From Candidatus Saccharimonadales bacterium (lineage in GTDB: Bacteria > Patescibacteriota > Saccharimonadia > Saccharimonadales > JAXHNE01): a DNA stretch of 64,000 bases. The stretch covers positions 80,850-144,849 of the forward strand of contig JBFIJL010000002.1 of assembly GCA_041600755.1 (NCBI GenBank), given 5' to 3'. This document shows positions 1 to 64,000 of this stretch, in pieces; within the stretch, counting starts at the first letter, position 1; each line of letters begins with the position of its first letter. The position numbers were made by a program, and so were the translations under genes. The notes under the pieces are model-generated. The model saw nothing but the letters and a program-made list of their open reading frames with translations, did not search any database and had not been told where the DNA came from.

Positions 1-651
1 ACAGGTCAACATCTACTGCATCGTGATGAATTTTCACTACCAGCTGTAATTCGAGCTTTTACATCCTCGATTGAATCACAGTCACTACTGCCAACCGAGC
101 TTCAGACCTACACCGTCAAAGGACAACAGGCGCTGACAACTTTATTCGAGGATTATGCATATGTACTGCCGCATAATGGCAAGCCTGAACAAAAAATTAG
201 CGATGTAGTACTGGACGGTGGTGTTCGACTCAGCGGAAAGCTCGACCGAATCGATCAAGATGCCTCAACTGTGCGCGTCATTGACTATAAGACAGGTAAG
301 GCATTGCCGAATTTTGAATCTAAGGCCGAGTCCTACGCAATTAAAATTTGGAAACACAAGCTACAGCTCATTTTTTATGGGTTACTAATTAGCCAGTCTT
401 CACAGTTCGCTAAGGCAGAAGAGATAATTGGCGAGATGGTCTACGTTGAAGCCGATTCTGCAAAAAAACTACAGTTAGAATACCGACCTACTGCAGAAGA
501 TATTTCCAAGCTAACTAGCGTAATTACTGTTTGTTGGGAGCTTATTCAGGCCCGCATATTCCCGGATACTTCTGAGTACTCTCAAGATATGGCGGGCATT
601 GATCATTTTATAAGCGACCTGCTTTCCGGAACATTTAAAAAGTCCTCGTAG
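1..651 (+). CDS. C-terminal part of a RecB/AddB-type helicase-nuclease (PD-(D/E)XK nuclease domain); 5' end lies outside the window
   Basis: Frame 1 is open from nt 1. The translation contains GKLDRID...VRVIDYKTGK, the RecB-family nuclease signature. A hairpin terminator follows. Confidence 0.6.
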   Translation, partial: TGQHLLHRDEFSLPAVIRAFTSSIESQSLLPTELQTYTVKGQQALTTLFEDYAYVLPHNGKPEQKISDVVLDGGVRLSGKLDRIDQDASTVRVIDYKTGKALPNFESKAESYAIKIWKHKLQLIFYGLLISQSSQFAKAEEIIGEMVYVEADSAKKLQLEYRPTAEDISKLTSVITVCWELIQARIFPDTSEYSQDMAGIDHFISDLLSGTFKKSS

Positions 652-674
652 ATTTCTCCAACGAGGACTTTTTT
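637..674. terminator. Bidirectional rho-independent terminator between convergent genes
   Basis: AAAA-GTCCTCGT-(11 nt loop)-ACGAGGAC-TTTTTT. An 8-bp perfect stem is flanked by an A-run and a T-run. Confidence 0.6.
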
Positions 675-691
675 CAAGCTTGAGTTTTGTC

Positions 692-1390
692 TTATTTTTG
701 CTTTTTGACGACTTTCTTTTTCTTGACAACAACTTTTGAGCTCTTAGCTGGAGCCAATCGAAGCACTTTTGCATCAACATATTCCATAAATGCCACAGCA
801 TTCATTCCCAGCAATCCACCAATAAATGGAGCAAGGAAGTAGGTCCAGCTTAATGACATACGTCCCAACGAAAGCGCAGGGTTAACTAGTCCATTGCCAG
901 CGAGTGAAGCTACGAGCATACCGACGAATAATGCTGCTCCACCGACAAAAGCTACTTGATTAGTTGTTGCATCTTTCTTTCGAAGTACGAGTGAAAGAAT
1001 GAGTGTAAAGATGAATGCGCCTACGATTTCTGCAACAAATGCACGAGTAACAAATCGTCCGCCTGATACGTTAGTAAGCAGCTGATCAAGTAGGTACTGT
1101 GTAAAGTGTCCCGCAACCAGAGCTCCAACAAATTGAGCAATAATATTTACGATCATGCGGCCAGTTGTAATCCGTCGCCACATCCAAAAACCCAAAGTAA
1201 CAATTGGGTTAGCTTGAACAATTGAATCTCGACGTCCCGACAAGATCAACATCGCAAACAGTACACCTGCCGTAAGCGCTCCAAAGAATGGAAAAGATGT
1301 TCGTCCATTGGTTGCAATAATAAGCAGCGTAAGCGAAAACGCTCCCGCAAATTCTAAGAACACTGACAATAATTTGCCACTTGATTTCAT
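692..1390 (-). CDS. MIP/aquaporin-family channel with a lysine-rich C-terminal tail
   Basis: Polytopic hydrophobic protein with two half-helix motifs, ANPIVTLG (NPI variant) and VNPALSLG (NPA). Tail is KVVVKKKKVVKKQK. Confidence 0.75.
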   Translation of the reverse strand: MKSSGKLLSVFLEFAGAFSLTLLIIATNGRTSFPFFGALTAGVLFAMLILSGRRDSIVQANPIVTLGFWMWRRITTGRMIVNIIAQFVGALVAGHFTQYLLDQLLTNVSGGRFVTRAFVAEIVGAFIFTLILSLVLRKKDATTNQVAFVGGAALFVGMLVASLAGNGLVNPALSLGRMSLSWTYFLAPFIGGLLGMNAVAFMEYVDAKVLRLAPAKSSKVVVKKKKVVKKQK

Positions 1391-1556
1391 AAACCCTCCT
1401 AAAGTTATGCCTTTAGCATAATAGTTTCTACAAATATGTCAAATAATTCAGAGTCGACAAGCAAGGCTATGTAATAAATGCAGTGAACTGTCCAACTGCG
1501 TCTTCTTACAGATGACTTAAATACATTTCAGTCATCAATTGCAAACTAGACATTAT

Positions 1557-1982
1557 CTAACGGCGGGTTCGACGCTTGAGATCGGCAACCTTAAGTCGAA
1601 CTGCTGCACGCTCAACCATAGCCTGTGCTTTATCAAGCGATACTTGGTCACGTGCCCTACGTTGAAGCTCAAGGGCTTCGGCATGCGCCTTTTTAATCTT
1701 ATCTTCATCAATTTCAGTCGATAGACTTGCTTCGTCAACAAGCACTCGTATGCTATTTTCTTTAACTTCAACCACACCACCGCCAGTTGCAATCAACTCT
1801 TGCTGCTCTTCGCTATCAGTTGCTTTTTTACGAATCTTAATAACGCCAGTCTCGGCTAGCGTCACAAGAGGCATATGATGTTCAAAAAAACCAGCATAGC
1901 CTTCAGTTGTCGGCATCTGTACTTCATGTACATTCTGTGCAAACTTTATTCCGTCTAGTGTTACTAGCTCAAAGTGAATCAT
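1557..1982 (-). CDS. atpC: F1 ATP synthase epsilon subunit
   Basis: 141 aa and last gene of the atp operon. Beta-sandwich N-terminus (LVTLDG...MPTTEGYAGFFEHHMPLVT) plus a helical C-terminus typical of epsilon. Confidence 0.85.
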   Translation of the reverse strand: MIHFELVTLDGIKFAQNVHEVQMPTTEGYAGFFEHHMPLVTLAETGVIKIRKKATDSEEQQELIATGGGVVEVKENSIRVLVDEASLSTEIDEDKIKKAHAEALELQRRARDQVSLDKAQAMVERAAVRLKVADLKRRTRR

Positions 1983-1985
1983 TGA

Positions 1986-2236
1986 TTATTGCTCTTTCCT
2001 TGAATTTTCAACAAAATTATCCAATATCGAAGCAACCACTCTGCCGAAACGATACGGCCTTGTGCCGCGATAATTTGGCGAATTATCATGAATTGTGTCC
2101 GGCTTCAAAAGTCGATGGTTCTCGGGCGTTTCAAATAATTCAACATTGCCATGACGCTCACCCTCGTCTTCAGCAACAAGTGATAACAAAGCGTCAAATT
2201 GACTGTCAGCTGTAAGTCCTTCAACTTGCCGTGACA

Positions 2237-2237
<1 letters not shown>
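1986..2237 (-). CDS. Hypothetical 83-aa protein embedded between atpD and atpC
   Basis: The ORF exactly fills the atpD-atpC gap. Its ATG overlaps the atpD stop (TAATG) and it ends 3 nt before the atpC ATG. I see no recognisable motif. Confidence 0.5.
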
Positions 2238-3634
<1,397 letters not shown>

Positions 3635-3677
3635 TCATTTGCTGTGATTGTCTTCGTTTTCATCTCTGCTGTGTATT

Positions 3678-3932
3678 TCATTCGAGTTCCTGTTGCCTAA
3701 ATACCGCATCTGCCCACGAGTCTAGCTCATAGATATATCCCTGTTTCGCCTCTTCTCTGGACTTCATATCAGCATCAACTTCTTTCCAGTGGACTGCGTA
3801 CGTAACTGCCAAATTAGCAACCGTATCTATTACGAGTGCATCTTGTTGTGCTGTTTGCGGGTCGATGATTGCATCAAGCTCATTGAACACTGCACGAACG
3901 TCGTGAGCCATATCGGGATTCATTATTCTCAT
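3678..3932 (-). CDS. Hypothetical 84-aa acidic protein embedded between atpG and atpD
   Basis: Same strand as the operon, with a GGAG Shine-Dalgarno upstream. No competing ORF and no recognisable motif. Confidence 0.5.
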   Translation of the reverse strand: MRIMNPDMAHDVRAVFNELDAIIDPQTAQQDALVIDTVANLAVTYAVHWKEVDADMKSREEAKQGYIYELDSWADAVFRQQELE

Positions 3933-3957
3933 CCATTAATCTCCGCTAAATCATTGC

Positions 3958-4182
3958 TCATATTGAACTCTCCTCAATCTCTATGCCTTGCTCGGCGCAG
4001 TGGGCAGCGAACGCTGCACCTTTCCGAAACTCAACAATCAAGTCAAACCACATTAAGGTAGGTAGAGGCCGATTATGATTTTCAATAAATCTAGCTTTCT
4101 CACCGGAGACCCATTCAATAGATGCATCTTCAAATGCATAGCATTCATCTGTTAGCAGTTCTCCTACAAAAATTCCGCTCAT
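3958..4182 (-). CDS. Hypothetical 74-aa protein embedded in the atp operon
   Basis: Its start overlaps the upstream stop (ATGA) inside the repeated junction sequence. No recognisable motif. Confidence 0.45.
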   Translation of the reverse strand: MSGIFVGELLTDECYAFEDASIEWVSGEKARFIENHNRPLPTLMWFDLIVEFRKGAAFAAHCAEQGIEIEESSI

Positions 4183-4196
4183 TTCATAGCCTCCGC
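4176..4196. repeat. atpG-3'-end junction repeat, copy A (21 nt)
   Basis: cgctcatttcatagcctccgc is identical to the core of the copy at 5066-5091. On the coding strand this reads GCGGAGGCTATGAAATGAGCG, i.e. SD, ...AEAMK stop and the next ATG. Confidence 0.9.
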
Positions 4197-4604
4197 CCCA
4201 TCTGTTAATCCTACATAGATGTGAATGTTTTTAGCATTTGAAAGTATAGTTCCAAATAATCCAATTGCATGATCAATTGAAATTGGAGTTTCGTCAGGGA
4301 ACGAATTTTCTGCAATTTCAGAAACTGCGTCACTGAATAATACTAAAGAGCGCTCTTGAAAATCAGTTCCATGAGCCTCATCTAAGATCATAGAAGCTCC
4401 ACTAAAAGCACGTAAAATTAAGCTTTCTGCATCCACATTCATATAGTAGACACCAAGACGCTCACCCTCTTCATCGCATGCTTCAGACAAATAATCAGTA
4501 GCCACCCTATCGATCCCCATCAACAAATCATCAGAAATACGTGCACGCGGCAATAGCATTTCATATTTGTCACGGATGCTCATATCGACCAAGCGCTCGC
4601 TCAT
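4179..4604 (-). CDS. Hypothetical 141-aa acidic protein embedded in the atp operon; C-terminus GAEAMK copies the atpG C-terminus
   Basis: ATGA overlaps at both ends. Begins MSER and ends ...TDGAEAMK. No recognisable motif. Confidence 0.55.
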   Translation of the reverse strand: MSERLVDMSIRDKYEMLLPRARISDDLLMGIDRVATDYLSEACDEEGERLGVYYMNVDAESLILRAFSGASMILDEAHGTDFQERSLVLFSDAVSEIAENSFPDETPISIDHAIGLFGTILSNAKNIHIYVGLTDGAEAMK

Positions 4605-4617
4605 TTCATAGCCTCCG
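4593..4617. repeat. atpG-3'-end junction repeat, copy B (25 nt)
   Basis: gcgctcgctcatttcatagcctccg matches 5066-5090 at 25 of 25 positions. Confidence 0.95.
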
Positions 4618-5077
4618 ATATTTCGTCAGACTGTTCATAGGTAAATACGTCAAGTGGGTGATCGACAATCTGAAGCTTTTCAAGTCCAAGTAATACAATA
4701 TGTCCAAGGGACTTTTCCGATCCATAATAGTATACAGTTTGAATTTTGTCTCTGTTTATTCCTTCGCCAATCAAACTAAGTGTAGGCATTTTCGCTTTTA
4801 GTGGGGTTAAATTACCAACGACTAGCAAGTTTTCTGCTGTTTCATATATAGATTCTGCAATATTTGCATCGTGCGATTGTCTAATTCTGCGCAAAGATTC
4901 TTTGTTGGCGTGCGGCAGGGCAGCTATCAATAATTCCATATCAAGTGCTGGCCACCACTTTGAATAAACACCAGCTTCATCTGTTAACATTTTATTTACT
5001 TTTGAAGCCGTGGCAGCATGTTTCAGCTCTCCACCAATAAACATGTTTTCAGGTCCAGAAACTATGCGCTCGCTCAT
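4601..5077 (-). CDS. Hypothetical 158-aa protein embedded in the atp operon; C-terminus SEAMK
   Basis: ATGA overlap with the atpG stop. Begins MSER and ends ...EISEAMK. No recognisable motif. Confidence 0.55.
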   Translation of the reverse strand: MSERIVSGPENMFIGGELKHAATASKVNKMLTDEAGVYSKWWPALDMELLIAALPHANKESLRRIRQSHDANIAESIYETAENLLVVGNLTPLKAKMPTLSLIGEGINRDKIQTVYYYGSEKSLGHIVLLGLEKLQIVDHPLDVFTYEQSDEISEAMK

Positions 5078-5091
5078 TTCATAGCCTCCGC
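5066..5091. repeat. atpG-3'-end junction repeat, copy C (native atpG end)
   Basis: gcgctcgctcatttcatagcctccgc spans the atpG stop and the start of the next ORF. Confidence 0.95.
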
Positions 5092-5937
5092 TCCACCAGT
5101 GATTTCTGCTAGTTCTTGGGTGATTGCAGCTTGACGCGCAGTGTTAAATGCTAATGTCAGGTCATCTACAAGATCGTTAGCGTTATCTGTAGCATTTTTC
5201 ATGGCAACCATGCGCATCGACTGCTCACTGGCACCAGCTTCAGCAAATGCCTGATTGAGCTCTACCTCAATGAATCGTTCGGTAACAGCATCTAGCACCT
5301 TCTCTGGCGATGGCTCAAACAAAGCCTGCTCGTCCTTGGCAACTTTTTTGGCCTGAAACACAGCAGGCAAGAGGTGCATGGTTTCGACAACTTGCACAAT
5401 GCTGGACTTAAAGTCAGTGTAGGTGACGTCAACTGAATCTACTCGCTCTTCTTTAAATGCAGCCACTACTTCTTTTAGAATTGGCCGAATTTCGGCCGCC
5501 GTTGGCATTTCTGAGAACCCATCATAGGCTGCAATAACCTCTACATCCTCGAGTTTACTAAGTAGTCTTTGTCCCTGTTTGCCTATGACAATTACTCGAC
5601 TCACAACATTCATGTCACGATCTTTGATGAGCTCAGCCGTGAAGTGTCGGAATAAATTGCTATACAGCGCACCTGCAAGACCACGATCGCCAGTAATAAA
5701 TACGTGTAGTCGAGTCGAAACTGCTCGCTGTTTGTACAGCGGATGATCTGTCACGTCAGTGAGCGTACTAAGTCTGTTCAATAAATCTACGGCCATCCGC
5801 TTGAATGCACGAGAACGGGCGGCGTGATCTTGCGCGCGGCGCATTTTACTCGCAGACACAAGTTCCATAGCCTTTGTGATTTGCTTGGTGTTCTTGACGC
5901 TGGTAATGCGGCGCTTCAGCGCAGTTGTATTTGCCAT
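5074..5937 (-). CDS. atpG: F1 ATP synthase gamma subunit
   Basis: N-terminus LKRRITSVKNTKQITKAMELVSASKMRRAQ and C-terminus ARQAAITQELAEITGGAEA are canonical gamma helices. Confidence 0.93.
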   Translation of the reverse strand: MANTTALKRRITSVKNTKQITKAMELVSASKMRRAQDHAARSRAFKRMAVDLLNRLSTLTDVTDHPLYKQRAVSTRLHVFITGDRGLAGALYSNLFRHFTAELIKDRDMNVVSRVIVIGKQGQRLLSKLEDVEVIAAYDGFSEMPTAAEIRPILKEVVAAFKEERVDSVDVTYTDFKSSIVQVVETMHLLPAVFQAKKVAKDEQALFEPSPEKVLDAVTERFIEVELNQAFAEAGASEQSMRMVAMKNATDNANDLVDDLTLAFNTARQAAITQELAEITGGAEAMK

Positions 5938-6413
5938 TAGATATCTCCAAACCTATGCATTCTTGATTCACCGTGCAGAACATGTTCAGATTGCAACACT
6001 GCGATAGTTGGGTCAAATACTGGTCTTGGCTCTAGTGAAACCATGGTGTCCCTATGCAATCTTCCTGTTTCGTAAGCGCCAATTACAAGGGCACGACTTT
6101 TGACATCTCCAAAAACTTCTGTGTCGTTTCTAGTATATGAACCGTTTGTTTCCTGAATGGCTTCGGATAACTCCACTGCAACTTCATCTGTTTCAAACTC
6201 CAGGACCGACCGACCAATGCGGTACGCTCGGCGGGCACTCACAAGTACACGTGCAACTTCTTGCAGACGAGCATGAGGCGTCTGGAGCTTGCCATCATTT
6301 AAAACTCGCGCAACTTTATCAACTACATACTGCTCAGAATCATAGTCTACTGGTAGTTCAACTGGTGCTGCATTATACCTCGTATTTGTCATGGTCTTAT
6401 CTTGGATCCTCAA
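5937..6413 (-). CDS. Hypothetical 158-aa protein embedded between atpA and atpG
   Basis: Its stop overlaps the atpG ATG (TAATG). Its start overlaps the upstream ORF by 17 nt. No recognisable motif. Confidence 0.55.
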   Translation of the reverse strand: MRIQDKTMTNTRYNAAPVELPVDYDSEQYVVDKVARVLNDGKLQTPHARLQEVARVLVSARRAYRIGRSVLEFETDEVAVELSEAIQETNGSYTRNDTEVFGDVKSRALVIGAYETGRLHRDTMVSLEPRPVFDPTIAVLQSEHVLHGESRMHRFGDI

Positions 6414-6732
6414 TCATCGCCCATGCTAAAAGAAAAGTGGTTGGTAGTTTCCAGCCACGCTCTTCTTCGCGAAGTGCGACTGACATTTCACGTGTTAAAT
6501 CATTACTAAGTGGTGGCTTAATAAGCCCCGCCTCATTATCCGCTTTGTAGCCATTAAGTAATTCGTCTGATTGCTCAACTAAAGTACGCTGATCGCTCAT
6601 AATTGCGTACTGAACCATCACTCGCGTTGAAAAATACTGCGGAACAAGCCTCTTGAGGTTTTCTACATAATCAATAGAACTGGCTCGACCAATAGAAGGT
6701 ATTACGCTTTGTGGCGACAATGCTTCAGTCAT
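6397..6732 (-). CDS. Hypothetical 111-aa protein embedded between atpA and atpG
   Basis: Starts 3 nt after the atpA stop, on the same strand, with no competing ORF. Confidence 0.5.
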   Translation of the reverse strand: MTEALSPQSVIPSIGRASSIDYVENLKRLVPQYFSTRVMVQYAIMSDQRTLVEQSDELLNGYKADNEAGLIKPPLSNDLTREMSVALREEERGWKLPTTFLLAWAMIEDPR

Positions 6733-6735
6733 GGT

Positions 6736-8271
6736 TTAATCCTTCACCTCGTGGGTTTTAGCTATCTTTTGGGCTGTTTTTACAATCAGCTTCTGGGTTT
6801 TTTCATCCGGCTTGTCGCCCTTGTTTAGGGTTGCCATTTCTTTTTTGAACTCACTGTTTAGTGCTGTCAGTAGGCTTTCTTGCACTTCTTTCACCTTGTC
6901 AACAGAAATCTTGTCAAATGCACCTTCATTAGCTGCGTGTAGCAGGGCATATTGTTGCCAGACACCCAGTGGACTGTATTGTGACTGTTTGAGTAGCTCT
7001 GTCAAACGCTGTCCGCGTTCAATGCGCTGTCGAGTCTCTGCATCCATGTCAGAGCCAAACTGAGCAAAAGCTGCAAGCTCACGGAACTGAGCAAGGCTAA
7101 GTCGTAGGTTTCCTGCAACAGATCTAATAGCTTTAGTCTGCGCGCTACCACCCACACGAGAAACAGAAAGTCCAACGGAAATAGCCGGACGAATACCTTG
7201 GTAGAACAAGCTGGTTTCCATGAATATTTGACCGTCTGTAATGGATATCACGTTGGTTGGAATATATGCAGAAATATCGCCAGCCTGAGTTTCAATAATT
7301 GGCAGAGCTGTAAGACTTCCAGCGCCGAGTTCATCGCTCATTTTTGCAGAACGCTCCAGCAGACGTGAATGCAAGTAAAATACATCACCAGGGTAGGCTT
7401 CGCGACCCGGTGGACGTCGCAATAGCAAACTCATTTGGCGATACGCTGCAGCGTGCTTCGTAAGATCATCATAAATCATCAACGCATGTTGGCCGTTATC
7501 ACGGAAGTATTCGCCCATGGCGGTCGCAGCGTAAGGTGCCAGATACTGCAAGCTAGCAGTATCTGCGGCGCTTGTAGCCACAATAATGGTTTGGTCCATT
7601 ACGCCCTCTTTTTTAAGTCGCTCTACAAGTCGAGCAACCTTAGAAAGCTTCTGGCCAATGGCAACATAAATGTTAACAACACCAGTTTTTTGGCGGTACT
7701 GGTTGATCATTGTGTCGATAGCAATCGCAGTTTTACCAGTTTGGCGGTCACCAATGATCAGCTCACGCTGTCCGCGCCCAATCGGAACCATAGCATCGAT
7801 CGCAACGAGACCGGTCATCATTGGTTCATGCACACTTTTTCGGGCTAGCACGCCAGGCGCCGCATTTTCGACTGGAGCTGTCCGAGCGGCCTTGATTGGA
7901 CCCCTGTCGTCAAGCGGGCGACCAAGTGGATCGACAACGCGACCAATAAGCTCTGGGCCAACCGGCACTTCGACAACCCGCCCAGTCATGGTTACTTTAG
8001 CGCCTGCGGCAACATATCGCTCATCACCAAGCACTACGGCACCAATTTCGTCTTCGCCGAGGTTTAGGGCAAAGGCCGGAACCGAACCGTTACTAGTTTC
8101 TATATCAATAATTTCGTTATATCCAACGTCTCGAAGTCCGTAAATCCATGCGATTCCATCGCCCATTCGGGTCACTACTCCAACTTTTTCACTACCAGGA
8201 CGTGATTTGAGGTCTTCGATCGCTAACCGAATATCTTTACTGAGTTCTTTTACTGAAATATCTTGTGCCAT
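6736..8271 (-). CDS. atpA: F1 ATP synthase alpha subunit
   Basis: Walker A GDRQTGKT, then [11 protein letters not shown] and [20 protein letters not shown]. Confidence 0.97.
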
Positions 8272-8289
8272 CTGTATCCTTTATATCCC

Positions 8290-8670
8290 TTAGAAATTAT
8301 GTGACTTTAATCTGTTTAGTTGGCCGCGTACACTCAGGTCAAGCAGTGTGCCTGCAGCCTGAATCTTCGCGCCACCAACTAATGTTTCATCGATTGACGC
8401 ATTTATTGTAATCGTTTTCGCGTCAAACATCGCCTTGACCTGAGCAGCAAGCTCAGCGGTGAGTGGACGAGCCGACGTAACGTCAACCTCCAGCACACCG
8501 TGATCATCGTGACGGATCCGCTCAACTTCACGCATGATTTTATCTAAATCGCCAGCTCGACGCTCTTCCATCAGATATGCCGCCAAGCTACTAACAACTT
8601 CAGACTGCTTTGATGTTTCAAGCGCAGTCGCAACAGAACTTGCGATGTCTTTGTAGCTTACGGCTGCCAT
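8290..8670 (-). CDS. atpH: F1 ATP synthase delta (OSCP) subunit, short form
   Basis: Sits between atpF and atpA. The C-terminus DETLVGGAKIQAAGTLLDLSVRGQLNRL matches the OSCP signature. It is only 126 aa. Confidence 0.75.
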   Translation of the reverse strand: MAAVSYKDIASSVATALETSKQSEVVSSLAAYLMEERRAGDLDKIMREVERIRHDDHGVLEVDVTSARPLTAELAAQVKAMFDAKTITINASIDETLVGGAKIQAAGTLLDLSVRGQLNRLKSHNF

Positions 8671-9314
8671 TACTTTTGTCCTGCCAATGCTTTTTTAATA
8701 AGAGCTGCATCTTTTTTGGCATCAAGTTTTTCACCAATAATGACTTCTGTGGCTTCGGCTACAAGTGCTGCAACTTCACCTTCAAGGTCTTTTTTGGCTT
8801 TAGCGACGTCATCAGCAATACGGCTGTGTGCATCGGTAATCATTGTGTCGACCTTTTTGCCTGCACGAATTTCTGCTGCTTTTACGATTGCACCAGCTTC
8901 TTTGGTTGCATCAGCAAGAATGACATTCGCCTCGGTTCGAGCCTCTGCAATCAAGGCCGCTTGCTTTTCTTGAGCCAATGCTACATCTTTAGAAATTTGC
9001 TCAGCATCTGCTAACGACTTCTCGATTGTGTTGTGTCGTTCGTCTAGGACTGAAACAACTTTTTTGAGCGCAAACTTACGGAACAATATGTAGAAAATAA
9101 TAATTGCACCAAGCTGGAAGGCAAAGGCAATTGGGTCGAGTCCAAAAGAACTCAAACCACCAGCTTCTTCGCCATGACTAGCATCTGCTGTATGTTCAGC
9201 TGTCTCTGAATGTGAACTATCGTCTGCATGCACGTCCTCGGAAGCAACGGCCACGTGCTCGGCTGCCGGCTCGCCAGTGCTTGCTAGAAATAGGTATGGT
9301 GTTGGTATGTTCAT
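8670..9314 (-). CDS. atpF: Fo ATP synthase b subunit with a His/acidic N-terminal extension
   Basis: One TM segment followed by a long Ala/Lys/Glu-rich helix, in the expected operon position. The N-terminal ~50 aa are rich in H, D and E. Confidence 0.8.
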   Translation of the reverse strand: MNIPTPYLFLASTGEPAAEHVAVASEDVHADDSSHSETAEHTADASHGEEAGGLSSFGLDPIAFAFQLGAIIIFYILFRKFALKKVVSVLDERHNTIEKSLADAEQISKDVALAQEKQAALIAEARTEANVILADATKEAGAIVKAAEIRAGKKVDTMITDAHSRIADDVAKAKKDLEGEVAALVAEATEVIIGEKLDAKKDAALIKKALAGQK

Positions 9315-9411
9315 TGTTCCTTCTTCATCGTCTTATAATACTCGTTGTTTTTGTAAGATGCGCCAGTTTCCGTGAAGTGCTAGCGCATCTTACATTAAAT
9401 ATCTCGTAAAA

Positions 9412-9657
9412 TTACGAAATGATAACACCAGCGATCAACGCGAATAGCGCTGTTGCTTCTACGAATGCTGCGAGGATAACCACGCTGCTTGCAGCTTTTC
9501 CAGCTTCTGGGTTTCGACCCAAAGCCTTCATATAGTTGCTGCCTACCATTCCGAGCGACAGTGCTGCACATGCAATCACGATAGCCACACCGAACATTTT
9601 GAACCCTGCGTCAGTAAGTTCTACTGCTGCGAGAGTTGTAAGTAGTGCTGAATTCAT
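9412..9657 (-). CDS. atpE: Fo ATP synthase c subunit
   Basis: 81-aa two-helix hairpin with loop GRNPEA and a carboxylate in AFVEATALFAL. Confidence 0.9.
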   Translation of the reverse strand: MNSALLTTLAAVELTDAGFKMFGVAIVIACAALSLGMVGSNYMKALGRNPEAGKAASSVVILAAFVEATALFALIAGVIIS

Positions 9658-9699
9658 ACTTTCTCCTTCCCTAAATACGGTTACTTAATAAAATCAGCC

Positions 9700-10548
9700 T
9701 CACTCAAACGTGCCCCCGTCAAGGACAGGATCAGCGGATGGGTGAGCGTTAGAATCGGTTGGTACATGAATTTCGTCGTGGTCATCATGGTGTACCGCCA
9801 TGGCCAAGTATGTCGCAGACAACACCGTAAAGATGTATGCCTGGACGTATGCAACAAGCATTTCAAACAGGATAATCGGAATGAGAGTGAGCGGGGTGGC
9901 CGGACCACTAATAGAGATAAACACTGCAATCAATATTTCGCCAATTGCGGTGTTCAGGAACAATCGAAGGCTAAGGCTGATTATGCGCGTAAGCTCACCT
10001 AGAACCTCTAAAAATCCAACAAAGATATTAATTGGGTTGGTCGGCTTGTCGCTAAAGTAGTGCTGCAAGTGACCCTTGATACCAGACTCTTTAATAGACA
10101 AAATCTGCACCAGAGTAATAGAAAACACACTCAGCGCCAACACGCTATTGAGGTCGGCTGTAAATGGACGAAAAGCCGGTGTACCACCACTGGTAATGCC
10201 TTCACCAACAAATGGCAAAAGTCCAGACAAGTTACTGAATATGATCATAAAAAAGTAAACGGCAAATACCGGCGCAAACTTTACAGCCTGCTTGCGGCTT
10301 CCGAACACTGTTTCAAGCATACTGATGATATAGCCAACGATTAGTTCAAATATCGCAACAACTCCACGTCGCGGTGAAATAGAGGTTTTTCGACCAACAT
10401 ACAGCCCAACAATTAGCAATAGAACCATCAGAATGGCACCGTAAGCCATTGAGTTGGTTGTCTGGAGTCCACCAAGTTTATAAAACGGTTCGGCTTTCAG
10501 GCTAATGTGAATTTCTGACTCTGAGGCAAAAAACAGAGGGATGTTCAT
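9700..10548 (-). CDS. atpB: Fo ATP synthase a subunit with a His-rich C-terminal extension
   Basis: Polytopic. Contains LSLRLFLN (essential Arg helix) and is first in the operon. Tail is HHDDHDEIHVPTDSNAHPS. Confidence 0.9.
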   Translation of the reverse strand: MNIPLFFASESEIHISLKAEPFYKLGGLQTTNSMAYGAILMVLLLIVGLYVGRKTSISPRRGVVAIFELIVGYIISMLETVFGSRKQAVKFAPVFAVYFFMIIFSNLSGLLPFVGEGITSGGTPAFRPFTADLNSVLALSVFSITLVQILSIKESGIKGHLQHYFSDKPTNPINIFVGFLEVLGELTRIISLSLRLFLNTAIGEILIAVFISISGPATPLTLIPIILFEMLVAYVQAYIFTVLSATYLAMAVHHDDHDEIHVPTDSNAHPSADPVLDGGTFE

Positions 10549-10716
10549 AATTTACCCCTGCTTTGGCACAGTGGTAACCGAGTCGTCGTCAGTGTGGCGG
10601 CGGCTTTACCCATATATTCCCAGATTGTAACAGGGAAGACTGAACTGTTCAATATTTTTATTTCGCAACTAACTGCGTCTGCAATAAGTTCATCGCAGAA
10701 CTGCTATACTTAATCC

Positions 10717-10893
10717 ATGAATAACCTTTACATTCTTGCACATGACGGCGTCGATCATGCCAGTGAAGCTGAGTCGTTAGCGCATCAATCAAGTTCAATA
10801 ACTATCATAATTGTCGTAGTAGCGGCTGTTTTCATTCTAGCTGCAAGTCTTCTGCTTAGGTTCAATAAATCTGCAAAAAAACGTCAAAAATAG
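10717..10893 (+). CDS. Possible 58-aa single-TM protein (His/acidic N-terminus, basic C-terminus)
   Basis: Hand-translated as MNNLYILAHDGVDHASEAESLAHQSSSITIIIVVVAAVFILAASLLLRFNKSAKKRQK. It is below the ORF-track cutoff and lies divergent from atpB. Confidence 0.3.
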   Translation: MNNLYILAHDGVDHASEAESLAHQSSSITIIIVVVAAVFILAASLLLRFNKSAKKRQK

Positions 10894-10988
10894 GATTAGC
10901 GAATCCACATATAGTGCCAGCTACTTGCATCAATACGCTAAATAGGCGTATAATTTAGTCGTGAACTAAACTGCGAGGAGACAAGTGG

Positions 10989-11498
10989 ATGTCTGATGCA
11001 TACGGAATAGAGAAAGCTCCTGGATTCACTCCAGAAGTTATCATTTCTCCACCTCTTATAGAATTTGATGCTGAATTTGAAAACCCCATAGACATGGGCA
11101 AAATGATTGATTTTATAGAAAACGGCAGCAATGGGGTAGATACATTGCTAGAAATTTGCCGCGAAGCAAACATTGCAGAGGATCCGGTTCGTGGTCTAAT
11201 TAACGACGCCAATAAGCTTTACGAAGCAACATTCTTCGAAGACCCACGCACCAAGACCAATCTAGATATCGACAAACTCATGATTCTCTACGACGACACA
11301 GAAGAGTACACTCATTGCAGCTTGTTGCATACGCTAGAAAATCTTAGAGACGAGGTGCAGCATAAAGATGCAGTTGCACATGCTGACAGATTAGCTCGTT
11401 TACTCATACTAGATCAGAATAATTCTATAACCATCCCGCGGACTGGCAAGCAGTCAGGCTCCGAACTGTCGGTAGTGACGCCACCAGAAGACGAGTAA
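10989..11498 (+). CDS. Hypothetical acidic protein
   Basis: 169-aa ORF with no recognisable motif. Confidence 0.5.
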   Translation: MSDAYGIEKAPGFTPEVIISPPLIEFDAEFENPIDMGKMIDFIENGSNGVDTLLEICREANIAEDPVRGLINDANKLYEATFFEDPRTKTNLDIDKLMILYDDTEEYTHCSLLHTLENLRDEVQHKDAVAHADRLARLLILDQNNSITIPRTGKQSGSELSVVTPPEDE

Positions 11499-11538
11499 AT
11501 ATACTCTTGGCGAAAAGATAAGTTAAGATGGTTGGTAT

Positions 11539-12108
11539 ATGTTTGATGATTTTGAGACCAAAGACCATGTGATCCTAGTCTATACCGGAGAAGGCAAAGG
11601 TAAGACCTCGGCCTCCGTAGGCTTGATGGCCCGCGCCCTCGGCACCCGATGGAAGGTTGCATTTGTCCAGTTCATTAAATACTGGGGCGCTGGAGAGCAC
11701 GTATTCATCCGCGACATTCAAGACATATACGGCGATGACCTATATTTCTACAAGGGCGGAAAAGGCTTTTATGACGCTGGCGAGCTCAGCGAACAACACA
11801 TAACCGAGGATCAGCACAAACAAGCTGCCCAAGATACTTATGACGTCGCCATGGATTGCGTCACAGGCAAAAAGTATAATTTGGTAATCTGCGACGAAAT
11901 CAACAATGCCGTCCATGACGGGCTACTGAGTGAATCCCAACTAAAAAAGCTCATTGTTGCTGCTAACACTCACAAGGTTTCATTGTGTCTCACAGGCCGC
12001 GATTTTCCAGATAATTTGCTGAAGCAAATCGATATCGCCACTAATATGACTAAGATAAAGCATCATTTTGATGACAAGTTCCTAGCCAACAAAGGCATCG
12101 ACTACTAA
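11539..12108 (+). CDS. cobO: Cob(I)yrinic acid a,c-diamide / cob(I)alamin adenosyltransferase (CobO/BtuR family)
   Basis: VLVYTGEGKGKTSASVGLMARALG...VAFVQFIK...LVICDEIN...LTGR matches the family layout end to end. Confidence 0.85.
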   Translation: MFDDFETKDHVILVYTGEGKGKTSASVGLMARALGTRWKVAFVQFIKYWGAGEHVFIRDIQDIYGDDLYFYKGGKGFYDAGELSEQHITEDQHKQAAQDTYDVAMDCVTGKKYNLVICDEINNAVHDGLLSESQLKKLIVAANTHKVSLCLTGRDFPDNLLKQIDIATNMTKIKHHFDDKFLANKGIDY

Positions 12109-12361
12109 ATAGTCTACCGCGCCTAAGAGCTGACCCAGGCTAGGAATTATTCCTGATGTACGAGTGTCGAAGTCACTATGCATAGCAAGGATTTGTCCGA
12201 AACACTTCTATCCCAAATAACAAAGAAGTTCAAGTTGTCCGAGCATTGTGTTCTTTGACAACGAGGTCATAAAGAACAATTGCCGCCTGTCGGCTTTTGG
12301 CTTCCGTTTTGGCCGAGATCAAAATGGAAGAAAAGTGGTTTTTGCTGCTAAACTCATACGC

Positions 12362-12886
12362 ATGAAGCCAACGCTCTATTTAATGCTAGGATATCCTGGA
12401 GCCGGGAAAACCACGGTTGCCAAGCTGGTGTCTGAAATTACTGGTGCCGAGCACATCTGGGCGGATCATGAACGTAAAATTAAATACGGCCAGCCCAGCT
12501 ACTCGCAAACAGAAAATGATGAACTGTACAGTGAGCTAAACCACAGGACTGAATCTCTTCTAAGGGAAGGCAAAAGTGTAATGTTTGACACGGCTTTTAA
12601 TCATTATGAAGATCGCAAGAAACTTGAAAATATTGCGCGAACAGCCGGTGCAGACACAGTGATACTTTGGGTTCAGACACCGCGTGAGGTTGCCAAGAAA
12701 CGTGCAACAACAGACTTAGATGCTCAGCCCACCCGAGTTCTTAATGATCAAGAACCGCTACATCACGAACACTTCGAATACCTCAGCGACAAGCTCGAAG
12801 AGCCTCGCAACGACGAGACCGTCGTTATTCTGAACGGAACAGACATTACAAAAGAATACGTAAGCCAAAAACTTCGTGATGCTTAA
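12362..12886 (+). CDS. P-loop kinase-like ATP-binding protein (AAA_33/zeta-toxin-like fold)
   Basis: Walker A LMLGYPGAGKTT sits directly after the internal Met at 12362. The track ORF starts at 12248, but that N-terminal extension looks non-coding. Confidence 0.6.
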   Translation: MKPTLYLMLGYPGAGKTTVAKLVSEITGAEHIWADHERKIKYGQPSYSQTENDELYSELNHRTESLLREGKSVMFDTAFNHYEDRKKLENIARTAGADTVILWVQTPREVAKKRATTDLDAQPTRVLNDQEPLHHEHFEYLSDKLEEPRNDETVVILNGTDITKEYVSQKLRDA

Positions 12887-13454
12887 GCTCACAAAAAAAC
12901 AAAAACGAACCATTCTTTCGCTGCTCATTACACTTCTTCTTGGAGTTTTTGGCTATGCAATTACAGATGATGGCTTGCTTCAAAAGATTCCAGGCCCTGC
13001 ACCAGCAGGGACATACCGAATTGTAGATTTTGAAGACGGCGACACAATAACGATAGACATGAACGGAACTGAAGAACGAGTGAGATTTATTGGCATAGAC
13101 ACTCCGGAAACTAAAGACCCTCGCAAACCTGTCCAATGTTTCGGAAATGCAGCTAGCGCATTTACAAAGAACCTGATTGGCGACAATCCTGTGCGCTTAG
13201 AGCTTGACCCGCTCAGCAGCAACCGTGATCGCTATGATCGACTACTAAGATACATATATCTACCAGATGGCAGATTGGTGCAAGCCGAAATTCTAAAGGC
13301 TGGCTACGGGTTTGCATACACCAGCTTTCCGTTTACAAAGTCAGACGAATTTTTGACTTATCAGCGTGAGGCCCGAGAAGAAAACCGTGGCCTCTGGAGC
13401 CAATGCGCTCCGGAACAAAATCAATATGGTGGCTACACTAGCAACCCTGAATAG
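12876..13454 (+). CDS. Membrane-anchored/secreted thermonuclease (staphylococcal nuclease fold)
   Basis: N-terminal TM, then DGDTITI...VRFIGIDTPETKDPRKPVQCFG...RDRYDRLLRYIYL...GLW. Confidence 0.85.
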   Translation: MMLKLTKKQKRTILSLLITLLLGVFGYAITDDGLLQKIPGPAPAGTYRIVDFEDGDTITIDMNGTEERVRFIGIDTPETKDPRKPVQCFGNAASAFTKNLIGDNPVRLELDPLSSNRDRYDRLLRYIYLPDGRLVQAEILKAGYGFAYTSFPFTKSDEFLTYQREAREENRGLWSQCAPEQNQYGGYTSNPE

Positions 13455-13460
13455 TTTGCA

Positions 13461-13814
13461 ATGTCGATTGTATTGTGTTATTGTATGATTGATATGAAGC
13501 AACATTATAATCCTGAATTTGAAAGTGGTGTATCAAAAACCCGAGAGCTGGTTACGTCTGCAGGGTTACTAATTGGATACTGTGGAATGCTTTTTTGGGG
13601 TGCCGCGATAGCCGTGGACGGCGGTAGTGAGCCAGCAGTTGATGGCGCCACTGCTCTTGAGGTTAACGAAACCTACGATTGGGGAAGTGATTTTGAGCGT
13701 GAGAACTTTTTTACGGCTTTCGTTATAGCCGCAGCTTCAACTGCCTCTGCAGTTAATGCATACGGTAAAGAGTCTCAGAGCTCAACAGCCTACCAACCTC
13801 AACACCTTCGTTAA
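13461..13814 (+). CDS. Hypothetical membrane protein
   Basis: 117-aa ORF with two hydrophobic segments. The start codon is uncertain. Confidence 0.35.
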   Translation: MSIVLCYCMIDMKQHYNPEFESGVSKTRELVTSAGLLIGYCGMLFWGAAIAVDGGSEPAVDGATALEVNETYDWGSDFERENFFTAFVIAAASTASAVNAYGKESQSSTAYQPQHLR

Positions 13815-13823
13815 ACATGATTA

Positions 13824-14660
13824 TTACATTGGGTGCGGGCGAGAGACTGTTTTTTTGAAAAAGTTTTTCAAACTTCTGGAATCTGTGGCCGGGTCATAGG
13901 AACGGCGAAGCGGATAAAGAGTAAGGTAGCCAATCCAATAAATGCTGACCGCCAGCGGTGCTCCAAGACTGTAAATACCGTGATCGGTGTATGTTTTCCT
14001 GAAAATATTCATATAATGTGCAAATTTTTGTGGACTATCATCATAGCGCCTCGACGACATACTTGCTCGAAGCGACTTATCGTATCTAATCCGTTTTGCG
14101 CGCCGAGATAAGTGAATCGCCAAGTCCAAATCTTCGTGAGAATCCTTAGATGTACATGCGCTATCGCGAACTTCCTTCCATGCGCCTGAAGTCAAGACCA
14201 TATTAGAGCCAAACAAAAAAGGCATGTTACGAGCCCCCCGATACAACGCCTTGCGTACTGCGTGGTCAATCCTGTGATTGGTTTTTGTGTGGGGCATATC
14301 GTAATAGCCGACAGGCCCGGTTGCTGCAGCTAATTTTTTATCTACCATAATATCTAGTACTGTCTGCACCCAATCGGCAGGTAGGATTGTATCTGCGTCA
14401 ATTCTGCCAATGAGTTCGGATTTAGCTTTGTTGAATCCAGTATTGCGAGCATGCACCACTCCCTGTTTTGACTCACAAACAACCCTAACAAATGGATATC
14501 GAGCAACGATCTCTAACGTTGCATCCGATGAATTGTTGTCTACTACAATCACTTCGCTGGGCTTTCGTGTCTGTGCAGCAATTGCATCTAGGCAAGGTCC
14601 GATGTAGTCTTCTTCGTTAAAAACAGGTATAATGATGCTTAAGCTTGAGGAGTTGGTCAT
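13824..14660 (-). CDS. Family 2 glycosyltransferase
   Basis: LSIIIPVFNEEDYI...VIVVDNNSSDAT...RIDADT (DxD). I chose the start at internal Met 14660 to avoid overlapping the divergent gene. Confidence 0.8.
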   Translation of the reverse strand: MTNSSSLSIIIPVFNEEDYIGPCLDAIAAQTRKPSEVIVVDNNSSDATLEIVARYPFVRVVCESKQGVVHARNTGFNKAKSELIGRIDADTILPADWVQTVLDIMVDKKLAAATGPVGYYDMPHTKTNHRIDHAVRKALYRGARNMPFLFGSNMVLTSGAWKEVRDSACTSKDSHEDLDLAIHLSRRAKRIRYDKSLRASMSSRRYDDSPQKFAHYMNIFRKTYTDHGIYSLGAPLAVSIYWIGYLTLYPLRRSYDPATDSRSLKNFFKKTVSRPHPM

Positions 14661-14689
14661 ATAGACTAGCCTATCAAACAAATCAATAA

Positions 14690-15835
14690 ATGAAGAAGCA
14701 AAAAAAGACCACAACTAAAAATAAATCTGTTGCGCCAGTTCGGCGCGCACTTAATTTTGCAAAATTCTGGGTTTGCAAGTTTTGGAATGTTGGGTTTTGG
14801 CACAAATTAACTCTGGTAGTGACAACATTCATTTTTGTCCTAACACTTGGCATGTACTCAGTTGCACAGTGGTACATAGGCAAACATCGAAGTGAGCCGC
14901 TTGTTATTGGCGCCACCTTCATCCCGAACTACGCTCGCTATTTCGAACTCGATCCAAAAGAAACACTACATGCCATGATCTATGAACTTGGTATTCGTGA
15001 TTTTAGGTTTGTAAGTTACTGGTCCAATGGCGAGCCAGAACCTGGACAGTATGATTTTGCAGAACTCGACTGGCAGTTTGACATGGTCGAGGAAGTGGGC
15101 GGAACTGTGAGTCTTGCAATTGGACTCCGACAACCACGTTGGCCTGAATGCCACATGCCTACTTGGGCAAAAGATCTTCCCAAAGACCAGTGGTCTGTTG
15201 AACTTGAAAAATACATGAGCGAAACAGTTGCCAGATATAAAGATCGTCCAAGCCTCCAAAGCTATCAGTTAGAAAATGAATACTTGCTTGAGGCGTTTGG
15301 TGATTGCCCAGACCACAGTCGTGAGCGATTGGTGAAAGAGTTCAAAATGGTTAAGTCTCTCGACCCAGACACTACATTGATTACATCGCGTAGCAATAAC
15401 GCAGTTCCAAGCTGGCCACTTGGCGAGCCACGTTCCGATATTAACGCTGCATCTATTTATAAACGAGTCTGGGACGGGACAATCACCAAACGCTATTTCG
15501 AATATCCAGTCCCGGCATGGTTTTATGCATTTCTTGCCGGAGGGGCCGAGATCACAACCGGGCGAAATACTTTTATTCATGAGCTCCAGACAGAAGCCTG
15601 GACACCTCCAGATTTTGGAGGATTGAAAGATGCACCAATTGGCGAACAAGATAAATCATTTAGCGCTAGCGATGTTGAACCAAGACTGCAATATGCAATA
15701 GACACAGGAATGAAGCGCATAGACATCTGGGGGGTTGAATGGTACTACTATCGAATGACCAAACTGGACGATCCAAGCCTATGGAACGCCACAAAATCTG
15801 AGCTTACTCGCATAAGACAGGCCAATCAGAACTAA
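14690..15835 (+). CDS. Membrane-anchored glycoside hydrolase, TIM-barrel clan GH-A-like (GH5/GH42-like)
   Basis: Lys-rich N-terminus plus a TM. Candidate acid/base in QLENEY and nucleophile in LQTEAW. The family assignment is tentative. Confidence 0.5.
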   Translation: MKKQKKTTTKNKSVAPVRRALNFAKFWVCKFWNVGFWHKLTLVVTTFIFVLTLGMYSVAQWYIGKHRSEPLVIGATFIPNYARYFELDPKETLHAMIYELGIRDFRFVSYWSNGEPEPGQYDFAELDWQFDMVEEVGGTVSLAIGLRQPRWPECHMPTWAKDLPKDQWSVELEKYMSETVARYKDRPSLQSYQLENEYLLEAFGDCPDHSRERLVKEFKMVKSLDPDTTLITSRSNNAVPSWPLGEPRSDINAASIYKRVWDGTITKRYFEYPVPAWFYAFLAGGAEITTGRNTFIHELQTEAWTPPDFGGLKDAPIGEQDKSFSASDVEPRLQYAIDTGMKRIDIWGVEWYYYRMTKLDDPSLWNATKSELTRIRQANQN

Positions 15836-15988
15836 AAACACAACGCACAACATCTAACAAATATTATTCCAACAAATTTTAGTACTCGGGATCTTTACCG
15901 GGGAGATGTACCTATCTTCTTATTATAGCATACTTTGCAAGATTTGTCTATATACACAAGAGTTATGATGGGGTAGAATAGCTTCATT

Positions 15989-16459
15989 ATGGGCAACAGA
16001 AAACGACGGCCACAAAACAATAGTCTGCGAAACCGTAGGGCTAGTTTTGACTATGCCCTGGAAGATTCGTTAGTAGCGGGGCTCGAGCTAACAGGAGCAG
16101 AAACAAAATCACTCCGGCATGGTCACGGCCACCTCAAAGGAGCGTACGTCACTACGCGTGATAATGAGCTTTACCTCATAAATGCCACCATAACCGGCAG
16201 CAATGCCGTACCCATTGCCGAGGATGACGTCACGCGAGCCAGAAAGCTGCTGGTCAAGCGCAAAGACATAGATGCGCTTCTTGCTGCAAAAAAGCAGGGA
16301 AGAAGCATTGTGCCTCTGGAAATCCTGAACCGTGGGAGATTTGTGAAGTTGCGTATCGCACTAGGCAAGGGCAAAAAGACCACCGACAAGCGCCAAACTA
16401 TCAAAAAACGAGAAGATAAAATTGCGTCCGAACGAGCAATAAAACATCACTCTCGGTAA
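15989..16459 (+). CDS. smpB: SsrA-binding protein
   Basis: NRRASFDYALEDSLVAGLELTGAETKSLR...LKGAYV...LLVKRKDI, plus a basic tail. Confidence 0.9.
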   Translation: MGNRKRRPQNNSLRNRRASFDYALEDSLVAGLELTGAETKSLRHGHGHLKGAYVTTRDNELYLINATITGSNAVPIAEDDVTRARKLLVKRKDIDALLAAKKQGRSIVPLEILNRGRFVKLRIALGKGKKTTDKRQTIKKREDKIASERAIKHHSR

Positions 16460-16558
16460 AATCCTTGTCTATAGCGTACTCCTCCGATATAATTGGACGG
16501 TCTCTGTTGCTTCAGCACCAGGGAAGTACCTACAAAATAATGGCTTTATGCCATTTAT

Positions 16559-16633
16559 TCCGGGGTAGCTCAGCGGTAGAGCGGGAAGCTGTTAACTTCT
16601 AGGTCGCTGGTTCGAATCCAGTCCCCGGAGCCA
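16559..16633 (+). tRNA. tRNA-Asn (anticodon GTT), CCA encoded
   Basis: Hand-folded cloverleaf: acceptor TCCGGGG/CCCCGGA, D arm GCTC-AGCGGTA-GAGC, anticodon arm GGAAG-CTGTTAA-CTTCT, T arm GCTGG-TTCGAAT-CCAGT, then G-CCA. Confidence 0.9.
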
Positions 16634-16799
16634 AAAGATGAGAGTCAGGTGTTTGCCTGGCTCTTTTCTTTGATCTTCGATGATTCGAACCTTGGTCGAA
16701 AATAGCCTGTGGCTATTTGAGTTTTCCTTGCTTGGCCGAACGAGAAATTTCATATTTCAAGAGAGCATATTTAGCACGAATCCAGTCCCCGGAGCCAAG
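16627..16799. repeat. Module M1, copy a (173 bp), bounded at both ends by GGAGCCA of the tRNA-Asn 3' end
   Basis: Aligns over its full length with 26643-26815, with about 8 mismatches by eye. It ends with cgaatccagtccccggagcca, which matches the last 21 nt of the tRNA. Confidence 0.9.
16641..16668 (+). terminator. Hairpin terminator after tRNA-Asn
   Basis: AGAGTCAGG-tgtttg-CCTGGCTCT followed by TTTT. Confidence 0.5.
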
Positions 16800-16889
16800 A
16801 AAGAACCATAGTCTTATGACTGTGGTTTTTTCTATGTTCTGAGATTTGACTTGGACTAAGCGACGCTACAATTTATTGGAGCAAGTCGC

Positions 16890-16964
16890 GCCAGTTCGAT
16901 AATCCCCCGAAGACTATGTCTTCAAACGGGCGGATTATATCCCATAATCCAGTCCCCGGAGCCA
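16890..16964. repeat. Module M2, copy a (75 bp), ends in a tRNA-Asn 3'-end copy
   Basis: gccagtt..ataatcc-cccg-aagac-tat-gtctt-caaa-cggg-c-ggattat...aatccagtccccggagcca. The partner is at 27438-27513. It contains a nested imperfect hairpin. Confidence 0.85.
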
Positions 16965-17018
16965 AAATATGAAAGTCACCCTTGTGGTGGCTTTTGTATT
17001 TTGCCCCTGTGTTTGTGT

Positions 17019-17104
17019 TCGAACCAGGTTGCTCGGAACGAGCTGGTTCGATATTTTGAGTGAGTACGTGCAGTGCTTGCACGTGCGAAAGCTCGCCAAA
17101 ATAT
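17019..17104. repeat. Module M3, copy a (86 bp)
   Basis: TCGAACCAG-(15 nt)-CTGGTTCGA hairpin, then atattttgag...ttgcacgtgcgaaagctcgccaaaatat. The partner is at 28790-28875. GCTGGTTCGA equals the tRNA-Asn T-arm 5' half. Confidence 0.85.
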
Positions 17105-17348
17105 TTCTAAACCCTGTGTTCTGTCTATGATAAACTGCAAAATTACTGTACGAAAAGCGAGTTTCTAGACTATTCCGCAGATGAAACAGAAACACCCGTT
17201 AAAGCTACAGTACGTGTCTTATGCCAACAATATATAAGCCGTCTTAAAACTCTATGAGCTCCAGCAGTTAGCATTGAGCTGTTTAAAGAGTTTAATATAG
17301 GAATATTTAGTTGTATTATATAATCAAATAGTTTACTGAAAGAAACTT

Positions 17349-17831
17349 ATGAATATAACAAACTGGCTTTCCATTATAATAATCGTTCTAGTACTAACCC
17401 TTATACTCTTTATAATTCTGGTAAGTAACAAGCTATCAAGACGGTTATTGTACCTCCATAAACATATTAGTGATTCGGTTCAGTCTAAGTTTATAGATGT
17501 TAGTCCTAGCACCCAGAGTTTAGTGGAAGCTGCGATTGAAGTATGGCGATTAGAGAAACGGATTAGCAAGGTATCAAAAGACCTATCGGAAGACCAAAAC
17601 AAAGCATTTGAAAACTCTATTACAAAGCTGAATAGATTTCTTGATAAAAATGATATTACTTTTGCCGACTATACAGACCAAAAGTATAACGAAGGACTTA
17701 ACTTAGATGTTCTCAGTATTGATAAAGATAAGAATGTAGCTGAGAGCATTATTAAAGAAACCCACGAACCAGCCGTATTCCACAAAGGTCAGTTAATTAA
17801 AAAAGCAAAGGTAGTTGTCCTTGAAAAGTAG
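17349..17831 (+). CDS. Membrane-anchored GrpE-like protein (putative nucleotide exchange factor)
   Basis: N-terminal TM, a coiled coil, and a C-terminal ~50 aa (YNEGLNLDV...IIKETHEPAVFHKGQLIKKAKVVV) resembling the GrpE beta-domain pattern. It lies directly upstream of the Hsp70 gene and overlaps it. Confidence 0.45.
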   Translation: MNITNWLSIIIIVLVLTLILFIILVSNKLSRRLLYLHKHISDSVQSKFIDVSPSTQSLVEAAIEVWRLEKRISKVSKDLSEDQNKAFENSITKLNRFLDKNDITFADYTDQKYNEGLNLDVLSIDKDKNVAESIIKETHEPAVFHKGQLIKKAKVVVLEK

Positions 17832-20355
17832 AAATTCCAAATCAAAGAGTGATGATGGTGTCATTAACATCGGTATAGATTTAGGTACGACTAATTCAGC
17901 AATAGCAGTTAATTATGACGGCAAGACAGAGATAGTAAAGAATGGGGCTGGCAGCGACTACACCCCGTCAGTTTTCGGTATTGATAAGTCTGGGAACAAA
18001 ATTGTAGGCGTTAAGGCATATGACCGACTCTACAAATCATCATCTGATGAGGAAATACAGAATAATAAAGCCGAAGTGAAACGTTTAATGGGTACAGGTG
18101 AAACAATTCACTTTGATAGGATTAACGCTGATTTAACACCCGAAGAAGTATCCGCCGAGATTCTTAAAAGTCTTAAAGAAGATGCAACAAGAAAGTATAG
18201 TGATTTATCTTCTGTTGCTGCTGTTATTACGATTCCTGCACACTTTTCATCATTACAAGCAGAAGCTACTAAACGAGCAGGACAACTAGCTGGATTCAAG
18301 CACGTAGTACTACTGCAAGAACCTATTGCAGCAGCTATGGCATACGGTTTTGAAAAGTCTAATAATGAAAACTGGTTAGTATATGACTTGGGTGGTGGAA
18401 CTTTTGATGTGGCACTCATTTCTTCAAAGGACAGTAATTTAACTGTACTTGGTCATAGTGGCGATAACTTTCTAGGTGGAAAAGACTTTGACTTAAAAAT
18501 CATTGATGAAGTAATAAAACCTGAAATCTTAAATAAGTACAAACTAACTGATTTTGATAGAAGTTCAGAGAAGTATAGTAGTATTTTTGCACGACTAAAG
18601 GCTGCTGCTGAAACTGCAAAGATAGAACTATCTCAGTATGCAAAGACAACAATAGAAGTTGAAGACATTGGTAAAGATGAGAATGGTAACGAGATTTACG
18701 TTTCCATAAACTTGACTCGTGACCAATTTGAAGAAATCATTGCACCTCACATTACGAAAACTATTGAACTTGTAAAGAATACTCTCAAAGATTCTGGTAT
18801 TGCGCAAAGCTCTGTATCTAAGATTGTGCTGGTCGGTGGACCGACGCAGATCCCTTATTTACGAAAAGCACTTGAAGATGAGTTCAAAATAAAGGTAGAT
18901 GGTTCAATAGACCCACTTACAGTTGTGGCTAAAGGTGCAAGCGTTTTTGGACTTAGTCAAAGAGTCCCTACAGATATTCTCAATGAAGGACGAGAATCTG
19001 TTAAAGACGAAATGAATGCAACTTTAAATTACGATTCAATGACATCTGACGACGACCAGACCATTGCAGGAGTTGTTGAAGAATTAAGGGGTAGCGAATC
19101 AGAGTACTTTGTTCAGATTCAAGCAGATAGTGGTTTCTACACTAGTTCAAAAATTAAGCTCAAAGGCGGAAAGTTCTTTGACACAATAGCTATTGATAAG
19201 GGCAAAACAAATACCTATTGGCTTTACCTTTTTGATGACGCTGGAAACACAATACCAATGTTTCCTGACAGCTTTTCAGTAACTCACGGATTAACAGTTG
19301 CTGGTGCGCCTATTCCGCACGACGTGGGCGTTATATACGCTAAAAAAGGTTTTGATAGTGGCTTTCGGATGACCGAAGTCTGTGACCCCTATTTTGAAAA
19401 GAATAGCGTCCCGCCGTTGAAAAAGACCAATAATTACAAAACCGTCAAGAAACTTGAAAAAGGGAAAGAGAATAACTTACCTATCAAGGTTTATGAGGGT
19501 AACTCTACAAATCCTTCAAATAACGAAGTGATAACTACACTTCATATTGATGGCAAGAAGCTTCCTTATGATTTACCAGAAGCTACTGACGTAGATATTA
19601 CAATAAGTATTGATGAGTCACGAACAGTAGTCGTAGAAGCATATATACCGAGTATTGAGCTTACCTTAAATGCTAGGGCTGATACTTATAAGCAACAGGT
19701 TAATGTTTCTGGACTTGAAAAAGATTTAGCTGTACAAAAAGAACGTCTTAAATCAATAAAGAATAATGTTTCAGATGAAGAATATGAACAGCTTGAAAAT
19801 ACGATTGACGACTTAGGCACCAACATTAAGAACGCCAATCTTGATAATGATGATAAGAATAAAGCCGAAAGAGATATGCGTGAGTTAAAGACTAGCTTTG
19901 ATTCATTAGAGCAATCTAAAGAACTCCCGCAGTTGAAAGACGAGTTTAATTCAAAGATTGAAAATGCAAAAGAAATTATTGCTGAACTTGACGAAAGTGC
20001 CGAAAAGAAAGAGATTCTTACTGACTTGAAGGTCTTAGAAGATGAGGGCGAAAAAGCACTTAAAGCCACTGATAAGACAATGTTACTTCGTGTTAATGAG
20101 CAGATTGAGCAACTTACTTTCCGCTCTGTTTTCCAGAACCCTGCTGCCTGGGTGTTAATGCTAAATCAAATCAAAGACAAGCAGAATGAACTGTCTAATC
20201 AAACTGACGCAAATTACTTCATTGATAAAGCAGACAAAGCCGTTGATGAGGGTGATGTTGAAGAACTAAAAAGGTGCGTTCGCAATCTATTAGATTTACT
20301 TCCTAAAGAAACTCAAGATGAAATCAATTCAAGCATGTCAGGTATTACTAAGTAA
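17815..20355 (+). CDS. Atypical long Hsp70-family ATPase (846 aa)
   Basis: GIDLGTTNSAIAV, VKRLMG, AVITIPAHFSSLQAEATKRAGQLAGF, LLQEPIAAAMAYG, VYDLGGGTFDVALI, GDNFLGGKDFD, IVLVGGPTQIPYL. An SBD-beta-like segment (LPIKVYEGNS...DVDITISIDESRTVVVEAY) follows a ~150-aa insert. The C-terminus is a ~230-aa coiled-coil tail. TTG start. Confidence 0.9.
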   Translation: MSLKSRNSKSKSDDGVINIGIDLGTTNSAIAVNYDGKTEIVKNGAGSDYTPSVFGIDKSGNKIVGVKAYDRLYKSSSDEEIQNNKAEVKRLMGTGETIHFDRINADLTPEEVSAEILKSLKEDATRKYSDLSSVAAVITIPAHFSSLQAEATKRAGQLAGFKHVVLLQEPIAAAMAYGFEKSNNENWLVYDLGGGTFDVALISSKDSNLTVLGHSGDNFLGGKDFDLKIIDEVIKPEILNKYKLTDFDRSSEKYSSIFARLKAAAETAKIELSQYAKTTIEVEDIGKDENGNEIYVSINLTRDQFEEIIAPHITKTIELVKNTLKDSGIAQSSVSKIVLVGGPTQIPYLRKALEDEFKIKVDGSIDPLTVVAKGASVFGLSQRVPTDILNEGRESVKDEMNATLNYDSMTSDDDQTIAGVVEELRGSESEYFVQIQADSGFYTSSKIKLKGGKFFDTIAIDKGKTNTYWLYLFDDAGNTIPMFPDSFSVTHGLTVAGAPIPHDVGVIYAKKGFDSGFRMTEVCDPYFEKNSVPPLKKTNNYKTVKKLEKGKENNLPIKVYEGNSTNPSNNEVITTLHIDGKKLPYDLPEATDVDITISIDESRTVVVEAYIPSIELTLNARADTYKQQVNVSGLEKDLAVQKERLKSIKNNVSDEEYEQLENTIDDLGTNIKNANLDNDDKNKAERDMRELKTSFDSLEQSKELPQLKDEFNSKIENAKEIIAELDESAEKKEILTDLKVLEDEGEKALKATDKTMLLRVNEQIEQLTFRSVFQNPAAWVLMLNQIKDKQNELSNQTDANYFIDKADKAVDEGDVEELKRCVRNLLDLLPKETQDEINSSMSGITK

Positions 20356-22187
20356 TGGCTAACCTCTTTCGGGACAACGCATATAACGTGTTAGGTTTAG
20401 ATATATCTGTTGCACAGAAAGAGATAAATAAGCGTTCTAAAGAAATTGTTAATTTACTTCGTATTGATGAGGAATCTACGTATGAAATAGATATTTCTGT
20501 TGCAAAGCCAAAGCGTACAGAATCTACTGTAAAAGAAGCAGTCCAGAAACTAAGTTCACCTACTAAAAAGATTCAGGAGTACTTCTTCTGGTTTGATATT
20601 GAAAGTGATACAGACGAGAAAGCTTTGAAGCTACTTCAATCTGGAAGTATAGATGAAGCAATTCAACTTTGGGAAAAAGATTCTGGCAAAGAAACAGCAA
20701 CAGGGTTTGTAGCAAAAAAGAATCTTGCCATACTTTTTTCTGTTTTGCTTGTAGATAAAGGTCAAAAGAAATATCTTACTCAGTCAATATCTTGCTGGAA
20801 AGATTTAGTAATGTCAGAGAAGTTCTGGTCATATTTTGAAAAGATATATGCGCTTAATGACGAAGTAGGCACCAGTAGTTCTGCCATTAAAGATTTTGAG
20901 TCCAAAGTTACAGATGTATTATCGGACTTCTATACAGATATTAGCCAGACTAAGGGCGATAATAGTTTCTACTCTCTTTTCGCACAAGTATTCGACGTAA
21001 AGGGTCTGAAAATGCAGCGTGATGTATTGTCACCAATCTATGAAGCAATAAATGACACCTCTGAAAAACTTAGGAATCTTAATATAAGTGAAGACAACAT
21101 AGTCAGTCCAGAGGAAATCACTGAATTAAAACGACTCACAAAACTATTACAGACTAATTTTGACAAGTTAAAAGAACTTGGACTCTTCTCCGATAGTCAA
21201 TCAAAGACAATGAGAGATAAAGCAGCAGAAGCACTTAGAGCTGTAGCTTTGGACTTGCATAACAACTTGGGTGAGTCAGAAAAGCCAGTTGCCCTGTTTA
21301 ACATCGCTAGTAAGATTGCAGGTACGACCGCCACTATAAATAAAATAAACAAAGATATTGAAACCCTTCGTCAGAACAGGTCCGATGAAAAGATAATTAA
21401 ACCAATCAACGACTTACTTGAAGATGAGAAGTTCACAGACGCATTAGATTTGATTGAAAAGCGAATGGAGTCCCACAAGTCTAATAAGGAATTAATGGAT
21501 TTCCTGACCGCACGTTTGAAATGGGCTATTACTGGCATTGCAGCTAAAGACTATAAAGAAACAATGCAACAATTTACTAGTGGTCATTTTGCAAAAGCAG
21601 AACAAAACTTTAGCGGCCTAAGAGAGTTTTTATTAAGCTATATTCACTACTTTAACTTCAACCAGGAAGCAATAAACGAAGTCCTTGCAGAGATTGACCA
21701 GTTGACGGGCGACCCAAAAGCGTTAAACATTGATAATGTACAAAACTACAGGAATAAATTACTTGAGGGTACGGAAGAAACTTTCAAAGACTCTTTTGAG
21801 TCCTCATTAATTGTTTTCTTAGTTGATTGTGGGATTTACGGAAATATGGCTGCACACCTCCCAGCAATTAAACGCAAAAATACTATAAAGAAATGGCTTT
21901 GGTATATCGTTATAGGAATTATCTTGCTTGTAATTTTCGGTAGTAGCAGCGATTCAAGCGATACAAACTCAACTTCTGGCAGCAGTTCAAGTTCTAGTAG
22001 CTCAGCTTGGCAAATATGTTCCGATGAATACGATAGACTAAAGAATGAACTGGATAGTGTTGAAGCTTCTATGAGGCGGTATGAGTCGTTTGATGACGCA
22101 GATGGTTATAATGCCCTAGTTCCACGTCAAAATAGTCTCGTGCAGCTGGTGAATAACAAAGCGACAGAATGTAATGGATTAAGATAA
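20355..22187 (+). CDS. J-domain-like protein lacking HPD, with a C-terminal TM, Ser-rich linker and short extracytoplasmic Cys-containing tail
   Basis: N-terminus NAYNVLGLDISVAQKEINKRSKEIVNLL resembles J-domain helices I-II, but no HPD follows. TM is WLWYIVIGIILLVIFG, followed by SSSDSSDTNSTSGSSSSSSSS. The start overlaps the Hsp70 stop (TAATG). Confidence 0.6.
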   Translation: MANLFRDNAYNVLGLDISVAQKEINKRSKEIVNLLRIDEESTYEIDISVAKPKRTESTVKEAVQKLSSPTKKIQEYFFWFDIESDTDEKALKLLQSGSIDEAIQLWEKDSGKETATGFVAKKNLAILFSVLLVDKGQKKYLTQSISCWKDLVMSEKFWSYFEKIYALNDEVGTSSSAIKDFESKVTDVLSDFYTDISQTKGDNSFYSLFAQVFDVKGLKMQRDVLSPIYEAINDTSEKLRNLNISEDNIVSPEEITELKRLTKLLQTNFDKLKELGLFSDSQSKTMRDKAAEALRAVALDLHNNLGESEKPVALFNIASKIAGTTATINKINKDIETLRQNRSDEKIIKPINDLLEDEKFTDALDLIEKRMESHKSNKELMDFLTARLKWAITGIAAKDYKETMQQFTSGHFAKAEQNFSGLREFLLSYIHYFNFNQEAINEVLAEIDQLTGDPKALNIDNVQNYRNKLLEGTEETFKDSFESSLIVFLVDCGIYGNMAAHLPAIKRKNTIKKWLWYIVIGIILLVIFGSSSDSSDTNSTSGSSSSSSSSAWQICSDEYDRLKNELDSVEASMRRYESFDDADGYNALVPRQNSLVQLVNNKATECNGLR

Positions 22188-23257
22188 TGGCAACTCCAAG
22201 CAAACCAATACTTTATAACGGCTATGAAGTCAGCAAGGGCGTAACCATAGTAAACAGAATTGAAAAGATTTTCTTCACTGAGATTTACCGATTAAGTGAT
22301 GACAACTTTTTATATCTGTTTATCAACCTGAAAACTAGTGATGTTCGTGGTGCTAAAGACAGATTAATGAAAATCACTCATCAGGGTACTGAGTATCTTG
22401 GTATTTTAACTACTCAACACTCACAAGAACACGTTACCGAAATTATTGATGGTCTGACTCAATTAAGAGGTTTTGCTTCGGTAGCAGGCATGTCAGAGCT
22501 GAAACATTTGCTGATAAATGATGTCATACAACCCTTACAAAACCCAGAGAAATATGAGAAGTTTAAGTTATCTGTCCCTAATGGAATCCTGCTGTATGGT
22601 CCACCAGGGTGCGGTAAAACTTTTATTGTTCGCAAGCTAGCAGAGGAGCTTGGTTACAACTTTGTTGAAGTAAAACATTCGGACATTGCTTCTTCTTACA
22701 TTCACGGCACAGTTGCAAAGGTAGGAAGGCTGTTTGAAATGGCTAAGCTCAAAGCACCGTCAATTATTTTTATAGATGAAATTGAAGGCCTGATTCCCAA
22801 GCGTGAATCTATGGGTTCAGAGTCGCAACATAAGCAAGAAGAAATCAATGAGTTTCTTATGCAGCTTAATGACGCTGGCAAGAATAAGGTACTGGTTGTT
22901 GCAGCGACAAATAGACCGCATTTAATTGATACTGCTCTATTGAGGGCTGGACGAATGGACAAACGAATAATGGTATCGCCACCAGATTTAGAAGCGAGAG
23001 AAGAACTATTTAAGTTATTTTTATCAGAACGTCCTACCAAAGATATTGATTACAAACAACTGGCTAAACTGACAGAATACTTTGTTAGCGCAGATATAGA
23101 ACTAATTGTTACAGAATCAGCTAGGGGAGCTGTTTTCCAAGATTTAGAGTATATTACGCAAGAAGTTGTAGAAGCTACTATCAAATCAACTACCCCTTCA
23201 ATTCTAGAAGATGAAATTGAATACTACAAACAGTTTGCAAGTATGGAAAGAATCTAA
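22187..23257 (+). CDS. Classical-clade AAA+ ATPase (single AAA domain, Cdc48/FtsH-like) with a unique N-terminal domain
   Basis: Walker A GPPGCGKT, Walker B IIFIDEIE, and second region of homology ATNRPHLIDTALLRAGRMDKRI. TAATG overlap with the upstream gene. Confidence 0.9.
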   Translation: MATPSKPILYNGYEVSKGVTIVNRIEKIFFTEIYRLSDDNFLYLFINLKTSDVRGAKDRLMKITHQGTEYLGILTTQHSQEHVTEIIDGLTQLRGFASVAGMSELKHLLINDVIQPLQNPEKYEKFKLSVPNGILLYGPPGCGKTFIVRKLAEELGYNFVEVKHSDIASSYIHGTVAKVGRLFEMAKLKAPSIIFIDEIEGLIPKRESMGSESQHKQEEINEFLMQLNDAGKNKVLVVAATNRPHLIDTALLRAGRMDKRIMVSPPDLEAREELFKLFLSERPTKDIDYKQLAKLTEYFVSADIELIVTESARGAVFQDLEYITQEVVEATIKSTTPSILEDEIEYYKQFASMERI

Positions 23258-23916
23258 TGCAAGCGTGGAATAACTTTGAGTATAAGAGTTCTGTGCCTTT
23301 TTTTCGCTGGAATTACCCAGAAGACAAAAAGACTAACTTAGATAGCCTTTTCAAACGCAGGAGTTTACTTCCTGAACTATTCTTAGGACTTATACTCTTT
23401 GCTTCTTTTAATAGTTGGTCTGATACATCACAGAGCTTCGGTAATTTACTCATTTACGTATTGTGGGTACTAATAGCACTAGCTTTGTTTACGCTAGCAA
23501 TAGTAAATGGAAAGTCTTTGCTATTGCCAGATGTAATTACTCGTCCTTTAACACTTCTAATAACAGTTTTTCAGTTACTTGTAGCTATACAAACAGACAA
23601 TGCAGGGCATTTAGGTTCTGTCTTACTTGGAGGATTAATTGTAGGTGGTGTCCCATACATGCTATTTCAGATTTCTCAAGGTAAATGGATTGGTGGTGGG
23701 GATGTGAAGCTAGGTTTTGCTGCTGGATTATTGCTCGGCTGGAAAATTGGTTTATTGTGCCTAGGTATAGTATTTGCATTAACGCTGCTATCAATTTTAT
23801 TTGAAGTCGTAAGCAGCAAAGCTTCAAAAACTGAGTCACCATTTCGCATTGGAACTGGAACAATATGGGTTCTCTCTATTTTTCTAGCGTTATTTATTGG
23901 TCAGCAGATAATCTAG
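23257..23916 (+). CDS. A24-family (prepilin peptidase-like) membrane aspartyl protease, no methyltransferase domain
   Basis: Polytopic, with both catalytic-Asp motifs: LLLPDVITRPL and GGGDVKLGFAAGLLLG. TAATG overlap with the AAA+ gene. Confidence 0.7.
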   Translation: MQAWNNFEYKSSVPFFRWNYPEDKKTNLDSLFKRRSLLPELFLGLILFASFNSWSDTSQSFGNLLIYVLWVLIALALFTLAIVNGKSLLLPDVITRPLTLLITVFQLLVAIQTDNAGHLGSVLLGGLIVGGVPYMLFQISQGKWIGGGDVKLGFAAGLLLGWKIGLLCLGIVFALTLLSILFEVVSSKASKTESPFRIGTGTIWVLSIFLALFIGQQII

Positions 23917-24006
23917 CTAGACAACCGCCACTTAAAGTATGCGATATATCTGCATTGAGAAAATTACATTATTCGTACTATACTTTAATAAAATGAGTGA
24001 CAGTAT

Positions 24007-24867
24007 ATGAAAGAGACTTTATTCGGCATATTTATAATCGTTTGGTTGGCGATTATTGTTCTATGGGTTATAGCCTTGATAAAACCCAAAGCGAAAGTAT
24101 TTAATACGCTACAGTCAAGATTTAATGGGCGTAAAGGATTATCAAAACTCTTTGCGCCTTTATTTATTATCTCGTTTATATTTCTAGCCGTGTTTTCACC
24201 TCCTTTAGCTGTTGAGCTCAAAGGACTTAATCTGGAAGCTGACCAAGAAGTTATCACCGAGCAATTTACTATAGAAGGAGAGGTTTCTGGTAGCTTTAAG
24301 ACGTTTTTAGTTAATAATGAAGCAATTACTTTAGAAAAAGGTAGGTTTTCAAAGACTCTTAATTTAAAGCCAGGCGATAATAAGGTTAAAATCTTGCTAA
24401 CCTATGTTGACGAGGAAGACAAAGAAGTTGAAGCATTTAATAAGACGCACAACATATACTTTGATTACGAGGGAATGCTATATGCTCGTGAACTAGAAAA
24501 GGACAAGCAAGCAGAAGATGAGTTAAAACGAAAGCTTGCTGAAATACCAAGGTATGAAACTGTACGTAAGACAGATATAGAAAACGGCTTCTCTGCAATT
24601 ATATATGTTGAAGGCAATATGGAAGACTATCAGATAACTAATATTGCTAAAGATATTGAAAATAATAATTCTGACACGAAGAACATCTCGGTGCTTATGT
24701 TTAGTAAGACACAAAAAACAGAGGTTGAGGCTGTGCTTGAAAATAGTACCCCTTCTGAACTCATTACATATATCCGAGCAAATTATGAGAAACGTGACAG
24801 TAATAAGCAGCTATTTTGGTTCCCTAAGGGCGCAGAGGACGAGAAGCTTGCATTGGAGATACAATGA
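24007..24867 (+). CDS. Hypothetical membrane-anchored protein
   Basis: N-terminal TMs, then a 200-aa Lys/Glu-rich region. No recognisable motif. Confidence 0.55.
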   Translation: MKETLFGIFIIVWLAIIVLWVIALIKPKAKVFNTLQSRFNGRKGLSKLFAPLFIISFIFLAVFSPPLAVELKGLNLEADQEVITEQFTIEGEVSGSFKTFLVNNEAITLEKGRFSKTLNLKPGDNKVKILLTYVDEEDKEVEAFNKTHNIYFDYEGMLYARELEKDKQAEDELKRKLAEIPRYETVRKTDIENGFSAIIYVEGNMEDYQITNIAKDIENNNSDTKNISVLMFSKTQKTEVEAVLENSTPSELITYIRANYEKRDSNKQLFWFPKGAEDEKLALEIQ

Positions 24868-25700
24868 TTAAAAAACTCAAATACATAGCGTTATTACTTA
24901 TATTATTAACAGTTCCTCAACAAGTTCTGGCTCACCCAGGAAGAACAGATTCCAGTGGCGGACATAACTGTCGCACTGGTCCATGTGCTGGAACATACCA
25001 CTATCATAATGGGGGCGGTTCAACAGCACCTTCGTCACCCGCACCCACGCCAGCCCCTACACCCGCACCCACGCCAGCCCCACAGCCAGTGACTCAACCA
25101 AAACCAAAGAAAACAATTGAGACTATAAGTGGCTTAGTTTCGGTAAGTGCAGCGAATACGCTCTGGGTTGATTTAATTCTTGAGGAAGTATCTAGAAGCA
25201 AAACCGCAACAAACTATACGACAGTTAATCCAGTCACCACAGCCACGAGTAGAATCACTGGTGCAACTCAAGAACCGAAAGTTAATGGAGACCAGAAGTT
25301 TTATTACGTGAGTGAAGTGACGGACGGTGATACGATAAAAGTAGTTGTTGACGGCAGAATTGAAAAGGTTAGGCTGCTTGGTATAGATACACCAGAAACA
25401 AAAGACCCCCGTAAGCCAGTGCAGTGCTTTGGCATGGAAGCTAGTAAGTACGCAGCTACGTTGATGCTCAATAAATATGTACGTTTAGAGCTTGATAAAT
25501 CTCAAGGGGACAGAGACAGGTACAACAGACTGCTTAGGTATGTATATCTTGAGAACGGTGCGGAGGTTAATGCCGAGCTTGTAAAGCAGGGTTATGCACT
25601 AGCATATCTTCGTTATCCAGTTGCACAAACTGAAACTTACAAACAACTACAATCAAAAGCAGAAAGTCAGAGTCTTGGGCTATGGAGTGCTTGCAGATGA
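24864..25700 (+). CDS. Secreted YHYH-domain / Pro-Thr linker / thermonuclease (SNase) fusion
   Basis: Signal peptide ...QQVLAHPGRTDSSGGHNCRTGPCAGTYHYHNGG (YHYH motif), (PAPT)n linker, then DGDTIKV...VRLLGIDTPETKDPRKPVQCFG...RDRYNRLLRYVYL...GLW. Confidence 0.85.
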   Translation: MIKKLKYIALLLILLTVPQQVLAHPGRTDSSGGHNCRTGPCAGTYHYHNGGGSTAPSSPAPTPAPTPAPTPAPQPVTQPKPKKTIETISGLVSVSAANTLWVDLILEEVSRSKTATNYTTVNPVTTATSRITGATQEPKVNGDQKFYYVSEVTDGDTIKVVVDGRIEKVRLLGIDTPETKDPRKPVQCFGMEASKYAATLMLNKYVRLELDKSQGDRDRYNRLLRYVYLENGAEVNAELVKQGYALAYLRYPVAQTETYKQLQSKAESQSLGLWSACR

Positions 25701-25740
25701 TAAGAATAGTACTTCTATTAAAATCACTAAGGCTTGATGT

Positions 25741-26367
25741 ATGATTTGGATAATTTTAGCCGCACTGATTTTGATATGCTTTGTTATTTATAGATTTACT
25801 AAACGGCTAATGATAGACATACGAGCAGGAAAAGCTAAGCAAAAAGGTTTATTTAGTAAAAGAGAATGGAGAGCAATACCTTTCCAAACTAGTGGTTCTC
25901 ACGGGGTCCCTATGCGCATGGCATTCAGTGAAATTGCTACTAAAAGTGCTTACCAAGGTAATTTCAAAGTTACGTTCAGTCGTTTTATAGATACTGCGAT
26001 GATTGCTGACGATAAATTGAACGCAGATGAAGTAAGACATCTAATAGAAACTCTATACGACGACCTGTCAGCCATACAATTCCTCGGAGATTCGCACACT
26101 ATGACTAGAGAATATGGTATGGTGCAAGCTGCAACACTTTATGCGCTTATTTGTACTCAAGACAAAGGTGCGAATATAAAGCGTCGTTTAATGGTGAGCA
26201 AGGATAATCACAGTGAAAACAATATGTATTTACAGCAGAAGACCGATAGAGAATACTTTGAATACATGAATGATAGTTACCCCAATTTCTGTCAAATGGT
26301 TAGCATACTTGAGCCACGCAAGGCTAATTTGATAGAAGTAGTTGCTGGATACTTATTAACTGATTAA
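25741..26367 (+). CDS. Hypothetical protein with an N-terminal TM
   Basis: 208-aa ORF with no recognisable motif. Confidence 0.5.
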   Translation: MIWIILAALILICFVIYRFTKRLMIDIRAGKAKQKGLFSKREWRAIPFQTSGSHGVPMRMAFSEIATKSAYQGNFKVTFSRFIDTAMIADDKLNADEVRHLIETLYDDLSAIQFLGDSHTMTREYGMVQAATLYALICTQDKGANIKRRLMVSKDNHSENNMYLQQKTDREYFEYMNDSYPNFCQMVSILEPRKANLIEVVAGYLLTD

Positions 26368-26642
26368 GTTGATAAAATCTTTATAGGTAACTATTTAGAA
26401 ACACAGGTGTTTTATATTTAGGCACTTTGCCGATGTTCTATTAGAAAGAGCGTTTTAATATCGCAGTTGAAAGCGCAAAACAGAATATACCTATATATAT
26501 TAGTTTTTGCGTTTTTAAATACTATCCCATATAGGTTCAAAGCCTTGTGCGTCAGGTTCAAAATAACGCCTAGCATTATCTACTTCACGGGCTAAGCGTA
26601 CAATAGCGTTGTAATACTTAGTGCGGAACATGTACGGTAGAG

Positions 26643-26815
26643 GGAGCCAAAAGATGAGAGTCAGGTGTTTGCCTGGCTCTTTTCTTTTATCTTCGATGAT
26701 TCGAACCTTGGTCGAAAATAGCCTGTGGCTATTTGAGTTTTCACTGCTTGACCGAACGATAAATTTCATATTTAGAGAGAGCATATTTAGCACGAATCCA
26801 GTCCCCGGAGCCAAG
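26643..26815. repeat. Module M1, copy b (173 bp)
   Basis: See 16627-16799. It also ends in cgaatccagtccccggagcca. Confidence 0.9.
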
Positions 26816-26934
26816 CCGTAAAAGACAAAGTCAGAACTGTGAAAATGGCAGAGATTTTTTGATACCCAGACTAAGATTGAAACTACTAAATTCTTATGCT
26901 TGCATTTCAGTAAAACTAGATAAATAATTTCATT

Positions 26935-27291
26935 ATGCCAGTTTACTATTCTGTTGAAATAACTAAACACGATGACCCAGATGCTGAAGCCAGTTTTTTA
27001 ATTCGTCCACCAATAAGCTTTCTCAGCCCGAAGACTAAGGGAGAGCTGGTGGATACACTTCGAAGTCTTATTAGGAACCGATTGGGCGATAATGAGGACG
27101 ATGATTTACGGCTCGCAATTACCCATAATCTTGCAGATGACTCAGCAACAGTTGGACGTGCACATTTTCGTGGGCTTCAACTTGCTACTGGAGTAGTGGT
27201 TCTGCAACAGGCCTTAGAGCTTGGACTAAATGGCACCAATGCGTTTGTTAGTCCAACTAGCCCCATGAGAAGCAAGTCAGCATTTGATTAG
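26935..27291 (+). CDS. Hypothetical 118-aa protein (cassette between M1b and M2b)
   Basis: ORF with no recognisable motif. It is followed by ...gttgtgagccaaa and a hairpin (gtccgtcc-tgaaaa-gggcgg-ttttt). Confidence 0.45.
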   Translation: MPVYYSVEITKHDDPDAEASFLIRPPISFLSPKTKGELVDTLRSLIRNRLGDNEDDDLRLAITHNLADDSATVGRAHFRGLQLATGVVVLQQALELGLNGTNAFVSPTSPMRSKSAFD

Positions 27292-27437
27292 GCACACTCC
27301 AAGTCAGCCTTAATTATAGTTATAACTTCCTCATTGTTGTGAGCCAAATAAAGTCCGTCCTGAAAAGGGCGGTTTTTATTTGGCTTTGTGAATTGAGCTG
27401 GATTCAAGCGACTTGCCAACCCGTTGGCGATAGTCGT

Positions 27438-27513
27438 GCCAGTTTAATAATCCACCGAAGCCTATGTCTTCAAACGGGCGGATTATACCCGAGTAATCCA
27501 GTTTTCGGAGCCA
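27438..27513. repeat. Module M2, copy b (76 bp, more degenerate)
   Basis: gccagttt.ataatccaccgaagcctatgtcttcaaacgggcggattata...taatccagttttcggagcca. Confidence 0.85.
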
Positions 27514-27586
27514 AGCCTAAGAACATAACCAACAGGGAAAGGACGCAATTATTTTATTGAGAGGTAGTAAACACTTAACTCGTTGA

Positions 27587-28318
27587 CTATTTATCGTACC
27601 CGGCACCGATCTTAGGTTTTTGAATATAGCTTTTTACCTTTGATGGATCAACTAATAAATCGTTAGTAAGAATTTCAACATAGTTTTTTACAAAACCTGG
27701 AGTGCCAGAAATAGCTATCTCTGAGTCCCCTGAAACAACATTTTCAAGTTGCTTTGATTTAATTTTATTTGGAGAGACTACTTCTTCGAGGCTTACATTC
27801 TCTAATTCTTTGGTCATTTTTTCTATTTCTTTACCAAAGATAAAATCCTCATCTTTGTTGGCATAGAATATCGATATGTTTGTACCTCGCCTATCCTCAT
27901 ATTCATCCTTAAGTATTGAGTAGAGTGGGGCCACCCCAATGCCCCCTACGATAAAGACCTGGTGTTTATCGTAGTCTTGTATCTTGAAATTATCCATCAT
28001 GAATGACGGGCCAATTGCCTTTATTTTGTCTCCTGCATTTAATTTGAATAATGCTTTCTTAAACGAACTAGAATGTTCGCCAAAATACCTGGTTGAAAAT
28101 GCTAGGTTCTCTTCATGTGGAGCAGATGTAATTGAAAAGACTCTTATGCCTCCTCTTTTATCTTTACTTTTGTGCTTTAAGCTAAATATAAAGTGCTGTC
28201 CCGCTTGATATTCTTGTCTTGGCTTTGTAAACCTAAAGGTATAAACGTTTTGCGCTTCTTGTTTTTTATCAATAAATTCAATCGTGTCGGATTTTAAACC
28301 TTGAATGATATTTTTCAT
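27587..28318 (-). CDS. Ferredoxin-NADP reductase-like FAD/NAD(P)-binding oxidoreductase
   Basis: RVFSITSAP (RxYS-type FAD motif) and VGGIGVAPLYSIL (NAD(P) motif). The start is set at internal Met 28318 so the operator-like palindromes stay intergenic. Confidence 0.7.
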   Translation of the reverse strand: MKNIIQGLKSDTIEFIDKKQEAQNVYTFRFTKPRQEYQAGQHFIFSLKHKSKDKRGGIRVFSITSAPHEENLAFSTRYFGEHSSSFKKALFKLNAGDKIKAIGPSFMMDNFKIQDYDKHQVFIVGGIGVAPLYSILKDEYEDRRGTNISIFYANKDEDFIFGKEIEKMTKELENVSLEEVVSPNKIKSKQLENVVSGDSEIAISGTPGFVKNYVEILTNDLLVDPSKVKSYIQKPKIGAGYDK

Positions 28319-28359
28319 ATTTACCCCATGCTTTCTTTTTAGCGAGAATACTATTTCCA

Positions 28360-28401
28360 CTTTACTTAGTAAAGTCTATTGTACGGCTTTACTAAGTAAA
28401 G
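28360..28401. promoter_or_regulatory. Two copies of a 15-bp near-palindrome in the divergent oxidoreductase/HxlR intergenic region
   Basis: CTTTACTTAGTAAAG at 28360-28374 and its reverse complement CTTTACTAAGTAAAG at 28387-28401. Between and beside them are GTCTATTGTAC / GTACAATAGAC. Confidence 0.45.
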
Positions 28402-28413
28402 TACAATAGACTT

Positions 28414-28728
28414 ATGGAAAGTTTGTGTAAAAAAGACACTCCTGAGCACATAAAAGAAGCTCTATTGATACTAGGTGATAAATGGTCAGCTCTTATATTG
28501 AAGCAACTTCACCATAGCCCTCATAGGTATTCTGAAATGGAGGAGAAACTAAGCGGAATAAGTAGCCGAACTCTAGCAAAACGCTTAGATATGCTGATTG
28601 AGAAAGATATTATCCAAAAAAGTACATTCAACAGTGCCAAACATCATGTTTATGAACTAACAAAAAAGGGTAGAGCCATGGATGAAATAATTCATGCAAT
28701 GGCCCAATGGGGAAAGAAGTTTAGCTAG
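28414..28728 (+). CDS. HxlR-family winged-helix transcriptional regulator
   Basis: LILGDKWSALILKQL...RYSEMEEKLSGISSRTLAKRLDMLIEKDII. 104 aa. Confidence 0.85.
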   Translation: MESLCKKDTPEHIKEALLILGDKWSALILKQLHHSPHRYSEMEEKLSGISSRTLAKRLDMLIEKDIIQKSTFNSAKHHVYELTKKGRAMDEIIHAMAQWGKKFS

Positions 28729-28789
28729 CAAGAGTTCTAGGAGTTCGCAGCTATAACTTTCTCTATCGTTGTGAGCCGAAAGAAAGGAG

Positions 28790-28875
28790 TCGAACCAGGT
28801 AGCAAGGAACTATCTGGTTCGATATTTTGAGCGATTACGTCCAGCACTTGCACGTGCGAAAGCTCGCCAAAATAT
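28790..28875. repeat. Module M3, copy b (86 bp)
   Basis: The same TCGAACCAG/CTGGTTCGA stem with a different 15-nt loop, then atattttgag...cttgcacgtgcgaaagctcgccaaaatat. Confidence 0.85.
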
Positions 28876-29032
28876 AGCTTAATAATCCAGCCCCGTCGTG
28901 ACCCTGGAACTTCATCTTCGCAAACAAGTTCCCAAGAGAAGGTTTCCCTGCAAAAGTCCATAGGATTTTCTAACCGCGGAGCAATCATTAGCACCATTAC
29001 CCACAATCAAAACGACTCTGATATGTTAAAAT

Positions 29033-29278
29033 ATGACCATGAATGACGACCAGCTAAATGATTTAAAACAGTTTATAGATTCACGAATCTCACAGTCTGT
29101 TGAAAATCTAGCCTCAAAAGATGATATAAAAACCCTAGCCTCAAAAGATGATATAAAACGACTCGAACAAAAGGTAGACGACGGATTCTCTGGAGTTGGT
29201 GAAGCAGTTGATGAAGTGAATCAAGCCTTAACTAACCACGAACAACGTGTAACAAAACTAGAAGCCAAAATAGCTTAA
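29033..29278 (+). CDS. Hypothetical 81-aa coiled-coil protein with an internal 9-aa tandem duplication
   Basis: LASKDDIKT/LASKDDIKR is encoded by a 27-nt period repeat (29108-29158). Confidence 0.5.
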   Translation: MTMNDDQLNDLKQFIDSRISQSVENLASKDDIKTLASKDDIKRLEQKVDDGFSGVGEAVDEVNQALTNHEQRVTKLEAKIA

Positions 29279-29306
29279 TACCCAGAGCCAAGACATAATA
29301 AACCGG

Positions 29307-29361
29307 GTCAGAACTGTGAAAATGGTTCTGGCTTTTCTGCACCCGGAATAGAATTAAAGCC
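29307..29361. repeat. Module M4, copy a (55 bp: terminator hairpin plus tail)
   Basis: gtcagaactgtgaaaatggttctggcttttctgcacccggaatagaattaaagcc. The partner is at 30517-30571 (3 mismatches). A partial copy is at 26830-26848. Confidence 0.9.
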
Positions 29362-29369
29362 AACAAGTT

Positions 29370-29930
29370 CTATTTCTTGATTATCGACTGAACCATTGTT
29401 TCTCGGAGATTTTGAGAGTAAGTTTCTACTTCTGAGAAATCTGGTAACGACAATATGGATCTAACTGCTCCCGAGGCAGTGCTAAAAGCAACAAACATTG
29501 CTTCTTTTTTACTAACACAAAGCAAATCTGCATCATCTAGCTTAAGCAATAGGTCGGTAAATCCTTTGTGGGCTATTCGAGCAGCAGGTGTGAATTGCCC
29601 AGCATATACATCGCCATACATTATCTCGTATAAATCAGGGTTCTTTGCGCCAAACTTTACATGGAAATCCCATCCAATTCGAAGATCGTCTACTAGGCTT
29701 TTGCTACTACTCGGTAGCTCGGTAGCCATATACCTTTTAAATCCTTGTTCTGCTAAAGAATTCAGAAGTCCTTGTTTATCCTCAAATATTCTATATATAG
29801 TAGGGGCTTGAACGCCGGCTTTGTCTGCAACTTTGCGAATACTAAGCTCGTCACGTCCAATATCTTGAAGCACTTTCTCTGCTGCCTCAAGAATTTTGGT
29901 GCGATTCTTCTCTTGGATAGATGTGTTCAT
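29370..29930 (-). CDS. TetR/AcrR-family transcriptional regulator
   Basis: N-terminal HTH: ILEAAEKVL...SIRKVADKAGVQAPTIYRIFEDKQGLL. Confidence 0.85.
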   Translation of the reverse strand: MNTSIQEKNRTKILEAAEKVLQDIGRDELSIRKVADKAGVQAPTIYRIFEDKQGLLNSLAEQGFKRYMATELPSSSKSLVDDLRIGWDFHVKFGAKNPDLYEIMYGDVYAGQFTPAARIAHKGFTDLLLKLDDADLLCVSKKEAMFVAFSTASGAVRSILSLPDFSEVETYSQNLRETMVQSIIKK

Positions 29931-30031
29931 GGCTTTAATTATAATCCTAGTTGTTTAACAATAAACGCTCATGGTAATATTAATAGTGTTAACGCTGTTA
30001 ACACTATATCAAGAATGAAAGGAAAGAAACA

Positions 30032-30448
30032 ATGTTTGACGTAGTAGGAGATATAAATTGGATTGCTGTTGTATTGGGTGTAGTTGCTTGTACGGTTTTG
30101 GGTGGAGCTTGGTTCGCTGGATTAATGGCGAAGCCGTATGCAATGGCACTTGGACTTGATCCAAAGAAAAAACCAGAAATGAATACACTGTCTTACGTCG
30201 GACCCATGATTAGTACTTTTTTCGTTGCAGTAACAAGTGCAGTATTGTTTGAAGCTCTAGGAATTGTGGAATTTGGCGATGCTCTTATATTCAGCCTTGT
30301 TGTCGGTGTTGGATATCTTGTTGCAACTATGTTTAATGTTGCTATCAACCCAAAGTTTCCGAACCCGACTGCCTACGCTGTAGTAAATGCGCCATACTTC
30401 TTGCTCTGTAGCGTGATAATAAGCTCCATCTATGTTGCAATAAATTAG
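30032..30448 (+). CDS. Small polytopic membrane protein (DUF1761-like)
   Basis: INWIAVVLGVVACTVLGGAWFAGLMAKPY plus three further TMs. Divergent from the TetR gene. Confidence 0.5.
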   Translation: MFDVVGDINWIAVVLGVVACTVLGGAWFAGLMAKPYAMALGLDPKKKPEMNTLSYVGPMISTFFVAVTSAVLFEALGIVEFGDALIFSLVVGVGYLVATMFNVAINPKFPNPTAYAVVNAPYFLLCSVIISSIYVAIN

Positions 30449-30516
30449 ACTAAACTGTCTTTTTTATGCAAGCACAATTACTGTAGCAATGCATGAAGCA
30501 ACTACAAGAAAACAAA

Positions 30517-30571
30517 GTCAGGACTGTGAAAATGGTTCTGGCTTTTCTGCGCCCAGAATAGAATTAAAGCC
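30517..30571. repeat. Module M4, copy b
   Basis: See 29307-29361. Confidence 0.9.
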
Positions 30572-30591
30572 TAGACTATTATTGCGCTGTG

Positions 30592-31020
30592 TTAGCACGT
30601 TTCCTGACAGTCTTGACAGTAGCCGTCCACCTCAAACTGGTGCCTGCGTGGCTTAAAGTTAAACTTCTTTGAAACTTCCTCTATGAAGTCGTCGATATGT
30701 TTCTCGTCATCAATATCTATAATCTTGCCGCAATCAAGGCAACTTAAGTGATGATGGTGGGCCATAAAGTCATCGGACAGCTCTATTTTATACTTCCAGC
30801 CAACATACACTCGGTGAACAATTCCTAGCTTCTCAAAAACTTCTATATTGCGATATATGCTTACGCGGTCTACCTTGCCATTTGCCTTGGCAAGTATCTG
30901 TCTAATGGATTGCGGCTCGGGACTACTGAGCAACTTAAAAATAGCGGTACGAGCATCTGTAATCCTATAGCCGTTGCTGCTAAGTATCTGCTTTAAATTG
31001 TTTATATCGTCAGTTGACAC
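30592..31020 (-). CDS. Fur-family metalloregulator (Fur/Zur/PerR)
   Basis: Winged helix (SIYRNIEVFEKLGIVHRV), HHHLSCLDCGKI and a C-terminal CQDCQ metal site. Confidence 0.85.
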   Translation of the reverse strand: MSTDDINNLKQILSSNGYRITDARTAIFKLLSSPEPQSIRQILAKANGKVDRVSIYRNIEVFEKLGIVHRVYVGWKYKIELSDDFMAHHHHLSCLDCGKIIDIDDEKHIDDFIEEVSKKFNFKPRRHQFEVDGYCQDCQETC

Positions 31021-31036
31021 GTTTCAATTGTACTGC

Positions 31037-31059
31037 CTATTGCAACAAAATTGCAATAG
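31037..31059. promoter_or_regulatory. Perfect 9-5-9 palindrome, candidate Fur-family operator
   Basis: CTATTGCAA-caaaa-TTGCAATAG lies between the Fur-family gene start (31020) and the divergent gene start (31086). Confidence 0.5.
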
Positions 31060-31085
31060 CAAAAATACTGGTCTATGCTGTTTTT

Positions 31086-31931
31086 ATGACAGAAATTATT
31101 ACACAATCCAGAGTCGAAGATGCTATCGCCAACACAAATGCCTTTTTAGGATCGGAACGTGGGGCAAGCATTGACGGCGATTTTGCAGGTCATCAGGTAG
31201 CAGAACGGGTCGCAACAGTAAAAGACCGTGCAGAGGCAGTATTATGCTCAGTGTCGCACCCAAAGCTAGATGGCTTGTACGTTCCATTAAGTAAACATAA
31301 CGCCAATAGCTACGCAGAAGCAGCCGCTGTATTGCCAGGCTACCTTGTTCTTGTACCATCGGCATTGGTAGAGCGTGGTACATCCGTGTTCTATCCTGCT
31401 GTTGTTAGCGAAGACGGCCTTAAGAGTGATAACTTACGCTTGCACGTATTAAGACAGCCCTATCGCCAACAGGTTCGTTACGGTGCGTCTATGGTTTTAT
31501 CGGCTGCTGGTCAGTCAGAAACAAAAAGTATTGGCGAACACGGACGAAAACGCAACGATGGCGTTGAAGCAGAGCATTTTGCGACTTTGCTTGCTGCTGG
31601 CAGCGATGCAAGTGTTCAGGCTGCGTGGCAGTCCGGTCAGCACGTCAATCATACGTGGCGTGAACAGGCGGGCAATTCTGTAACTGCCGAGGTTTCAAAA
31701 CGACTTTTTGGATCAGATATGCCGCAAACCACTATCACAATTACAAAGCGACAAATCGAAACAGGACAAGCGATGTTGTTATGGCATGAGGGCATGAGGG
31801 ATGAGCAAACAGGCAATCCCGAAACCGCTGCACGAGATAAAGCATTGGTCGTCATTCAGGGTCTAGGCTATGAGGCGTTACGCAATCGTAGTCCACAAGG
31901 TATCGATAACGTGAAGAGGTTGATTGCGTGA
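31086..31931 (+). CDS. Hypothetical 281-aa protein
   Basis: The track ORF starts at 31014. Met at 31086 (MTEIITQ) avoids overlap with the Fur-family gene and the palindrome. No recognisable motif. Confidence 0.5.
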   Translation: MTEIITQSRVEDAIANTNAFLGSERGASIDGDFAGHQVAERVATVKDRAEAVLCSVSHPKLDGLYVPLSKHNANSYAEAAAVLPGYLVLVPSALVERGTSVFYPAVVSEDGLKSDNLRLHVLRQPYRQQVRYGASMVLSAAGQSETKSIGEHGRKRNDGVEAEHFATLLAAGSDASVQAAWQSGQHVNHTWREQAGNSVTAEVSKRLFGSDMPQTTITITKRQIETGQAMLLWHEGMRDEQTGNPETAARDKALVVIQGLGYEALRNRSPQGIDNVKRLIA

Positions 31932-32410
31932 ACACACTGGAGCACGCCCCACTGTTTGAAGAAATGCCAGACTTTGGCATGGAAGAGTTCGGCATGAACG
32001 AAGACTTTGATTTAAATGCCGCCTTTCAAGAAGCTATTGTTGGCGTAGCTAGTGATACCGTGCTGGCTTTAGAAGAAAAAGTGCGACGTATGGAAATGAT
32101 CGTCAGTGAGGGTACGAGCGAGGTGTATCGCGACTTTGTAGACTTCAGTCAAATGGCGGCCCAGATGGAAATTATATGCAATCACGACCACGTGCTCAAT
32201 CAGTCTATGCAAGACAACGACACGCTGTATAATCTAATGGACAGTCACAAAGCAGACGATGGACATAATCACGGCGACAGCTTGCACGGCAAACACGATC
32301 ATAAAAAGGATGACGACGAATACGAAATAGACCCAAAGACCGGCAAGAAGACCAAGAAAAAGAAACGCACTGGTTGGTTTTCGATGCTAATGAAGAAAGC
32401 GCTGCATTAA
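31928..32410 (+). CDS. Hypothetical acidic protein with a His/Asp-rich segment and basic tail
   Basis: GTGA overlap with the upstream gene. Contains HKADDGHNHGDSLHGKHDHKKDDD, then KKTKKKKR. Confidence 0.5.
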   Translation: MNTLEHAPLFEEMPDFGMEEFGMNEDFDLNAAFQEAIVGVASDTVLALEEKVRRMEMIVSEGTSEVYRDFVDFSQMAAQMEIICNHDHVLNQSMQDNDTLYNLMDSHKADDGHNHGDSLHGKHDHKKDDDEYEIDPKTGKKTKKKKRTGWFSMLMKKALH

Positions 32411-32482
32411 CGAGCAGAAGGCAAGTCTTGTTTAGCTATTGCTATATCTTACTCTATCGATGCGAGCAAATTTATAATATAG

Positions 32483-32673
32483 GCTACAGTGCATAGGCCA
32501 AAAGCATGTCTTGCATATATAACAGCTCGCGATCTACACGCAGTGTACGCCGCAACTGTGGATTCATTGGTACGAAACCATTCATTCGTGGACGGCAATA
32601 AATGCACGGGGCTAATGACGGCAGTTGTTATTACGAACTAAATGGCTGCACACTCATGCAAAAGATGCATTAG
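32483..32673 (+). pseudogene. Doc/Fic-family toxin remnant (frameshifted, no start codon)
   Basis: Hand translation ...ARDLHAVYAATVDSLVRNHSFVDGNKCTGLMTAVVITN* carries the Doc core motif H-x-F-x-D-G-N-K. The next expected segment (ELNG...) continues in another frame. Confidence 0.45.
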
Positions 32674-32903
32674 GCGCCGGCGCCAAGAATAACTAGTGTT
32701 AGTTATCCTATTGGATGAAGCTCTACATTCTCGCCATAACCGCCGCACTTCTAATGCTCCCTTTTCTCTGAGGCTCGCAGAAAGCTATGTAAATTTAGTT
32801 TTAGTATTAGCTAAGAGTATCGATATTTCATATCCTCAATCGATCCATGTCTAATAGTTAAAACTAGTTCTATGAATATTCTAATAGGAACGGTTACGGC
32901 GGC

Positions 32904-35006
32904 CTACTGGTGAGTCCAGTCGGTCCAGCCCATCAGCTTACCTTCACTAACTCCAACTTTAGTAGAGTAGCTAGTCCCGTAGTACTTGTTGACTACCCAC
33001 ATTTGCCACTCGTCGTCGCCTGAAGCAGGATTGTTATTTACTTTATAGAGCCAGTTGTATGCACGAAGCATGGCACTGTCTTGATAGGTTGAGGATATCA
33101 TTCCTGCACGTTGAAGTACGACATCTGCAATCAGAGCACCCTGCATAGCCTCCCAAGGATAGCTGCCCTTAGGTGCTGGCCATTCGAAGCCACCTGTACG
33201 TCTCTGATCTTCTGGCAGAACTCCATCTACATTTTGCCCCTGAATCGTGGCGCCTCGAGAATTTATGCCTTTTTTAGAGTTCTGGTCAGCGTGCCATGAC
33301 TGGTCTTCTCGGAAGCCATAGCCGGAGTAGGCTGCCCGGTCTCCGAGCCATCCTTTGTGCCATTTCGTAATATTGTCGAGCTCTGTTTGATTTCCTGTAT
33401 AGACTGCAGCTGATGCGTACGATCCACGACACATAGTGCCCCAGTTGTTAGTTGATTCTGATGCAGTACCCCTCACACCGTCTCCAGTGTGTCCTCGTAG
33501 TCCAGTACTAGTCCCAAACATCCACTTTGTGAGGAAATTTCTAAAAGTAGCATCAAAACTAGGATCGACGCTCTTTAGATTTACGACATCAGCTGCAATG
33601 ATATAACTATTGATGTTACGGCAAAAATCTAGGGCAGAGGTACTTCCTCCGACAATTCCGCGTTCAATCTCATTTGCAACTCTACTCATTTCTGCACCGT
33701 TATTGGTACGCACAGCGTGATAGGCCAGTGCAAGCGTTGATGTGTCGTGCTTGTTGGTGTTATCGCTGAAATCTGGGGATGGAAGACTGCCGGATGCTTT
33801 GCTTTCAATCTGCTTCCAAGCGTCACCACTCATAGGCAGCGCCATTATCTCATCACGTGATATCCAAATACCTGATGTACTCGTTGGCTGTGGCGCTGGT
33901 TCAGAAGGAATAGTTGGGGGAGGGGGGCTATTAACATTATCTACGGTTACAGCAATACTGGCTTGACTCGTATTACCGTTATTGGCAAATGCCTTGGCAG
34001 TTATATTATGAGTGCCATTCGAAACATTTTTGGTGTCCCAAACTGCCCTATATGAACTGGTGGTATCACTTCCCACAAGTGTACTTCCTGCATAAAACTC
34101 AACTTTTTGTATGCCGCTAGCATCTGTGGCGCTAGCAGTTATAGATACTTCACCGCTGACAACTCCCGCGTTTGGACCAGTTATTGCAACTGCTGGCTTT
34201 TGGGTTTCACTCATAGGATAGCTGACGTCCACAGTAAAGCCTTTTTCTGACTCAATATTTCCATCCCAGCTTACTTCTATGATTACCGTGCCTTCGTTTA
34301 CGCTTGCCGATATTGTTTTCGAGGTATTTCCTGAACCAATATCTTCGGAGGCAAGGGTCATTCCGTCATCATCAAAAAGGCTTATCCGCATTTTGGTGTT
34401 CTTCTTATTGTTCGGCGTAAGCGTAGCTTCTATGTTTCCGGACGCTACGTTCAAGCTGAACTGTTTCGTTGGGTTGCTAGGGCTAATGCTACCCTCGAAT
34501 TTATTGCCATCAGGCTGCTCCTGGTCGACTTCATCAATAGGATATGCAATATCAAGCGTAAATCCCTTTTCGGACTGCAATTCTCCATCATAACTGACAG
34601 TCACGATATGCTCACCAGCGGCTACATTGACCGACACAATGGTAGATTTATTGTCTTTTCCGACGTCGTCCGAGGCAAGTAACTTGCCGTCTTTATCATG
34701 AATACTGACGCGCATTTTTATATTCTTGCGGTTTCTGGGGGTTAGTTTTGCCTCAAGTTCACCGACTCCTGTCACCAATTGGTAACTGGCTTTTGGCTGA
34801 CTGGGACTAATAGTGCCCTTATAGGTTACTGATGTAGAGACGGCACCTGCATAGATCAAACCAAGTAAACCGATTACACCAAATACCGCTGCGAATACAG
34901 CAACTCTTGGCATTTTCATTATTCTGCTAGCTAGTGAAGGTTTCTTAGATTTTTTATTTTTAGTAGAACCTTTGCGTGACGGTTTTTTGGTTTGAGATTT
35001 TGCCAT
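32904..35006 (-). CDS. Large secreted/anchored protein: Lys-rich N-terminus plus TM, two tandem ~130-aa beta-domains, an Ig-like domain, a Pro-rich linker and a C-terminal alpha-rich domain (possible polysaccharide lyase-like)
   Basis: Internal duplication: YKGTISPSQPKASYQL...KGFTLDIAYPIDE versus FEGSISPSNPTKQFSL...KGFTVDVSYPMSE. Ig-like region: VSITASATDASGIQKVEFYAGSTLVG...THNITAKAF. The C-terminal assignment is weak. Confidence 0.65.
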   Translation of the reverse strand: MAKSQTKKPSRKGSTKNKKSKKPSLASRIMKMPRVAVFAAVFGVIGLLGLIYAGAVSTSVTYKGTISPSQPKASYQLVTGVGELEAKLTPRNRKNIKMRVSIHDKDGKLLASDDVGKDNKSTIVSVNVAAGEHIVTVSYDGELQSEKGFTLDIAYPIDEVDQEQPDGNKFEGSISPSNPTKQFSLNVASGNIEATLTPNNKKNTKMRISLFDDDGMTLASEDIGSGNTSKTISASVNEGTVIIEVSWDGNIESEKGFTVDVSYPMSETQKPAVAITGPNAGVVSGEVSITASATDASGIQKVEFYAGSTLVGSDTTSSYRAVWDTKNVSNGTHNITAKAFANNGNTSQASIAVTVDNVNSPPPPTIPSEPAPQPTSTSGIWISRDEIMALPMSGDAWKQIESKASGSLPSPDFSDNTNKHDTSTLALAYHAVRTNNGAEMSRVANEIERGIVGGSTSALDFCRNINSYIIAADVVNLKSVDPSFDATFRNFLTKWMFGTSTGLRGHTGDGVRGTASESTNNWGTMCRGSYASAAVYTGNQTELDNITKWHKGWLGDRAAYSGYGFREDQSWHADQNSKKGINSRGATIQGQNVDGVLPEDQRRTGGFEWPAPKGSYPWEAMQGALIADVVLQRAGMISSTYQDSAMLRAYNWLYKVNNNPASGDDEWQMWVVNKYYGTSYSTKVGVSEGKLMGWTDWTHQ

Positions 35007-35282
35007 TTGATTAATCCCTATCTTTGTGCTTATGGTTTACATATATGTCAATAATACTACAAAGTCGTAATTATCCACAATATTAATTATTCAAACGGCA
35101 ATTTTAGACATTTTTGGCAATACGCATACGAATCAGGCTGCATGAGTGTAATACGTTCGAGATTCTGAGTCTGTACTGGAAAAGGTCCTATAAAATTGAT
35201 AGAACTGGATTTGCCGACACTAACAAACTTAAGCAGTAGAAATGCGTGAAATACACTTGAATCGTGACATAATTAAATAGAT

Positions 35283-35588
35283 ATGGACATGCACGACAAA
35301 CACAATTGTGACGATAGCGAGTGTGATGTTGTGCATCCAAGCCGTGCTAAAGAAAAGAAAATTGAGATAATTGATGGCTACACTATTAAGTATCATGCGA
35401 ATGGCAAATCCCGTTGGTCAAAAGGTAAAATCATTGACGGCAAAACCGACGGCTATTGGGAATGGTACCGTCCAGACGGCACATTAAAACGTTCAGGCAA
35501 CTTCAAGATGGGCGAAGCAGTCGGCGAATGGATAACGTACGACAGCAACGGCAAGACGTATAAAACAACCCACAGAGGCAATAATTAG
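35283..35588 (+). CDS. MORN-variant repeat protein (YwqK-like)
   Basis: Repeats GKTDGYWEWYRPDGTLKRSGNFKMGEAVGEWITYDSNGK. Confidence 0.7.
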   Translation: MDMHDKHNCDDSECDVVHPSRAKEKKIEIIDGYTIKYHANGKSRWSKGKIIDGKTDGYWEWYRPDGTLKRSGNFKMGEAVGEWITYDSNGKTYKTTHRGNN

Positions 35589-35700
35589 TACTCGCTAAGT
35601 TCTCCCCATAACTTTCTTGCAACTTGCTCCGTTGCTGCTATTTACCAACTTTCCAAAGAACATATTGCCACCCACCCCAAAAATTGTTCTTTTCTATCTT

Positions 35701-36132
35701 CTAGTTAATTGGTACGCTCCTTTTTTTGGCCGCTATGGCCTTTTTATCTATCGGCATCTTAACAGTGAGCACACCATCACTGTAGTTGGCTTCAATCTTG
35801 TCATTCTTGACACCTTCGGGCAGAGCTACTCGTCGCCAAAAACGATTACTACTTTCACGACGATAATATCGGCGATTCTTTTTCTCCTCGTCTTTTTCCT
35901 CGTGTTCAGCTGTTATTTCTAGCATGTCATTTTCGGTGGTCACGCTTATTTCTTTCTTTGTGAAATTAGGCATTGTGAACTCAGCAACTACATTTCCATT
36001 CTCTTCATACATGTCCATGGTTGACCAGTCCTGCTGTAAGGGAAAGAAATCCATGTCTTGGTCCCAAAGTTTGTTTAAGTCTCTTTGTATTTTTTGCACC
36101 TCGCGGAACGGATTGTATTTAATTAATTGCAT
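35701..36132 (-). CDS. Hsp20/alpha-crystallin small heat-shock protein
   Basis: MDMYEENGNVVAEFTMPNFTKKEISVTTENDMLEITAEH...FWRRVALPEGV...ANYSDGVLTVKMP. Start chosen at Met 36132, preceded by AAGGAGG. Confidence 0.9.
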   Translation of the reverse strand: MQLIKYNPFREVQKIQRDLNKLWDQDMDFFPLQQDWSTMDMYEENGNVVAEFTMPNFTKKEISVTTENDMLEITAEHEEKDEEKKNRRYYRRESSNRFWRRVALPEGVKNDKIEANYSDGVLTVKMPIDKKAIAAKKRSVPIN

Positions 36133-36295
36133 CTCGGCCTCCTTTGGCAAGCTTAATTGACTTCTTCCAGCGCCTTTCTTGTAATCTCTTTGCGCGCTTT
36201 TGCCATTTATTGTTGGTAAATTCCCGTTCCTTGTAGTCACTTATTTCTGTGTCATGTGCTTTTAATTTTTGAGTTGTGTGATTAGATCTACTCAT
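36119..36295 (-). CDS. Possible small basic protein between the 147-aa ORF and hsp20
   Basis: MSRSNHTTQKLKAHD...KRAKRLQERRWKK, with GAGGA upstream. It overlaps the hsp20 start. Low information. Confidence 0.3.
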   Translation of the reverse strand: MSRSNHTTQKLKAHDTEISDYKEREFTNNKWQKRAKRLQERRWKKSIKLAKGGRDAIN

Positions 36296-36340
36296 GTTCC
36301 TGTCCTCGTTTAGCTTATTGGCGATTCTTAGATTCAGCAC

Positions 36341-36784
36341 TTATTCATTAATAAATCCATCCTCCTTTTTCTCATCATTAGTTGCATCGAACAGATGAAG
36401 TGGCAGTTTCGTTCGCTTTCGTGACTGTCGGGTAAATCTCTTTTTTCCAGTAATTAAGTCTTTGGTAGGGATTATCCGCGCGCGTTTCTTTTCTTTTCCT
36501 GGTAGTCCTGTGAGCAACAAGTAGCTCTGCCACACATTCTCTCCTGCTTCGAGTTCTAGATGCTCTAAATCTGTAACGTTTGCCTCCCCCTTGACGTCAT
36601 ACAGCTTAAAATTACCAACACTCAAAATAGCATCGGTTTCGTGTTCTCTATGTGATGCGACAAGAATCTCGCCAATGCCTTTGGCGTTAATCCATGCAAA
36701 AGTGGAGCCGTCTAGAGTCAACATCTTTGTATCGGCTTTTGTTTCGATAAGTCGGTACTCCCCTGAGCTTATCAATGAAATCAT
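36341..36784 (-). CDS. Hypothetical 147-aa protein, first gene of the hsp20 cluster
   Basis: GGGAGGTG Shine-Dalgarno. No recognisable motif. Confidence 0.5.
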   Translation of the reverse strand: MISLISSGEYRLIETKADTKMLTLDGSTFAWINAKGIGEILVASHREHETDAILSVGNFKLYDVKGEANVTDLEHLELEAGENVWQSYLLLTGLPGKEKKRARIIPTKDLITGKKRFTRQSRKRTKLPLHLFDATNDEKKEDGFINE

Positions 36785-36834
36785 TTACACCTCCCATTGT
36801 TCGCAGTACACACTGTGCAGGAAAAGTCAGAAAA

Positions 36835-36880
36835 CTTCTGTGAGTCTGCGCACACTACTTCTGTGAGTCTGCGCACACTG
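36835..36880. repeat. Perfect tandem duplication of a 23-bp unit upstream of the hsp20 cluster
   Basis: cttctgtgagtctgcgcacact(a) occurs twice, at 36835-36857 and 36858-36880. Confidence 0.9.
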
Positions 36881-37435
36881 CCTAGATGGACAAGAAGCAC
36901 ATAAATTGATTCATAAGTTGTGCTAGGGGAGGCAGTTGAAATATTGAGGCTATTCAAAGACAAGTTCCATGGTTAGCCCGAAAATTCTGAAAACTTTTTA
37001 ATTAGAATAGGTGCTTGGCTGCACCACTATACTTTTTGGCAATTGTGACTTTTGTTTTTTCCGACCGGTCAATTCGACATCAAACTAAAACTTCATCCCG
37101 TACTACAGTGGGGGGGACTTTCTAACACTCTTACTACAATTATCGACACAAGCTGCCCTGCAGAACTACCGGGAGATTTTGCAAAGTTCGCACTACCGAT
37201 GTATATGATTGTGCTCTACACCGCCAGCCTAATCTTATGGACCGGCCGTTACGCATTTAAACGAAATTCAGGCAGCAAAGCTGAGCGACCGAATGATCCA
37301 TCGACACCATAGGCATAAGGCAGGTTTGCGATCCGCTCATTTTGTTAATTATTTTAAGGATTCTCGAAAGGCATCCTTCTCAATCTGGAAATTCCTGCTA
37401 TAATCACAAGCAATACGACAAATGAGGAGGGTAAC

Positions 37436-39247
37436 TTGAGGCAAAAAGTACTATTAATGGCAATTTCTATTGCTAGCATTGTGATGGGCGGGGCAGGCCT
37501 GGTGAACGCATTCACAAACGGGCAAAACGCCATTAATGTAGTGGGGCAAACAGACTTTGTTTCAAGTTCATTTAACACCACTAGCACTACACTAAACGCC
37601 CCTACGAGTGTCGAGGTTGACACGGTAAACCACCGTCTATTTGTAGCCGATGCAGGAAACAGCAGAGTCTTAGTGTTTAACCTGGATAACGAAAACAATT
37701 TAGTCAACGAAACCGCTGACTACGTTCTGGGTCAAGCAGACCTCAATTCAAGCGACACCGCTCTCACGATCAACGGGCTAGACTTGGATCAAGGCGGTAT
37801 TATTTTTGATGAAGTCAATAACCGCCTTTTTGTGTCCGACGACAACAATTACCGTGTAATGGTATATGACACAACTACGATCACAAACGGGGAAGACGCC
37901 ATTGCTGTATTGGGGCAAGACGATTTCGTCACTCCGGATTCAGATACCACGATAGACCGTTTTTACTATAACGAATCCACACCAGCCTATGATCCAGATC
38001 GTCAGCTATTATTTGTTCCTGAGTATGACAACAACCGCGTCATGGTGTTCGACGTAAACTCAATAACCAATGGTGAGGATGCTGTATACGTAATTGGCCA
38101 AGACGATTTTGAAAGCAACGAAACAGGAACATCGCCGACTCGTTTTGACGGACTTGAATACGTAGGCTCTGTGTATGACCCGACGACCAGAAGACTCTAT
38201 GTGTCCGACCTAGACGGCAACAGAGTATTGGTGTTCGACACGACCACAATAACAAACGGGATGGCCGCATCTTATGTATTGGGTCAAGATGACTTCACAA
38301 GCAATAGCTATGGAAATACAATAGACACTCTATACTCGCCTCAAGCACTTGAAATAGACACCGAGGGTCAAAGGCTTTATGTGTACGATATGGATAATGC
38401 CAGAATAATGGTTTTCGACGTCCAATCAATCACTAACGGCGAAGATGCAGTCAGTGTGCTTGGACAGCCAAACTTTACAAGCGCTGGCAGTAGCACCACC
38501 CAGAGCACTATTGGTGGAGGTGTTTCAACATCGATGTCTTACGACAAAACTACAGGTAACCTTTACTTCGCCGACTCTGACAATAACCGAATTATGGTTT
38601 GGCAAGTTGGGGACAGTGACTTCGATGGAACCTCAGATGCTGACGAAGAGAGACATCCCAACAACGGTGACGGAAATGGCGACGGCACGATAGACAGCGC
38701 CCAGGCAAATGTCAGTTCAATCTCAAACTCAAATGTCAGCGACGCTGGTGCTTACGTCACAATTGAAATAAGCGGAGGTGACTGCACGGACTTAACTACA
38801 TTTAATAGTGTTTCAGAAGAAAGCAAGGGCAATGACGCAGGTTACGACTATCCTGTAGGTCTTGTCGACTTCAGTGTTGAGTGTTCTTCACTGGGAAGCA
38901 CAGCAAGCGTTAAAGTGTTTTATGACAAGGAATATGATACTGGAAGCTGGGTAGCCAGGAAGTTTGTCAACGGCAGCTTTATCGAAGTTCCGGGAGCAGC
39001 ATTTGGCACAGCAACAGTTGGCTCAAAAGTAGTAACGACGCTTAGTTATGATGTAGTCGACGGCGGCCCACTTGATGCAGATGGCGTAGCCAACGGAACT
39101 GTTGTTGATCCGGCTGGTCCTGCAGCACTAGAAGTAACTGCTCCAGACACAGGACTTGGTATAACGCAGTCTAACTCATACTACATCGCCATAGCGGTTG
39201 GCATAGCAATTCTAGGATTCGCAGCTCGACAAACTAAACGAAGCTAA
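37436..39247 (+). CDS. Secreted six-bladed NHL-repeat beta-propeller protein with an Asp-rich Ca-binding-like linker, a C-terminal beta-domain and a sortase-type sorting signal
   Basis: Six repeats of the type D..N.RLFV.D..N.RV.VFD. Also DSDFDGTSDADEERHPNNGDGNGDGTID. C-terminus is VTAPDTGLG plus a hydrophobic helix plus RQTKRS. TTG start after GAGGAGGG. Confidence 0.8.
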   Translation: MRQKVLLMAISIASIVMGGAGLVNAFTNGQNAINVVGQTDFVSSSFNTTSTTLNAPTSVEVDTVNHRLFVADAGNSRVLVFNLDNENNLVNETADYVLGQADLNSSDTALTINGLDLDQGGIIFDEVNNRLFVSDDNNYRVMVYDTTTITNGEDAIAVLGQDDFVTPDSDTTIDRFYYNESTPAYDPDRQLLFVPEYDNNRVMVFDVNSITNGEDAVYVIGQDDFESNETGTSPTRFDGLEYVGSVYDPTTRRLYVSDLDGNRVLVFDTTTITNGMAASYVLGQDDFTSNSYGNTIDTLYSPQALEIDTEGQRLYVYDMDNARIMVFDVQSITNGEDAVSVLGQPNFTSAGSSTTQSTIGGGVSTSMSYDKTTGNLYFADSDNNRIMVWQVGDSDFDGTSDADEERHPNNGDGNGDGTIDSAQANVSSISNSNVSDAGAYVTIEISGGDCTDLTTFNSVSEESKGNDAGYDYPVGLVDFSVECSSLGSTASVKVFYDKEYDTGSWVARKFVNGSFIEVPGAAFGTATVGSKVVTTLSYDVVDGGPLDADGVANGTVVDPAGPAALEVTAPDTGLGITQSNSYYIAIAVGIAILGFAARQTKRS

Positions 39248-39251
39248 AATC

Positions 39252-39893
39252 TTGAAACGAAAAAGACTTGTGCTGTCTATAGTTGGAGTAGTCTTACTCA
39301 GCTATGGAGTATACGGTTTATTGATCGGCTACACGAGGACCAAGAACCCTAATCCTGAACTTCCTAACACCAATCAAGACATTACGTTTGATACTGCTGA
39401 GCCCGATGAAACAACTGTGGACATTGAATCTGAGTATGAAGTGCCGCTGGATCAACCTAGGCGGATAATCATTCCAAGTCTTGGAGTGAACGGCTTCATC
39501 CAGAGAGTGGGACAAACAGAACAAAACAAAGTCGCAGTTCCTACCAATATCCATTTTGGAGGCTGGTATGCAGCGTCTGTAATACCTGGGCAGCCTGGAC
39601 TGAGTCTTATTGACGGCCACGTTAGCGGGCGATATCAACCTGGTATTTTTAAAAATATCCACAAACTTAAAGATGGTGATAAATTCAGTATTGAGTACGG
39701 CGATAGATCACAAAAACAATTTGAAGTTGTGAGCAAAAATTCGTATTCACTATCGGAAATTAATTCCTTTTTCTTAAAACGCGAACCAAGCATCAATAGC
39801 CAATTAAATCTAATTACGTGTGGGGGGAGATTCGACGGTGCCACCCAATCATATGATGAGAGGGTTCTGGTCGTCAGCAGGCTATTAGAGTAA
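39252..39893 (+). CDS. Sortase (class E/F-like transpeptidase)
   Basis: N-terminal TM, with LIDGHVSG (His), LNLITCGG (TLxTC-type Cys) and ERVLVVSR (Arg). Confidence 0.8.
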   Translation: MKRKRLVLSIVGVVLLSYGVYGLLIGYTRTKNPNPELPNTNQDITFDTAEPDETTVDIESEYEVPLDQPRRIIIPSLGVNGFIQRVGQTEQNKVAVPTNIHFGGWYAASVIPGQPGLSLIDGHVSGRYQPGIFKNIHKLKDGDKFSIEYGDRSQKQFEVVSKNSYSLSEINSFFLKREPSINSQLNLITCGGRFDGATQSYDERVLVVSRLLE

Positions 39894-39965
39894 GTGTAGC
39901 AAATATAGATAACAAACTTGCGTTTCATGAACATCCAGCAGTCAATGACAATCCAAACTAATTAT

Positions 39966-41372
39966 CTAGTTGTGGCGCCGTCTGTGAGATTTTCGTTTGG
40001 CCTGACCAAGGAGTAGGCCCACCACCAGCCAGAAGGCCAAAACAACAGAAGATACGATCAATGCAAACATTGAGCCAAATTCAAATATAACGATTGCAGA
40101 AGTTGCGGTTACTAGACCTCCACCCATGAACGGCTCAAAAGCGAGCTGCTTGTACGCGAAGCCCTCACGCGAGTGTGTCTTATTGGATGGATCTGCAAGT
40201 CTGTTCATGAGTAGGCCTGTAGCGGTCATGCCCATAGACTGGCCATAGTTCGTCACTCCTTGCTCAAACGGATCACGTGGAAACATTCTTGGCGCAAGCA
40301 GCAACAGGCACCCAAGCGCCCACAACACACCTGTAACTGCTAGCAGTGATATTGTCGCTAGATTATCTTTCAACACAGAAATAGAAATCGTAGCAATTGC
40401 ACTAACGATCAATATATCCAGCGCAATCGTACTGATAACCTGCACTGTGCGCTGCTGGATAAGTCTTTGGTGATGAGTCTTACGCAAAATCAACTGAACA
40501 ATGAGCCCACCAAGCATAGCAAAAGGGAAGAGTGGCATATACGAGGTGAATCTGATGTCTGTCCACTGCGACAAAGTTGCATTTTCTATGAATTGAATAA
40601 GTTCAAGCATCCCCACGCCTATTGCAATTGCGAGAGCAAATGCCAACAGATTTAATACAACCTTAATGGGATTTGTGTTGATTTTTTCTCCGAATCTGAC
40701 CAAGTTATAGCCACTTCTAATCAGAACTCTCTCGTGGCGCTTCCAGGCCTTGGCGTCAATAATGAAGCCATGTTTTCTATTGTGCCAATTTATGATGATA
40801 ACTCCAGAAATGATAGCTGTTACCAGACTTATGGTTGCCAGCCCGAGTGCAATATCTGTTCCTTGGCTCCAGCCCAGCTCTTCAAATGAAGTCGACAGCC
40901 CGGCAGCTGTTCCGTGACCGCCCTCGAAACCGATTTCTATGAGTGCTCCAGCAATTGGATTTGTGCCAAATATTGGGGTCAGAATTATCATTGTCAGTCC
41001 AATACCAAGGACGTATTGCCCCCACGCCAGGGTATTACCGAATGCGATCATCGGTCCGGACATTTTCCAAACTTCACGCCGTGAAGGTATGGTTTTACCA
41101 AGAAACAACCCTGCAAAAACTATATTTATAAGATACTTTGGAAACGTGCTCCACTGTGAGTACACTTCGTTAGGAAGAATCGAGAACACATGGGGGCCAA
41201 GCAGCAGTCCGCCAACACCAGCAAGCAATGCGCTCGGAATAAAGAATTTCTGCAGCGTTTTTGAGCCCCTTTTAATAAATCGTGCCACAAGTAGCACGAT
41301 TGCAAGAGTTATAAGACTATCTGAAAACGGAGACACTACACTCAGGATAATGCATATGGTTACTCGCTTCAA
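39966..41372 (-). CDS. Sodium/glutamate symporter-like transporter (ESS/GltS family)
   Basis: Polytopic, with an IEIGFEGGHGTAAG motif resembling the GltS GGHGT segment. The overall N-terminal layout is similar to GltS. Confidence 0.6.
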   Translation of the reverse strand: MKRVTICIILSVVSPFSDSLITLAIVLLVARFIKRGSKTLQKFFIPSALLAGVGGLLLGPHVFSILPNEVYSQWSTFPKYLINIVFAGLFLGKTIPSRREVWKMSGPMIAFGNTLAWGQYVLGIGLTMIILTPIFGTNPIAGALIEIGFEGGHGTAAGLSTSFEELGWSQGTDIALGLATISLVTAIISGVIIINWHNRKHGFIIDAKAWKRHERVLIRSGYNLVRFGEKINTNPIKVVLNLLAFALAIAIGVGMLELIQFIENATLSQWTDIRFTSYMPLFPFAMLGGLIVQLILRKTHHQRLIQQRTVQVISTIALDILIVSAIATISISVLKDNLATISLLAVTGVLWALGCLLLLAPRMFPRDPFEQGVTNYGQSMGMTATGLLMNRLADPSNKTHSREGFAYKQLAFEPFMGGGLVTATSAIVIFEFGSMFALIVSSVVLAFWLVVGLLLGQAKRKSHRRRHN

Positions 41373-41441
41373 GCCCCGAAGTTAGATGTGTGGTCTGCTT
41401 TCGAGAACGAACTTCAAATTTATACAGGAGCAAGCCTCTAT

Positions 41442-41840
41442 CTATTTTGCTCTAATGAGGTCGAATGCTACTAATGCAATTTTGACTGCCCAGACACTTA
41501 AACCAAGCCAAAGTGCGCTAATAATTACTCCCGTCACCTTCACTTTGCGCAACTTTGCGATTGTCATGAGTATCGCGACACCAGCCAAAATTATTCCTGC
41601 AATCAGAAAGGGAACACCCATCAAAACCGAAACTACATGAAGCAACCCAGAGGCGGCCTTGTCCCCAACTTGTTCTGCGGTCGAGTTGTTGGCGGTTGCT
41701 GAATCATACCTCACATTGATAAGGAAAGAACCCACACCAGAGAAAAACAGCGCCAATAGCGAGAGCACTGCACCTATCTTTGAGGATCCTTTTTTAGTAG
41801 ATTTTTGGTTTTGGTGTTTGAATTGAGTGTTGGAATTCAT
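41442..41840 (-). CDS. Hypothetical membrane protein
   Basis: 132 aa with four hydrophobic segments. Confidence 0.5.
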   Translation of the reverse strand: MNSNTQFKHQNQKSTKKGSSKIGAVLSLLALFFSGVGSFLINVRYDSATANNSTAEQVGDKAASGLLHVVSVLMGVPFLIAGIILAGVAILMTIAKLRKVKVTGVIISALWLGLSVWAVKIALVAFDLIRAK

Positions 41841-41948
41841 TCTTCAATCATCTCAAAATAGTTATGTTAATGCAATTAACCAGATATGCAGAAAAACACT
41901 ACCAAGCTTTTTATGAAATAGCAGGCAGCAGCTATACTAGAGTCAACC

Positions 41949-42521
41949 ATGGCTAATCAATACGAAATTCATACAGAAGTCTCTGCAGCCGACTGGAGAG
42001 ACTGGCTCGAGAACAACCACAGCTCCGTAGACGGAATTTGGCTTCGGATATATAAAAAAGCATCAGGTGTTCCATCCGTAACATACCCAGAGGCTCTTGA
42101 TGAGGCACTTTGTTTTGGATGGATTGACGGACAAAAAAAGTCATATGATAGCAAGTCGTATCTACAAAAATTTACGCCGCGTAGAGCGCGAAGCATCTGG
42201 TCAAAGCGAAATATTGAGCATATCGATCGCTTAGAAAGATCAGGAAAAATGAGTTCATCTGGAATTGATGAAGTTAAGCGCGCAAAAGCCGATGGGCGGT
42301 GGCAGGCTGCCTACGACTCGCAAGCGACAATGGAACTTCCAGGCGAATTTTTTGATGCTCTAAATAAAAATTTAAAGGCCAAAAAGTATTTTGATACACT
42401 CACTAAATCCAACTTATACTTCATTGGGTTCCAGCTTCAAACCGCTAAAAGACCAGAAACTGTTGCCCGTAGGATTCAAAAGATAATTAATCAGCTTGAG
42501 AGCGGCAATAAGCCACAATAG
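41949..42521 (+). CDS. YdeI/OmpD-associated family protein
   Basis: IWLRIYKKASGVPSVTYPEALDEALCFGWIDGQKKSYD...QKFTPRRARSIWSKRN. Confidence 0.75.
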   Translation: MANQYEIHTEVSAADWRDWLENNHSSVDGIWLRIYKKASGVPSVTYPEALDEALCFGWIDGQKKSYDSKSYLQKFTPRRARSIWSKRNIEHIDRLERSGKMSSSGIDEVKRAKADGRWQAAYDSQATMELPGEFFDALNKNLKAKKYFDTLTKSNLYFIGFQLQTAKRPETVARRIQKIINQLESGNKPQ

Positions 42522-42598
42522 CTCAACACAGGCATACCGACTCACAAATATTCAAGATTTCTTGTAAACTAGTAATACTAATATAAGGAGAATTCGTC

Positions 42599-43045
42599 AT
42601 GGCAACAGTGAGTATCTACCTGAACTTTATGGGAAACACAGAAGTGGCATTTGAGTTTTATAAATCAGTTTTCGGAACTGAATATTCTCATCCTATTGAC
42701 CGCATGGGAGATGCTCCAGCCGATGACGAAATGGGGACTGGCCTTTCCGAAGAAGACAAAAACAAGGTTATGAATGTTCAGCTTCCAATCCTTGGTGGAG
42801 TACAGCTGATGGGCACCGACATGCTCGAAAGCATGGGGCACGAGCTTGTTCAAGGAAATAACATTAGCATCAACCTGCAAACAGATAACAAAGAGCAAGC
42901 CGAGGAGCTATTTAACAAGCTCAGCGCCGGGGGCAAGATAGAAGCGCCACTCAAGCTAGAATTTTGGGGCGACTGGTTTGCAAGTTTCGAGGACAAGTTT
43001 GGCGTCCGTTGGATGATAATCGCCCCCGATCAGGCCGCTAGCTAA
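42599..43045 (+). CDS. VOC-family (PhnB-like glyoxalase fold) protein
   Basis: SIYLNFMGNTEVAFEFYKSVFG...FWGDWFASFEDKFGVRWMI. Confidence 0.75.
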   Translation: MATVSIYLNFMGNTEVAFEFYKSVFGTEYSHPIDRMGDAPADDEMGTGLSEEDKNKVMNVQLPILGGVQLMGTDMLESMGHELVQGNNISINLQTDNKEQAEELFNKLSAGGKIEAPLKLEFWGDWFASFEDKFGVRWMIIAPDQAAS

Positions 43046-43112
43046 TCCTGCACGCACTTCATCAGTACAATCCCAAGGTTTCCTTCCTGCCATAAATTAA
43101 TCTAACTTCGAT

Positions 43113-43364
43113 TTAATGTACCGATATTCTTTTCCATAGGAAAAGCACAAGAACCGAACCTCCGATTGCTACAGCCAAACTGTATAGGTTAAAGCCCGTG
43201 ACATCCTGTCCTCCAAGCATGCTCATGATTAACCCTCCAACAAAAGCACCGATAATTCCAACTACAATGTTGCCTATCGCTCCCTGATTTTCGTTAGTCG
43301 CAGTTAGCATTGAAGCAATCCATCCGGCTAGCGCACCAAAGATTATCCATAGTAAAATGCCCAT
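43113..43364 (-). CDS. GlsB/YeaQ/YmgE-family stress membrane protein
   Basis: MGILLWIIFGALAGWIASML...GNIVVGIIGAFVGGLI. Confidence 0.85.
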   Translation of the reverse strand: MGILLWIIFGALAGWIASMLTATNENQGAIGNIVVGIIGAFVGGLIMSMLGGQDVTGFNLYSLAVAIGGSVLVLFLWKRISVH

Positions 43365-43379
43365 TATTGCATCTCCTTT

Positions 43380-43508
43380 TTACAGCTTTATATTAGTATC
43401 AGAATTTTTAAGTCGGTACTGTGACTCAAATGAGTTTTGTGCATTGAATTCTTGGATTTTTATCTTCAATTCTTTCGATAACTTATTCAACTTGTTACCT
43501 TTAGGCAT
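43380..43508 (-). CDS. Possible 42-aa small protein
   Basis: Hand-translated as MPKGNKLNKLSKELKIKIQEFNAQNSFESQYRLKNSDTNIKL. AGGAGGAGG lies 6 nt upstream. Below the ORF-track cutoff. Confidence 0.3.
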   Translation of the reverse strand: MPKGNKLNKLSKELKIKIQEFNAQNSFESQYRLKNSDTNIKL

Positions 43509-43532
43509 TGCTTCCTCCTCCTATTCTAACTT

Positions 43533-43673
43533 CTAAGTTCGGTGAGACGTGAGCGATTTAATGTACATCTTTCGTTCTCTCGCATATGGTTTTTCGAAGA
43601 CCTCCCTGTGCTTTCGTTTCAAAAACGAATCAATTTTATTTTCAAGATCTTCGTCGATCTTTTTACTTCTCAT
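43533..43673 (-). CDS. Possible 46-aa small basic protein
   Basis: Hand-translated as MRSKKIDEDLENKIDSFLKRKHREVFEKPYARERKMYIKSLTSHRT, with AAGGAGGTG upstream. Confidence 0.3.
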   Translation of the reverse strand: MRSKKIDEDLENKIDSFLKRKHREVFEKPYARERKMYIKSLTSHRT

Positions 43674-43798
43674 GTACACCTCCTTGTTTATCATCACGCT
43701 TCCATCTTAGACTTAACCTGGGAACAGGTCCGTAAGTAATGCTACTTTTATTGTGTTAATATTTTCACTTTACCAACTTACGGGCGTACAATTTATGT

Positions 43799-44464
43799 AT
43801 GGATTACATCGAAGTAAGCAAAGCACTTCCTGGAACCAAGCGCAGCTTCAAGCCAAATTCGTCACTTCTATATCAAGGAGAAGTGCCAAGATCTGGATTT
43901 TATATTACAAAGGGAATTGTTCGGTCATACACACTTCAGGCGAATGGGGAAGAGCAGATTGTTGCTTTCCATGGGCCTGGAGATTTCCTGCCAATATGCT
44001 GGCTGTTTAAAAAGACTGCTTCGTCACTATATTTTTATGAATCCGTAACACTAACAAGTACAGTAAGTGTGCTTCAAAATGATATCGAGGTTTTGCAAAA
44101 AAATCCGGCATTCAATAGCTATTTTACCGACAAATTAGTTAGCGACAACATAGCCTTTCAGATGCGCGTTACTGCGCTAGAGCAACCGAAAGCAGTCGAC
44201 AAGATTCTGTATACTATTTTTTATCTATTACATCGATTCGGGGTGGAGTCTGGTAAGCCGGGAGAGCATAAAATCAATCTGAAACTAACGCATTCCACAA
44301 TTGCGTCCATGATTGGGCTTACGCGCGAAACTACAGCGACCGAACTCAACATACTTCGACGCAAAAAGATTTTACGATACGATAAAAAAATCTATTACAT
44401 AAATAGGCCGCTTTTAGAAAAAACAATCAGCGAGGACAGCTTCAATGAGCTTCTCAATGACTAG
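43799..44464 (+). CDS. Crp/Fnr-family transcriptional regulator
   Basis: cNMP-binding-like beta-roll, plus a C-terminal HTH (LTHSTIASMIGLTRETTATELNILRRKKIL). Confidence 0.8.
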   Translation: MDYIEVSKALPGTKRSFKPNSSLLYQGEVPRSGFYITKGIVRSYTLQANGEEQIVAFHGPGDFLPICWLFKKTASSLYFYESVTLTSTVSVLQNDIEVLQKNPAFNSYFTDKLVSDNIAFQMRVTALEQPKAVDKILYTIFYLLHRFGVESGKPGEHKINLKLTHSTIASMIGLTRETTATELNILRRKKILRYDKKIYYINRPLLEKTISEDSFNELLND

Positions 44465-44865
44465 CTGCGCAGCGTATCATCCACGACCTTGAGTAACTCC
44501 TTTGGAGAAGCCCAAGCTTTTAAAATATATCTATCAGCACCAAGTGAGTACGCCTCTTCGATCTCCTTTTGAAGGTCATAGTTGCTTAGAATGATCACTT
44601 TCGCAGTGGAGCGCTTATGTTTTTTATAGGACTTCAAGAACCCAATTCCGTCCAACACGGGCAGCCGTAGGTCTAGCAGGATTAGGTCAATCTTATTTTT
44701 CTCTGCAATTTCTAGTGCTTCGCTACCATCAAATGCAGAGAGAATATTGTAGCCAGCTGTTGCAAGCACAATTTGATAGGCCTCATTGAGTGTTGATTCA
44801 TCCTCAACAATTAGTATAGTTTTCGATTTCTTTCCTAGGCTCATTCCTCCCATAGTAGTGCTCAC
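44461..44865 (-). CDS. Stand-alone response-regulator receiver protein
   Basis: ILIVEDE...DLILLDLRLP...ILSNY...KAW pattern. No output domain. Confidence 0.85.
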   Translation of the reverse strand: MSTTMGGMSLGKKSKTILIVEDESTLNEAYQIVLATAGYNILSAFDGSEALEIAEKNKIDLILLDLRLPVLDGIGFLKSYKKHKRSTAKVIILSNYDLQKEIEEAYSLGADRYILKAWASPKELLKVVDDTLRS

Positions 44866-44907
44866 TTTATGATCAGGCTATTAAAATTTTCACAATTTTT
44901 GACTTGA

Positions 44908-46647
44908 TTAAGTATGCCTTGTAATTGGCAGAGTGATTTCGAATGTTGAGCCTTCATTTTCCGATGAAGTAACTTCAAGGGTGCCGTTATGCATCTCCAC
45001 GAACTTCTTAGCTAAAAACAATCCTATCCCAGTTCCTGAAACAGACTTCGATAGCTTATTTGGTATTCTACTGAACTGCTGGAACAGCAACGCTTGATTT
45101 TCCTCGCTTATACCAACACCATTGTCCTTTACTCGGATATGTACTTCATCTTCTGTTTCATCAACTGCAATCCGAATTTCACCCTCGGGCTGTGTATATT
45201 TTATAGCGTTCGTCAAAAGGTTTTCTATCGCCATCCGGATCATATGCTCATCGACATATAGCAGCTGCATTTTCTTTGGCGGCGTCCATAAAATCTTGTG
45301 ATTGTTCGACTGGATTGTCGGTTCAAGCTCATCAAGTAAAGAGTCAACGACCTGAACCATATCAACGTAGGTTTTTGAAAGCGTGATTGACCCCGAACCG
45401 ATCCTTGCCAGATAAAGAATGTCATTTATAATTCGCAATTGTCTCTCGTTGCTGTCATTGGCCTTCATCAGCAAACTTTCCTGATATGGAGATATGTCGC
45501 CTGCAAAGCCCTGAAGCACCAAGCCAATATATTGCTTTACTCCAGATGCTGGCGTACGCAATTGATGGGATGCAATAGACAATAAACTATCTTTGGCTTC
45601 ATTAATTTTACGCTCTTGATTGAGTCTTAATTGATTGGATCTGTTTTTAAGAATTAGGTAAGTAACTGTGGCAACTAACGTAGCCCAAAGCACACCAAAG
45701 AATAATGTCGTCCATGGTCGCATTACTGTACTTGAACTTACTAGGCTGTGCGGGTTGTAGATATACTCAGTGGAAAGCGCAGAGCCATTAATCATGCTCG
45801 ATCGAGATATAGCCTCATGTGAAGCTGCATTGACCTCATCATAGTTCTTGGATTGATGAAATAGTGTGCCATTCTCAGAATATATCCGATACGCAATATG
45901 TTCATCGCCCATGCCTTTAAGTGCGTTCTCGAAAAAAGCGTCACCCTCAAACACGGCGTACACATATCCCTCAATTGCTTTGCGACGCTCATTTGGCTGG
46001 TTCAAATTTGCCATAGAATTATACTGTGGTGCATACATTAAGAAACCGGACATTTTATCATTGCTATCACTCTGCAAAACATCTATTGCTTCCGTCATTT
46101 GAGCTACACCATTTTCACGAGCTCGCACAATAGCTTTTTCGATCAGAGGCTCTGAAAGCATATCGTAGCCAATTACTCTTAAGTTTACATTATCCTGTGG
46201 CTCCAGATATAGGACTGGCACATAAGTATCCCGTAAGCCTGAAGGAAATATTTCGAAAGGTAACTCACTACTTGATTGCGAAGATACGAAATCTTCTGCC
46301 TCATTGGCGGCCACAACAGGAGCATAGCCAAGTCCACGAGCGCCAGGGTAGCGCGTTGATATTGCGGTTGCGTTCACGAACTGTTGCCAATCAGTCTTGG
46401 TTACTCTAGTGTCGCTCGAAAACAAACCAACACCCGCATAAAGCGTTTCCTCAAAAACATTTGTCCTCGATACTATCGACGCTTCTGCTGCGTCAACAAA
46501 CTCATTGGCTTTGCCCCTGGCTTCAGTGTCTATATTGTTAATTGAAGTGAAGAATGAGATACCGTCGACAATCAGAAACGACATGAAAACTACTATAGTC
46601 GGCACCCACAGCGTCTTAAACTTACTTTTCATTACATGAATATACAA
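44908..46647 (-). CDS. Sensor histidine kinase with an extracytoplasmic CHASE-like domain
   Basis: Two TMs flank a ~280-aa sensor. HisKA is LLSIASHQLRTP. HATPase_c has the N, G1 and G2 boxes (NLLTNAIKYT, DNGVGI, GTGIGL). Confidence 0.85.
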   Translation of the reverse strand: MYIHVMKSKFKTLWVPTIVVFMSFLIVDGISFFTSINNIDTEARGKANEFVDAAEASIVSRTNVFEETLYAGVGLFSSDTRVTKTDWQQFVNATAISTRYPGARGLGYAPVVAANEAEDFVSSQSSSELPFEIFPSGLRDTYVPVLYLEPQDNVNLRVIGYDMLSEPLIEKAIVRARENGVAQMTEAIDVLQSDSNDKMSGFLMYAPQYNSMANLNQPNERRKAIEGYVYAVFEGDAFFENALKGMGDEHIAYRIYSENGTLFHQSKNYDEVNAASHEAISRSSMINGSALSTEYIYNPHSLVSSSTVMRPWTTLFFGVLWATLVATVTYLILKNRSNQLRLNQERKINEAKDSLLSIASHQLRTPASGVKQYIGLVLQGFAGDISPYQESLLMKANDSNERQLRIINDILYLARIGSGSITLSKTYVDMVQVVDSLLDELEPTIQSNNHKILWTPPKKMQLLYVDEHMIRMAIENLLTNAIKYTQPEGEIRIAVDETEDEVHIRVKDNGVGISEENQALLFQQFSRIPNKLSKSVSGTGIGLFLAKKFVEMHNGTLEVTSSENEGSTFEITLPITRHT

Positions 46648-46705
46648 TTGTAGCTAAAAAAATTATGTTAACTTTTTAACATAGCAGTAGCCACACTCCA
46701 GAAGA

Positions 46706-47317
46706 TCAATGACCGATATTTTCTACAGGCTGGCGGAGGATTGTTTTGAGCTTCTCTGGTGCAACTTTGCGTGGATCACTTATGTATATCTCGTGATGCT
46801 TACCGGTCATTTTAAGATTATTCTCTGGAATAAACTCGTGGTGCAGTTTACGTAAAATTGGTGCTTCGTCGGAGTAGCTCCCAATGTGTAATAGCTGCAC
46901 ACACAGGCCCTCATTTAGTGTCTGCAGCCGCAGTTTATTGATGCTAGAGGGGGCTTTTTTGGATTTTACTAATTCTACGGCTTCGGAAAACATAGATTGC
47001 GAGATCCAATCCGGAGTCATAATCATCATCGTCCAATCCCACTCGTCCTTGCGGTCTTCAGTGTAAGCCGACATATCTTCAGCCCACCACAACCCCTCTA
47101 GTGGCGGCACTACATAATCTTTGCCTTTTTGTTTGCTCATAAATTTCAAAGCATAGGCAACAGGGTAGAGAGTTTCAATTGCGGATACATAATCCTTTGA
47201 ATGTGGCGTCCCGTGCCCGTCGACCATTAAGTACTGCATTTCGGGAATATCTAACAGTTCGAATTCATTGTGCTTGGCCTTGTAACCGGCAAGAGATTTC
47301 TTAAAATCTAACTTCAT
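46706..47317 (-). CDS. GyrI-like small-molecule-binding domain protein
   Basis: MQYLMVDGHGTP...LYPVAYALKF...PLEGLWWAEDM...WDWTMMIMTP...HHEIYISDPRKVAPEKLKTILRQPV. Start at Met 47317, with an ATGA overlap to the upstream gene. Confidence 0.8.
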   Translation of the reverse strand: MKLDFKKSLAGYKAKHNEFELLDIPEMQYLMVDGHGTPHSKDYVSAIETLYPVAYALKFMSKQKGKDYVVPPLEGLWWAEDMSAYTEDRKDEWDWTMMIMTPDWISQSMFSEAVELVKSKKAPSSINKLRLQTLNEGLCVQLLHIGSYSDEAPILRKLHHEFIPENNLKMTGKHHEIYISDPRKVAPEKLKTILRQPVENIGH

Positions 47318-47616
47318 TTTTTGTTGATAAGAACTTTCTGAGCCCATGGACTTGGCTTTTTATCGGTACGATGAATACACCCAACCCAGCAACAAGGACG
47401 TCGTTTGCCACTTTCTAGATCTTTGATGACACGTTTAACGTGTGCTTCACGCGTCTTTTGCTGTTTCACAGTTATAGTCCAGCATATCCACTCATTGCGA
47501 GCCAATGGCGTGATAGACTCCCATAAATACAATGCAGCAACATTGTCCAGCAAAGCTCTACTGAGATCTTGTGGCATTGAATGTGCGGTTCCGCCAGTAG
47601 GTTTTGAAGTTTTCAT
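47314..47616 (-). CDS. YdeI/OmpD-associated family small protein
   Basis: PQDLSRAL...LARNEWICW...ESGKRRPCCWVGCIHR C-terminal signature. Confidence 0.65.
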   Translation of the reverse strand: MKTSKPTGGTAHSMPQDLSRALLDNVAALYLWESITPLARNEWICWTITVKQQKTREAHVKRVIKDLESGKRRPCCWVGCIHRTDKKPSPWAQKVLINKK

Positions 47617-47702
47617 GCCTATATTTTACCGCACATTTGCATGGCTTAACAAATAGCGTTGGTACACAGTGATCAAAATGGTTATACTTAAGTCTAAGAC
47701 CT

Positions 47703-48374
47703 ATGGCAAAAGCAAAAAAAACCTCAGAAAAACTTAACTACTTGCATCCGCTCGCACAGGCAACGTATGCAATTGCCTTGTTTGCTATAGCGGTAATCTT
47801 GTCGCGCGGTACCGAAATCGCTATATGGGAAGAAAATCTATTCTTTGCAATCTATAATTGGCCTGAGTTTTTGAAACCTTTCTTTTTTGCAATAACTCAG
47901 CTTGGTAGCGTGTTTCTTCTCATCGTAATAGCCGGTATAGGGCTGTACATAAAGAAGCAGCACGCAACACTTCGACTTTTACTGACTGGATCATTGGCAT
48001 ACCTCATATCTGGAGTAGCCAAGGACTTGTGGGGAAGGACAAGACCAAACGAACTGTTCTTAGAGGTGGTAAACAAAGACTATGTCGTTCGCGGTCCAGG
48101 TTTTCCGTCAGGTCACACCGCAATGGCCGTCGCCATAGCAATAGTACTGGGGCATTATTTGCCGAACAAATACAGCTGGGTAGCTCCAGTTGTTATTATT
48201 GCTGTTGGGCTATCTCGTATATACCTCGGCATCCATGCGCCGCTTGATATTCTAGGAGGCTTTGCGATTGGGTGGTTTTCATATAGTTTATTTAGACTTG
48301 TACATATTTTGCCATTTTCACCTATACTATTAAAACCGAAAGGCACAACCAAGAAGCGATCTAAAGGCGTCTAA
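47703..48374 (+). CDS. PAP2-family membrane phosphatase
   Basis: The three PAP2 motifs: KDLWGRTRP, PSGHT and SRIYLGIHAPLD. Confidence 0.85.
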   Translation: MAKAKKTSEKLNYLHPLAQATYAIALFAIAVILSRGTEIAIWEENLFFAIYNWPEFLKPFFFAITQLGSVFLLIVIAGIGLYIKKQHATLRLLLTGSLAYLISGVAKDLWGRTRPNELFLEVVNKDYVVRGPGFPSGHTAMAVAIAIVLGHYLPNKYSWVAPVVIIAVGLSRIYLGIHAPLDILGGFAIGWFSYSLFRLVHILPFSPILLKPKGTTKKRSKGV

Positions 48375-48386
48375 ATAGGAGGCAAC

Positions 48387-49106
48387 ATGTCCAAGCAATT
48401 CATGATTTCTTCAAAGCATAGAATGGCAAAAAGGGTGCTCATTTTGCTACTCAGCGTTACTTTTATTTTTTGCGCACTTCATGTCAGCCTACAATTCCTA
48501 ACCTATGGAGAAAAGCAAAATCATTCTCTTACTTTATTTGAGATCTCTAACCGTTTTGACTTCGATGACGAGAACAGCATTCCCACTTGGTTCTCGCAAT
48601 TTTTACTCTTATTTTTAGCTGGTATTTCGGCAACAATAGCTTGGCTACAGAGCAAAAAAAGCCCTCGATTCTTCTGGGGAATCATTGCAACCATTTGCTT
48701 AATCGGCTCGATTGATGAAGTCGCAACACTCCATGAAACGGCATTACAATTTTTGCATATTGCCGAGTTTGCGGAGGCATCTTCAACGAGCACTCAGAAT
48801 GCGTGGCTAATAGCGATGCCGTTAATCTTGGGTATCACAATTGCAATTTTTATATGGGCGATACGAGTTGTGCCGCGAAGAACCATTTTGCTGTGCGCAT
48901 TAGCAACCGGAACATACCTATTCGGCGCGGTAGTTGTTGATATTCTAACTATCAGTGACGCCAATGCGACATTTTTCACCAGCGGAATATTGGTTGCCAT
49001 AGAAGAATCAATGGAGCTCATCGGCATGAGCATCGGTGCTTACGCCTTGCTTAATTATTTAGAGAATACCTACACTATGAAGTTGTCTGGCACAAAACAG
49101 GGCTGA
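48387..49106 (+). CDS. Hypothetical polytopic membrane protein
   Basis: 239 aa with 6-7 hydrophobic segments. Confidence 0.5.
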   Translation: MSKQFMISSKHRMAKRVLILLLSVTFIFCALHVSLQFLTYGEKQNHSLTLFEISNRFDFDDENSIPTWFSQFLLLFLAGISATIAWLQSKKSPRFFWGIIATICLIGSIDEVATLHETALQFLHIAEFAEASSTSTQNAWLIAMPLILGITIAIFIWAIRVVPRRTILLCALATGTYLFGAVVVDILTISDANATFFTSGILVAIEESMELIGMSIGAYALLNYLENTYTMKLSGTKQG

Positions 49107-49147
49107 TCTAGAGTCCGCCTGTAGATTACAAAAGTGTTTATGATACA

Positions 49148-49435
49148 GTGAAGCGTATGAATAAAAAGACAACTGACAAAAATCAACTTTGGTTTAAGGG
49201 GAAGACTTTCGGCTATGGCTGGACGCCAACAACGTGGCAAGGATGGCTAACAATTGTTGTTGGGGTTTTGCCGGCTCTCATCGGTGCGCTACTTATGGAT
49301 TCATCAGAGACTACCAGCGCACAAGCACTTCTGCTCTATTTTATAGCTGTAGCGATCGGTGTAGCTTTCATGATTATGGTCTCATACAAGAAGGGGCCGA
49401 AGCCAAAATGGAACTGGGGAAGAAAGTTAAAATAG
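49148..49435 (+). CDS. Hypothetical small membrane protein
   Basis: 95 aa with two TMs. Confidence 0.45.
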   Translation: MKRMNKKTTDKNQLWFKGKTFGYGWTPTTWQGWLTIVVGVLPALIGALLMDSSETTSAQALLLYFIAVAIGVAFMIMVSYKKGPKPKWNWGRKLK

Positions 49436-49620
49436 CCGCCTTAAAAGTAGCGTTTTATGCAATCTACGAAGCAAGCAAAAAATCTTATGTGGCTCAGCGA
49501 CATTCGTAAACAAAAGCGCCACAGTGGCCTCATCGGAATAGCTATCGGTGCAGGTATGATCTACGCCTGCTGGCATGTACTCCAATTATTCCGATAGTCG
49601 CTGCAACTTATACAATAAAT

Positions 49621-49989
49621 TTAGCTTTTAAGCGTTTCGCGAACTAATGCCATCATCTCACGTGGCGAAAATAAAGCTTTGGTTTTGTAGTTTGCGGCTC
49701 CAAGCTCAATTGCACGGTTTACTTTGTCTTGTATCATCATGTTGCTGAGTACTATAACCTTAACTCCAGGATGCTTGTTGATGACGTCGTACGCTTCTAG
49801 GAAGCCAATTCCATCAAGCTCCGGCATCAGCATGTCCAGAATAATTAGCTCTGGACTCTCTGCGTTTGCCACCTCTAGACCTTGCTTACCATCATTGGCG
49901 GTAACTACTTCGAAACCTTCTTTGATTAAGATCTTTTCGTAAACACCGCGAATAAATGGGTCGTCTTCAACCAATAATACTTTTGCCAT
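49621..49989 (-). CDS. Stand-alone response-regulator receiver protein
   Basis: VLLVEDD...LIILDMLMPELDG...VLSN...K. Overlaps the upstream kinase gene by 23 nt. Confidence 0.85.
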   Translation of the reverse strand: MAKVLLVEDDPFIRGVYEKILIKEGFEVVTANDGKQGLEVANAESPELIILDMLMPELDGIGFLEAYDVINKHPGVKVIVLSNMMIQDKVNRAIELGAANYKTKALFSPREMMALVRETLKS

Positions 49990-52900
49990 CTATGTCTCCT
50001 TTAGGTAGTGAAATAATAAATTCGCTGCCACTGCCTGGCTTCGACTTCACAGCTATTGTACCACCGATTATCTCAGTCATCTTCTTGGCTATATACAGTC
50101 CAAGCCCAGTACCACCAACTAGAGCAGAAAGAGGGTTTGAAATACGCGAGAAGCGCTTGAACAGCTTTGCCTGACCCTCTGCATCAATGCCAACTCCCGT
50201 ATCAACGACGTGAACATTTACATTCTTGGAGTCCTCGGTTACCTTAATGATAATTGGCTCAGTTTGCTCGCTGTATTTGTTTGCATTTGAAATCAAGTTA
50301 TTCACCACGAAGCTAAGCAACCTAGGGTCGGTTTGGATAACGATGTCATCATTCATCTGTAATTCTACGGTATGATTGCGGTTAATGAGGTCTGCCTTTT
50401 GGTCGGCCATGCACTGCTCCAAAAATGCCTTGAGCGGAACTGCCTCTGAATTAACAGCTAGACGGCTATTTTCGATTCTCGCCACGTTCAGAAAGTCTTG
50501 AACTATACGAATTTGTCTCTCATTGCTGTCGTAGGCTTCCTTGACGGCTTCTTTTATTTCATCCGCCTCTACGGCGTAACCTTCCATTACCATGCCTAGG
50601 TTCGCCTTAACAGCGGTTGCTGGCGTACTAAGCTGATGTGACACTAATCCAATGAAATCATCCTTGGCTTTATCCAGTTCTCGCTCTCGCGTAATGTCCT
50701 GGAATAGCTCTATCGAACCTATAGATTTTCCATTAAGCACAACTGGAGCAACAGATACTCTGACGGGCAACTCATCGCCACTTTTTGTCATGTAGTTAAA
50801 CGAATCACTAACAACTGTATTTTCTTTTGATGATTTTACTGCAGGTCGATCCGTATCATTAATAGCATTTCCATCAAAGCGAGTAGCTTTCAGGATGACA
50901 TTATAGCTAGCTCCTATTAATTCTTTTTCACTAAATCCAAGCAAAGCCTGTGTAGTCTTGTTTACACGGTTAATGACACCGCTGTTATCGAACGATATAA
51001 GCCCCTCGCCAATTGCTCCAAGCAAAGCTTCATCTTTGGCCTTTGCTTCACTGATAATCTTTGCCCGCTTATCAAGCTCTCTTTCCTCGCTTGCATCACG
51101 AAACACAATAATCACACCAACAATAACATCGTCAGTCAGTTTTATAGGTGAAGCAGAATCTGCGACGGGCAGGAGAGTGCCGTCTTTGCGCTGCAAAACA
51201 GTATGGTTTGACATCTTGGTCGAGATTCCACTAAGTGCATCATGGATAAACTTGTTGTTAATCTCCTTGCTGCTTTCATGAGTGAAGGATAGAACCTCAG
51301 TATAGGTCTTGCCGATTACTTCGGTGGCGCTGAATCCAGAAATTTCTTCTGCTGCCTGATTAAATAGAATAATCTTTTGTTCATTATCAATTGCGAATAC
51401 ACCGTCACCAATACTGGCCAAAATCGATTCAATGCGGTTTTTCTGCGTCTCTGCATTTACCTTCTCAAACTCGAGATCACGCGTCATTTTTTGCGCCAGA
51501 TTAACTGAAGCGGCTCGTTTTCTGGCATTCATAATATAGAGAAAGTTCATGAGCAACCAAATAATTCCTCCGACAACAAGTAAGAACATTGGACCGTATT
51601 CTTCGCCCTCATCGAGCCCAAAGTTTTTCTCAAAATCAACTGTCACATGTGTAAGCTGGTCTCCGGTATCAAGTGATCTTGATAAGGTCTCTGTGGTCTC
51701 GTTAGAAGTAATGTTATTGCTGTAGAGTTCTTGTCCATTGCTTAGCACGGCCACGTGCACACCCAGCTCATCGTCATCGTGAATTAATCCGTCTAGAAAT
51801 TCATCGTACGCGAATACTGCATTTATAAACCCATGAATGTTTTCCAAGCGCTGATCTTCAGTGTCTGATGGACCACGATATATAGGAAGAGTTACCACAA
51901 AACCTATACGAGGATCAGCACCAACCTGTAGATTATTTAGATCAAATGGTTCAGAAAAGGTTGGTTGACCTGACAGACGAGCTGCGAGTAAATTCTCGCG
52001 GCGTTGCTCTGATCTAGAAAGATCAATCCCATAAGATGTATTTTCATCTGGAAGTGGCTCTATGAACATGACAGGCAAGTAATACTCTTGATCGGGTTCG
52101 GCAAATGCAAATTCGATACCACGATCTGAGTAAAACGAATCATTAGAAAATTCGTCAAGCACATCTTGCCGACCTTCGGGTGTCACATATCTAATCATTG
52201 AAATTGCATAAAATCCTGGGTAGCGCTGGCTTATTTGTGAGGTCTTAAAATATGCATCAAACTCATCACCCGATACGGAATCGGAGGCGTCGAACAATGC
52301 AACCAAGCCATAACCCTGGTCTACATAGGTCGCTAAGCGATTGTCGATTCGGGCCTTCAGACTATCTATATAGCTACTCCTGCTTATTTGACGCTGCTCT
52401 GCCAATGAGTCGTATGAAAGCTTCACGGTCCAAACCACGCCAGACAAAAGAACCATGCTTATTACGAATGCAATGAAGTGCATAAATCTGAACCGGCGCA
52501 GAGTGGACCTTGAACTGTTCAGCCAGACCCTAGCTTGGCGTGCTGATCCAAATAATCTAGTATTTGGTGACTTTTTGGCCTTCACAATATACGAAAGAAC
52601 ACGAGAAAGCTCATCGTTAGCACCAAAAATAGCCATCTTGCAATCACTGTGCTTGCCCAAGAATGATGCAGCTGCAATTCTTACTTCACTCGAGCTCACT
52701 TCGACGCCCCGCATGTCGACACGCACCAATAATTGCTTACCATCGACGCTATGCTTTTTGGCATCTTCGATTATTTTAGTAGCTTGTTCAAAGTCGTTGT
52801 CATCTAGAGTGGCTGAAAAATTTATTTCAACTATTTTATTTCGAGCGTGTGTGTGTTTCAAAGTCGTTACCTTACTTATGCTTATACACAAGTATAGCAC
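49967..52900 (-). CDS. Large sensor histidine kinase: N-terminal STAS-like domain, TM, CHASE-like domain, TM, two PAS domains, HisKA, HATPase_c
   Basis: PAS cores are IGDGVFAIDNEQKIILFNQAAEEISGF and IGEGLISFDNSGVINRVNKTTQALLGF. HisKA is LVSHQLSTP. Also NLISNANKYS, DTGVGI and GTGLGL. The start codon is uncertain. Confidence 0.85.
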   Translation of the reverse strand: MLYLCISISKVTTLKHTHARNKIVEINFSATLDDNDFEQATKIIEDAKKHSVDGKQLLVRVDMRGVEVSSSEVRIAAASFLGKHSDCKMAIFGANDELSRVLSYIVKAKKSPNTRLFGSARQARVWLNSSRSTLRRFRFMHFIAFVISMVLLSGVVWTVKLSYDSLAEQRQISRSSYIDSLKARIDNRLATYVDQGYGLVALFDASDSVSGDEFDAYFKTSQISQRYPGFYAISMIRYVTPEGRQDVLDEFSNDSFYSDRGIEFAFAEPDQEYYLPVMFIEPLPDENTSYGIDLSRSEQRRENLLAARLSGQPTFSEPFDLNNLQVGADPRIGFVVTLPIYRGPSDTEDQRLENIHGFINAVFAYDEFLDGLIHDDDELGVHVAVLSNGQELYSNNITSNETTETLSRSLDTGDQLTHVTVDFEKNFGLDEGEEYGPMFLLVVGGIIWLLMNFLYIMNARKRAASVNLAQKMTRDLEFEKVNAETQKNRIESILASIGDGVFAIDNEQKIILFNQAAEEISGFSATEVIGKTYTEVLSFTHESSKEINNKFIHDALSGISTKMSNHTVLQRKDGTLLPVADSASPIKLTDDVIVGVIIVFRDASEERELDKRAKIISEAKAKDEALLGAIGEGLISFDNSGVINRVNKTTQALLGFSEKELIGASYNVILKATRFDGNAINDTDRPAVKSSKENTVVSDSFNYMTKSGDELPVRVSVAPVVLNGKSIGSIELFQDITRERELDKAKDDFIGLVSHQLSTPATAVKANLGMVMEGYAVEADEIKEAVKEAYDSNERQIRIVQDFLNVARIENSRLAVNSEAVPLKAFLEQCMADQKADLINRNHTVELQMNDDIVIQTDPRLLSFVVNNLISNANKYSEQTEPIIIKVTEDSKNVNVHVVDTGVGIDAEGQAKLFKRFSRISNPLSALVGGTGLGLYIAKKMTEIIGGTIAVKSKPGSGSEFIISLPKGDIDGKSIIG

Positions 52901-52935
52901 TGTTAGATACTAGAGCCGATTTATCGTACAACTTA

Positions 52936-53787
52936 CTAATATATATAGCGGAAGTTGCTTGCACTTACGGTGCGACTACTGATGACCCCGAAGCCCTTGA
53001 AATTCATCTCGCTAACAGTAATAGTGCCATTCGCGTGAACTGCCTCAACGTAGGCAACGTGCATGTATCCAGTAGTTGCAGCTGCAACAGCACCGACACG
53101 TGGCGTGCTACCAACGCCAAAACCTTGAGAAGCTGCTCGTGCATACCATGTATCGGCATTTCCAAGATTATTTGGCAGGTCAGGTCGGCGATTCTTTACA
53201 TACCAGGTGCAATAGCCTCGAGAGTATAGGTTGCCAGAAACCGGCAGGGTTGAACTGGCGGTTGCCGACTGGCTTTGGCTCGCAGAAGTTGATTGGGTGC
53301 TTGTACTTGTTGCAGATTGCAAGACAGGCTCAGGCGCGACAATCACTCGCTCCTCTAACTCTTCTTCGTTGTCAGGAATAACCAATTCCTGGTCAATCTC
53401 TAGCAGATCAGGCTGCGATAAGTTTGCATTCTTGTAATAGATCCGTTTCCAATCTATTCCATACTGATTCGCAATTTTAATCAGAGACTCACCAGCAGAA
53501 ACTTTATGAGTTACTACTGGGGGTTTTTCAGGCTCTAACGGCTCAGTAAATTCTTCTCTTTGCTGCGCTTGCGCGAGCGTTATTTCATCCAATAATGTCG
53601 GCGACTCGCCTAAAGCAAGTGTAACCGGCGACAGTGCATCTGCCTTAACAGTGTGCAACGCCATAATTAGCGCACACGAAGCAACGGCCGCTACAATAGC
53701 GGTCATACGCATAAAAACCCTCCTAGTTGTCGATTTCGATTTAAGTGTGTGAGCACCCACACCTGACTGTTTGCTCACGTTTCGCAT
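52936..53787 (-). CDS. Secreted LysM plus CHAP-domain peptidoglycan hydrolase
   Basis: LysM is HKVSAGESLIKIANQYGIDWKRIYYKN. CHAP is GYCTWYV...GYMHVAYVEAV. Start at Met 53787 after GAGGTGGAG. Confidence 0.8.
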   Translation of the reverse strand: MRNVSKQSGVGAHTLKSKSTTRRVFMRMTAIVAAVASCALIMALHTVKADALSPVTLALGESPTLLDEITLAQAQQREEFTEPLEPEKPPVVTHKVSAGESLIKIANQYGIDWKRIYYKNANLSQPDLLEIDQELVIPDNEEELEERVIVAPEPVLQSATSTSTQSTSASQSQSATASSTLPVSGNLYSRGYCTWYVKNRRPDLPNNLGNADTWYARAASQGFGVGSTPRVGAVAAATTGYMHVAYVEAVHANGTITVSEMNFKGFGVISSRTVSASNFRYIY

Positions 53788-53901
53788 CGTCTCCACCTCA
53801 CATGGATAGACACAAGGGGTAATTCTACGCACATCGACATCATTGTCAAGCATTTTATCCACAAGCATAATAAAAACAGGGGTAGATTTTGGTGTAATTT
53901 T

Positions 53902-54570
53902 GTGTATGATTCACGGCACTGTACTATACTATTCATATATATGAAGCTTGCAAGACTTATAAAAAAACGCATTTCGCGTGACATAAAACTGACAATAAAC
54001 TCATTCATTCAGTTTTATAAGTACTGCCAAAAAAACTGGTTTGCCTATGTTTTTGTTTCTCAAAGTTGGACAAACGTCATGTACGGAATTGGCGGAGGGT
54101 TGTTTGCGGTGGCCGTCGGTATCTGGCTTGCAAATATCGGAATCATTCAGCAGGTATTAGAAAGTAACGCCTTGGACAGCGGCGCCAAAGCATTATTTCT
54201 ATTTGATGTAATGGGTACGATGACCAAAAACATATCAGTTCTTCAGGCGTCATTCGTCATGTGCGGACTAATACTCGTCGGACTTTCCGGAATGTTTTGG
54301 TTTGCTGCGCTCAAGCATCAACACGACAACCCTCACGCCACTGAAAAGCTGGCTGGTGCGTTGTTTGGCCACATTTTTTCACTCTCGGTATACATCGTTG
54401 CTGTCAGTCTCATAACTCCATCGCTGACACGTGACGGCATTAACGTCTTCATATCCGCACACTATAGCGGCACAATACTGTTAATATTTGCTGTGCTGTT
54501 GCAATCTCTTGTTCTTAAGTCCTTTTTTAGAAGCTTTCGTACAATCTCAGAACACAAGATATCTTACTGA
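53902..54570 (+). CDS. Hypothetical membrane protein
   Basis: Hydrophobic ORF. The start is probably internal. Confidence 0.4.
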   Translation: MYDSRHCTILFIYMKLARLIKKRISRDIKLTINSFIQFYKYCQKNWFAYVFVSQSWTNVMYGIGGGLFAVAVGIWLANIGIIQQVLESNALDSGAKALFLFDVMGTMTKNISVLQASFVMCGLILVGLSGMFWFAALKHQHDNPHATEKLAGALFGHIFSLSVYIVAVSLITPSLTRDGINVFISAHYSGTILLIFAVLLQSLVLKSFFRSFRTISEHKISY

Positions 54571-55799
54571 TATCGCAAAGAGTCGATTGGATCTTTTCTG
54601 GATGCAACAACTGCAGGCGCACTTCCAAAAAGTACTCCGACGGCAAATGAAACACCAACGGCAACTAGAACCGAAGCAAGGCTGACTACTGGCTCAAGGT
54701 TGGTCATAATTCTAAGCACGAAGTTAACACCAAGCGACATGAGAACACCAAGCACACCACCAACAAAACTCAACACTGCTGCCTCTGTCAAAAACTGATA
54801 CAAAATTTGTCTATTTGTTGCGCCGACTGCTTTGCGTACACCAATTTCTCGTGTTCGCTCCGTGACAGAAACCAACATAATATTCATAATACCTATACCA
54901 CCCACAACCAAAGAAATTGAGGCTACGCCTGCAATCATCGTCGTCAAAAGCGCTAGGGTTCCATCAGTGAGCTCTAAGGCGTCAGACTGCTTCAATACCG
55001 CATAATCAGTTGCATCGCCACGAGCAGCTGCTAGTGCATTGTGCAGGGCAGTGATAAGTATAGAAGTGTTCTGCGATTCACTTGGTCGAGCCAATACCTG
55101 ATAAATTGCCATTGAGCCACCCATCAACTCTTGACCTACCCGATAAGGAATAAAAATTGCGTTGTCATAGTTATCTACAGCAAGAAGTGGTGAGTTCGCA
55201 TCAAACTCCTCAAACACGCCTCGGACAATAAATTTTGTACCGCGTACAGTCAATTCGCGTCCAAGGGGCACGTTCTCGCCAAACAACTCCTCGGCTACTC
55301 GCTGACCAATGACTGCACTGTTGACTGAACCTTCTGCCTTGTCGGTGAAGAAGGTGCCGAAAGCCAATTTCTGATTTAGTACATTTGGCAGGTCCTCGCT
55401 GGTAGCTATCACTTGAGTTGCTGCAAAACTTTCACTGCCTGCTGCAACTTCACCGGTCACCGTTCCAAATGGAGCCAATCTAGAGACACCTGGCGTTGCG
55501 CGCAAAGCTTGTAAATCTGATTCACCAAAAGCCGACGACACTCTTGGGGCGGTCGGGTTAAGTCTTGCAAAGTACCCAGATGCACTATCGGCATCCGTCT
55601 TGCCCGGCAGGATCGTAATCAGATCTTCGCCGCGTCGTTCAATTTGATTTACAATTTGCTGCTTCACGCCTTCGCCAATTGACACAGTGGTTACTACCGA
55701 CACAATACCAACGATAATCCCCAGCATAGTGAGGACGCTACGCCAGCGTGATGAACGCATCGAGGATCTTGCTAATTTAATATATCCGCCTAGTAACAT
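54564..55799 (-). CDS. ABC transporter permease, MacB/FtsX type
   Basis: One TM, a large extracytoplasmic domain and three C-terminal TMs, with ERTREIGVRKAVGA. Confidence 0.85.
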   Translation of the reverse strand: MLLGGYIKLARSSMRSSRWRSVLTMLGIIVGIVSVVTTVSIGEGVKQQIVNQIERRGEDLITILPGKTDADSASGYFARLNPTAPRVSSAFGESDLQALRATPGVSRLAPFGTVTGEVAAGSESFAATQVIATSEDLPNVLNQKLAFGTFFTDKAEGSVNSAVIGQRVAEELFGENVPLGRELTVRGTKFIVRGVFEEFDANSPLLAVDNYDNAIFIPYRVGQELMGGSMAIYQVLARPSESQNTSILITALHNALAAARGDATDYAVLKQSDALELTDGTLALLTTMIAGVASISLVVGGIGIMNIMLVSVTERTREIGVRKAVGATNRQILYQFLTEAAVLSFVGGVLGVLMSLGVNFVLRIMTNLEPVVSLASVLVAVGVSFAVGVLFGSAPAVVASRKDPIDSLRYQ

Positions 55800-56671
55800 T
55801 ATGATTCATCCTTTTTGGACTTAGTAGAGTAAGAGCGCTTCTTCTTTGACTTTTTCTTTGTAGACTTCTTTTTAACGGTGCGTTTTTGCGGAATAGCCTC
55901 CATAAGCGCAGATATACCAGCCAGGTGATCGTCTTGAGTAATTTTTGGAAGGTGATAAAACTTCTGAGCCAGTTCTGGAACATCACCAACTTTCGTGCGC
56001 TCGTCAGCAATAATCTCGCCGTCGTGCATGAACAGCACCCGGTTGGCATAGCGCGTTAGTTCAGGATTGTGTGTCACCATCAATACGGTGTGCCCAGTCT
56101 TGTGCAAGTCACTTAATAGCTCCATGACTACTCGACTTGCTCCACTGTCTAAATTGCCGGTTGGCTCGTCGGCAATAATCACGTCAGGGTTGCAAATTAA
56201 TGCTCTTGCGATCGCTACTCGTTGTGCCTGGCCGCCACTTAATTGTTTTGGCATAAAATACTCACGGTCCCCCAAGCCAACCTGTTCAAGCATCGCTGCA
56301 GCGCGCTTTAAGCGTCGAGATTGCAGCATGCCTTTATACGACAAGGGCAGGGCAACATTTTCCAACACATTCAAGCGGGGAAGAAGATTAAAGCTCTGGA
56401 AAATAAAGCCAATTCCATCTCTTCGTATCTTGGCTCTGCGATTCGGTCGCAATTTGGAAACATTCCGACCATTGAGTTGATACGAGCCGTGAGTTGGTCG
56501 ATCGAGCAACCCAATAATGTTCATGAGCGTTGATTTGCCAGAGCCGCTCGGGCCCATGACTGCAATGAATTCGCCTTTTTCTATCGACAGCGACACACTA
56601 TCGACGGCAACTGTTGTTGCGTCGCCGAAGCCATACAATTTACTTACATCTTTGAGTTGAACGAGTGACAT
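55799..56671 (-). CDS. ABC transporter ATP-binding protein (MacB/LolD-like) with a Lys-rich tail
   Basis: GPSGSGKST, LSGGQAQRVAIARAL, IIADEPTGNLD, and the tail KRTVKKKSTKKKSKKKRS. Confidence 0.9.
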   Translation of the reverse strand: MSLVQLKDVSKLYGFGDATTVAVDSVSLSIEKGEFIAVMGPSGSGKSTLMNIIGLLDRPTHGSYQLNGRNVSKLRPNRRAKIRRDGIGFIFQSFNLLPRLNVLENVALPLSYKGMLQSRRLKRAAAMLEQVGLGDREYFMPKQLSGGQAQRVAIARALICNPDVIIADEPTGNLDSGASRVVMELLSDLHKTGHTVLMVTHNPELTRYANRVLFMHDGEIIADERTKVGDVPELAQKFYHLPKITQDDHLAGISALMEAIPQKRTVKKKSTKKKSKKKRSYSTKSKKDES

Positions 56672-56746
56672 TTACTTTAGTGTACCGCAAGATAAACAGT
56701 GGTGCCAAGAAAATTCTTACATTTTCCAAAAATTACCATAGGTGTG

Positions 56747-56752
56747 TATAAT
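56747..56752 (+). promoter_or_regulatory. Candidate extended -10 box (TGTGTATAAT) upstream of the tRNA-Ser locus
   Basis: TATAAT preceded by TGTG, 11 nt before the first GGAGAGG. Confidence 0.35.
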
Positions 56753-56763
56753 GATACGAACCA

Positions 56764-56790
56764 GGAGAGGTGTCCGAGTGGTTGAAGGTG
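56764..56790. repeat. 27-nt duplicate of the tRNA-Ser 5' end (fragment, not a complete tRNA)
   Basis: GGAGAGGTGTCCGAGTGGTTGAAGG is identical to 56938-56962. The sequence then diverges, with no matching 3' acceptor before the real gene. Confidence 0.8.
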
Positions 56791-56937
56791 ATGGCTGTCT
56801 GTGACAGTCAGCAAGGGAGCCAACTCTTGCAAACTTGTTGGCAAAGATGTTGCGACGGGGTCGCGGAACGTGACCACGCCTGGACCAAGCGTGCTTGATG
56901 TAGAAACTCATGGTAAATCGTTTACAATAAACATAGT

Positions 56938-57029
56938 GGAGAGGTGTCCGAGTGGTTGAAGGAGCACGCTTGGAAAGCGTGTAAGCGGGGCGACTCGTTT
57001 CGGGGGTTCGAATCCCCCTCTCTCCGCCA
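56938..57029 (+). tRNA. tRNA-Ser (anticodon GGA), class II with a long variable arm, CCA encoded
   Basis: Acceptor GGAGAGG/TCTCTCC, anticodon arm CACGC-TTGGAAA-GCGTG, long variable arm, T arm GGGGG-TTCGAAT-CCCCC. Confidence 0.9.
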
Positions 57030-57071
57030 TGAAAAGACGACAGACATTGGGCTGTCGTTTTTTTATTGGCA
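57009..57071. repeat. 63-bp direct repeat, copy 1 (tRNA-Ser 3' end plus terminator)
   Basis: cgaatccccctctctccgccatgaaaagacgacagacattgggctgtcgtttttttattggca is identical to 57182-57244. Confidence 0.9.
57032..57066 (+). terminator. Rho-independent terminator after tRNA-Ser
   Basis: GACGACAG-acattggg-CTGTCGT followed by T7. Confidence 0.6.
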
Positions 57072-57181
57072 CAGGAGGATTCGAACGGGTTTGCAAGTCT
57101 GCAGACCCCGCACCTTGCCCCAGAACGACCAAAGGGAGTTGGGGTCGCAGTAATCAAAAGTAATTTGCTTTTGATGCGAGG

Positions 57182-57244
57182 CGAATCCCCCTCTCTCCGC
57201 CATGAAAAGACGACAGACATTGGGCTGTCGTTTTTTTATTGGCA
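57182..57244. repeat. 63-bp direct repeat, copy 2
   Basis: See 57009-57071. The two copies bracket a 110-bp insert. Confidence 0.9.
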
Positions 57245-57281
57245 ATTTAAGAAGTCCGTTTGGGGGACTTAAAAACCAATG

Positions 57282-57986
57282 CTAGCTGACGGTAGTGCCG
57301 ACTTTTTCACCAGCAACGACGGCAGCGATATTGCCTTCATCGAGTAAATCAAAAATAATTAACGGCATTTTATAATCCATGGCAAGCCCCATTGCCGCCT
57401 TATCCATGACTTTGATTGCACCGTCTGCTACTGCCTGCTGATAGTCTAGTGTTTCAAATTTAGTGGCGTCGTCGTGACGGGATGGGTCCTTGTCGTATAC
57501 GCCATCGACTTTGGTAGCCTTAAGCACCGCATCACAACCCAGCTCAAGAGACAATGAAACTGCAGCTGTGTCGGTCGTAAGATAGGGTCTGCCAATTCCA
57601 CCCGCAACAATCACCACACGACCTTTTTGAAGATGCTTTTCGGCAAGTCTATGCACAAAAGGCTCGGCAACCTGTGTTGCAAATATGTTGCTCAAACAAC
57701 GAGTTCGAAGACCGTTAGCCTCAAAGATATCGGTTAACGCCAAGGCATTCATCATCGTTCCAAGCATGCCCATATGATCGGCAGTTACACGCTTAATGCC
57801 GTGACCGGCAATTTGCGCTCCGCGAAGAAAATTACCACCGCCTACCATTATAACCACCTGAGCTCCGGCATCAGTAGTCTTTTTTACTTCTTGTGCAAGC
57901 CACTGTCCACGCTTTGGATCGATCCCGCTTTCGAACTCACCAGCCAACTGTTCGCCAGAGAGTTTTAATAGAATTCTTTTATACAT
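57282..57986 (-). CDS. pyrH: UMP kinase
   Basis: KRILLKLSGE and VVIMVGGGNFLRG. Start at internal Met 57986 (MYKRILLKLSGE). Confidence 0.9.
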   Translation of the reverse strand: MYKRILLKLSGEQLAGEFESGIDPKRGQWLAQEVKKTTDAGAQVVIMVGGGNFLRGAQIAGHGIKRVTADHMGMLGTMMNALALTDIFEANGLRTRCLSNIFATQVAEPFVHRLAEKHLQKGRVVIVAGGIGRPYLTTDTAAVSLSLELGCDAVLKATKVDGVYDKDPSRHDDATKFETLDYQQAVADGAIKVMDKAAMGLAMDYKMPLIIFDLLDEGNIAAVVAGEKVGTTVS

Positions 57987-58096
57987 TGCATCAATAGTAC
58001 CAGACGAATATTGTATTTTTGTATTATTTATCGATTCGGCGCAATGGGTCTGGTACATTATATATAGACGAGAGGGAGTTATAAAAAAATGAAAAA

Positions 58097-59284
58097 TTGG
58101 CTAAGAAAAGTATGAGTTTGAATTGTCCAGAAGTGATGCCCGGAAACGAAATCAAACTACTTGACCAGTGGCAAATACCACCCGAAGAAGATTTAGAGAT
58201 TATATATCCGGATACCGAGTACCTAAACATGCTTGGACAACAACGTGACGGGAATAACCCGAGGCAGGCCGAATTAACCGCCAGTATCGCATCACAAAAA
58301 GTCTTAAACCCCATAAATGTCGCAATCCTAAACGGCGAAACTTTTCAATCATATTTAGATTTCACTAATAAAATTTGGGCAAAAGATCACAAGCTGGAAG
58401 ACCTCAAGCCGGTGGCCGACGACCTCTACATCCTGGTTATCGCAGGACATTCACGTGTAACAGCGATCAAAACTCTTAGAGAGAACCATCCGGAAGGAAA
58501 ACAAAAGCCCTTGCCGGCACAAGTTCACGAAGTCGATTCAATAGATGACATTATAGCTATCCAGTTAGCCGAGAATATCCACTCAGCACCACCACCAGAC
58601 AGGGCTGCGCGGGCTTACGCTGAAGCATTTTTGTGGCAGAACTCACAAGGGCAATCTATTTCGCGCAAAGCGTTTGCAGCCCAAAATGGCATTACCACCG
58701 AAAGGCTAAAAAATGCACTACTCTATGCTGAACTACCTGAAGAAATTCGTGAACTCACAACCAGTCAGTTAGTGCCTTTTAGTATTAGCGTTGAATTGGC
58801 TAAAGCCTACCCCTGGATAGCGCTCGACGAATCAAAAAGACTCGCCGAAAGCGACACTATGCCTACCCAGCAACATCAGGAGGCCGCTATCAAAGAATTC
58901 ACAGTATACGAAATGGCTCGCTTCATCACACAGTACAATGGCAGACTGAATCGCCAAGTCACAAAGACACGATCAATCATTCAGCAGCACACCGAAGCGC
59001 TCAAGAAAAAGCACTCTGATAATATGGAAACTGACGATTTAGTGATGTCTCTTTTTGATACAAGATCATTTGATAACCCACGCGATAAGATAGTTAAAGA
59101 CCTCGCTTTTCTGCGTGACCAGCGTGCCGAAAAAGAGCGATCATTGCATAATAGAATCGTCGCCTTAATCGATGCAGAAGGACTTGAAATTAATGATGAA
59201 ACCGAGAGACTACTTAGAGATCTAGCAAGCACAGCAATTGGCGCTCCGGGCAGTACAGATAAGCCATTATTCGCTGTCAGCTGA
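58097..59284 (+). CDS. ParB/Srx-fold N-terminal domain protein (ParB-like nuclease domain) with a long helical C-terminus
   Basis: PINVAIL...ILVIAGHSRVTAIKTL...IIAIQLAENIH. This is the ParB-N box layout. Confidence 0.65.
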   Translation: MAKKSMSLNCPEVMPGNEIKLLDQWQIPPEEDLEIIYPDTEYLNMLGQQRDGNNPRQAELTASIASQKVLNPINVAILNGETFQSYLDFTNKIWAKDHKLEDLKPVADDLYILVIAGHSRVTAIKTLRENHPEGKQKPLPAQVHEVDSIDDIIAIQLAENIHSAPPPDRAARAYAEAFLWQNSQGQSISRKAFAAQNGITTERLKNALLYAELPEEIRELTTSQLVPFSISVELAKAYPWIALDESKRLAESDTMPTQQHQEAAIKEFTVYEMARFITQYNGRLNRQVTKTRSIIQQHTEALKKKHSDNMETDDLVMSLFDTRSFDNPRDKIVKDLAFLRDQRAEKERSLHNRIVALIDAEGLEINDETERLLRDLASTAIGAPGSTDKPLFAVS

Positions 59285-59914
59285 TACTGTAGCTATCGCT
59301 GCAATCTTGCCGATAGTTGTTTGGTTTTCTCTATCAAAACCAAACAAAGAAGGGGAGCGCTCATTGGCAGTTGCGCGCCTTCCACGACGCACATTCTCGG
59401 CATGACTCACTGCATCGAGATGATACGGATTGCAGCAGGCATGATTTCGACAACGATGATCCACGTGTAGCGGCTCGTCAGCATTGCGCGGCAACTCAAC
59501 TCCACGGAAGACTTCCATACTGGCACGATGTGCAAGCTGGTTTTTGTAGCCTAACGAAGTTACGGTGATGCACGGATAACGAGCACGTTTTTTAGAATCA
59601 TACTCTTGGCGAAGTGGCAGCTCCCAGCAACCGAACTCATCTTGGAATGAAATTTTTGGCTCCAAATAGCGAGCAAGTGTTACAGCAGCCTGTTCTTCTT
59701 CGAAATATTCAGATGCAGCGAGATCTTGCAGCCTGCCAAATGCCGTCGACGAAAACGACCGTGGGGGTAAAAAATCTTCCCAAGGCGTCTCAACGACCAC
59801 CTCGGCCGCGTCAAGCTCATAGCCTTCGGGCAGCAGGGGATGAGGTTCATAAGAGACGGCAACTGGTGCAAAAAGATACAACTCATTCATTAAAACAAGT
59901 TTAGCACGTGTCAA
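59267..59914 (-). CDS. HNH endonuclease
   Basis: PLHVDHRCRNHACCNPYHLDAVSHAENVRRG. Confidence 0.8.
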   Translation of the reverse strand: MTRAKLVLMNELYLFAPVAVSYEPHPLLPEGYELDAAEVVVETPWEDFLPPRSFSSTAFGRLQDLAASEYFEEEQAAVTLARYLEPKISFQDEFGCWELPLRQEYDSKKRARYPCITVTSLGYKNQLAHRASMEVFRGVELPRNADEPLHVDHRCRNHACCNPYHLDAVSHAENVRRGRRATANERSPSLFGFDRENQTTIGKIAAIATVSADSE

Positions 59915-59949
59915 GTTTGTGGTATTTGCGCTATACTTCTAGGTAAATT

Positions 59950-60873
59950 ATGGAGCGTAATTCAGCAAACATCGGACATGATGCCCAAAATCTAGACTAT
60001 TGGCGTGATCAGCATGAACTGCGTGCACCACTGCAACCATTTCAACGAGCACGCCAGAGCGATGATTGGCTGAAATTATCACTCGATAGAAAAGTCTCGC
60101 CGCAGGGATGGTACCAGATCAAGGACAAGCGCTGGGTGCCAACAGTCCCAAACGGGTTTGGACTCCCTCCTGTTGACAGCTGTCCAGGTTCGACAGAGTC
60201 ATGTGAGGCAATATGTTACGCCATTAACTCAGAACGAGCTGACGGCGTCGCATCACTACTCCGCCACAATCAAAACATGTTGGAGGATGCTGAAAGTGTC
60301 TATGACAAGACCCTACTCCTTACCGAGGCGGTGAATCGCTACCAAGATCATGCCAATAAAAAGGATGTCCCTGCAGATGATCGAATTTTTCGTATTCACT
60401 GGAGCGGTGACTTTTATTCAGAGGACTATGCAGAAGCATGGGCCAACACAGTTCATGCATTTCCAGATATAGCCTTCTGGACATATACTCGCTCCTTCGT
60501 AGAGCCCGTTGATGTAGTGTCGAAGTTGTATGGAATAGATAATCTAGCCCTATATCTAAGCGTTGATGAAAATAATATAGATGCCGCGAGGGAAGTAACT
60601 AAAAACTATCCAGACATCCTATGGGCTCCAACGGCAGAGTTTCAAGATGAGGCTCAGGCCATGATGCCCGAAGGACAAAGAAGCGTTCCGTGTCCAGAAA
60701 ATCTGGGTAAATTGGCTCTTATGGATGAGCGTGGGGGAGCCTGTGTTACTTGCGGTGTATGCCCCAAAGCCCGAAGATCTGTGACTTTCTTTGACAAACC
60801 GGGTATGCGTTCTTTTGTCCAACAAACACTCGAGGTGACACCAGTTCAAATAAAGCAACCAGTGGTGCGCTAA
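59950..60873 (+). CDS. Hypothetical Cys-cluster protein (possibly phage GP88-like)
   Basis: CPGSTESCEAICYA near the N-terminus and CPENLG...ACVTCGVCPK near the C-terminus. The family assignment is from memory only. Confidence 0.35.
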   Translation: MERNSANIGHDAQNLDYWRDQHELRAPLQPFQRARQSDDWLKLSLDRKVSPQGWYQIKDKRWVPTVPNGFGLPPVDSCPGSTESCEAICYAINSERADGVASLLRHNQNMLEDAESVYDKTLLLTEAVNRYQDHANKKDVPADDRIFRIHWSGDFYSEDYAEAWANTVHAFPDIAFWTYTRSFVEPVDVVSKLYGIDNLALYLSVDENNIDAAREVTKNYPDILWAPTAEFQDEAQAMMPEGQRSVPCPENLGKLALMDERGGACVTCGVCPKARRSVTFFDKPGMRSFVQQTLEVTPVQIKQPVVR

Positions 60874-60969
60874 TCATCCCATCCTGAGCGCTGAGTAGCC
60901 GTGAGTTTTGTGCTGGCCATAAAACATCAAGCATCATTGGTCGACATTCACACATGGTAAGATAAGGTC

Positions 60970-61761
60970 ATGAAAATATACTCCTGGAACGTCAACGGTA
61001 TTCGTGCTGTGTTACGAAAAGAATTGTTTTATCCGTTTATCGAAGAACATCAACCAGACATTCTATGCTTACAGGAAACCAAAGCCCACCAGGGGCAGGC
61101 CAAAATTGACCTGCCAGACTACGAAGAATACTGGAACGATGCCGAGAAAAAGGGCTACAGCGGTACGGCAATTTTCACTAAGATCAAGCCAATATCAGTA
61201 ATCAATGACATTCCGGATGAGTATGTTGAGGCAAGCGGACTAGGAGCCGATGGCTACGGAGACGCCAACAAAGAGGGTAGAGTTATCGCTGCTGAATTTG
61301 ACGACTTCTACGTCGTGACGTGTTATACGCCCAACGCTAAAGACAAATTAGCGCGAATTGAACTGAGACAGGATTGGGACAGGGCCATGACAGCCTACTG
61401 CGCAAATCTACAAAAAAAGAAGCCAGTCATTTACTGTGGCGACATGAATGTCGCCCACAATGAAATTGACTTGGCGCGACCCAAGCAAAACGAAGGCAAT
61501 AAGGGCTTCTCGCGTCAAGAACGTGACGGATTTGAAAATTGGCTAGCGGCCGGTTTTGTTGATACTTTCAGGCTATTCGAAAAGGGTGGGGAATACTACA
61601 CTTGGTGGACTGCTTGGGGCGGCGCACGAGATCGCAACGTTGGTTGGCGTATTGATTACTTTCTTGCCTCCACCGCGCTAGAACCGCGAATCGAAAGTGC
61701 TCAAATTCATGCCGACGTAATGGGGAGTGACCACTGTCCAGTAAGTATCGAGATTAACTGA
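60970..61761 (+). CDS. xth: Exodeoxyribonuclease III
   Basis: MKIYSWNVNGIRA, LCLQETK, GDMNVAH and SDHCPV. Confidence 0.9.
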   Translation: MKIYSWNVNGIRAVLRKELFYPFIEEHQPDILCLQETKAHQGQAKIDLPDYEEYWNDAEKKGYSGTAIFTKIKPISVINDIPDEYVEASGLGADGYGDANKEGRVIAAEFDDFYVVTCYTPNAKDKLARIELRQDWDRAMTAYCANLQKKKPVIYCGDMNVAHNEIDLARPKQNEGNKGFSRQERDGFENWLAAGFVDTFRLFEKGGEYYTWWTAWGGARDRNVGWRIDYFLASTALEPRIESAQIHADVMGSDHCPVSIEIN

Positions 61762-62258
61762 TGTCCGAAATGGTAACTTTAGTCGATGAAAGCGACAATG
61801 AAATCGGAACAAAAGCACGGGAGCTACTTTCGAATGATGACCGATGGCGGATAGTCACGATTTGGATCTTTAACGATCAAAATGAGCTACTCCTGGCTAA
61901 GCGCCCCATGCATATGAAAAATGATCCTGGCAAATGGGGGCCATCAGTTGCTGGCACGCTCGAACATGGCGACAGCTACCTACAAACCGCAGAACGCGAA
62001 GTGAAAGAAGAGATTGGGGTCGAAGCACCCCTAACGGAAGTTAAACTACTAATGCACAAGGCAGACATTGGCCACCGCGCCAACATGAACTTTAGAGGCA
62101 ATATAAGCTTGCCTATTAGTGCTTTTACCCCACAGCCGGAAGAAGTAGACGAACTCACTTGGATGCCATATAAAATATTTCTAGCAGAACTGGAATCAAA
62201 CCCCGATAAATATATAGAAGCTATGGACATCGTAAAGGAGCTATTTGGAAATGAATAA
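61761..62258 (+). CDS. NUDIX hydrolase
   Basis: Nudix box GTLEHGDSYLQTAEREVKEEIGV. Confidence 0.8.
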   Translation: MSEMVTLVDESDNEIGTKARELLSNDDRWRIVTIWIFNDQNELLLAKRPMHMKNDPGKWGPSVAGTLEHGDSYLQTAEREVKEEIGVEAPLTEVKLLMHKADIGHRANMNFRGNISLPISAFTPQPEEVDELTWMPYKIFLAELESNPDKYIEAMDIVKELFGNE

Positions 62259-63168
62259 GGACGAATTTACAAATCAAATATTACACTTAGAGGTGAACGA
62301 GCAGCACTCGCTTTATGTGCAAGACTGGGGCAATCCAAACGCCAAGACACCGATCATTTCCTTGCATGGAGGGCCCGGCGGCCAGGCCAAAGACTACCAC
62401 AAGGGAAACTATGACCCTAATGAGCAGCGAGTCATTTTTTTTGATCAGCGTGGCTGTGGTCAAAGCCTGCCTTACGGCTCGCTAGTCGACAACACCACCA
62501 ACGATTTAATTAGCGACATATCAGCTATTGCCGACAAGCTAGGCATTGAAAACTTTATACTGCTAGGCAGATCTTGGGGTTCGTGCTTAGCGCTGGCATA
62601 TGCTCTAAAACATCCTAAAAGAGTATCTGGTATGGTGCTCGGCGGTATTTTTACTGGATCACAGAGCGAGATTGACTGGGTAGCCCAAGGGCTATTCCAA
62701 GCATTCTATCCTGATGTATGGCAAAAATATCTTGACTCTACTCCAGGTTCGCATCAAAAGGATCCAACCAACTATCATTTCGACAAAGCCTTAAAAGGTA
62801 CGCCAAAAGAGCAAAAACAATCTGCTTTTGAATATGCGCAGCTAGAGGGCGGAATTGTTGGTCTAGACGACCGACCACGCAGTAGTAACTACGCAGATTT
62901 TGACCCTAGCGGCACTCTGATAGAAATACACTACATAAGAAATCGCTGCTTCATGCCCGACAACTTTATCCTAGATAATGCCCACAAATTAACTATGCCA
63001 GTAACACTCATACAAGGTCGCTACGACATGGTCTGTCCGCCATCGACTGCTTTTGCACTACATAATGAATTACCCAACAGCCAGCTCTACACCACGCTCA
63101 GTGGACACATAACTGAACACGAAGACATTCAGCTTACACGACAAGCCCTCGCAAGCCTTACGCAATAA
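62245..63168 (+). CDS. pip: Proline iminopeptidase (alpha/beta hydrolase)
   Basis: HGGPGG, FDQRGCGQS and nucleophile elbow GRSWGS. Confidence 0.85.
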   Translation: MEMNKDEFTNQILHLEVNEQHSLYVQDWGNPNAKTPIISLHGGPGGQAKDYHKGNYDPNEQRVIFFDQRGCGQSLPYGSLVDNTTNDLISDISAIADKLGIENFILLGRSWGSCLALAYALKHPKRVSGMVLGGIFTGSQSEIDWVAQGLFQAFYPDVWQKYLDSTPGSHQKDPTNYHFDKALKGTPKEQKQSAFEYAQLEGGIVGLDDRPRSSNYADFDPSGTLIEIHYIRNRCFMPDNFILDNAHKLTMPVTLIQGRYDMVCPPSTAFALHNELPNSQLYTTLSGHITEHEDIQLTRQALASLTQ

Positions 63169-63176
63169 GGTCAATA

Positions 63177-63208
63177 TAAAAGACCCCGGACAGTCCCGGG
63201 GTCTTTTG
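63177..63208. terminator. Bidirectional terminator between convergent genes
   Basis: AAA-AGACCCCGG-acagtc-CCGGGGTCT-TTTT. The stem is 9 bp and perfect. Confidence 0.7.
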
Positions 63209-63222
63209 ATCTTAACGTCTAC

Positions 63223-64000
63223 TTACAATATGTGCGTAGAAGAGTCGTTGTTGCTGTCTGTTGTGTTTCCGTTATTTTGGTTGTTGGTATTGCCATTATT
63301 TTGAGATGTATTTGCCGTGTTATTACTGTTGTTTGTGCTTGAGTTAGAATTGTTGGTATTTGTTGTTGTTGAGCTTGTGTTGTTGCTATCGTTTGTACTT
63401 GAATTTGTAGTTGTTGTTCGAGTAGTGTTGCCGCTGTTGTTGTTTGTTGTATTTCCATTATCTTTAATAACTACATCTGTTGAAGTTGTCGTGGTTGTAG
63501 TTACGCGGTTATCGCTAAGGTTACGGTTATCACTGTAGTCATTGCCGTTATTGAAGGCAAGGAAGTCGTCGTCGCTGTTGTAGCTATCGTTAGTACTAGA
63601 GTCTGTGTAGCTCATAGAAAGTGAGTTACCGCTATTTCGGTTGTCTGTAAACGTGTTGGTGGATGTATTTGTGGTCGTTTGTGTGTTGGATTGATTGTAT
63701 GAAATGCCTATCGGCAAAGTTCGATAGTGTGCAACTCGAATTACTGAGCCTGCAACTTCATCACCAGTTGTGCCAGCGCCATCAACAGCAGGTGCAGCTG
63801 AATCACTGCAAGCCGCAACTTCAATTGCAGGTGCATTGTTAGTCTGTGGTGCAGCTGTTGCATTTGCAGGGTTGTACTGTGCTGCAAGCGTTTCAAGCGC
63901 ACCTACTTTTGCATTTACGATGCTGTTAGTAATGACTGCAACGAATACGCCAGCAGCAACCATTGCAACCGCAAAGACACTAATAATTTGATTAAAACTT
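63223..64000 (-). CDS. Membrane-anchored Asn/Thr/Ser-rich low-complexity surface protein; 5' end outside the window
   Basis: The frame stays open upstream of the tracked Met to nt 64000 (..SFNQIISVFAVAMVAAGVFVAVI is a TM). The C-terminal ~130 aa are almost entirely N, T and S. Confidence 0.6.
   Translation of the reverse strand, partial: SFNQIISVFAVAMVAAGVFVAVITNSIVNAKVGALETLAAQYNPANATAAPQTNNAPAIEVAACSDSAAPAVDGAGTTGDEVAGSVIRVAHYRTLPIGISYNQSNTQTTTNTSTNTFTDNRNSGNSLSMSYTDSSTNDSYNSDDDFLAFNNGNDYSDNRNLSDNRVTTTTTTSTDVVIKDNGNTTNNNSGNTTRTTTTNSSTNDSNNTSSTTTNTNNSNSSTNNSNNTANTSQNNGNTNNQNNGNTTDSNNDSSTHIL

What the first reader, a model, noticed from the sequence alone, without database searches (positions are those of the whole stretch)
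16627..26815. A 9.8-kb AT-rich segment at tRNA-Asn bracketed by 173-bp direct repeats, with no recombinase
The 173 bp that begin at the GGAGCCA of the tRNA-Asn 3' end (16627-16799) recur at 26643-26815, with only about 8 mismatches by eye. Both copies terminate in cgaatccagtccccggagcca, the last 21 nt of the tRNA.

The enclosed genes are all on one strand and look markedly more AT-rich than the neighbouring ATP synthase or smpB genes.

This is the classic footprint of integration at a tRNA 3' end. However, the repeat is unusually long, and no integrase, excisionase or transposase is visible anywhere between 16.6 and 31 kb.
Basis: partly seen in the sequence, partly recalled or inferred. Interest (0 to 1): 0.7.

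Follow-up and report, generated by a model that had tools for sequence, protein, structure and literature searches.

The report
Recombinase-less island remnant at tRNA-Asn
The AT-rich 10-kb segment is most likely a horizontally acquired integrative element that has lost its large serine recombinase gene, sitting in a pile-up of older insertion scars behind tRNA-Asn of a Saccharibacteria genome; this is a known kind of genomic island in an under-studied phylum.

Summary
The 173-nt repeat (16627-16799 / 26643-26815) is 166/173 identical, both copies end in the last 21 nt of tRNA-Asn, and the enclosed DNA is 37.6% GC against 44.5% outside. No recombinase gene lies between 12 and 64 kb.

The interpretation needs revision.
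- The tRNA 3' end occurs at least five times, with decaying copies out to about 30.5 kb. The locus is an array of about ten small modules, not one island.
- Relatives supply the missing recombinase. The same operon (a 160-aa protein, an Hsp70-like ATPase, a ~610-aa helical protein, an AAA+ ATPase and an A24-like peptidase) lies beside a ~545-aa large serine recombinase that abuts tRNA-Asn, or beside another family at tRNA-Gly.
- In those elements the true repeat is only 6-10 nt at the tRNA's end.
- So the 173-nt unit is probably a duplicated dead module, not the integration footprint.
- An independent genome (L084) shows the same architecture at tRNA-Gly, with a 5'-truncated recombinase gene.

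The closest known case is the Dehalococcoides ssrA island arrays. I rate it a new member of a known kind, of moderate interest. The order of events is inferred, and the linkage across the repeat has no independent check.

The parts
16559..16633 (+). tRNA-Asn(GTT), the integration target (att0 is its last 19-21 nt, 16613-16633)
   Evidence: ARAGORN; Rfam tRNA, 68.6 bits
16627..16799 (+). Repeat copy R1. It consists of the last 7 nt of the tRNA, module M (16634-16778: terminator hairpin, T-run and a GATTCGAACC box at 16682-16691) and att1 (16779-16799, 21 nt of the tRNA end).
   Evidence: The box lies at offset 49-58 from the tRNA end, as GGTTCTAACC does in intact recombinase genes of L086, L170 and L172.
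16800..16964 (+). Module S2. It starts AGAAAGAAC (L086 has AGATAGAAC after its tRNA) followed by a hairpin. It holds D6 (16858-16942) and ends in att2 (16946-16964).
   Evidence: It is 76% identical to 27371-27514.
16965..17111 (-). Flank after att2 with a hairpin, a T-run and a TGTTCGAACC box (17017-17026). It includes D5 (17019-17111). Proposed relic of the 3' tail of the element's own serine-recombinase gene (left end of element E).
   Evidence: Alignment A2; the minus-strand translation reads ..LVRT.....FWLRGLD. The protein-level signal beyond the tRNA-coded residues is not significant.
17349..17831 (+). 160-aa protein with an N-terminal hydrophobic segment; first gene of the conserved cargo core
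   Evidence: No family hit. It is always found upstream of the Hsp70-like gene in L083-L088.
17815..20355 (+). [quoted passage not shown]
   Evidence: Pfam HSP70, E=3.7e-83. Homologues of 53-94% identity occur across Saccharibacteria and other Patescibacteria.
20355..22187 (+). 610-aa all-alpha, TPR-like protein with a C-terminal hydrophobic helix. Possibly a degenerate J-like co-chaperone; this is only a lead.
   Evidence: No Pfam or PDB sequence hit. AlphaFold model pLDDT 83.8. The best fold hit is P58(IPK)/DNAJC3 at E=1.1e-3 with TM 0.15-0.19, which is weak.
22187..23257 (+). 356-aa classical AAA+ ATPase (FtsH/PAN/CDC48-like; IetA-like in PADLOC)
   Evidence: Pfam AAA, E=6.4e-37; PADLOC IetA, E=9.9e-38; NCBIfam IteA scores 121 bits against a cut-off of 510.
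23257..23916 (+). 219-aa membrane protein, Peptidase_A24-like
   Evidence: Pfam E=2.5e-7. Also present in L086 and L088.
24007..26367 (+). Variable cargo: a 286-aa protein (24007-24867), a secreted SNase nuclease with lamin-tail-like region (24864-25700) and a 208-aa protein (25741-26367)
   Evidence: Pfam SNase, E=3.5e-26; PADLOC C3a212 'SNc+LTD', E=1.9e-38. Homology to L086 stops at 23765.
26625..26649 (+). Right junction of element E: ggaacatgtacggtagag | GGAGCCA. Only 7-10 nt match the tRNA end.
   Evidence: This is the same kind of short-core junction as the attR of L083, L085 and L086.
26643..26815 (+). Repeat copy R2: GGAGCCA, module M' and att3 (26795-26815)
26816..27346 (+). Module with the D4 terminator (26823-26884) and a 118-aa ORF (26935-27291). 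It ends in a P arm plus GTGAGCCAA (27315-27346) that matches the right end of the L086 element.
   Evidence: 90% over 40 nt; alignment A4
27347..27513 (+). Module with a terminator, D6' (27406-27490) and a degenerate att4 (27495-27513, 16/19)
27514..28788 (.). Module with a NAD-binding oxidoreductase (27587-28360, minus strand) and an HxlR regulator (28414-28728). It ends in a second L086-type P arm plus GTGAGCCGA (28752-28788).
28790..29290 (.). Module starting with D5' (28790-28882, 86% to D5). It holds an 81-aa coiled-coil ORF (29033-29278) and ends in a degenerate att5 (about 29272-29290).
29291..30571 (.). Module with terminator D4' (29300-29361), a TetR regulator (29370-29930, minus strand) and DUF1761 (30032-30448), followed by D4'' (30510-30571) after a very degenerate att
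56938..57244 (+). The same kind of scar at tRNA-Ser(GGA). The tRNA is 56938-57029. A 63-nt perfect repeat lies at 57009-57071 / 57182-57244. The spacer carries a GATTCGAACG box at offset 49-58 from the tRNA end.

Best explanation
The region from tRNA-Asn (16.6 kb) to about 30.6 kb is an array of about ten small modules. They were left by repeated site-specific integration of elements that use a large serine recombinase (LSR) and target the 3' end of tRNA-Asn.

The 9.7-kb AT-rich part is one such element, E, most likely spanning 16965-26642. It brought in a conserved operon: a 160-aa protein, an Hsp70-like ATPase, a 610-aa helical protein, an AAA+ ATPase and an A24-like peptidase, plus variable genes. 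E has since lost its recombinase and backbone genes by deletion. What remains is a recombinase-less, att-flanked cassette, like a cis-mobilizable element.

The 173-nt repeats are two copies of a neighbouring dead module. Each copy holds the tRNA's last 7 nt, a flank collinear with an LSR gene tail, and an older 21-nt att. The second copy, preceded by att2, reproduces the tRNA/downstream junction exactly, so it mimics attB. E most likely integrated into that mimic. Alternatively, the unit was duplicated or captured by recombination between att copies.

The repeats now allow the 10-kb unit to be lost or regained by homologous recombination, or by a related recombinase acting in trans.

Shown: the anatomy, the composition, the horizontal spread of the operon, the LSR-bearing relatives at the same locus, and the truncated-LSR intermediate in L084. 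Inferred: the order of events, the exact limits of E, and any present mobility.
For: - Multiple att copies decay with distance from the tRNA. Each is followed by a hairpin terminator.
- The closest cargo relative is L086 (Hsp70-like protein 94% aa identical; 82% nt identity over window 17310-23765). Its contig begins in the tRNA-Asn 3' end and runs straight into a 542-aa LSR on the opposite strand. That ORF reads into the tRNA.
- The same LSR family (more than 120 clusters at 70-90% identity) sits in L170/L171 and L172 in the same neighbourhood as the window: ATP synthase ... SNase, GT2, GH42-like, smpB ... tRNA-Asn | LSR. The LSR overlaps the tRNA by 42 nt, and the cargo differs, for example a type I R-M system in L170.
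- L083, L085 and L087 carry the same operon beside another LSR family that abuts tRNA-Gly. Their right junctions share only GCACCAAG with the tRNA.
- L084 (a 778-kb contig) has a 193-nt, 100% identical repeat. It starts with the last 6 nt of tRNA-Gly, ends with a 16-nt tRNA-end copy, and brackets the operon. Only the C-terminal 108 codons of the LSR remain there (76% identical to L083), fused next to the HTH_17 gene. The right P arm is 92% identical to L083's.
- The flanks after att0, att2, R2 and tRNA-Ser are collinear with intact LSR gene tails. A TTC(G/T)AAC box lies at offset 49-58 in M, M', the tRNA-Ser unit, L086, L170 and L172, and at 53-62 after att2.
- Joining the two flanks of E reconstitutes the tRNA/M junction: 19 nt on the left and at least 45 nt on the right.
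- Horizontal origin is supported. The operon is 37-38% GC in six genomes whose flanks are 40-48%. The Hsp70-like protein is 82-94% identical in genomes from collections whose best SmpB match is only 58-64%.
- No phage structural or replication genes were found, and no other RNA family.
Against: - Beyond the residues encoded by the tRNA itself, the similarity of the flanks to LSR tails is not statistically significant at the protein level (scores of 1.2 or less). The relic claim rests on DNA collinearity and the positional box.
- The junction at 26643 has a P arm unlike the L086-type P arm. L086-type P arms do occur at 27315-27346 and 28752-28788. The right limit of E could therefore be 27346, or the 26643 junction could be a deletion end point.
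- No closely related genome with an empty site was found. The best SmpB identity is 64%, and the organism was seen in one sample only.
- The two-step history (duplication of the attB-like unit, then integration into it) is one of several that yield the same structure.
- The join across the repeats was not verified independently of the assembly.
Confidence: 0.68

Rival explanations
1. A single island was inserted once at tRNA-Asn, and the 173-nt direct repeats are the att duplication made by that event. The recombinase is encoded elsewhere and acts in trans.
For: The repeat is real, starts in the tRNA and ends in a tRNA-end copy. No recombinase gene lies in the window.
Against: - Related elements with intact recombinases make only 6-10-nt repeats.
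- The repeat contains an internal complete att plus a terminator, so it is composite.
- Two more att copies and a further module lie between R1 and the cargo.
- L084 shows the recombinase gene being lost by truncation rather than being absent from the start.
Confidence: 0.08
2. The players are the same but the history differs. The repeat-cargo-repeat structure arose in one of two ways. Either an excised circle that had captured the neighbouring module (excision between the tRNA att and a distal att) re-integrated by homologous or site-specific recombination. Or the segment [E + module] was tandemly duplicated by unequal exchange between att copies, and one E copy was then excised precisely.
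For: Arrays of identical 16-21-nt att copies give the substrates. The 100% identical repeats in L084 fit a recent event within one lineage. Accretion and cis-mobilization have been proposed for Dehalococcoides ssrA islands (PMC3146451).
Against: Each route needs two or three steps. The three left/right repeat pairs differ in divergence (96%, 76%, 86%), which argues against a single recent duplication in the window. Nothing here separates this history from integration into a pre-existing attB mimic.
Confidence: 0.2
3. Assembly artefact or mixed population. The cargo plus one repeat copy is really an extrachromosomal or excised circle, the chromosome has an empty site, and the assembler threaded the circle into the chromosome.
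For: The k=31 contigs of the same sample break inside the repeat. They leave the linkage of the two repeat variants open.
Against: The two copies differ at 7 positions flanked by only 45 and 40 identical nt, so assemblers with k above about 50 can resolve them. The same architecture is assembled within a 778-kb contig in an unrelated sample. Even if true, this would be the excision product of the same element.
Confidence: 0.07
4. Not mobile at all: a native, vertically inherited, low-GC operon that happens to lie next to tRNA-Asn, with the repeats being local duplications.
For: The Hsp70-like operon is widespread and well conserved in the phylum.
Against: - In other genomes the same operon lies at tRNA-Gly or tRNA-Asn next to recombinases.
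- Its GC is constant and independent of the host.
- Relatives that share the smpB-tRNA-Asn synteny have other DNA downstream (L091, L170, L172).
- The operon is far more similar between genomes than SmpB is.
Confidence: 0.03
5. Remnant of a prophage integrated at tRNA-Asn.
For: Phages commonly use tRNA genes as integration sites. A nuclease gene is present.
Against: There are no capsid, tail, terminase, portal or replication hits in Pfam or PHROGs. Related intact elements (L083, L085, L086) also lack them. No relative of the recombinase was found in IMG/VR.
Confidence: 0.02

Closest known systems
Dehalococcoides ssrA-specific genomic islands (McMurdie et al. 2011, PMC3146451; read)
   Same: - Tandem islands lie downstream of a small stable-RNA gene, bounded by about 20-nt direct repeats of its 3' end.
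- A serine recombinase of about 540 aa sits on the reverse strand next to attL.
- The long att copies start in the T-loop.
- Many islands lack the integration module and were proposed to be cis-mobilizable by accretion.
- The islands have low GC.
   Different: - The target here is tRNA-Asn (also tRNA-Gly, and probably tRNA-Ser), not tmRNA.
- The phylum is Saccharibacteria.
- No second small serine recombinase (a DsiA/CcrA equivalent) was seen next to the LSR in L086, L170 or L172.
- The LSR ORF runs into the tRNA gene.
- Intact elements here show only a 6-10-nt core repeat.
- The cargo is an Hsp70-like/AAA+ operon rather than dehalogenases.
CIME/ICE accretion in streptococci (cis-mobilizable elements; own knowledge; reviews listed, e.g. 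PMC5704250, not read)
   Same: Segments flanked by att sites but lacking recombination and transfer genes, derived by deletion. They lie in tandem with related elements at one att locus. The att copies serve as secondary integration sites.
   Different: Those systems use tyrosine integrases and conjugative helpers. No helper or conjugation genes are seen here, and mobilization is untested.
SCCmec and pseudo-SCC arrays at rlmH/orfX (own knowledge; compared with the ssrA islands in PMC3146451)
   Same: Integration is driven by a large serine recombinase at the 3' end of a conserved gene, with short direct repeats. Composite arrays include elements without ccr genes.
   Different: The target is a protein-coding gene. 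SCCmec uses CcrA/CcrB pairs. The host phylum and the cargo differ.
Tycheposon arrays in Prochlorococcus islands (Hackl et al., bioRxiv 10.1101/2020.12.28.424599; listed, not read; own knowledge)
   Same: A streamlined genome in which a tRNA-linked hotspot accumulates partial tRNA repeats and cargo-only segments without recombinases.
   Different: As I recall, tycheposons are defined by tyrosine recombinases (some by serine recombinases) together with replication modules. No such hallmark genes are present here. Membership was not tested.
Classical tRNA-linked genomic islands with P4-type tyrosine integrases
   Same: A tRNA gene at one end, a repeat of the tRNA 3' end at the other, and deviant composition.
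   Different: No tyrosine integrase is present in the window or in any related locus examined at these tRNAs. The recombinase class in relatives is serine.

Membership tests
tRNA-linked genomic island (generic) | A tRNA gene at one boundary and a direct repeat of its 3' end at the other | tested here: met
   tRNA-Asn 16559-16633. Exact 19-21-nt copies lie at 16779, 16946 and 26795, and a 16/19 copy at 27495.
tRNA-linked genomic island (generic) | Composition different from the rest of the genome | tested here: met
   37.6% GC against 44.5% (sd 1.9%). Tetranucleotide distance 0.27-0.36 against 0.11-0.21.
tRNA-linked genomic island (generic) | Integrase gene next to the tRNA-proximal end | tested here: not met
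   No recombinase family hit in any ORF from 12 to 64 kb. Only flanks collinear with LSR gene tails are present.
tRNA-linked genomic island (generic) | Variable presence among related genomes (an empty site exists) | tested here: inconclusive
   L091 keeps smpB-tRNA-Asn but has unrelated DNA downstream. L170 and L172 have other cargo. All relatives are distant, with SmpB at most 64% identical. No strain-level comparison is available.
Large-serine-recombinase integrative element (ssrA-GI / SCC-like) | An LSR gene (Resolvase + Recombinase + Zn_ribbon_recom) at the end next to attL | tested here: not met
   Absent in the window. Present in relatives L086, L088, L170 and L172 (tRNA-Asn family) and in L083, L085 and L087 (tRNA-Gly family).
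Large-serine-recombinase integrative element (ssrA-GI / SCC-like) | A short core shared by attL and attR, with little further identity | tested here: met
   Left, GGAGCCAAAA at 16958; right, GGAGCCAAAA at 26643, preceded by unrelated sequence. The same holds in L083, L085 and L086.
Large-serine-recombinase integrative element (ssrA-GI / SCC-like) | Recombination activity at these sites | not testable with these tools
   Needs reads, PCR for attP/attB junctions, or a biochemical assay.
Cis-mobilizable element (CIME) | Flanked by att sites and lacking recombination and transfer genes | tested here: met
   att copies lie on both sides. No recombinase or transfer genes were found.
Cis-mobilizable element (CIME) | Derived from an autonomous element by deletion | tested here: met
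   L086 has a 4.8-kb block (the LSR plus three genes) where the window has 345 nt. L084 keeps only LSR residues 394-501.
Cis-mobilizable element (CIME) | Mobilized when a related element integrates beside it | not testable with these tools
   No population or experimental data.
Integron | An intI tyrosine integrase with attI, and cassettes ending in attC hairpins | tested here: not met
   No integrase. No inverted repeats of 30 nt or more in 15-32 kb. The module borders are tRNA-end copies.
Prophage | Virion, packaging or phage replication genes | tested here: not met
   PHROGs and Pfam give none.
Known anti-phage systems (PADLOC models), for the cargo | A full set of system-defining proteins above threshold | tested here: not met
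   There are only partial hits: an IetA-like AAA+ ATPase and 'C3a212' SNc+LTD. The NCBIfam IteA score is 121 against a cut-off of 510. No IetS-like protease. The Hsp70-like protein has no PADLOC hit.

The most novel reading that the evidence does not exclude
The short units behind the tRNAs (tRNA end, recombinase-tail-like flank, att copy; 164-187 nt) may not be mere scars. They could be maintained, duplicable attB mimics, that is, landing pads. Such pads would let serine-recombinase elements and their recombinase-less derivatives be inserted, stacked and exchanged without touching the tRNA. That would give ultra-small Saccharibacteria genomes an integron-like cassette platform. The conserved Hsp70-like / helical / AAA+ / A24-like operon that it spreads could be a new membrane-associated defence or exclusion system.
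Probability: 0.12. Interest if true: 0.65.

Novelty: new member of a known kind. Interest (0 to 1): 0.4.

Why it matters
Saccharibacteria and other Patescibacteria have tiny genomes, and my literature searches found no description of such elements in them.

This locus and the related loci recovered here show that large-serine-recombinase elements specific for tRNA-Asn and tRNA-Gly are abundant in the phylum. They repeatedly use the smpB-tRNA-Asn site, stack into arrays, and decay into recombinase-less cassettes.

They carry defence-type cargo, such as a type I R-M system in L170 and a SMODS gene in L088. They also carry a widespread, uncharacterized Hsp70-like/AAA+ operon.

This gives a concrete route for gene flow in the group. 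It also yields candidate recombinase/att pairs that could serve as integration tools for these hard-to-manipulate bacteria.

Tried and rejected
- **Empty-site search.** SmpB-anchored scans of GTDB species genomes and JGI metagenomes returned only distant relatives, at 45-64% identity. Most lack tRNA-Asn after smpB. Exact-protein look-ups found the organism in a single sample.
- **Viral collections.** One IMG/VR contig (L082) carries the tRNA-Asn 3' half, but it looks like the 3' exon of an intron-split tRNA rather than an attP. No LSR relative was found in IMG/VR.
- **Structured RNA in the repeat units.** Rfam finds only the two tRNAs.
- **Protein-level proof that the flanks are recombinase relics.** A profile of the LSR C-terminus hits the four att-adjacent places first. 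Once the tRNA-encoded residues are removed, nothing is significant. The claim therefore rests on DNA collinearity alone.
- **Shared P arm.** No similarity was found between the window's right junction and the L170, L172, L086 or L088 loci, nor between the non-coding tails of the window and L084 beyond shuffled controls.
- **The 81-aa ORFs.** Those of the window and L002 are not demonstrably homologous (E=0.027).
- **Cargo function.** CoCoNuT-type Hsp70-like proteins are fused or linked to McrB/McrC (PMC11090510), which are absent here. PADLOC gives no complete system. The 610-aa protein has no sequence match in the PDB and only a weak TPR/P58(IPK) fold match. One call failed on a frame error.
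- **Other explanations.** Integron and prophage readings were rejected (see the membership tests).

Full report
**1. The observation**

ARAGORN and Rfam place tRNA-Asn(GTT) at 16559-16633 on the + strand. The 173-nt direct repeat 16627-16799 / 26643-26815 is real: 96% identity, blastn E=3e-60, and 7 mismatches, all between repeat positions 46 and 133. Both copies begin with GGAGCCA, the last 7 nt of the tRNA. Both end with CGAATCCAGTCCCCGGAGCCA, its last 21 nt.

The eight enclosed genes are all on the + strand. They are 37.6% GC, against 44.5% (sd 1.9%) in 2-kb windows elsewhere, and the tetranucleotide deviation is clear. No ORF of 80 aa or more between 12 and 64 kb matches a recombinase, integrase or transposase family. 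The description is confirmed.

**2. What else is at the locus**

The 19-mer AATCCAGTCCCCGGAGCCA occurs exactly at 16615 (the tRNA), 16779, 16946 and 26795, and at 16/19 at 27495. Shuffled sequence gives none. Weaker copies lie at about 29272 and about 30490. Each is followed by the same terminator-like repeat, D4, at 26823, 29300 and 30510.

Two more repeat pairs lie in the same order on the left and on the right: 16824-16965 ~ 27371-27514 (76%) and 17019-17111 ~ 28790-28882 (86%). Low GC continues to about 30.6 kb.

The region is thus an array of about ten att-bounded modules. Some are 164-167 nt and hold no gene. Others carry one or two genes: a 118-aa ORF; an oxidoreductase with HxlR; an 81-aa ORF; TetR with DUF1761.

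A comparable 173-nt unit follows tRNA-Ser at 56938-57244. It has a perfect 63-nt repeat made of the tRNA end plus a terminator.

**3. The organism and the locus in relatives**

SmpB (15989-16459) places the window in Saccharibacteria. The best matches in GTDB species genomes and in JGI metagenomes are only 58-64% identical. Exact proteins were found in one sample only, SRR29257383. No strain-level empty site is available.

Upstream synteny (ATP synthase ... SNase, GT2, GH42-like, smpB) is conserved in L003, L090, L091, L095, L096, L170 and L172. The DNA downstream of smpB/tRNA-Asn differs in each. This marks the site as a hotspot.

**4. The cargo is horizontally mobile**

The Hsp70-like protein has homologues of 82-94% identity in many Saccharibacteria contigs, and down to 53% in other Patescibacteria. 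These collections have no SmpB closer than 64%.

The core (a 160-aa protein, the Hsp70-like ATPase, a protein of about 613 aa and an AAA+ ATPase, with or without an A24-like peptidase) is about 37-38% GC in six genomes whose flanks are 40-48%. It lies at different tRNAs.

**5. The missing recombinase**

- In L086, the closest relative of the cargo, the contig starts with 31 nt identical to the tRNA-Asn 3' end. It continues into a 542-aa protein on the other strand with Resolvase, Recombinase and Zn_ribbon_recom domains. That reading frame runs into the tRNA.
- This large serine recombinase (LSR) family is abundant.
- In L170/L171 and L172 it sits at the same chromosomal locus as in the window. 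It overlaps tRNA-Asn by 42 nt, with its stop codon in the anticodon loop. It carries other cargo, including a type I R-M system.
- L083, L085 and L087 carry the operon beside a second LSR family (about 22% identical) that abuts tRNA-Gly.
- The right junctions of L083 and L085 share only GCACCAAG with the tRNA.
- The right end of L086 shares only GAGCCAAG.

These recombinases therefore leave a 6-10-nt repeat, not one of 173 nt.

**6. An independent twin**

L084 lies on a 778-kb contig from another sample and has no intact LSR. A 193-nt, 100% identical repeat starts with the last 6 nt of tRNA-Gly and ends with a 16-nt tRNA-end copy. It brackets the HTH_17 gene and the operon.

tblastn shows that only residues 394-501 of the LSR remain. 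They are 76% identical to L083 and lie next to an HTH_17 gene that is 97% identical. The P arm before the right repeat is 92% identical to the L083 attR.

So L084 is a deletion derivative of an L083-like element, with the same repeat architecture as the window. That argues for a recurrent process and makes the window's arrangement unlikely to be a coincidence.

**7. Anatomy of the 173-nt unit**

The flanks after att0 (module M), after att2, after the GGAGCCA of R2 and after tRNA-Ser are collinear with the 3' coding tails of intact LSR genes. Each has a short A/G-rich start, a hairpin, a T-run, and then a TTC(G/T)AAC box.

- The box lies at offset 49-58 from the tRNA end in L086, L170 and L172, where it encodes MVRT. 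It lies at the same offset in M, M' and the tRNA-Ser unit.
- It lies at offset 53-62 after att2.

By my own rough estimate (not a tool result), the same 7-mer at one offset in three independent flanks is very unlikely by chance.

At the protein level the similarity is carried by the tRNA-encoded residues (WLRGLDSNQR). It is not significant without them. I therefore treat 'recombinase-tail relic' as likely but not proven.

Each unit then ends with a different short P arm and a 19-21-nt att copy that starts in the T-loop. That is the signature of an older right junction.

**8. Most likely history (inferred)**

Element E is bounded on the left by att2 (GGAGCCA at 16958-16964) and on the right by gtacggtagag | GGAGCCA at 26643. 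Joining its outer flanks reconstitutes the tRNA/M junction, with 19 nt on the left and at least 45 nt on the right. E therefore sits in a near-perfect mimic of attB, created by duplication of the tRNA-proximal modules.

Compared with L086, a 4.8-kb block holding the LSR and three backbone genes is replaced by 345 nt.

Other routes give the same map and cannot be excluded: capture of the neighbouring unit during excision followed by re-integration, or tandem duplication followed by excision of one copy.

The right limit of E is also uncertain. L086-type P arms occur further right, at 27315-27346 and 28752-28788.

**9. The cargo**

- The 846-aa protein has an Hsp70 nucleotide-binding domain (E=3.7e-83) and a long C-terminal extension.
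- The 610-aa protein is modelled with confidence (pLDDT 83.8) as an all-alpha repeat with a C-terminal hydrophobic helix. Its best fold match is the Hsp70 co-chaperone P58(IPK), but weakly.
- By eye its N-terminus resembles a J domain without the HPD motif. This is a lead only.
- The AAA+ ATPase is of the classical clade and is IetA-like in PADLOC, but it falls far below the NCBIfam IteA cut-off.
- Downstream are an A24-like membrane protein and a secreted SNase with a lamin-tail-like region.
- There are no phage genes.

A defence or exclusion role is plausible from context: a SMODS gene lies next to the operon in L088, and an R-M system rides on the same LSR family in L170. It is untested.

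**10. Comparison with known systems**

The closest described system is the Dehalococcoides ssrA genomic islands. These are tandem islands bounded by 20-nt repeats of the ssrA 3' end. They have a serine recombinase of about 540 aa next to attL on the reverse strand and a T-loop insertion point. Fifteen of the islands lack an integration module, and these were proposed to be cis-mobilizable by accretion (PMC3146451).

CIME/ICE accretion, SCC arrays and tycheposon arrays are related concepts (otherwise own knowledge).

The window's segment fails the defining test for an autonomous element, because it has no recombinase. It meets the structural tests for a cis-mobilizable remnant.

**11. Verdict**

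This is a real feature of a known kind: a decayed serine-recombinase island in an accretion array at a tRNA. The long repeat is a duplicated scar unit, and the recombinase was deleted.

The points of interest are:
- the phylum;
- the abundance of tRNA-specific LSR elements in it;
- the recurrent repeat architecture;
- the uncharacterized operon.

Main caveat: the linkage across the repeat is not independently verified.

Noticed in passing
window 56938-57244: tRNA-Ser(GGA) is followed by a 173-nt unit. A perfect 63-nt repeat (the tRNA's last 21 nt plus a terminator) lies at 57009-57071 / 57182-57244. The spacer carries GATTCGAACG at the same offset (49-58) as the MVRT-coding box of tRNA-Asn recombinase genes. 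This looks like a scar of a tRNA-Ser-specific element.
   Followed up: partly
L002 4395-4694; L082 7056-7117: In a distant relative, tRNA-Asn is split in the anticodon loop by an insert of about 230 nt that looks like a group I intron. ARAGORN misses the gene. An IMG/VR contig (L082) carries the same 3' half, preceded by sequence ending in G.
   Followed up: no
window 58097-60873: Three genes (a 395-aa unknown, a 215-aa HNH endonuclease and a 307-aa GP88-like protein) lie between homologues of genes that are adjacent in L003. This is a second small insertion of phage-like genes.
   Followed up: no
window 16460-57281 compared with L003 10448-10954: In L003, smpB is followed directly by homologues of the window's genes at 57.3-62 kb. 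The whole 41-kb stretch between tRNA-Asn and tRNA-Ser is therefore absent or relocated there. That stretch holds HSP20, a sortase, two CHASE histidine kinases, CHAP/LysM and a MacB-type ABC transporter.
   Followed up: no
window 12876-13454 and 24864-25700: The island's secreted SNase is a paralogue of a chromosomal SNase gene upstream of smpB, with 61% nt identity over 284 nt. The chromosomal copy is conserved in relatives.
   Followed up: no
window 25227-25245: AATCCAGTCACCACAGCCA matches the att 19-mer at 16/19, inside the SNase gene. My own back-of-envelope estimate, not a tool result, is about 0.01 such matches expected in the window, so it is probably chance.
   Followed up: no
L170 1598-7531; L088 12189-13528: Elements of the same recombinase family, or carrying the same operon, hold recognizable defence genes: a type I R-M system (HsdR/S/M) in L170, and a SMODS nucleotidyltransferase plus a 163-aa partner in L088.
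   Followed up: no
L170/L172 11597-11671; L083 3934-3945: The recombinase reading frames end inside the tRNA gene. In the tRNA-Asn family, 14 codons are tRNA-encoded and the stop lies in the anticodon loop. In the tRNA-Gly family the frame ends ..IWCG*. The C-terminus of the enzyme must therefore differ between the integrated and the excised state.
   Followed up: partly
L086 4034-4891: An 850-nt stretch without a called gene lies between the SHOCT-domain gene and the operon in the closest intact relative. Its content was not examined.
   Followed up: no

Follow-up and report, generated by a model that had tools for sequence, protein, structure and literature searches.

Integrons consist of an attI site, attC sites (inverse core RYYYAAC, core GTTRRRY) and the integrase IntI, while in Xer-dependent modules (IMEX elements and the pdif modules of Acinetobacter plasmids) copies of a host site bound recombinase-less modules, which build up in tandem with a host enzyme acting in trans. 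The ICE/CIME accretion of Streptococcus is a tandem accretion of islands with cis-mobilizable elements, and a sublocation scheme attributed to Williams in 2002 reportedly includes a T-loop/3'-end class of tRNA sites for tyrosine integrases. The ssrA islands of Dehalococcoides lie in tandem behind one t(m)RNA gene; 16 of them carry a serine-recombinase integration module, and some have no integration module and are viewed as cis-mobilizable (PMC3146451).

In the 64-kb window (the whole stretch of DNA that was analysed), positions 16,634-30,571 are best read as an accretion array of low GC content, adjoining the 3' end of a tRNA-Asn gene in the chromosome of an uncultured member of the Saccharibacteria (Patescibacteria) (Table 1). 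As in islands at tRNA genes, the inserts lie between direct repeats of the tRNA 3' end, the tRNA itself being intact on one side (exact copies of 19-22 nt stand at 16777/16779, 16946 and 26795), and the composition is atypical, with a GC content of 0.382 compared to 0.449 and 0.443 in the flanks, the flank level being regained directly beyond M4c. An integrase of its own beside the att site, which such islands carry, was not found by Pfam, the ORFs scanned over 16.6-32.4 kb and ten further ORFs of the window containing no integrase or transposase domains; those between 16.6 and 32.4 kb also contained no Cas or TnpB-like domains, and there is no intact mobilising element within the window. The upstream neighbours of the array are smpB and glycosyl-transferase/hydrolase genes, without a Phage_integrase match, and the genes between the modules are the 118-aa ORF, an NAD-binding oxidoreductase, HxlR, the 81-aa ORF, TetR and DUF1761. 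As in accretion arrays of cis-mobilizable elements, all segments appear to be bounded by tRNA-end copies (candidate att sites) and to be without recombinases.

Table 1. Features of the tRNA-Asn array and of the tRNA-Ser unit (window positions).
Feature	Position	Strand	Details
tRNA-Asn(GTT), CCA encoded	16559..16633	+	ARAGORN; Rfam 68.6 bits
S unit 1a (M1a)	16634..16797	+	hairpin 16640-16665; antisense T-loop copy GATTCGAACC; 21-nt tRNA 3' copy 16777-16797
S unit 2	16798..16964	+	hairpin; M2a 16858-16945; 19-nt tRNA 3' copy 16946-16964
Hairpin and M3a	16965..17104	+	hairpin TCGAACCAG/CTGGTTCGA, then second hairpin; 9-kb cargo downstream
Cargo, eight co-oriented ORFs downstream of M3a	17349..26367	+	in order: 160 aa, Hsp70-like 846 aa, 610 aa, AAA ATPase 356 aa (IetA-like), A24 peptidase-like 219 aa, 286 aa, SNase fusion 278 aa, 208 aa; Pfam scan and GC 0.35-0.42
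Possible orphan C-terminal ORF fragment	26515..26642	-	~42 codons; abuts GGAGCCA at M1b start; no Pfam match
S unit 1b (M1b)	26643..26813	+	identity with M1a starts exactly at GGAGCCA, ends at GAGCCAAG
118-aa cassette	26814..27346	+	decayed M4 head 26823-26884; ORF 26935-27291; RE AGTTATAACTTCCTCATTGTTGT 27318-27340; GAGCCA 27341-27346
S unit with M2b	27347..27513	+	hairpin arms 27342-27361 / 27366-27385; M2b 27406-27494; decayed tRNA 3' copy 27495-27513
Oxidoreductase/HxlR cassette	27514..28778	.	oxidoreductase 27587-28360 (-); HxlR 28414-28728 (+); RE GCTATAACTTTCTCTATCGTTGT 28750-28772; GAGCCG 28773-28778
S unit with M3b	28779..28895	+	M3b; decayed tRNA 3' copy AATCCAGCCCCG 28884-28895
81-aa coiled-coil cassette	28896..29290	+	ORF 29033-29278; relic ..taatacccaGAGCCA at end, 29285-29290
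TetR/DUF1761 cassette	29291..30509	.	M4b head 29300-29361; TetR 29370-29930 (-); DUF1761 membrane protein 30032-30448 (+)
M4c, outermost M4 copy	30510..30571	+	preceded by decayed core (AGCAAC)
tRNA-Ser(GGA) and 173-bp unit	56938..57202	+	tRNA-Ser 56938-57029; unit directly after

A preliminary description of this DNA had proposed four modules, M1 to M4, and self-BLAST and a repeat finder confirmed that these are real repeats in the order given. The two copies of M1 (16627-16799 and 26643-26815) are identical at 166 of 173 positions (96%) and those of M3 (17019-17104 and 28790-28875) at 76 of 86 (88%), while M2 (16884-16965 and 27432-27514) shows 87% identity, or ~80% (87/109) when extended to 16858/27406 and thus to ~108 bp, and M4 (29307-29361 and 30517-30571) is identical at 52 of 55 positions (95%), with a partial copy at 26804-26848 (82%). 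The proposal that the modules are tRNA-derived and delimit cargo was also borne out, and the genes between them agree with that description. The exact 19-mer AATCCAGTCCCCGGAGCCA occurs at 16615 (the tRNA itself), 16779, 16946 and 26795, with zero occurrences expected from shuffles, and recurs with 3 mismatches at 27495 and at 25227, the latter copy lying inside the SNase ORF and probably being due to chance. GAGCCA, the last bases of tRNA-Asn, is the boundary common to all units. Past M3b a decayed tRNA-end copy follows at once, and GAGCC(A/G) relics were found at 26644 and, where such motifs had been noted after the 118-aa, HxlR and 81-aa genes, at 27341, 28773 and 29285; the bare hexamer is not enriched over 16-32 kb (12 seen compared to about 8 expected), the longer contexts alone being significant. 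The loops of the M3 hairpin do differ between its two copies, as described. A hairpin terminator had been claimed after each tRNA-end copy, which holds for most of them and fails for the copy at 27495, where none is obvious; the terminator scan called the hairpins at 16640, 26656 and 27355, and the others were recognised by eye and by folding.

The cargo lies in cassettes of one to eight genes without a recombinase, each opening with a terminator hairpin of its own. One conserved type of cassette head is M4, which has a conserved ACCCAGAATAGAATTGAAAC tail and is represented by 10 copies from 7 sources; it stands directly behind GAGCCA in the related loci L090, L095, L099, L109 (three times) and L114. 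Several cassettes end in GAGCCA preceded by RE (GTTATAACTTCCTCTATTGTTGT), a conserved 23-nt sequence that has diverged from the tRNA 3' end. The window has two such ends (27318, recognised by eye and through a BLAST match to L084, and 28750/28751), and others occur in L084, L092, L101 and L109, with a variant in L103. The RE tail shares only the last 6-10 nt with the sequence that it replaces.

M2, M3 and, by layout, M1 appear to belong to one family of ~165-200-bp units, here called S units, which measure ~165-175 bp in the array. Each has a terminator hairpin, then a hairpin-rich body and then an 18-22-nt copy of the tRNA 3' end, and the body, arranged around a split T-arm copy, contains an inverted and a direct copy of the 5' half of the tRNA T-arm, with a structured insert in place of the T-loop; M3a, which lacks the 3' tRNA copy, and M3b, which has a decayed one only, are exceptions. 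With the tRNA-end copy excluded, the M2 and M3 bodies matched units of other genomes with local-alignment z of 5-10 (0/300 shuffles for the best), the body of S unit 2 being similar to units in L084 (z 9.9) and L099_3 (z 7.3) and that of M3a to one in L090 (z 7.6). M1 folds no better than shuffles, and since the best match of its body outside the window was not significant, it is placed in the family on layout only. M3a and M3b fold with z of -4.1 and -3.3, respectively; a covariance model of the body alone lacked the strength to call the copies in the window (M3b E=0.25, M3a E=2, M2 not found). The S-unit architecture is also present in a tRNA-Ser-specific version behind the tRNA-Ser of this window, where a 61-nt exact direct repeat (starts at 57011 and 57184, the second ending at 57244, past 57202), made of 19 nt of the tRNA 3' end and a 42-nt terminator, encloses a 112-nt three-hairpin body (fold z -3.8). 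The 18-nt match of the S-unit end to the tRNA is guide-like, but an RNA-guided transposon (CAST, TnpB/IscB or IS110 bridge RNA) would have an effector or transposase gene beside a scaffold RNA whose guide matches the target, and the ORFs scanned over 16.6-32.4 kb encode no transposase, Cas or TnpB-like domain; the related loci were screened for these by eye or by precomputed Pfam marks only.

A metagenome scan returned 17 contigs, with a complete tRNA-Asn gene recognised in 12 of them, and in 16 of the 17 an exact tRNA-Asn 3' end was followed by a terminator, a body of ~110-140 nt and a second ATCCAGTCCCCGGAGCCA, of which only 9 of 18 nt were imposed by the search pattern. An S unit stands behind tRNA-Asn in these 16 contigs and in one related MAG. 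Modules resembling M2 and M3, as well as M4, were found elsewhere when related genomes were searched. M1-M3 are variants of one widespread architecture, a split copy of the tRNA 3' half, and are not private to this genome, which the preliminary description had not foreseen. Its proposal was to fall if the modules were ordinary conserved intergenic sequence, present once per genome in relatives; half of this is the case, the architecture following tRNA-Asn in many Saccharibacteria.

This conservation beside tRNA-Asn would fit S units that are structured non-coding RNAs made from tRNA 3' halves (for example processing, decoy or regulatory RNAs), co-located with the parent tRNA and sharing its acceptor/CCA tail, with the cassettes as ordinary islands beside them by chance. 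In the commonest insert type of the relatives, and not in the window's own M1, covariation was demonstrated: 93% of cells were paired, with 8 compensatory pairs compared to 3.7 in shuffles (1/500) and 0-3 in slid controls. Both the compensatory changes and the G-U pairs lie on the tRNA-sense strand, which would suit a transcribed RNA no less than a folded strand of DNA. The unit sequences of the metagenome scan show CUUG-type tetraloops, the tRNA-Ser unit folds as a three-hairpin junction with a free ...CUCUCCGCCA tail, and a terminator follows each unit as it would a gene. However, a strong terminator also stands directly before each unit, with no convincing promoter in the 20-30 nt between, the inserts are of at least four unrelated sequence types, and tRNA and group I intron were the only Rfam families matched by the whole window (gathering threshold) and by 7 related loci (E<=1). 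Moreover, it is specifically where cassettes meet, behind RE-GAGCCA, that the units reappear (window, L084 and L101), and the same metagenomic sequences frequently contain GCGAAGC-type mini-hairpins, which are typical of stable DNA hairpins. Overall, we consider the RNA reading unlikely.

Direct repeats of tRNA 3' ends are also the standard footprint of integration, and the array could consist of decayed scars, left by integrase-encoding islands or prophages that entered the T-loop or 3' end of tRNA-Asn serially and from which deletion later removed the integrases along with most of the content, M1-M3 being leftover attP arms of related elements. L064 offers a textbook case, in which 52 nt from the anticodon loop to the 3' end are duplicated at a distance of only 75 nt, and in the viral contig L105 the C-terminus of a tyrosine integrase adjoins a 44-nt 3' half of tRNA-Asn; recombinase-bearing elements therefore do use tRNA-Asn. 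The boundaries in the window are more decayed outwards, and decayed boundaries surround the 118-aa gene in L114. Random deletion, however, is not expected to leave units of near-constant size (164, 167, 165 (27349-27513) and 173 bp in the window, 163-184 bp elsewhere) with a shared internal layout and covarying stems. An integrase was kept in 0 of about 20 cassettes inspected, and unrelated single-gene cargo that carries conserved heads and tails is indicative of a cassette system and not of wreckage, which makes serial decay improbable as an account of the array.

We hold with moderate confidence that recombinase-less cassettes accreted in the array by site-specific recombination at copies of the tRNA end, catalysed by an enzyme acting in trans. 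In favour of this count the repeats, the low GC content, the lack of recombinase domains in the scanned ORFs, the recurrence of the architecture, of RE and of M4 in other genomes, the conserved fold of the commonest insert type and, in L105, the use of tRNA-Asn by a recombinase-bearing element. Circular or incoming cassettes would recombine conservatively and site-specifically at or next to the GAGCCA of the tRNA or of a downstream copy. The head of the cassette would then provide a new terminator for whatever lies upstream and its tail (RE or S unit) would regenerate the target downstream, so that cassettes and S units could accumulate, while older boundaries would decay outwards. The recombinase may be encoded at another genomic locus or by a helper element; because none has been identified, the catalytic step is hypothetical, and site-specificity, the trans-acting enzyme and the order of events are what we infer. 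The identity block of M1 and of the tRNA-Ser unit runs from inside the T-loop (CGAAT...) through CCA and beyond, and as boundary identity blocks vary from 6 nt to 61 nt, they do not pinpoint the crossover.

Occupancy polymorphisms with breakpoints at GAGCCA were seen in other genomes only, no presence/absence variant of the window's own cassettes having been found. L088 and L098 share 738 nt that are identical up to the last A of GAGCCA and are unrelated beyond. In L092 a one-gene cassette of ~545 bp lies between GAGCCAGAAT and RE-GAGCCAGAAT, and the sequence past it is similar to that immediately behind the S-unit copy of L087 and L102. L109, from another metagenome, has an M4 head, a homologue of the 118-aa protein (83% identity) and RE-GAGCCA, with neighbours that differ from those in the window. 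In L084 (SmpB 86% identical), tRNA-Asn is followed by an M2-type unit, an island of ~3.8 kb with no recombinase domain on record, RE-GAGCCA and the same unit again. With their conserved ends, reused cassette and breakpoints, these data come close to two ideas of the preliminary description, cassette exchange between repeats and miniature non-autonomous tRNA-targeting elements.

Homologous recombination via the shared modules of ~100-170 bp would give similar products, and it might act alone, RecA-dependent unequal crossing-over and Campbell-type integration of transformed DNA duplicating and swapping segments between S units and M4 as conserved intergenic modules, with no dedicated recombinase or specific site; Saccharibacteria carry competence genes. 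Long similar repeats do flank islands (M1 with 173 bp at 96%, the L084 pair with ~180 bp), the tRNA-Ser unit has its exact 61-nt repeat, S units in L101 are mosaic (5' half identical, insert different), and no recombinase was found in the scanned ORFs. The same organism was also assembled independently from short reads (Logan, SRR29257383), which gave three contigs; every break lies exactly 30 nt (k-1) inside the ends that M1a and M1b share. All four M1 junctions are therefore present in these reads, and the graph would also accommodate a 10-kb circle together with an empty site. Nevertheless, GAGCCA is the common breakpoint of independent events in at least five genomes, the 6-10 nt shared by RE tails are too short for RecA-dependent exchange on that side, and RE is conserved between genomes whose SmpB proteins are only ~60% identical, which points to a selected recognition sequence and not to drift. 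Homologous recombination as the sole process is thus given a low probability.

The order M1 M2 M3 ... M1' M2' M3' had been taken to speak against simple nested serial integration, which our data support, although the colinear order by itself is weak evidence (a 1/6 chance for three items). Block duplication, which had been offered as an explanation, is disfavoured in the form of a single event because the M1 copies diverge by 4% compared to about 17% for the pooled M2 and M3 spans (33/194; Fisher p = 7e-5). Under cassette accretion, the M1...M1' pair would be one insertion or duplication of 10,016 bp comprising S1, S2, M3a, the Hsp70 operon and the orphan fragment, the latter (26515..26642) being the right edge of this repeat unit. 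Without its two RE-type cassettes the distal array would again read S1-S2-S3, which would explain the order.

Like the Dehalococcoides ssrA islands, the segments described here lie in tandem behind one small-RNA gene, with a ~20-bp direct repeat of its 3' end bounding each, insertion in or near the T-loop and a short conserved motif just upstream of each repeat. Unlike in those islands, no cassette has an integration module, the units are far smaller (0.16 kb to 10 kb, often one gene), the boundaries extend beyond the 20-bp repeat to modules of at least about 100 bp (RE + GAGCCA + M4, or an S unit), and the S unit has no counterpart there. The tandem recombinase-less segments between copies of one site, with an enzyme putatively in trans, recall Xer-dependent modules, but the boundaries are tRNA 3'-end copies with no recognisable 11-6-11 dif-like dyad and the site is a tRNA gene, not a terminus or plasmid. 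The T-loop/3'-end class of tyrosine integrases is matched by the identity of M1 and the tRNA-Ser unit from the T-loop past CCA and by a replacement terminator supplied by the element; it differs in that integrase and arm-type sites are not identifiable here and RE cassettes share only those last few nucleotides with the target.

With integrons the array shares small, often single-gene cassettes without their own recombinase, conserved sites of ~60-140 nt with a short common core that are partly conserved in structure more than in sequence, outer cassettes that are older, and reuse of a cassette between arrays (the 118-aa cassette, whose head and tail are the same in L109 but whose neighbours differ). 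In contrast to integrons, the anchor is a tRNA gene and not attI, and no intI or attI was found beside the array, where Phage_integrase gave no match. The boundaries, read directly, have no attC cores, the common core being GAGCCA, not GTTRRRY, and RE containing GTTATAAC, which fits neither consensus. Classical integron cassettes are promoterless, whereas those described here have terminator heads of their own, mixed orientation and sometimes divergent regulator/gene pairs; a folded single strand as substrate finds no support here. The tRNA-Asn 3' end would thus be an integration hotspot, partly integron-like, with boundary modules that are kept in many related genomes.

Self-comparison of the window recovered every repeat listed in the preliminary description (modules M1 to M4, with a, b and c marking successive copies). 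The members of the pairs were identical at 166 of 173 positions for M1, at 87 of 109 for M2 (16858-16965 versus 27406-27514), at 76 of 86 for M3 and at 52 of 55 for M4, which has a further partial copy at 26804-26848. The exact 19-nt 3' end of the tRNA-Asn gene occurs again at 16779, 16946 and 26795 and, with three mismatches, at 27495, the number expected by chance being zero; shorter relics of the tRNA end were found at 26644, 27341, 28773 and 29285, and a decayed copy stands at 28884, behind M3b. The repeat observation is real and non-random. A further three-mismatch match to the 19-mer, at 25227-25245, codes for NPVTTAT within the ORF of the SNase fusion. Although the expectation is about 0.01 per window by arithmetic, no boundary context surrounds this match and it was taken as chance. 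The GC content of 16,634-30,571 is 38.2%, compared to 44.9% and 44.3% in the flanks, and no recombinase or transposase domain was found in the array ORFs scanned or in ten further ORFs elsewhere in the window. In a short-read assembly of the same organism, contigs stop exactly 30 nt inside either end of both M1a and M1b; this indicates that all four M1 junctions are real, and in the short-read graph alone an integrated state and an empty site plus a 10-kb circle look alike.

Positions and composition of the array, its cargo operon and other features in the window
Feature	Position	Description
tRNA-Asn(GTT)	16559-16633	just downstream of smpB
Cargo operon, 9 kb, eight genes	17349-26367	small membrane protein; Hsp70-like protein (846 aa); 610-aa protein; AAA ATPase; A24 prepilin-peptidase-like membrane protein; 286-aa protein; secreted SNase fusion; 208-aa protein
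Array order, proximal		tRNA, S1a, S2, hairpin-M3a-eight-gene operon-orphan fragment-GGAGCCA, S1b
Array order, distal 1		M4a'-118aa-RE-GAGCCA, S(M2b), oxidoreductase-HxlR-RE-GAGCCG
Array order, distal 2		S(M3b)-decayed copy, 81aa-relic, M4b-TetR-DUF1761, M4c
SNase paralogue, core genome upstream of smpB	12876-13454
SNase paralogue, within the island	24864-25700	linker repeats at 25021-25081
Tandem duplication in 81-aa coiled-coil ORF	29103-29156	27 bp
tRNA-Ser(GGA) with its own downstream unit	56938-57244	173-bp unit
HNH endonuclease	59267-59914 (-)
GP88-family protein	59950-60873

The SmpB of the window, which belongs to an uncultured Saccharibacteria genome, is at most 58% identical to that of any GTDB species representative, and the nearest relatives are other metagenome assemblies with an SmpB 86% identical. 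A tRNA-Asn gene after smpB was mostly absent in 80 GTDB loci and six closer relatives, and information on synteny came only from the relative L084 (SmpB 86% identical) and from metagenome contigs of more distant origin. In L084, tRNA-Asn is followed by a terminator hairpin, an M2-like body with the end CCAGTCTCCGGAGCCA and an island of ~3.8 kb with no recombinase domain on record; past the island come agttataacttcctctattgttgtGAGCCA and the same terminator and body a second time, at the end of the contig. L084 shows the M1...M1' design with other cargo. When metagenome contigs were scanned for a tRNA end followed 145-175 nt downstream by CCGGAGCCA, 17 contigs were returned, and the full ATCCAGTCCCCGGAGCCA was present at the second site in 16 of them, where the pattern had imposed just 9 of the 18 bases. 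ARAGORN called a complete tRNA-Asn gene in 12/17, the gene in the remainder lying at a contig end or being split by a group I intron. Such an intron, of ~220-280 nt, occupies the anticodon loop of tRNA-Asn in several Saccharibacteria (L004:4430-4648, L088, L098 and L090) and matches Rfam RF00028 with 102 bits in L088 and 83 bits in L090; ARAGORN misses tRNA-Asn genes split in this way.

The units read share one plan, which we call the S unit: a terminator hairpin, then a hairpin in which the tRNA segment GTCGCTGGTT(CG) forms the 3' strand and the complement of this segment the 5' strand, then a hairpin-rich insert of 60-75 nt placed exactly at the T-loop continuation point, and finally ATCCAGTCCCCGGAGCCA. 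It follows that the S unit copies the 3' half of the tRNA, with a split in the T-loop. The stems of the commonest insert type covary, with 93% of cells paired and 8 pairs changed on both sides versus 3.7 in shuffles (1/500), and control alignments with columns slid by 1-3 gave 0-3 two-sided pairs. The M2 and M3 bodies, taken without the tRNA-end copy, match units of other genomes (z = 5-10); a covariance model built from foreign bodies only (R1) was too weak, being low in information, and the window copies were non-significant in it (M3b, E=0.25; M3a, E=2). M1 follows the same plan: a T-loop copy in antisense occupies offset 49-58 and a sense copy of 21 nt closes the module. The body of M1 had no significant match outside the window. 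The covariation, together with G-U pairs on the sense strand, would also suit a transcribed non-coding RNA; however, there is no convincing promoter behind the upstream terminator, Rfam holds no family for any module, and S units recur at cassette boundaries, so that we consider this reading quite unlikely. A CAST homing crRNA, a TnpB/IscB guide RNA and an IS110 bridge RNA were considered for the 18-nt target match and set aside, no such gene being found in the ORFs scanned. A relation to tmRNA, considered on account of the adjoining smpB, was likewise rejected, as ARAGORN found no tmRNA in the window and the acceptor end reads as Asn-type.

A unit of this kind also stands downstream of tRNA-Ser(GGA), where an exact direct repeat of 61 nt, made up of 19 nt of the tRNA end and a 42-nt terminator, surrounds a 112-nt body. 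This body folds into three hairpins (z = -3.8), and its antisense T-loop copy has the offset seen in M1. A minus-strand pseudo-tRNA in this unit was rejected, since its putative T-stem is unpaired and ARAGORN made no call. Further downstream lie genes for an HNH endonuclease and a GP88-family protein, so tRNA-Ser may also anchor foreign DNA. At tRNA-Leu loci of relatives, a 3'-end duplicate was found in 1/54, as a classical uninterrupted 52-nt copy. Taken with the Ser unit, this indicates that the S unit is neither universal nor confined to tRNA-Asn. The duplicate, at a tRNA-Leu(CAA) gene (L064:13795-14006, minus strand), runs from the anticodon loop to the 3' end, with 75 nt separating it from the gene upstream, and represents a minimal integration scar that lacks the split-T-loop design.

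The cargo cassettes have conserved ends of their own. A 23-nt motif, RE, stands behind the 118-aa ORF and the HxlR gene (AGTTATAACTTCCTCATTGTTGT / GCTATAACTTTCTCTATCGTTGT), abutting GAGCC(A/G), and also at cassette ends in four other loci (L084, L092, L101 and L109). Variants such as GTTCTAACTTCCGTCACTACCCG-GAGCCA (L103, L101) are intermediate between RE and the tRNA sequence GGTTCGAATCCAGTCCCCG-GAGCCA; from these bridging variants and its recurrence, RE is a conserved, diverged copy of the tRNA end. At the other end, ten copies of the M4 head from seven sources follow the pattern GAGCCA-AGC...GAAGTCAGAAC-loop-GGTTCTGAC-TTTTTG...ACCCAGAATAGAATTGAAAC. Pairing of RE with the M4 tail as an attC-like stem was rejected, as the M4 tail does not covary with the sequence to its left. 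In the metagenome contig L109, a homologue of the 118-aa protein (83% identity) is found in the same package of M4 head, ORF and RE-GAGCCA, and its neighbours there are two other RE-bounded cassettes, not S units. One RE-bounded cassette of this contig (L109:1820-2158, minus strand) encodes a protein with a CdiA_C domain (contact-dependent inhibition toxin C-terminal), and toxin and immunity genes may be typical cargo. More distant homologues of the 118-aa protein (67-74%) directly adjoin tRNA-Arg in L110:7912-8342 and L112:1743-2915, without RE or M4; the one in L110 begins 12 nt past tRNA-Arg(CCT), with a XerC/D-like recombinase gene two genes upstream, which was rejected as the array integrase because its context is unrelated. 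In L114 the 118-aa gene has decayed boundaries. This, the scar in L064 and the outward decay of boundaries agree with plain decay of classical islands, but stems that covary, units of constant size and the lack of any integrase in the cassettes inspected disagree, and we regard such decay as improbable.

The operon carried in the array matches no catalogued defence system, PADLOC returning just generic IetA-like AAA and SNase-type hits (best hit of the AAA ATPase, IetA, 1e-37). The 610-aa protein has an N-terminus that is J-domain-like by eye and no Pfam hit, and the operon could be a novel conflict or quality-control module. The SNase (thermonuclease) of the island, which has a Pro/Thr/Ala-rich linker built from 12-15-bp repeats, and its paralogue in the core genome have near-identical C-terminal stretches (e.g. 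RFIGIDTPETKDPRKPVQCFG / RLLGIDTPETKDPRKPVQCFG). In the 81-aa ORF, the two copies of the tandem duplication are 93% identical and repeat the peptide ASKDDIK(T/R)L.

The preliminary description had offered block duplication among the explanations of the module order, and its interpretation was partly right. A single block duplication does not explain all three pairs, since the M1 copies differ by 4% and the pooled M2 and M3 spans by about 17% (33/194; Fisher p = 7e-5). The M1 pair is therefore younger than the M2 and M3 pairs, or has been homogenised. Without its two RE-type cassettes, the distal part reads S1-S2-S3, colinear with the proximal S1-S2-M3a, which accounts for the module order. Between M1a and M1b, sequence identity sets in exactly at GGAGCCA and ends at GAGCCAAG; these limits fit a 10,016-bp insertion, either at the end of the tRNA or at the copy that follows S1. 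Occupancy also changes at GAGCCA in other genomes. L088 and L098 have 738 identical nt that cover the tRNA, the terminator and the S unit and stop at the last A of GAGCCA, past which the two are unrelated. In L092 a one-gene cassette of about 545 bp lies between GAGCCAGAAT and RE-GAGCCAGAAT, and the sequence past it resembles that immediately behind the S unit in L087 and L102. The long repeats and the probable competence of these organisms would favour homologous recombination through the shared modules, but RE has only 6-10 nt in common with the sequence it replaces and the breakpoints coincide; this route seems to us rather improbable.

The observations to be explained are the tRNA-end boundaries, the conserved heads and tails, one cassette in different neighbourhoods, the occupancy breakpoints at GAGCCA and the lack of a recombinase in cis. 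Conservative site-specific recombination at or beside GAGCCA, by a recombinase provided in trans, would produce them, and each insertion would bring a terminator for the upstream unit and regenerate the downstream target. It is possible, although we put it forward tentatively and with confidence well below even, that Saccharibacteria, and perhaps other Patescibacteria, have an integron-like gene-capture platform on tRNA 3' ends, in which recombinase-less cassettes (M4 heads, tRNA-mimicking RE or S-unit tails) are inserted and excised by a chromosomal recombinase in trans, the covarying S unit being a folded recombination site, comparable to attC or the folded attP of CTX phage, rebuilt from the adjoining tRNA (Asn or Ser). 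Integron core sites were absent from the array boundaries, no dif-like dyad was seen there, and no integrase was recognised by eye beside the arrays in metagenome loci. When IMG/VR was scanned for exact patterns of RE and of the cores of M1, M2 and M3, there were no matches; an 18-mer of the tRNA end gave two, a chance match within a phage gene (L104) and an integrase remnant (L105, IMGVR_UViG_3300033074_000763). The latter, a viral contig, retains on the reverse strand at ~3000-3300 no more of a tyrosine integrase than its C-terminal ~45 codons (TTKIYLHASELRK; ...TTKIYLHAS...); behind these come a 44-nt 3' half of tRNA-Asn, from the anticodon loop to CCA, and a terminator. It is an attP or attR of an element targeting the same tRNA by the anticodon-loop route, which supports the use of tRNA-Asn by recombinase-bearing elements.

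Among described systems, the ssrA-specific genomic islands of Dehalococcoides come closest; these islands form an array in which they are tandem, bounded by a 20-bp repeat of the tmRNA gene 3' end and inserted at the T-loop, with a conserved motif beside each repeat; some lack an integration module and are viewed as cis-mobilizable (PMC3146451). In contrast, no unit of the present array has a recombinase, its units are as small as single genes and 165-bp "empty" units, and conserved modules of ~100 bp or more, among them the structured split-tRNA unit, form its boundaries. The array works somewhat like an integron, but it has neither intI nor GTTRRRY/RYYYAAC cores, and its cassettes have terminator heads of their own. 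No description of a tRNA-anchored cassette arrangement in Saccharibacteria was found in the searchable literature, and the S unit, with its split tRNA 3' half and covarying hairpins at two different tRNAs, matched no described element that we found. The class that suits the locus best is island accretion anchored on a tRNA, with integron-like traits.

Patescibacteria have tiny genomes in which few mobile elements have been recognised, and they rely on DNA taken up from hosts; how they gain accessory genes is poorly understood. Should the proposed platform be real, the tRNA-end copies, RE and M4, repeats that now break metagenome assemblies, would be a practical landmark, and searches with them should reveal the variable gene pool in metagenome-assembled genomes. 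If true, a conserved cassette platform at tRNA-Asn that combines uniform heads and tails with cargo of single genes (regulators, oxidoreductases, nucleases, toxin-like and possibly defence-related genes) and has no recombinase in cis would point to a dedicated means of gaining and losing genes in this large lineage, most of which is uncultured.

What the first reader, a model, noticed from the sequence alone, without database searches (positions are those of the whole stretch)
17815..20355. Hsp70 with a large insert between the NBD and the substrate-binding domain, plus a long coiled-coil tail
The nucleotide-binding domain ends near ...VVAKGASVFG. The recognisable SBD-beta-like segment (LPIKVYEGNS...ITISIDESRTVVVEAY) appears only about 150 residues later.

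The usual helical lid is replaced by ~230 residues of Glu/Lys/Asp/Leu-rich heptad-like sequence. The canonical EEVD or Gly-rich tails are absent.

This architecture differs from the DnaK, HscA and HscC lengths that I know.
Basis: partly seen in the sequence, partly recalled or inferred. Interest (0 to 1): 0.55.

Follow-up and report, generated by a model that had tools for sequence, protein, structure and literature searches.

The report
Unnamed Hsp70 class with own co-chaperones
The gene encodes a real, widespread but unnamed kind of Hsp70 chaperone with an extra Ig-like domain and an enlarged lid. It sits in one operon with its own GrpE-like, J-like and Cdc48-like partners on a mobile island, and in other bacteria the same gene set lies among anti-phage genes.

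Summary
The 846-aa ORF at 17815-20355 is real. Its nucleotide-binding domain (NBD, res 19-379) is a catalytically intact Hsp70 ATPase.

The insert is real but shorter than reported. It is a roughly 100-residue Ig/FN3-like beta-sandwich (about res 381-483), followed by a conserved linker-like motif, PDSFxITHGLxV. A complete substrate-binding beta-domain (SBD-beta) starts at about res 500, not at LPIKVYEG. Profile comparison with the DnaK SBD gives 98.5% probability.

The Glu/Lys/Asp/Leu-rich tail is predicted as ten short helices. That reads as an enlarged lid, not a long coiled coil.

The architecture defines a large, unnamed Hsp70 clade, separate from DnaK, HscA and HscC. The C-terminal half alone finds 943 clusters at 50% identity, across many phyla.

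The gene sits in a tightly packed operon with three partners:
- a membrane-anchored GrpE-like exchange factor;
- a tail-anchored J-like protein that lacks the HPD motif;
- a single-domain Cdc48-D2-like AAA+ ATPase.

This gene set recurs from Patescibacteria to E. coli. In the window it lies on a 10-kb island at tRNA-Asn. Elsewhere it neighbours Gabija, Zorya, RADAR and restriction genes, or is Tn7-like cargo.

Most likely it is a self-contained, mobile Hsp70/AAA+ protein-remodelling system, possibly acting in defence. I found no description of it in the literature I could search.

The parts
16559..16633 (+). tRNA-Asn (GTT), the integration site of the island that carries the operon
   Evidence: ARAGORN and Rfam tRNA at 68.6 bits. 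Its 3' end, AATCCAGTCCCCGGAGCCA, recurs at 16779, 16946 and 26795.
16627..16799 (.). Left copy of a 173-nt direct repeat (att-like) that overlaps the 3' end of the tRNA
   Evidence: the repeat finder family D1: 96% identity to 26643-26815, spacing 10016 nt.
26643..26815 (.). Right copy of the 173-nt direct repeat, which closes the roughly 10-kb island
   Evidence: GC falls from about 0.44 to 0.37 inside the island.
17349..17831 (+). 160-aa GrpE-like nucleotide-exchange factor with an N-terminal transmembrane helix; overlaps the Hsp70 start by 17 nt
   Evidence: Family profile against a GrpE profile: hhalign 91.6%, E 8e-7, over res 82-160. Four homologues carry Pfam PF01025 and one is named GrpE by its source. 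Hydropathy peak at res 1-31. Sits directly upstream of the Hsp70 in 17 of 20 loci, plus Shewanella, Sinorhizobium and E. coli.
17815..20355 (+). 846-aa Hsp70 of the unnamed long class (the finding)
17869..18951 (+). NBD, res 19-379, with catalytic residues intact
   Evidence: Pfam HSP70 E 3.7e-83. D22, K89, E169, D191, T196 and D198 are invariant in 84 family members. The equivalent of DnaK R167 is V/P/I/E/A.
18955..19263 (+). Inserted Ig/FN3-like beta-sandwich, res 381-483
   Evidence: No similarity to the DnaK NBD or SBD profiles (0.2%). AF2 predicts six strands, with pLDDT about 91-96 per 10-residue block in the full model and 87.6 for the domain modelled alone. Foldseek finds only generic FN3, SoxZ and PKD sandwiches, E 4e-4 to 1e-2, TM 0.4-0.6. 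Conserved across phyla.
19264..19311 (+). Conserved linker-like motif, P484-D-S-F-x-I-T-H-G-L-x-V...P499, in the place of the DnaK VLLLD linker
   Evidence: Column counts: P484 73/84, F487 62/84, G492 79/84, P499 71/84. Mean conservation is 0.55, equal to the NBD.
19312..19674 (+). SBD-beta, res 500-620, eight strands
   Evidence: hhalign against the DnaK SBD: 98.5%, E 3.9e-15. Pocket positions are kept hydrophobic: V506 (DnaK I401), Y541 (F426), L555 (V436), I557 (I438).
19690..20304 (+). Enlarged alpha-helical lid, res 626-830, nine of the ten predicted helices
   Evidence: AF2 DSSP assignment. Weak match to DnaK lid helices, 35%, E 4e-4. Composition and heptad test.
20305..20352 (+). C-terminal tail. 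The conserved LLP (L828-L829-P830) lies at the end of the lid; the tail ends in SGI[T/R][K/R].
   Evidence: L828 75/84, P830 70/84, G843 51/84, I844 56/84. Residues 844-845 form a beta-bridge in the model.
20355..22187 (+). 610-aa J-like protein: an N-terminal J-like domain without HPD, a helical middle, and a transmembrane helix at about 510-533. Its start overlaps the Hsp70 stop.
   Evidence: hhalign against J domains: 93.3%, E 2.8e-7. PDB profile hits to DnaJ J domains at E about 0.01. No HPD in any member. Hydropathy. Found next to the Hsp70 in 16 of 20 loci by HMM, and by eye in Vibrio, Polaromonas, Sinorhizobium and E. coli.
22187..23257 (+). 356-aa single-domain classical AAA+ ATPase (Cdc48/VAT D2-like); its start overlaps the previous stop
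   Evidence: Pfam AAA E 6e-37 plus AAA_lid_3. Best PDB matches are the D2 domains of VAT, Cdc48 and p97, E 1e-83. Scores below the IetA cut-off, 121 against 510 bits. Linked to the Hsp70 in L001, L008, L087, L088, L090, L091, L098, L099 and L100.
23257..23916 (+). 219-aa polytopic membrane protein, prepilin-peptidase (A24)-like; the last gene of the overlapping gene string. It is conserved with the module only within Saccharibacteria.
   Evidence: Pfam Peptidase_A24, 31.5 bits against a 26.5 cut-off. Same position in L098, where the Hsp70 is 63% identical. Absent from other lineages.

Best explanation
The ORF encodes an active member of a distinct, widespread and so far unnamed Hsp70 class of about 815-850 aa.

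Its layout, from N to C terminus:
- a canonical ATPase NBD;
- an inserted Ig-like beta-sandwich;
- a conserved hydrophobic linker-like motif (PDSFxITHGLxV);
- a complete peptide-binding SBD-beta;
- a lid of roughly double the usual size;
- a conserved C-terminal SGI[T/R][K/R] tail.

It does not work with the housekeeping co-chaperones. It is made from one tightly packed operon together with a GrpE-type exchange factor, a J-like targeting protein and a Cdc48-D2-like AAA+ ATPase. The exchange factor is anchored in the membrane by an N-terminal helix. The J-like protein has lost the HPD motif and is tail-anchored here.

Proposed mechanism (inferred):
1. The J-like protein recruits the Hsp70, and perhaps a client, to the inner face of the membrane.
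2. The Hsp70 clamps an extended peptide segment in an ATP-driven cycle, which the GrpE-like factor resets.
3. The bound protein is handed to, or pulled apart by, the AAA+ hexamer.
4. The Ig-like insert sits beside the linker and the J-binding region. It serves as the docking surface that replaces the lost HPD/R167 contact.

The whole module is accessory and mobile. Because of the company it keeps in other genomes, its most likely role is in conflict with phages or other mobile elements.

What is shown: the domain architecture, catalytic conservation, operon partners, distribution and genomic context. What is inferred: the client, the hand-over to the AAA+, the role of the insert and the defence function.
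For: Architecture:
- AF2 full model: pLDDT 90.9, pTM 0.85.
- The model aligns with full-length DnaK and BiP, with target-normalised TM 0.81-0.82 and rmsd about 4 A to BiP structures.
- SBD-beta homology to DnaK: 98.5%, E 4e-15. The insert is unrelated to DnaK.
- The insert is an Ig/FN3-like sandwich.

Activity:
- All six catalytic NBD residues are invariant in 84 sequences.
- The hydrophobic pocket residues are kept.

Distinct class:
- Scores fall below the NCBIfam cut-offs for DnaK (277 against 822 bits) and HscA (243 against 620).
- The family forms its own clade in a neighbour-joining tree of the NBD.
- 943 representative clusters share the C-terminal half, and nearly all are 815-850 aa.
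- The layout is conserved at about 20% identity across phyla.

Partners:
- GrpE-like: hhalign 91.6%, and Pfam PF01025 on homologues.
- J-like without HPD.
- The DnaK R167 equivalent is lost.
- AAA+ resembles Cdc48 D2.
- Start and stop codons of the five genes overlap.
- Linkage across 20 loci: GrpE-like 17, J-like 16, AAA+ 8.

Mobility and defence context:
- 173-nt att-like repeats at tRNA-Asn, and a GC drop.
- Sinorhizobium plasmid: next to a Type IIG restriction-modification enzyme and GajA/GajB.
- Polaromonas plasmid: next to ZorA.
- Shewanella and Aeromonas: first cargo genes of a Tn7-like element.
- CPR loci: next to SIR2 plus Mrr, or flanked by serine recombinases with PLD and HEPN genes.
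- E. coli HeN100: 1 of 5426 genomes, in an island with RdrB, a DptF remnant, an integrase remnant and IS elements.
Against: - No experiment bears on function.
- The defence-island association is a set of striking examples, not an enrichment statistic with a control.
- The module has no match in PADLOC-DB 2.0 apart from generic AAA+ similarity. It has no obvious toxic effector such as a nuclease, pore or NADase.
- No integrase lies inside the window's island.
- Within Patescibacteria the module is very common and well conserved, which would also fit a lineage-wide physiological role.
- The J-like and GrpE-like assignments rest on profile matches of moderate strength (about 92-93%; PDB E about 0.01).
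- The membrane anchors seen here are absent from the proteobacterial versions, so membrane tethering is not universal.
- I could not inspect model coordinates, so the contacts of the insert and of the C-terminal tail are unverified.
Confidence: 0.6

Rival explanations
1. A housekeeping, lineage-adapted chaperone machine for membrane or envelope biogenesis. Examples would be assembly or quality control of pili, secretion systems or membrane proteins, rather than a conflict system.
For: - Both co-chaperones are membrane-anchored in the window.
- A prepilin-peptidase-like membrane protein is the fifth gene of the operon, here and in L098.
- T4SS genes follow the module in a Levybacteria locus.
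- Peptidoglycan-binding and SH3 proteins are neighbours in several proteobacterial and metagenomic loci.
- The module is very common in Patescibacteria.
- It parallels E. coli HscC with its tail-anchored partners DjlB and DjlC (PMC8215388).
Against: - The distribution outside Patescibacteria is sporadic and mobile: 1 of 5426 E. coli genomes, plasmids, Tn7-like cargo and a tRNA island.
- The A24-like gene is not conserved outside Saccharibacteria.
- The membrane anchors are not universal.
Confidence: 0.25
2. An Hsp110-like helper of the housekeeping DnaK. It would act as a nucleotide-exchange factor or disaggregation enhancer through NBD-NBD contacts, as proposed in general for bacterial 'DnaK derivates'.
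For: - The size (846 aa) and the extended lid recall Hsp110.
- This idea is proposed generically in the 2026 FEBS J review (PMC13580251).
Against: - It has its own GrpE-like factor and its own J-like partner in the same operon.
- It has an intact catalytic site and an intact peptide pocket.
- The insert lies before the SBD-beta, not inside it as in Hsp110 (the Hsp110 layout is from my own knowledge).
Confidence: 0.08
3. An RNA-binding, ATPase-weak Hsp70-like module like CnuD of the CoCoNuT systems, which would target a nuclease system to RNA.
For: CoCoNuT type III systems combine Hsp70-like NBD/SBD proteins with helical repeats, and sometimes with Cdc48-like AAA+ ATPases, in defence loci (PMC11090510).
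Against: - CnuD has degenerate Walker-like motifs, whereas here all catalytic residues are invariant.
- No McrB/McrC, HEPN or cold-shock-domain partner lies in the operon.
- Dedicated GrpE-like and J-like partners imply a real chaperone cycle.
Confidence: 0.04
4. An artefact: a gene fusion, a frameshift or misassembly, or an 'insert' created by misalignment.
For: None beyond the unusual length.
Against: - The same length and domain order appear in hundreds of independent assemblies, including complete plasmids and an E. coli chromosome.
- The insert is a confidently folded, conserved domain.
Confidence: 0.01

Closest known systems
DnaK (canonical bacterial Hsp70) with DnaJ and GrpE
   Same: The NBD fold and all catalytic residues, an eight-stranded SBD-beta with a hydrophobic pocket, a helical lid, a GrpE-type exchange factor and a J-fold partner.
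   Different: - NBD identity is only 34.7%, and scores fall far below the DnaK equivalog cut-offs.
- About 100 extra residues form an Ig-like domain in front of the linker.
- VLLLD is replaced by PDSFxITHGLxV.
- The lid is about twice as long.
- The R167 equivalent is lost, and the partner J-like domain has no HPD.
- The co-chaperones are dedicated and co-transcribed.
HscC with the tail-anchored J proteins DjlB and DjlC (E. coli)
   Same: A specialised, non-essential Hsp70 paralogue encoded next to its own membrane-anchored J-type partners and to Sel1-repeat proteins (PMC8215388). One family member's J-like partner also carries Sel1 repeats.
   Different: - HscC is short (556 aa), has no inserted domain and has a shortened lid.
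- Its partners keep the HPD motif, and it has no GrpE.
- It falls in a separate clade in the NBD tree, with 34% identity.
Hsp110 / Grp170 (eukaryotic long Hsp70 relatives)
   Same: A long Hsp70-derived protein with extra sequence and an extended helical C-terminus.
   Different: - Hsp110 carries its insertion inside the SBD-beta and acts as an exchange factor for Hsp70 (my own knowledge).
- Here the insertion is a separate Ig-like domain between the NBD and the linker.
- This protein has its own exchange factor.
HSP70-GrpE-DnaJ/TPR theme of the GAP1-N2 GTPase conflict systems (Kaur et al. 2020, PMC7159879)
   Same: A dedicated HSP70 plus GrpE plus a DnaJ- or TPR-bearing partner. The setting is membrane-proximal and conflict-associated, with kinases and SH3 or peptidoglycan-binding proteins nearby. 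Compare kinases in L082, L083 and L087 and SH3 or PG-binding neighbours.
   Different: - No GAP1 or other GTPase, tubulin or FNIII-repeat protein was seen in the window or in the loci examined.
- That paper describes its partner as a DnaJ domain, whereas here the J-like domain lacks HPD.
- I could not test whether the Hsp70s are the same family, because no sequences are held.
DnaK-ClpB bi-chaperone disaggregase
   Same: An Hsp70 cycle coupled to a hexameric AAA+ unfoldase.
   Different: The AAA+ here is a single-domain Cdc48-D2-type ATPase with a short N-domain, not a two-ring Hsp100 with an M-domain. The coupling is only inferred from operon linkage.
CoCoNuT CnuD (Hsp70-like NBD/SBD plus HEAT-like repeats)
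   Same: An Hsp70-like protein with a helical C-terminal extension in defence loci, sometimes alongside Cdc48-like ATPases.
   Different: CnuD has degenerate ATPase motifs and works with McrBC-like GTPase and nuclease partners. None of that applies here.

Membership tests
Hsp70 superfamily (PF00012) | Actin-like NBD with the catalytic Asp/Lys/Glu/Asp/Thr/Asp set | tested here: met
   Pfam E 3.7e-83 over res 19-378. D22, K89, E169, D191, T196 and D198 are invariant in 84 members.
Hsp70 superfamily (PF00012) | Conserved hydrophobic interdomain linker (DnaK 389-VLLLD-393) directly after the NBD | tested here: inconclusive
   The canonical motif is absent. A different conserved hydrophobic motif (PDSFxITHGLxV, res 484-495) lies just before the SBD-beta, but is separated from the NBD by the insert. 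Its function as a linker is untested.
Hsp70 superfamily (PF00012) | Beta-sandwich substrate-binding domain with a hydrophobic pocket | tested here: met
   hhalign 98.5%, E 3.9e-15. Eight strands in the AF2 model. Pocket positions conserved.
Hsp70 superfamily (PF00012) | Alpha-helical lid after the SBD-beta | tested here: met
   Ten helices, res 631-839, with a weak profile match to the DnaK lid. About twice the usual size.
Hsp70 superfamily (PF00012) | Partner J domain with an HPD motif, contacting the R167 region of the NBD | tested here: not met
   The partner has a J-like fold signal, but no HPD in any member examined. The R167 equivalent is V/P/I/E/A.
DnaK (TIGR02350 / NF001413 equivalogs) | Score above the curated whole-protein cut-off | tested here: not met
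   277.5 against 822.55 bits, and 277.4 against 648 bits. Only the NBD matches.
HscA | Equivalog score; isc operon context with HscB, IscU and Fdx | tested here: not met
   234.9 against 708.55 bits for the HscA equivalog TIGR01991, and 243.4 against 620 for the subfamily model NF003520. No isc genes in the operon. Separate from HscA in the tree.
HscC | Length of about 550-580 aa, shortened lid, HPD-bearing DjlB/DjlC partners, no exchange factor | tested here: not met
   846 aa with an enlarged lid, a GrpE-like partner and an HPD-less J-like partner. NBD 34% identical to E. coli HscC and not sister to it in the tree.
Hsp110/Grp170 | Insertion within the SBD-beta; eukaryotic; acts as an exchange factor for Hsp70 | tested here: not met
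   The insertion lies before the SBD-beta. Exchange-factor activity is not testable here.
Known anti-phage systems (PADLOC-DB 2.0) | Match of the signature proteins to a system model | tested here: not met
   No hit for the Hsp70, the GrpE-like or the J-like protein. The AAA+ hits IetA models generically, but scores 121.5 bits against a 510-bit cut-off for NCBIfam IteA, and no IetS protease is present.
Defence-island-associated accessory system (operational criterion) | Recurrent location next to known defence genes or on mobile elements in unrelated genomes | tested here: inconclusive
   Seven independent examples, but no genome-wide enrichment statistic or control.

The most novel reading that the evidence does not exclude
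The four-gene set is a previously unrecognised chaperone-based immune or exclusion system. It comprises the long Hsp70 with its Ig-like insert, a GrpE-like factor, an HPD-less J-like adaptor and a Cdc48-like AAA+ ATPase. In this reading a dedicated Hsp70 senses or captures a phage or mobile-element protein, or a membrane perturbation. The AAA+ ATPase then unfolds that protein or a host target to block infection. The system spreads on islands, plasmids and Tn7-like elements from Patescibacteria to E. coli.
Probability: 0.3. Interest if true: 0.85.

Novelty: new variant of a known kind. Interest (0 to 1): 0.68.

Why it matters
Textbook accounts list three bacterial Hsp70 types: DnaK, HscA and HscC. 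A 2026 review calls the other 'DnaK derivates' unexplored dark matter (PMC13580251). This finding gives one such class a clear definition: a fixed architecture, its own exchange factor, a J-like partner that has dispensed with the HPD motif thought indispensable, and an AAA+ partner.

A domain inserted exactly at the allosteric linker, together with loss of both sides of the canonical J-Hsp70 contact, makes it a natural test of how Hsp70 allostery can be rewired.

The module's repeated presence among anti-phage genes and on mobile elements makes a chaperone-based defence mechanism directly testable. Its occurrence in an E. coli strain and in Vibrio and Shewanella plasmids means this can be done in standard hosts.

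Tried and rejected
- PADLOC scan of the operon: nothing for the Hsp70, GrpE-like or J-like proteins.
- tblastn of the C-terminal half against 50,697 phage genomes: no match.
- Rfam and ARAGORN on the 700-nt gap between tRNA-Asn and the operon: only the tRNA.
- Eight full-text literature searches and the two most relevant reviews: no description of this class. They turned up only thematically related systems, namely the GAP1-N2 HSP70/GrpE theme and CoCoNuT CnuD.
- Supplementary data of Kaur 2020 and of the 2026 review are not held, so family identity with their Hsp70s could not be checked.
- The genome-contig scan with the full-length alignment mostly returned ordinary dnaK, because the chosen patterns were NBD motifs. 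Only 9 of 80 loci were family members.
- The coiled-coil reading of the tail is rejected.
- The A24-like, 286-aa, SNase and 208-aa downstream genes are not core parts of the system. They are not conserved with the module outside close relatives.
- The IetA assignment of the AAA+ is rejected.
- The CPR-trained J-like HMM missed the proteobacterial J-like proteins, which were recognised only by motif inspection.

Full report
**The object.** ORF listing shows one uninterrupted 846-codon frame at 17815-20355 (+). Its TTG start overlaps the end of the upstream gene by 17 nt. NCBI calls an 844-aa product from the second TTG, at 17821. Pfam, NCBIfam and PDB sequence searches recognise only residues 19-379, as an Hsp70 nucleotide-binding domain (NBD). 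Pfam gives HSP70 E 3.7e-83. DnaK models score about 277 bits against cut-offs of 648-1019. Nothing in those libraries covers the remaining 467 residues.

**Is the architecture real?** Yes.
- A word-indexed search returned more than 120 clusters of full-length homologues, 835-847 aa and 53-94% identical. All are from Patescibacteria (Saccharibacteria, Levybacteria and others). They are labelled only 'Hsp70 family protein', 'molecular chaperone DnaK' or 'hypothetical protein'.
- An exhaustive HMMER search with the C-terminal 467 residues alone found 943 representative clusters at E<=1e-3, and 566 at E<=1e-10. Nearly all are 815-850 aa with the match at about 370-830, so the layout is the same.
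- Family members occur in Gracilibacteria, Pseudonocardia, Actinophytocola, Byssovorax, Myxococcales, Reyranella, Clostridium, Muribaculaceae and other Bacteroidota.
- They also occur on plasmids of Vibrio, Shewanella, Aeromonas, Polaromonas, Sinorhizobium, Aminobacter and Pseudomonas, and in one E. coli chromosome.
- The C-terminal halves align end to end at about 20% identity.

**Domain anatomy.** AlphaFold2 with an 84-sequence alignment gave a confident model, pLDDT 90.9 and pTM 0.85.
- NBD: res 19-379.
- A six-stranded beta domain: about res 400-491.
- Eight further strands: res 504-619.
- Ten helices of 9-24 residues: res 631-839.

Foldseek aligns the whole model with full-length DnaK, BiP and Ssb. 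The best superpositions are on BiP structures, with target-normalised TM 0.81-0.82 and rmsd about 4 A. From my own knowledge, these represent the domain-docked, ATP-like state.

Profile-profile comparison against 64 canonical DnaKs harvested from the fetched loci gives three results.
- Res 499-625 are homologous to the DnaK SBD-beta: 98.5%, E 3.9e-15. PIPHDVGV aligns with TPLSLGIE, and LPIKVYEG aligns with the DnaK VxIHVLQG strand.
- Res 380-498 match nothing in DnaK (0.2%).
- The helical region matches the DnaK lid only weakly (35%, E 4e-4).

Modelled alone, the insert folds confidently (pLDDT 87.6). It resembles only generic Ig/FN3/PKD/SoxZ sandwiches, with E 4e-4 to 1e-2 and TM 0.4-0.6.

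Between the insert and the SBD-beta lies a motif as conserved as the NBD: P484-D-S-F-x-I-T-H-G-L-x-V...P499. It occupies the place of the DnaK VLLLD linker.

The tail is indeed 46% Glu/Lys/Asp/Leu. It has no window with strong heptad hydrophobicity, and it breaks into short helices. It is therefore an enlarged bundle-type lid, not a coiled coil. The protein ends in a conserved LLP...SGI[T/R][K/R] motif. Residues 844-845 form a beta-bridge in the model, but I could not see what they pair with.

**Is it likely active?**
- All catalytic NBD positions are invariant in 84 members: D22, K89, E169, D191, T196 and D198, equivalent to DnaK D8, K70, E171, D194, T199 and D201.
- The peptide-pocket positions stay hydrophobic: V506, Y541, L555 and I557, equivalent to I401, F426, V436 and I438.
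- In contrast, the equivalent of DnaK R167 is V/P/I/E/A. From established DnaK-DnaJ work, R167 is the residue that contacts the HPD motif of the J domain.

**Family placement.** NBD identity to E. coli DnaK, HscC and HscA is 34.7%, 34.0% and 33.5%. In a neighbour-joining tree of the NBD, the family is a single clade apart from all three. This is a quick distance tree, not a rigorous phylogeny.

**The operon.** Five genes, 17349-23916, have overlapping or abutting start and stop codons. A promoter-like site lies at 17292-17319, and the next strong one only at 23955-23984.
- Upstream 160-aa protein. It has an N-terminal transmembrane helix. Its C-terminal 80 residues match a GrpE profile at 91.6%, E 8e-7. 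Four homologues carry Pfam GrpE, and one is named GrpE by its source.
- Downstream 610-aa protein. It has no Pfam hit. Its N-terminal 75 residues match J domains: hhalign 93.3%, E 2.8e-7, and PDB profile hits to several DnaJ J domains at E about 0.01. No member has an HPD; the position reads Y-x-x-D. A conserved L-x-x-P-x-x-R...FWF signature follows. A transmembrane helix lies at about 510-533.
- 356-aa classical AAA+ ATPase. It is closest to the D2 domains of VAT, Cdc48 and p97, E 1e-83. It scores below the IetA cut-off.
- 219-aa A24-like membrane protein. It is kept with the module only within Saccharibacteria.

Across 20 loci with a family member, HMMs find the GrpE-like gene directly upstream in 17, the J-like gene adjacent in 16, and the AAA+ in 8. 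The proteobacterial and E. coli versions have the same four proteins. Ser/Thr kinases, one of them fused to the AAA+, replace or join the AAA+ in three loci.

**Genomic setting.** In the window the operon lies on a low-GC stretch, 0.37 against 0.44, immediately after tRNA-Asn. A 173-nt direct repeat that includes the 3' end of the tRNA (16627-16799) recurs at 26643-26815. The copies are 96% identical and 10,016 nt apart, and they bracket the operon and four more genes. Further partial copies lie downstream. No integrase lies inside.

Elsewhere the module has these neighbours:
- a Type IIG restriction-modification enzyme and Gabija GajA/GajB on a Sinorhizobium plasmid (GajA E 4.5e-275);
- ZorA on Polaromonas pPNAP01;
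- TnsABCDE of a Tn7-like element in Shewanella and Aeromonas plasmids, where it forms the first cargo genes;
- SIR2 and an Mrr-like enzyme in one CPR genome;
- two large serine recombinases with PLD, HEPN-like and Panacea genes in another;
- RADAR RdrB, a DptF remnant, an integrase remnant and IS elements in E. coli HeN100, the only one of 5,426 complete E. coli genomes that has the module.

No phage genome carries it. These are examples, not a statistic.

**Interpretation.** The evidence supports a self-contained Hsp70 cycle: ATPase, peptide clamp, dedicated exchange factor and dedicated J-type adaptor, genetically coupled to an AAA+ unfoldase. In this organism it is tethered to the membrane. 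The insertion of a folded domain at the allosteric linker coincides with loss of both HPD and its NBD contact. This suggests that partner docking has moved to a new surface, for which the Ig-like domain is the obvious candidate. That step is inference.

The mobile, patchy distribution and the neighbours point to a conflict-related role. I put that at roughly 40-45%, within an overall 0.6 for the explanation as stated. A lineage-adapted envelope-biogenesis role is the main rival, at about 0.25.

**Known or new?** Eight literature searches and two reviews gave no description of this class.
- Mayer's 2021 review lists only DnaK, HscA and HscC.
- The 2026 FEBS J review calls other derivates 'dark matter'.
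- The closest published themes are the HSP70-GrpE-DnaJ/TPR neighbourhoods of the GAP1-N2 GTPase systems and CoCoNuT CnuD. Neither shares the defining partners found here.
- The library lacks most subscription journals, so prior description elsewhere cannot be excluded.

I rate the finding a new variant of a known kind, with interest 0.68.

Noticed in passing
window 16615-17111 and 26631-28882: Besides the 173-nt repeat pair, pieces of the tRNA-Asn-proximal 480 nt recur at 27406-27490 (80%), 27495-27528 and 28790-28882 (86%). This suggests a tandem array of small islets integrated one after another at tRNA-Asn.
   Followed up: partly
window 26823-26884, 29300-29361, 30510-30571: A 62-nt intergenic element occurs in three copies, 66-90% identical. 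Its nature is unknown.
   Followed up: no
window 12876-13454 and 24864-25700: Two staphylococcal-nuclease-type paralogues share 50% identity over 131 aa. The one inside the island also has a YHYH domain and a short Pro/Thr/Ala repeat, encoded by the tandem DNA repeats at 25021-25081. A similar SNase gene lies near the module in a Levybacteria locus.
   Followed up: partly
window 15989-16459: From its sequence the ORF looks like SmpB; it was not scanned. It lies just before tRNA-Asn, and no tmRNA gene was found in the window by ARAGORN, or in 15.8-17.4 kb by Rfam.
   Followed up: partly
L081 131-2716 and 4811-7294; L082 521-5155: Some genomes carry two long Hsp70 paralogues in one cluster (861 and 827 aa). 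One metagenomic member is 1544 aa, with a second HSP70 hit in an N-terminal extension of about 700 aa.
   Followed up: no
L001 (Gracilibacteria): The homologous four-gene module is intact only when translated with genetic code 25 (UGA as Gly). Table 11 breaks it into fragments.
   Followed up: yes
L100 (E. coli HeN100, NZ_CP044443.1, 4115537-4122320): A complete copy of the module lies in an E. coli chromosome island with RdrB, a DptF remnant, an antirestriction gene and IS elements. It could serve as an experimental entry point.
   Followed up: partly
L097 (Sinorhizobium medicae plasmid): The Hsp70 gene of this family is split by an ISNCY transposase in this plasmid. The module can evidently be lost without harm.
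   Followed up: no
window 32904-35006 (-): A 700-aa protein with bacterial Ig-like (Big_7) domains lies outside the island. It is probably a surface protein.
   Followed up: no
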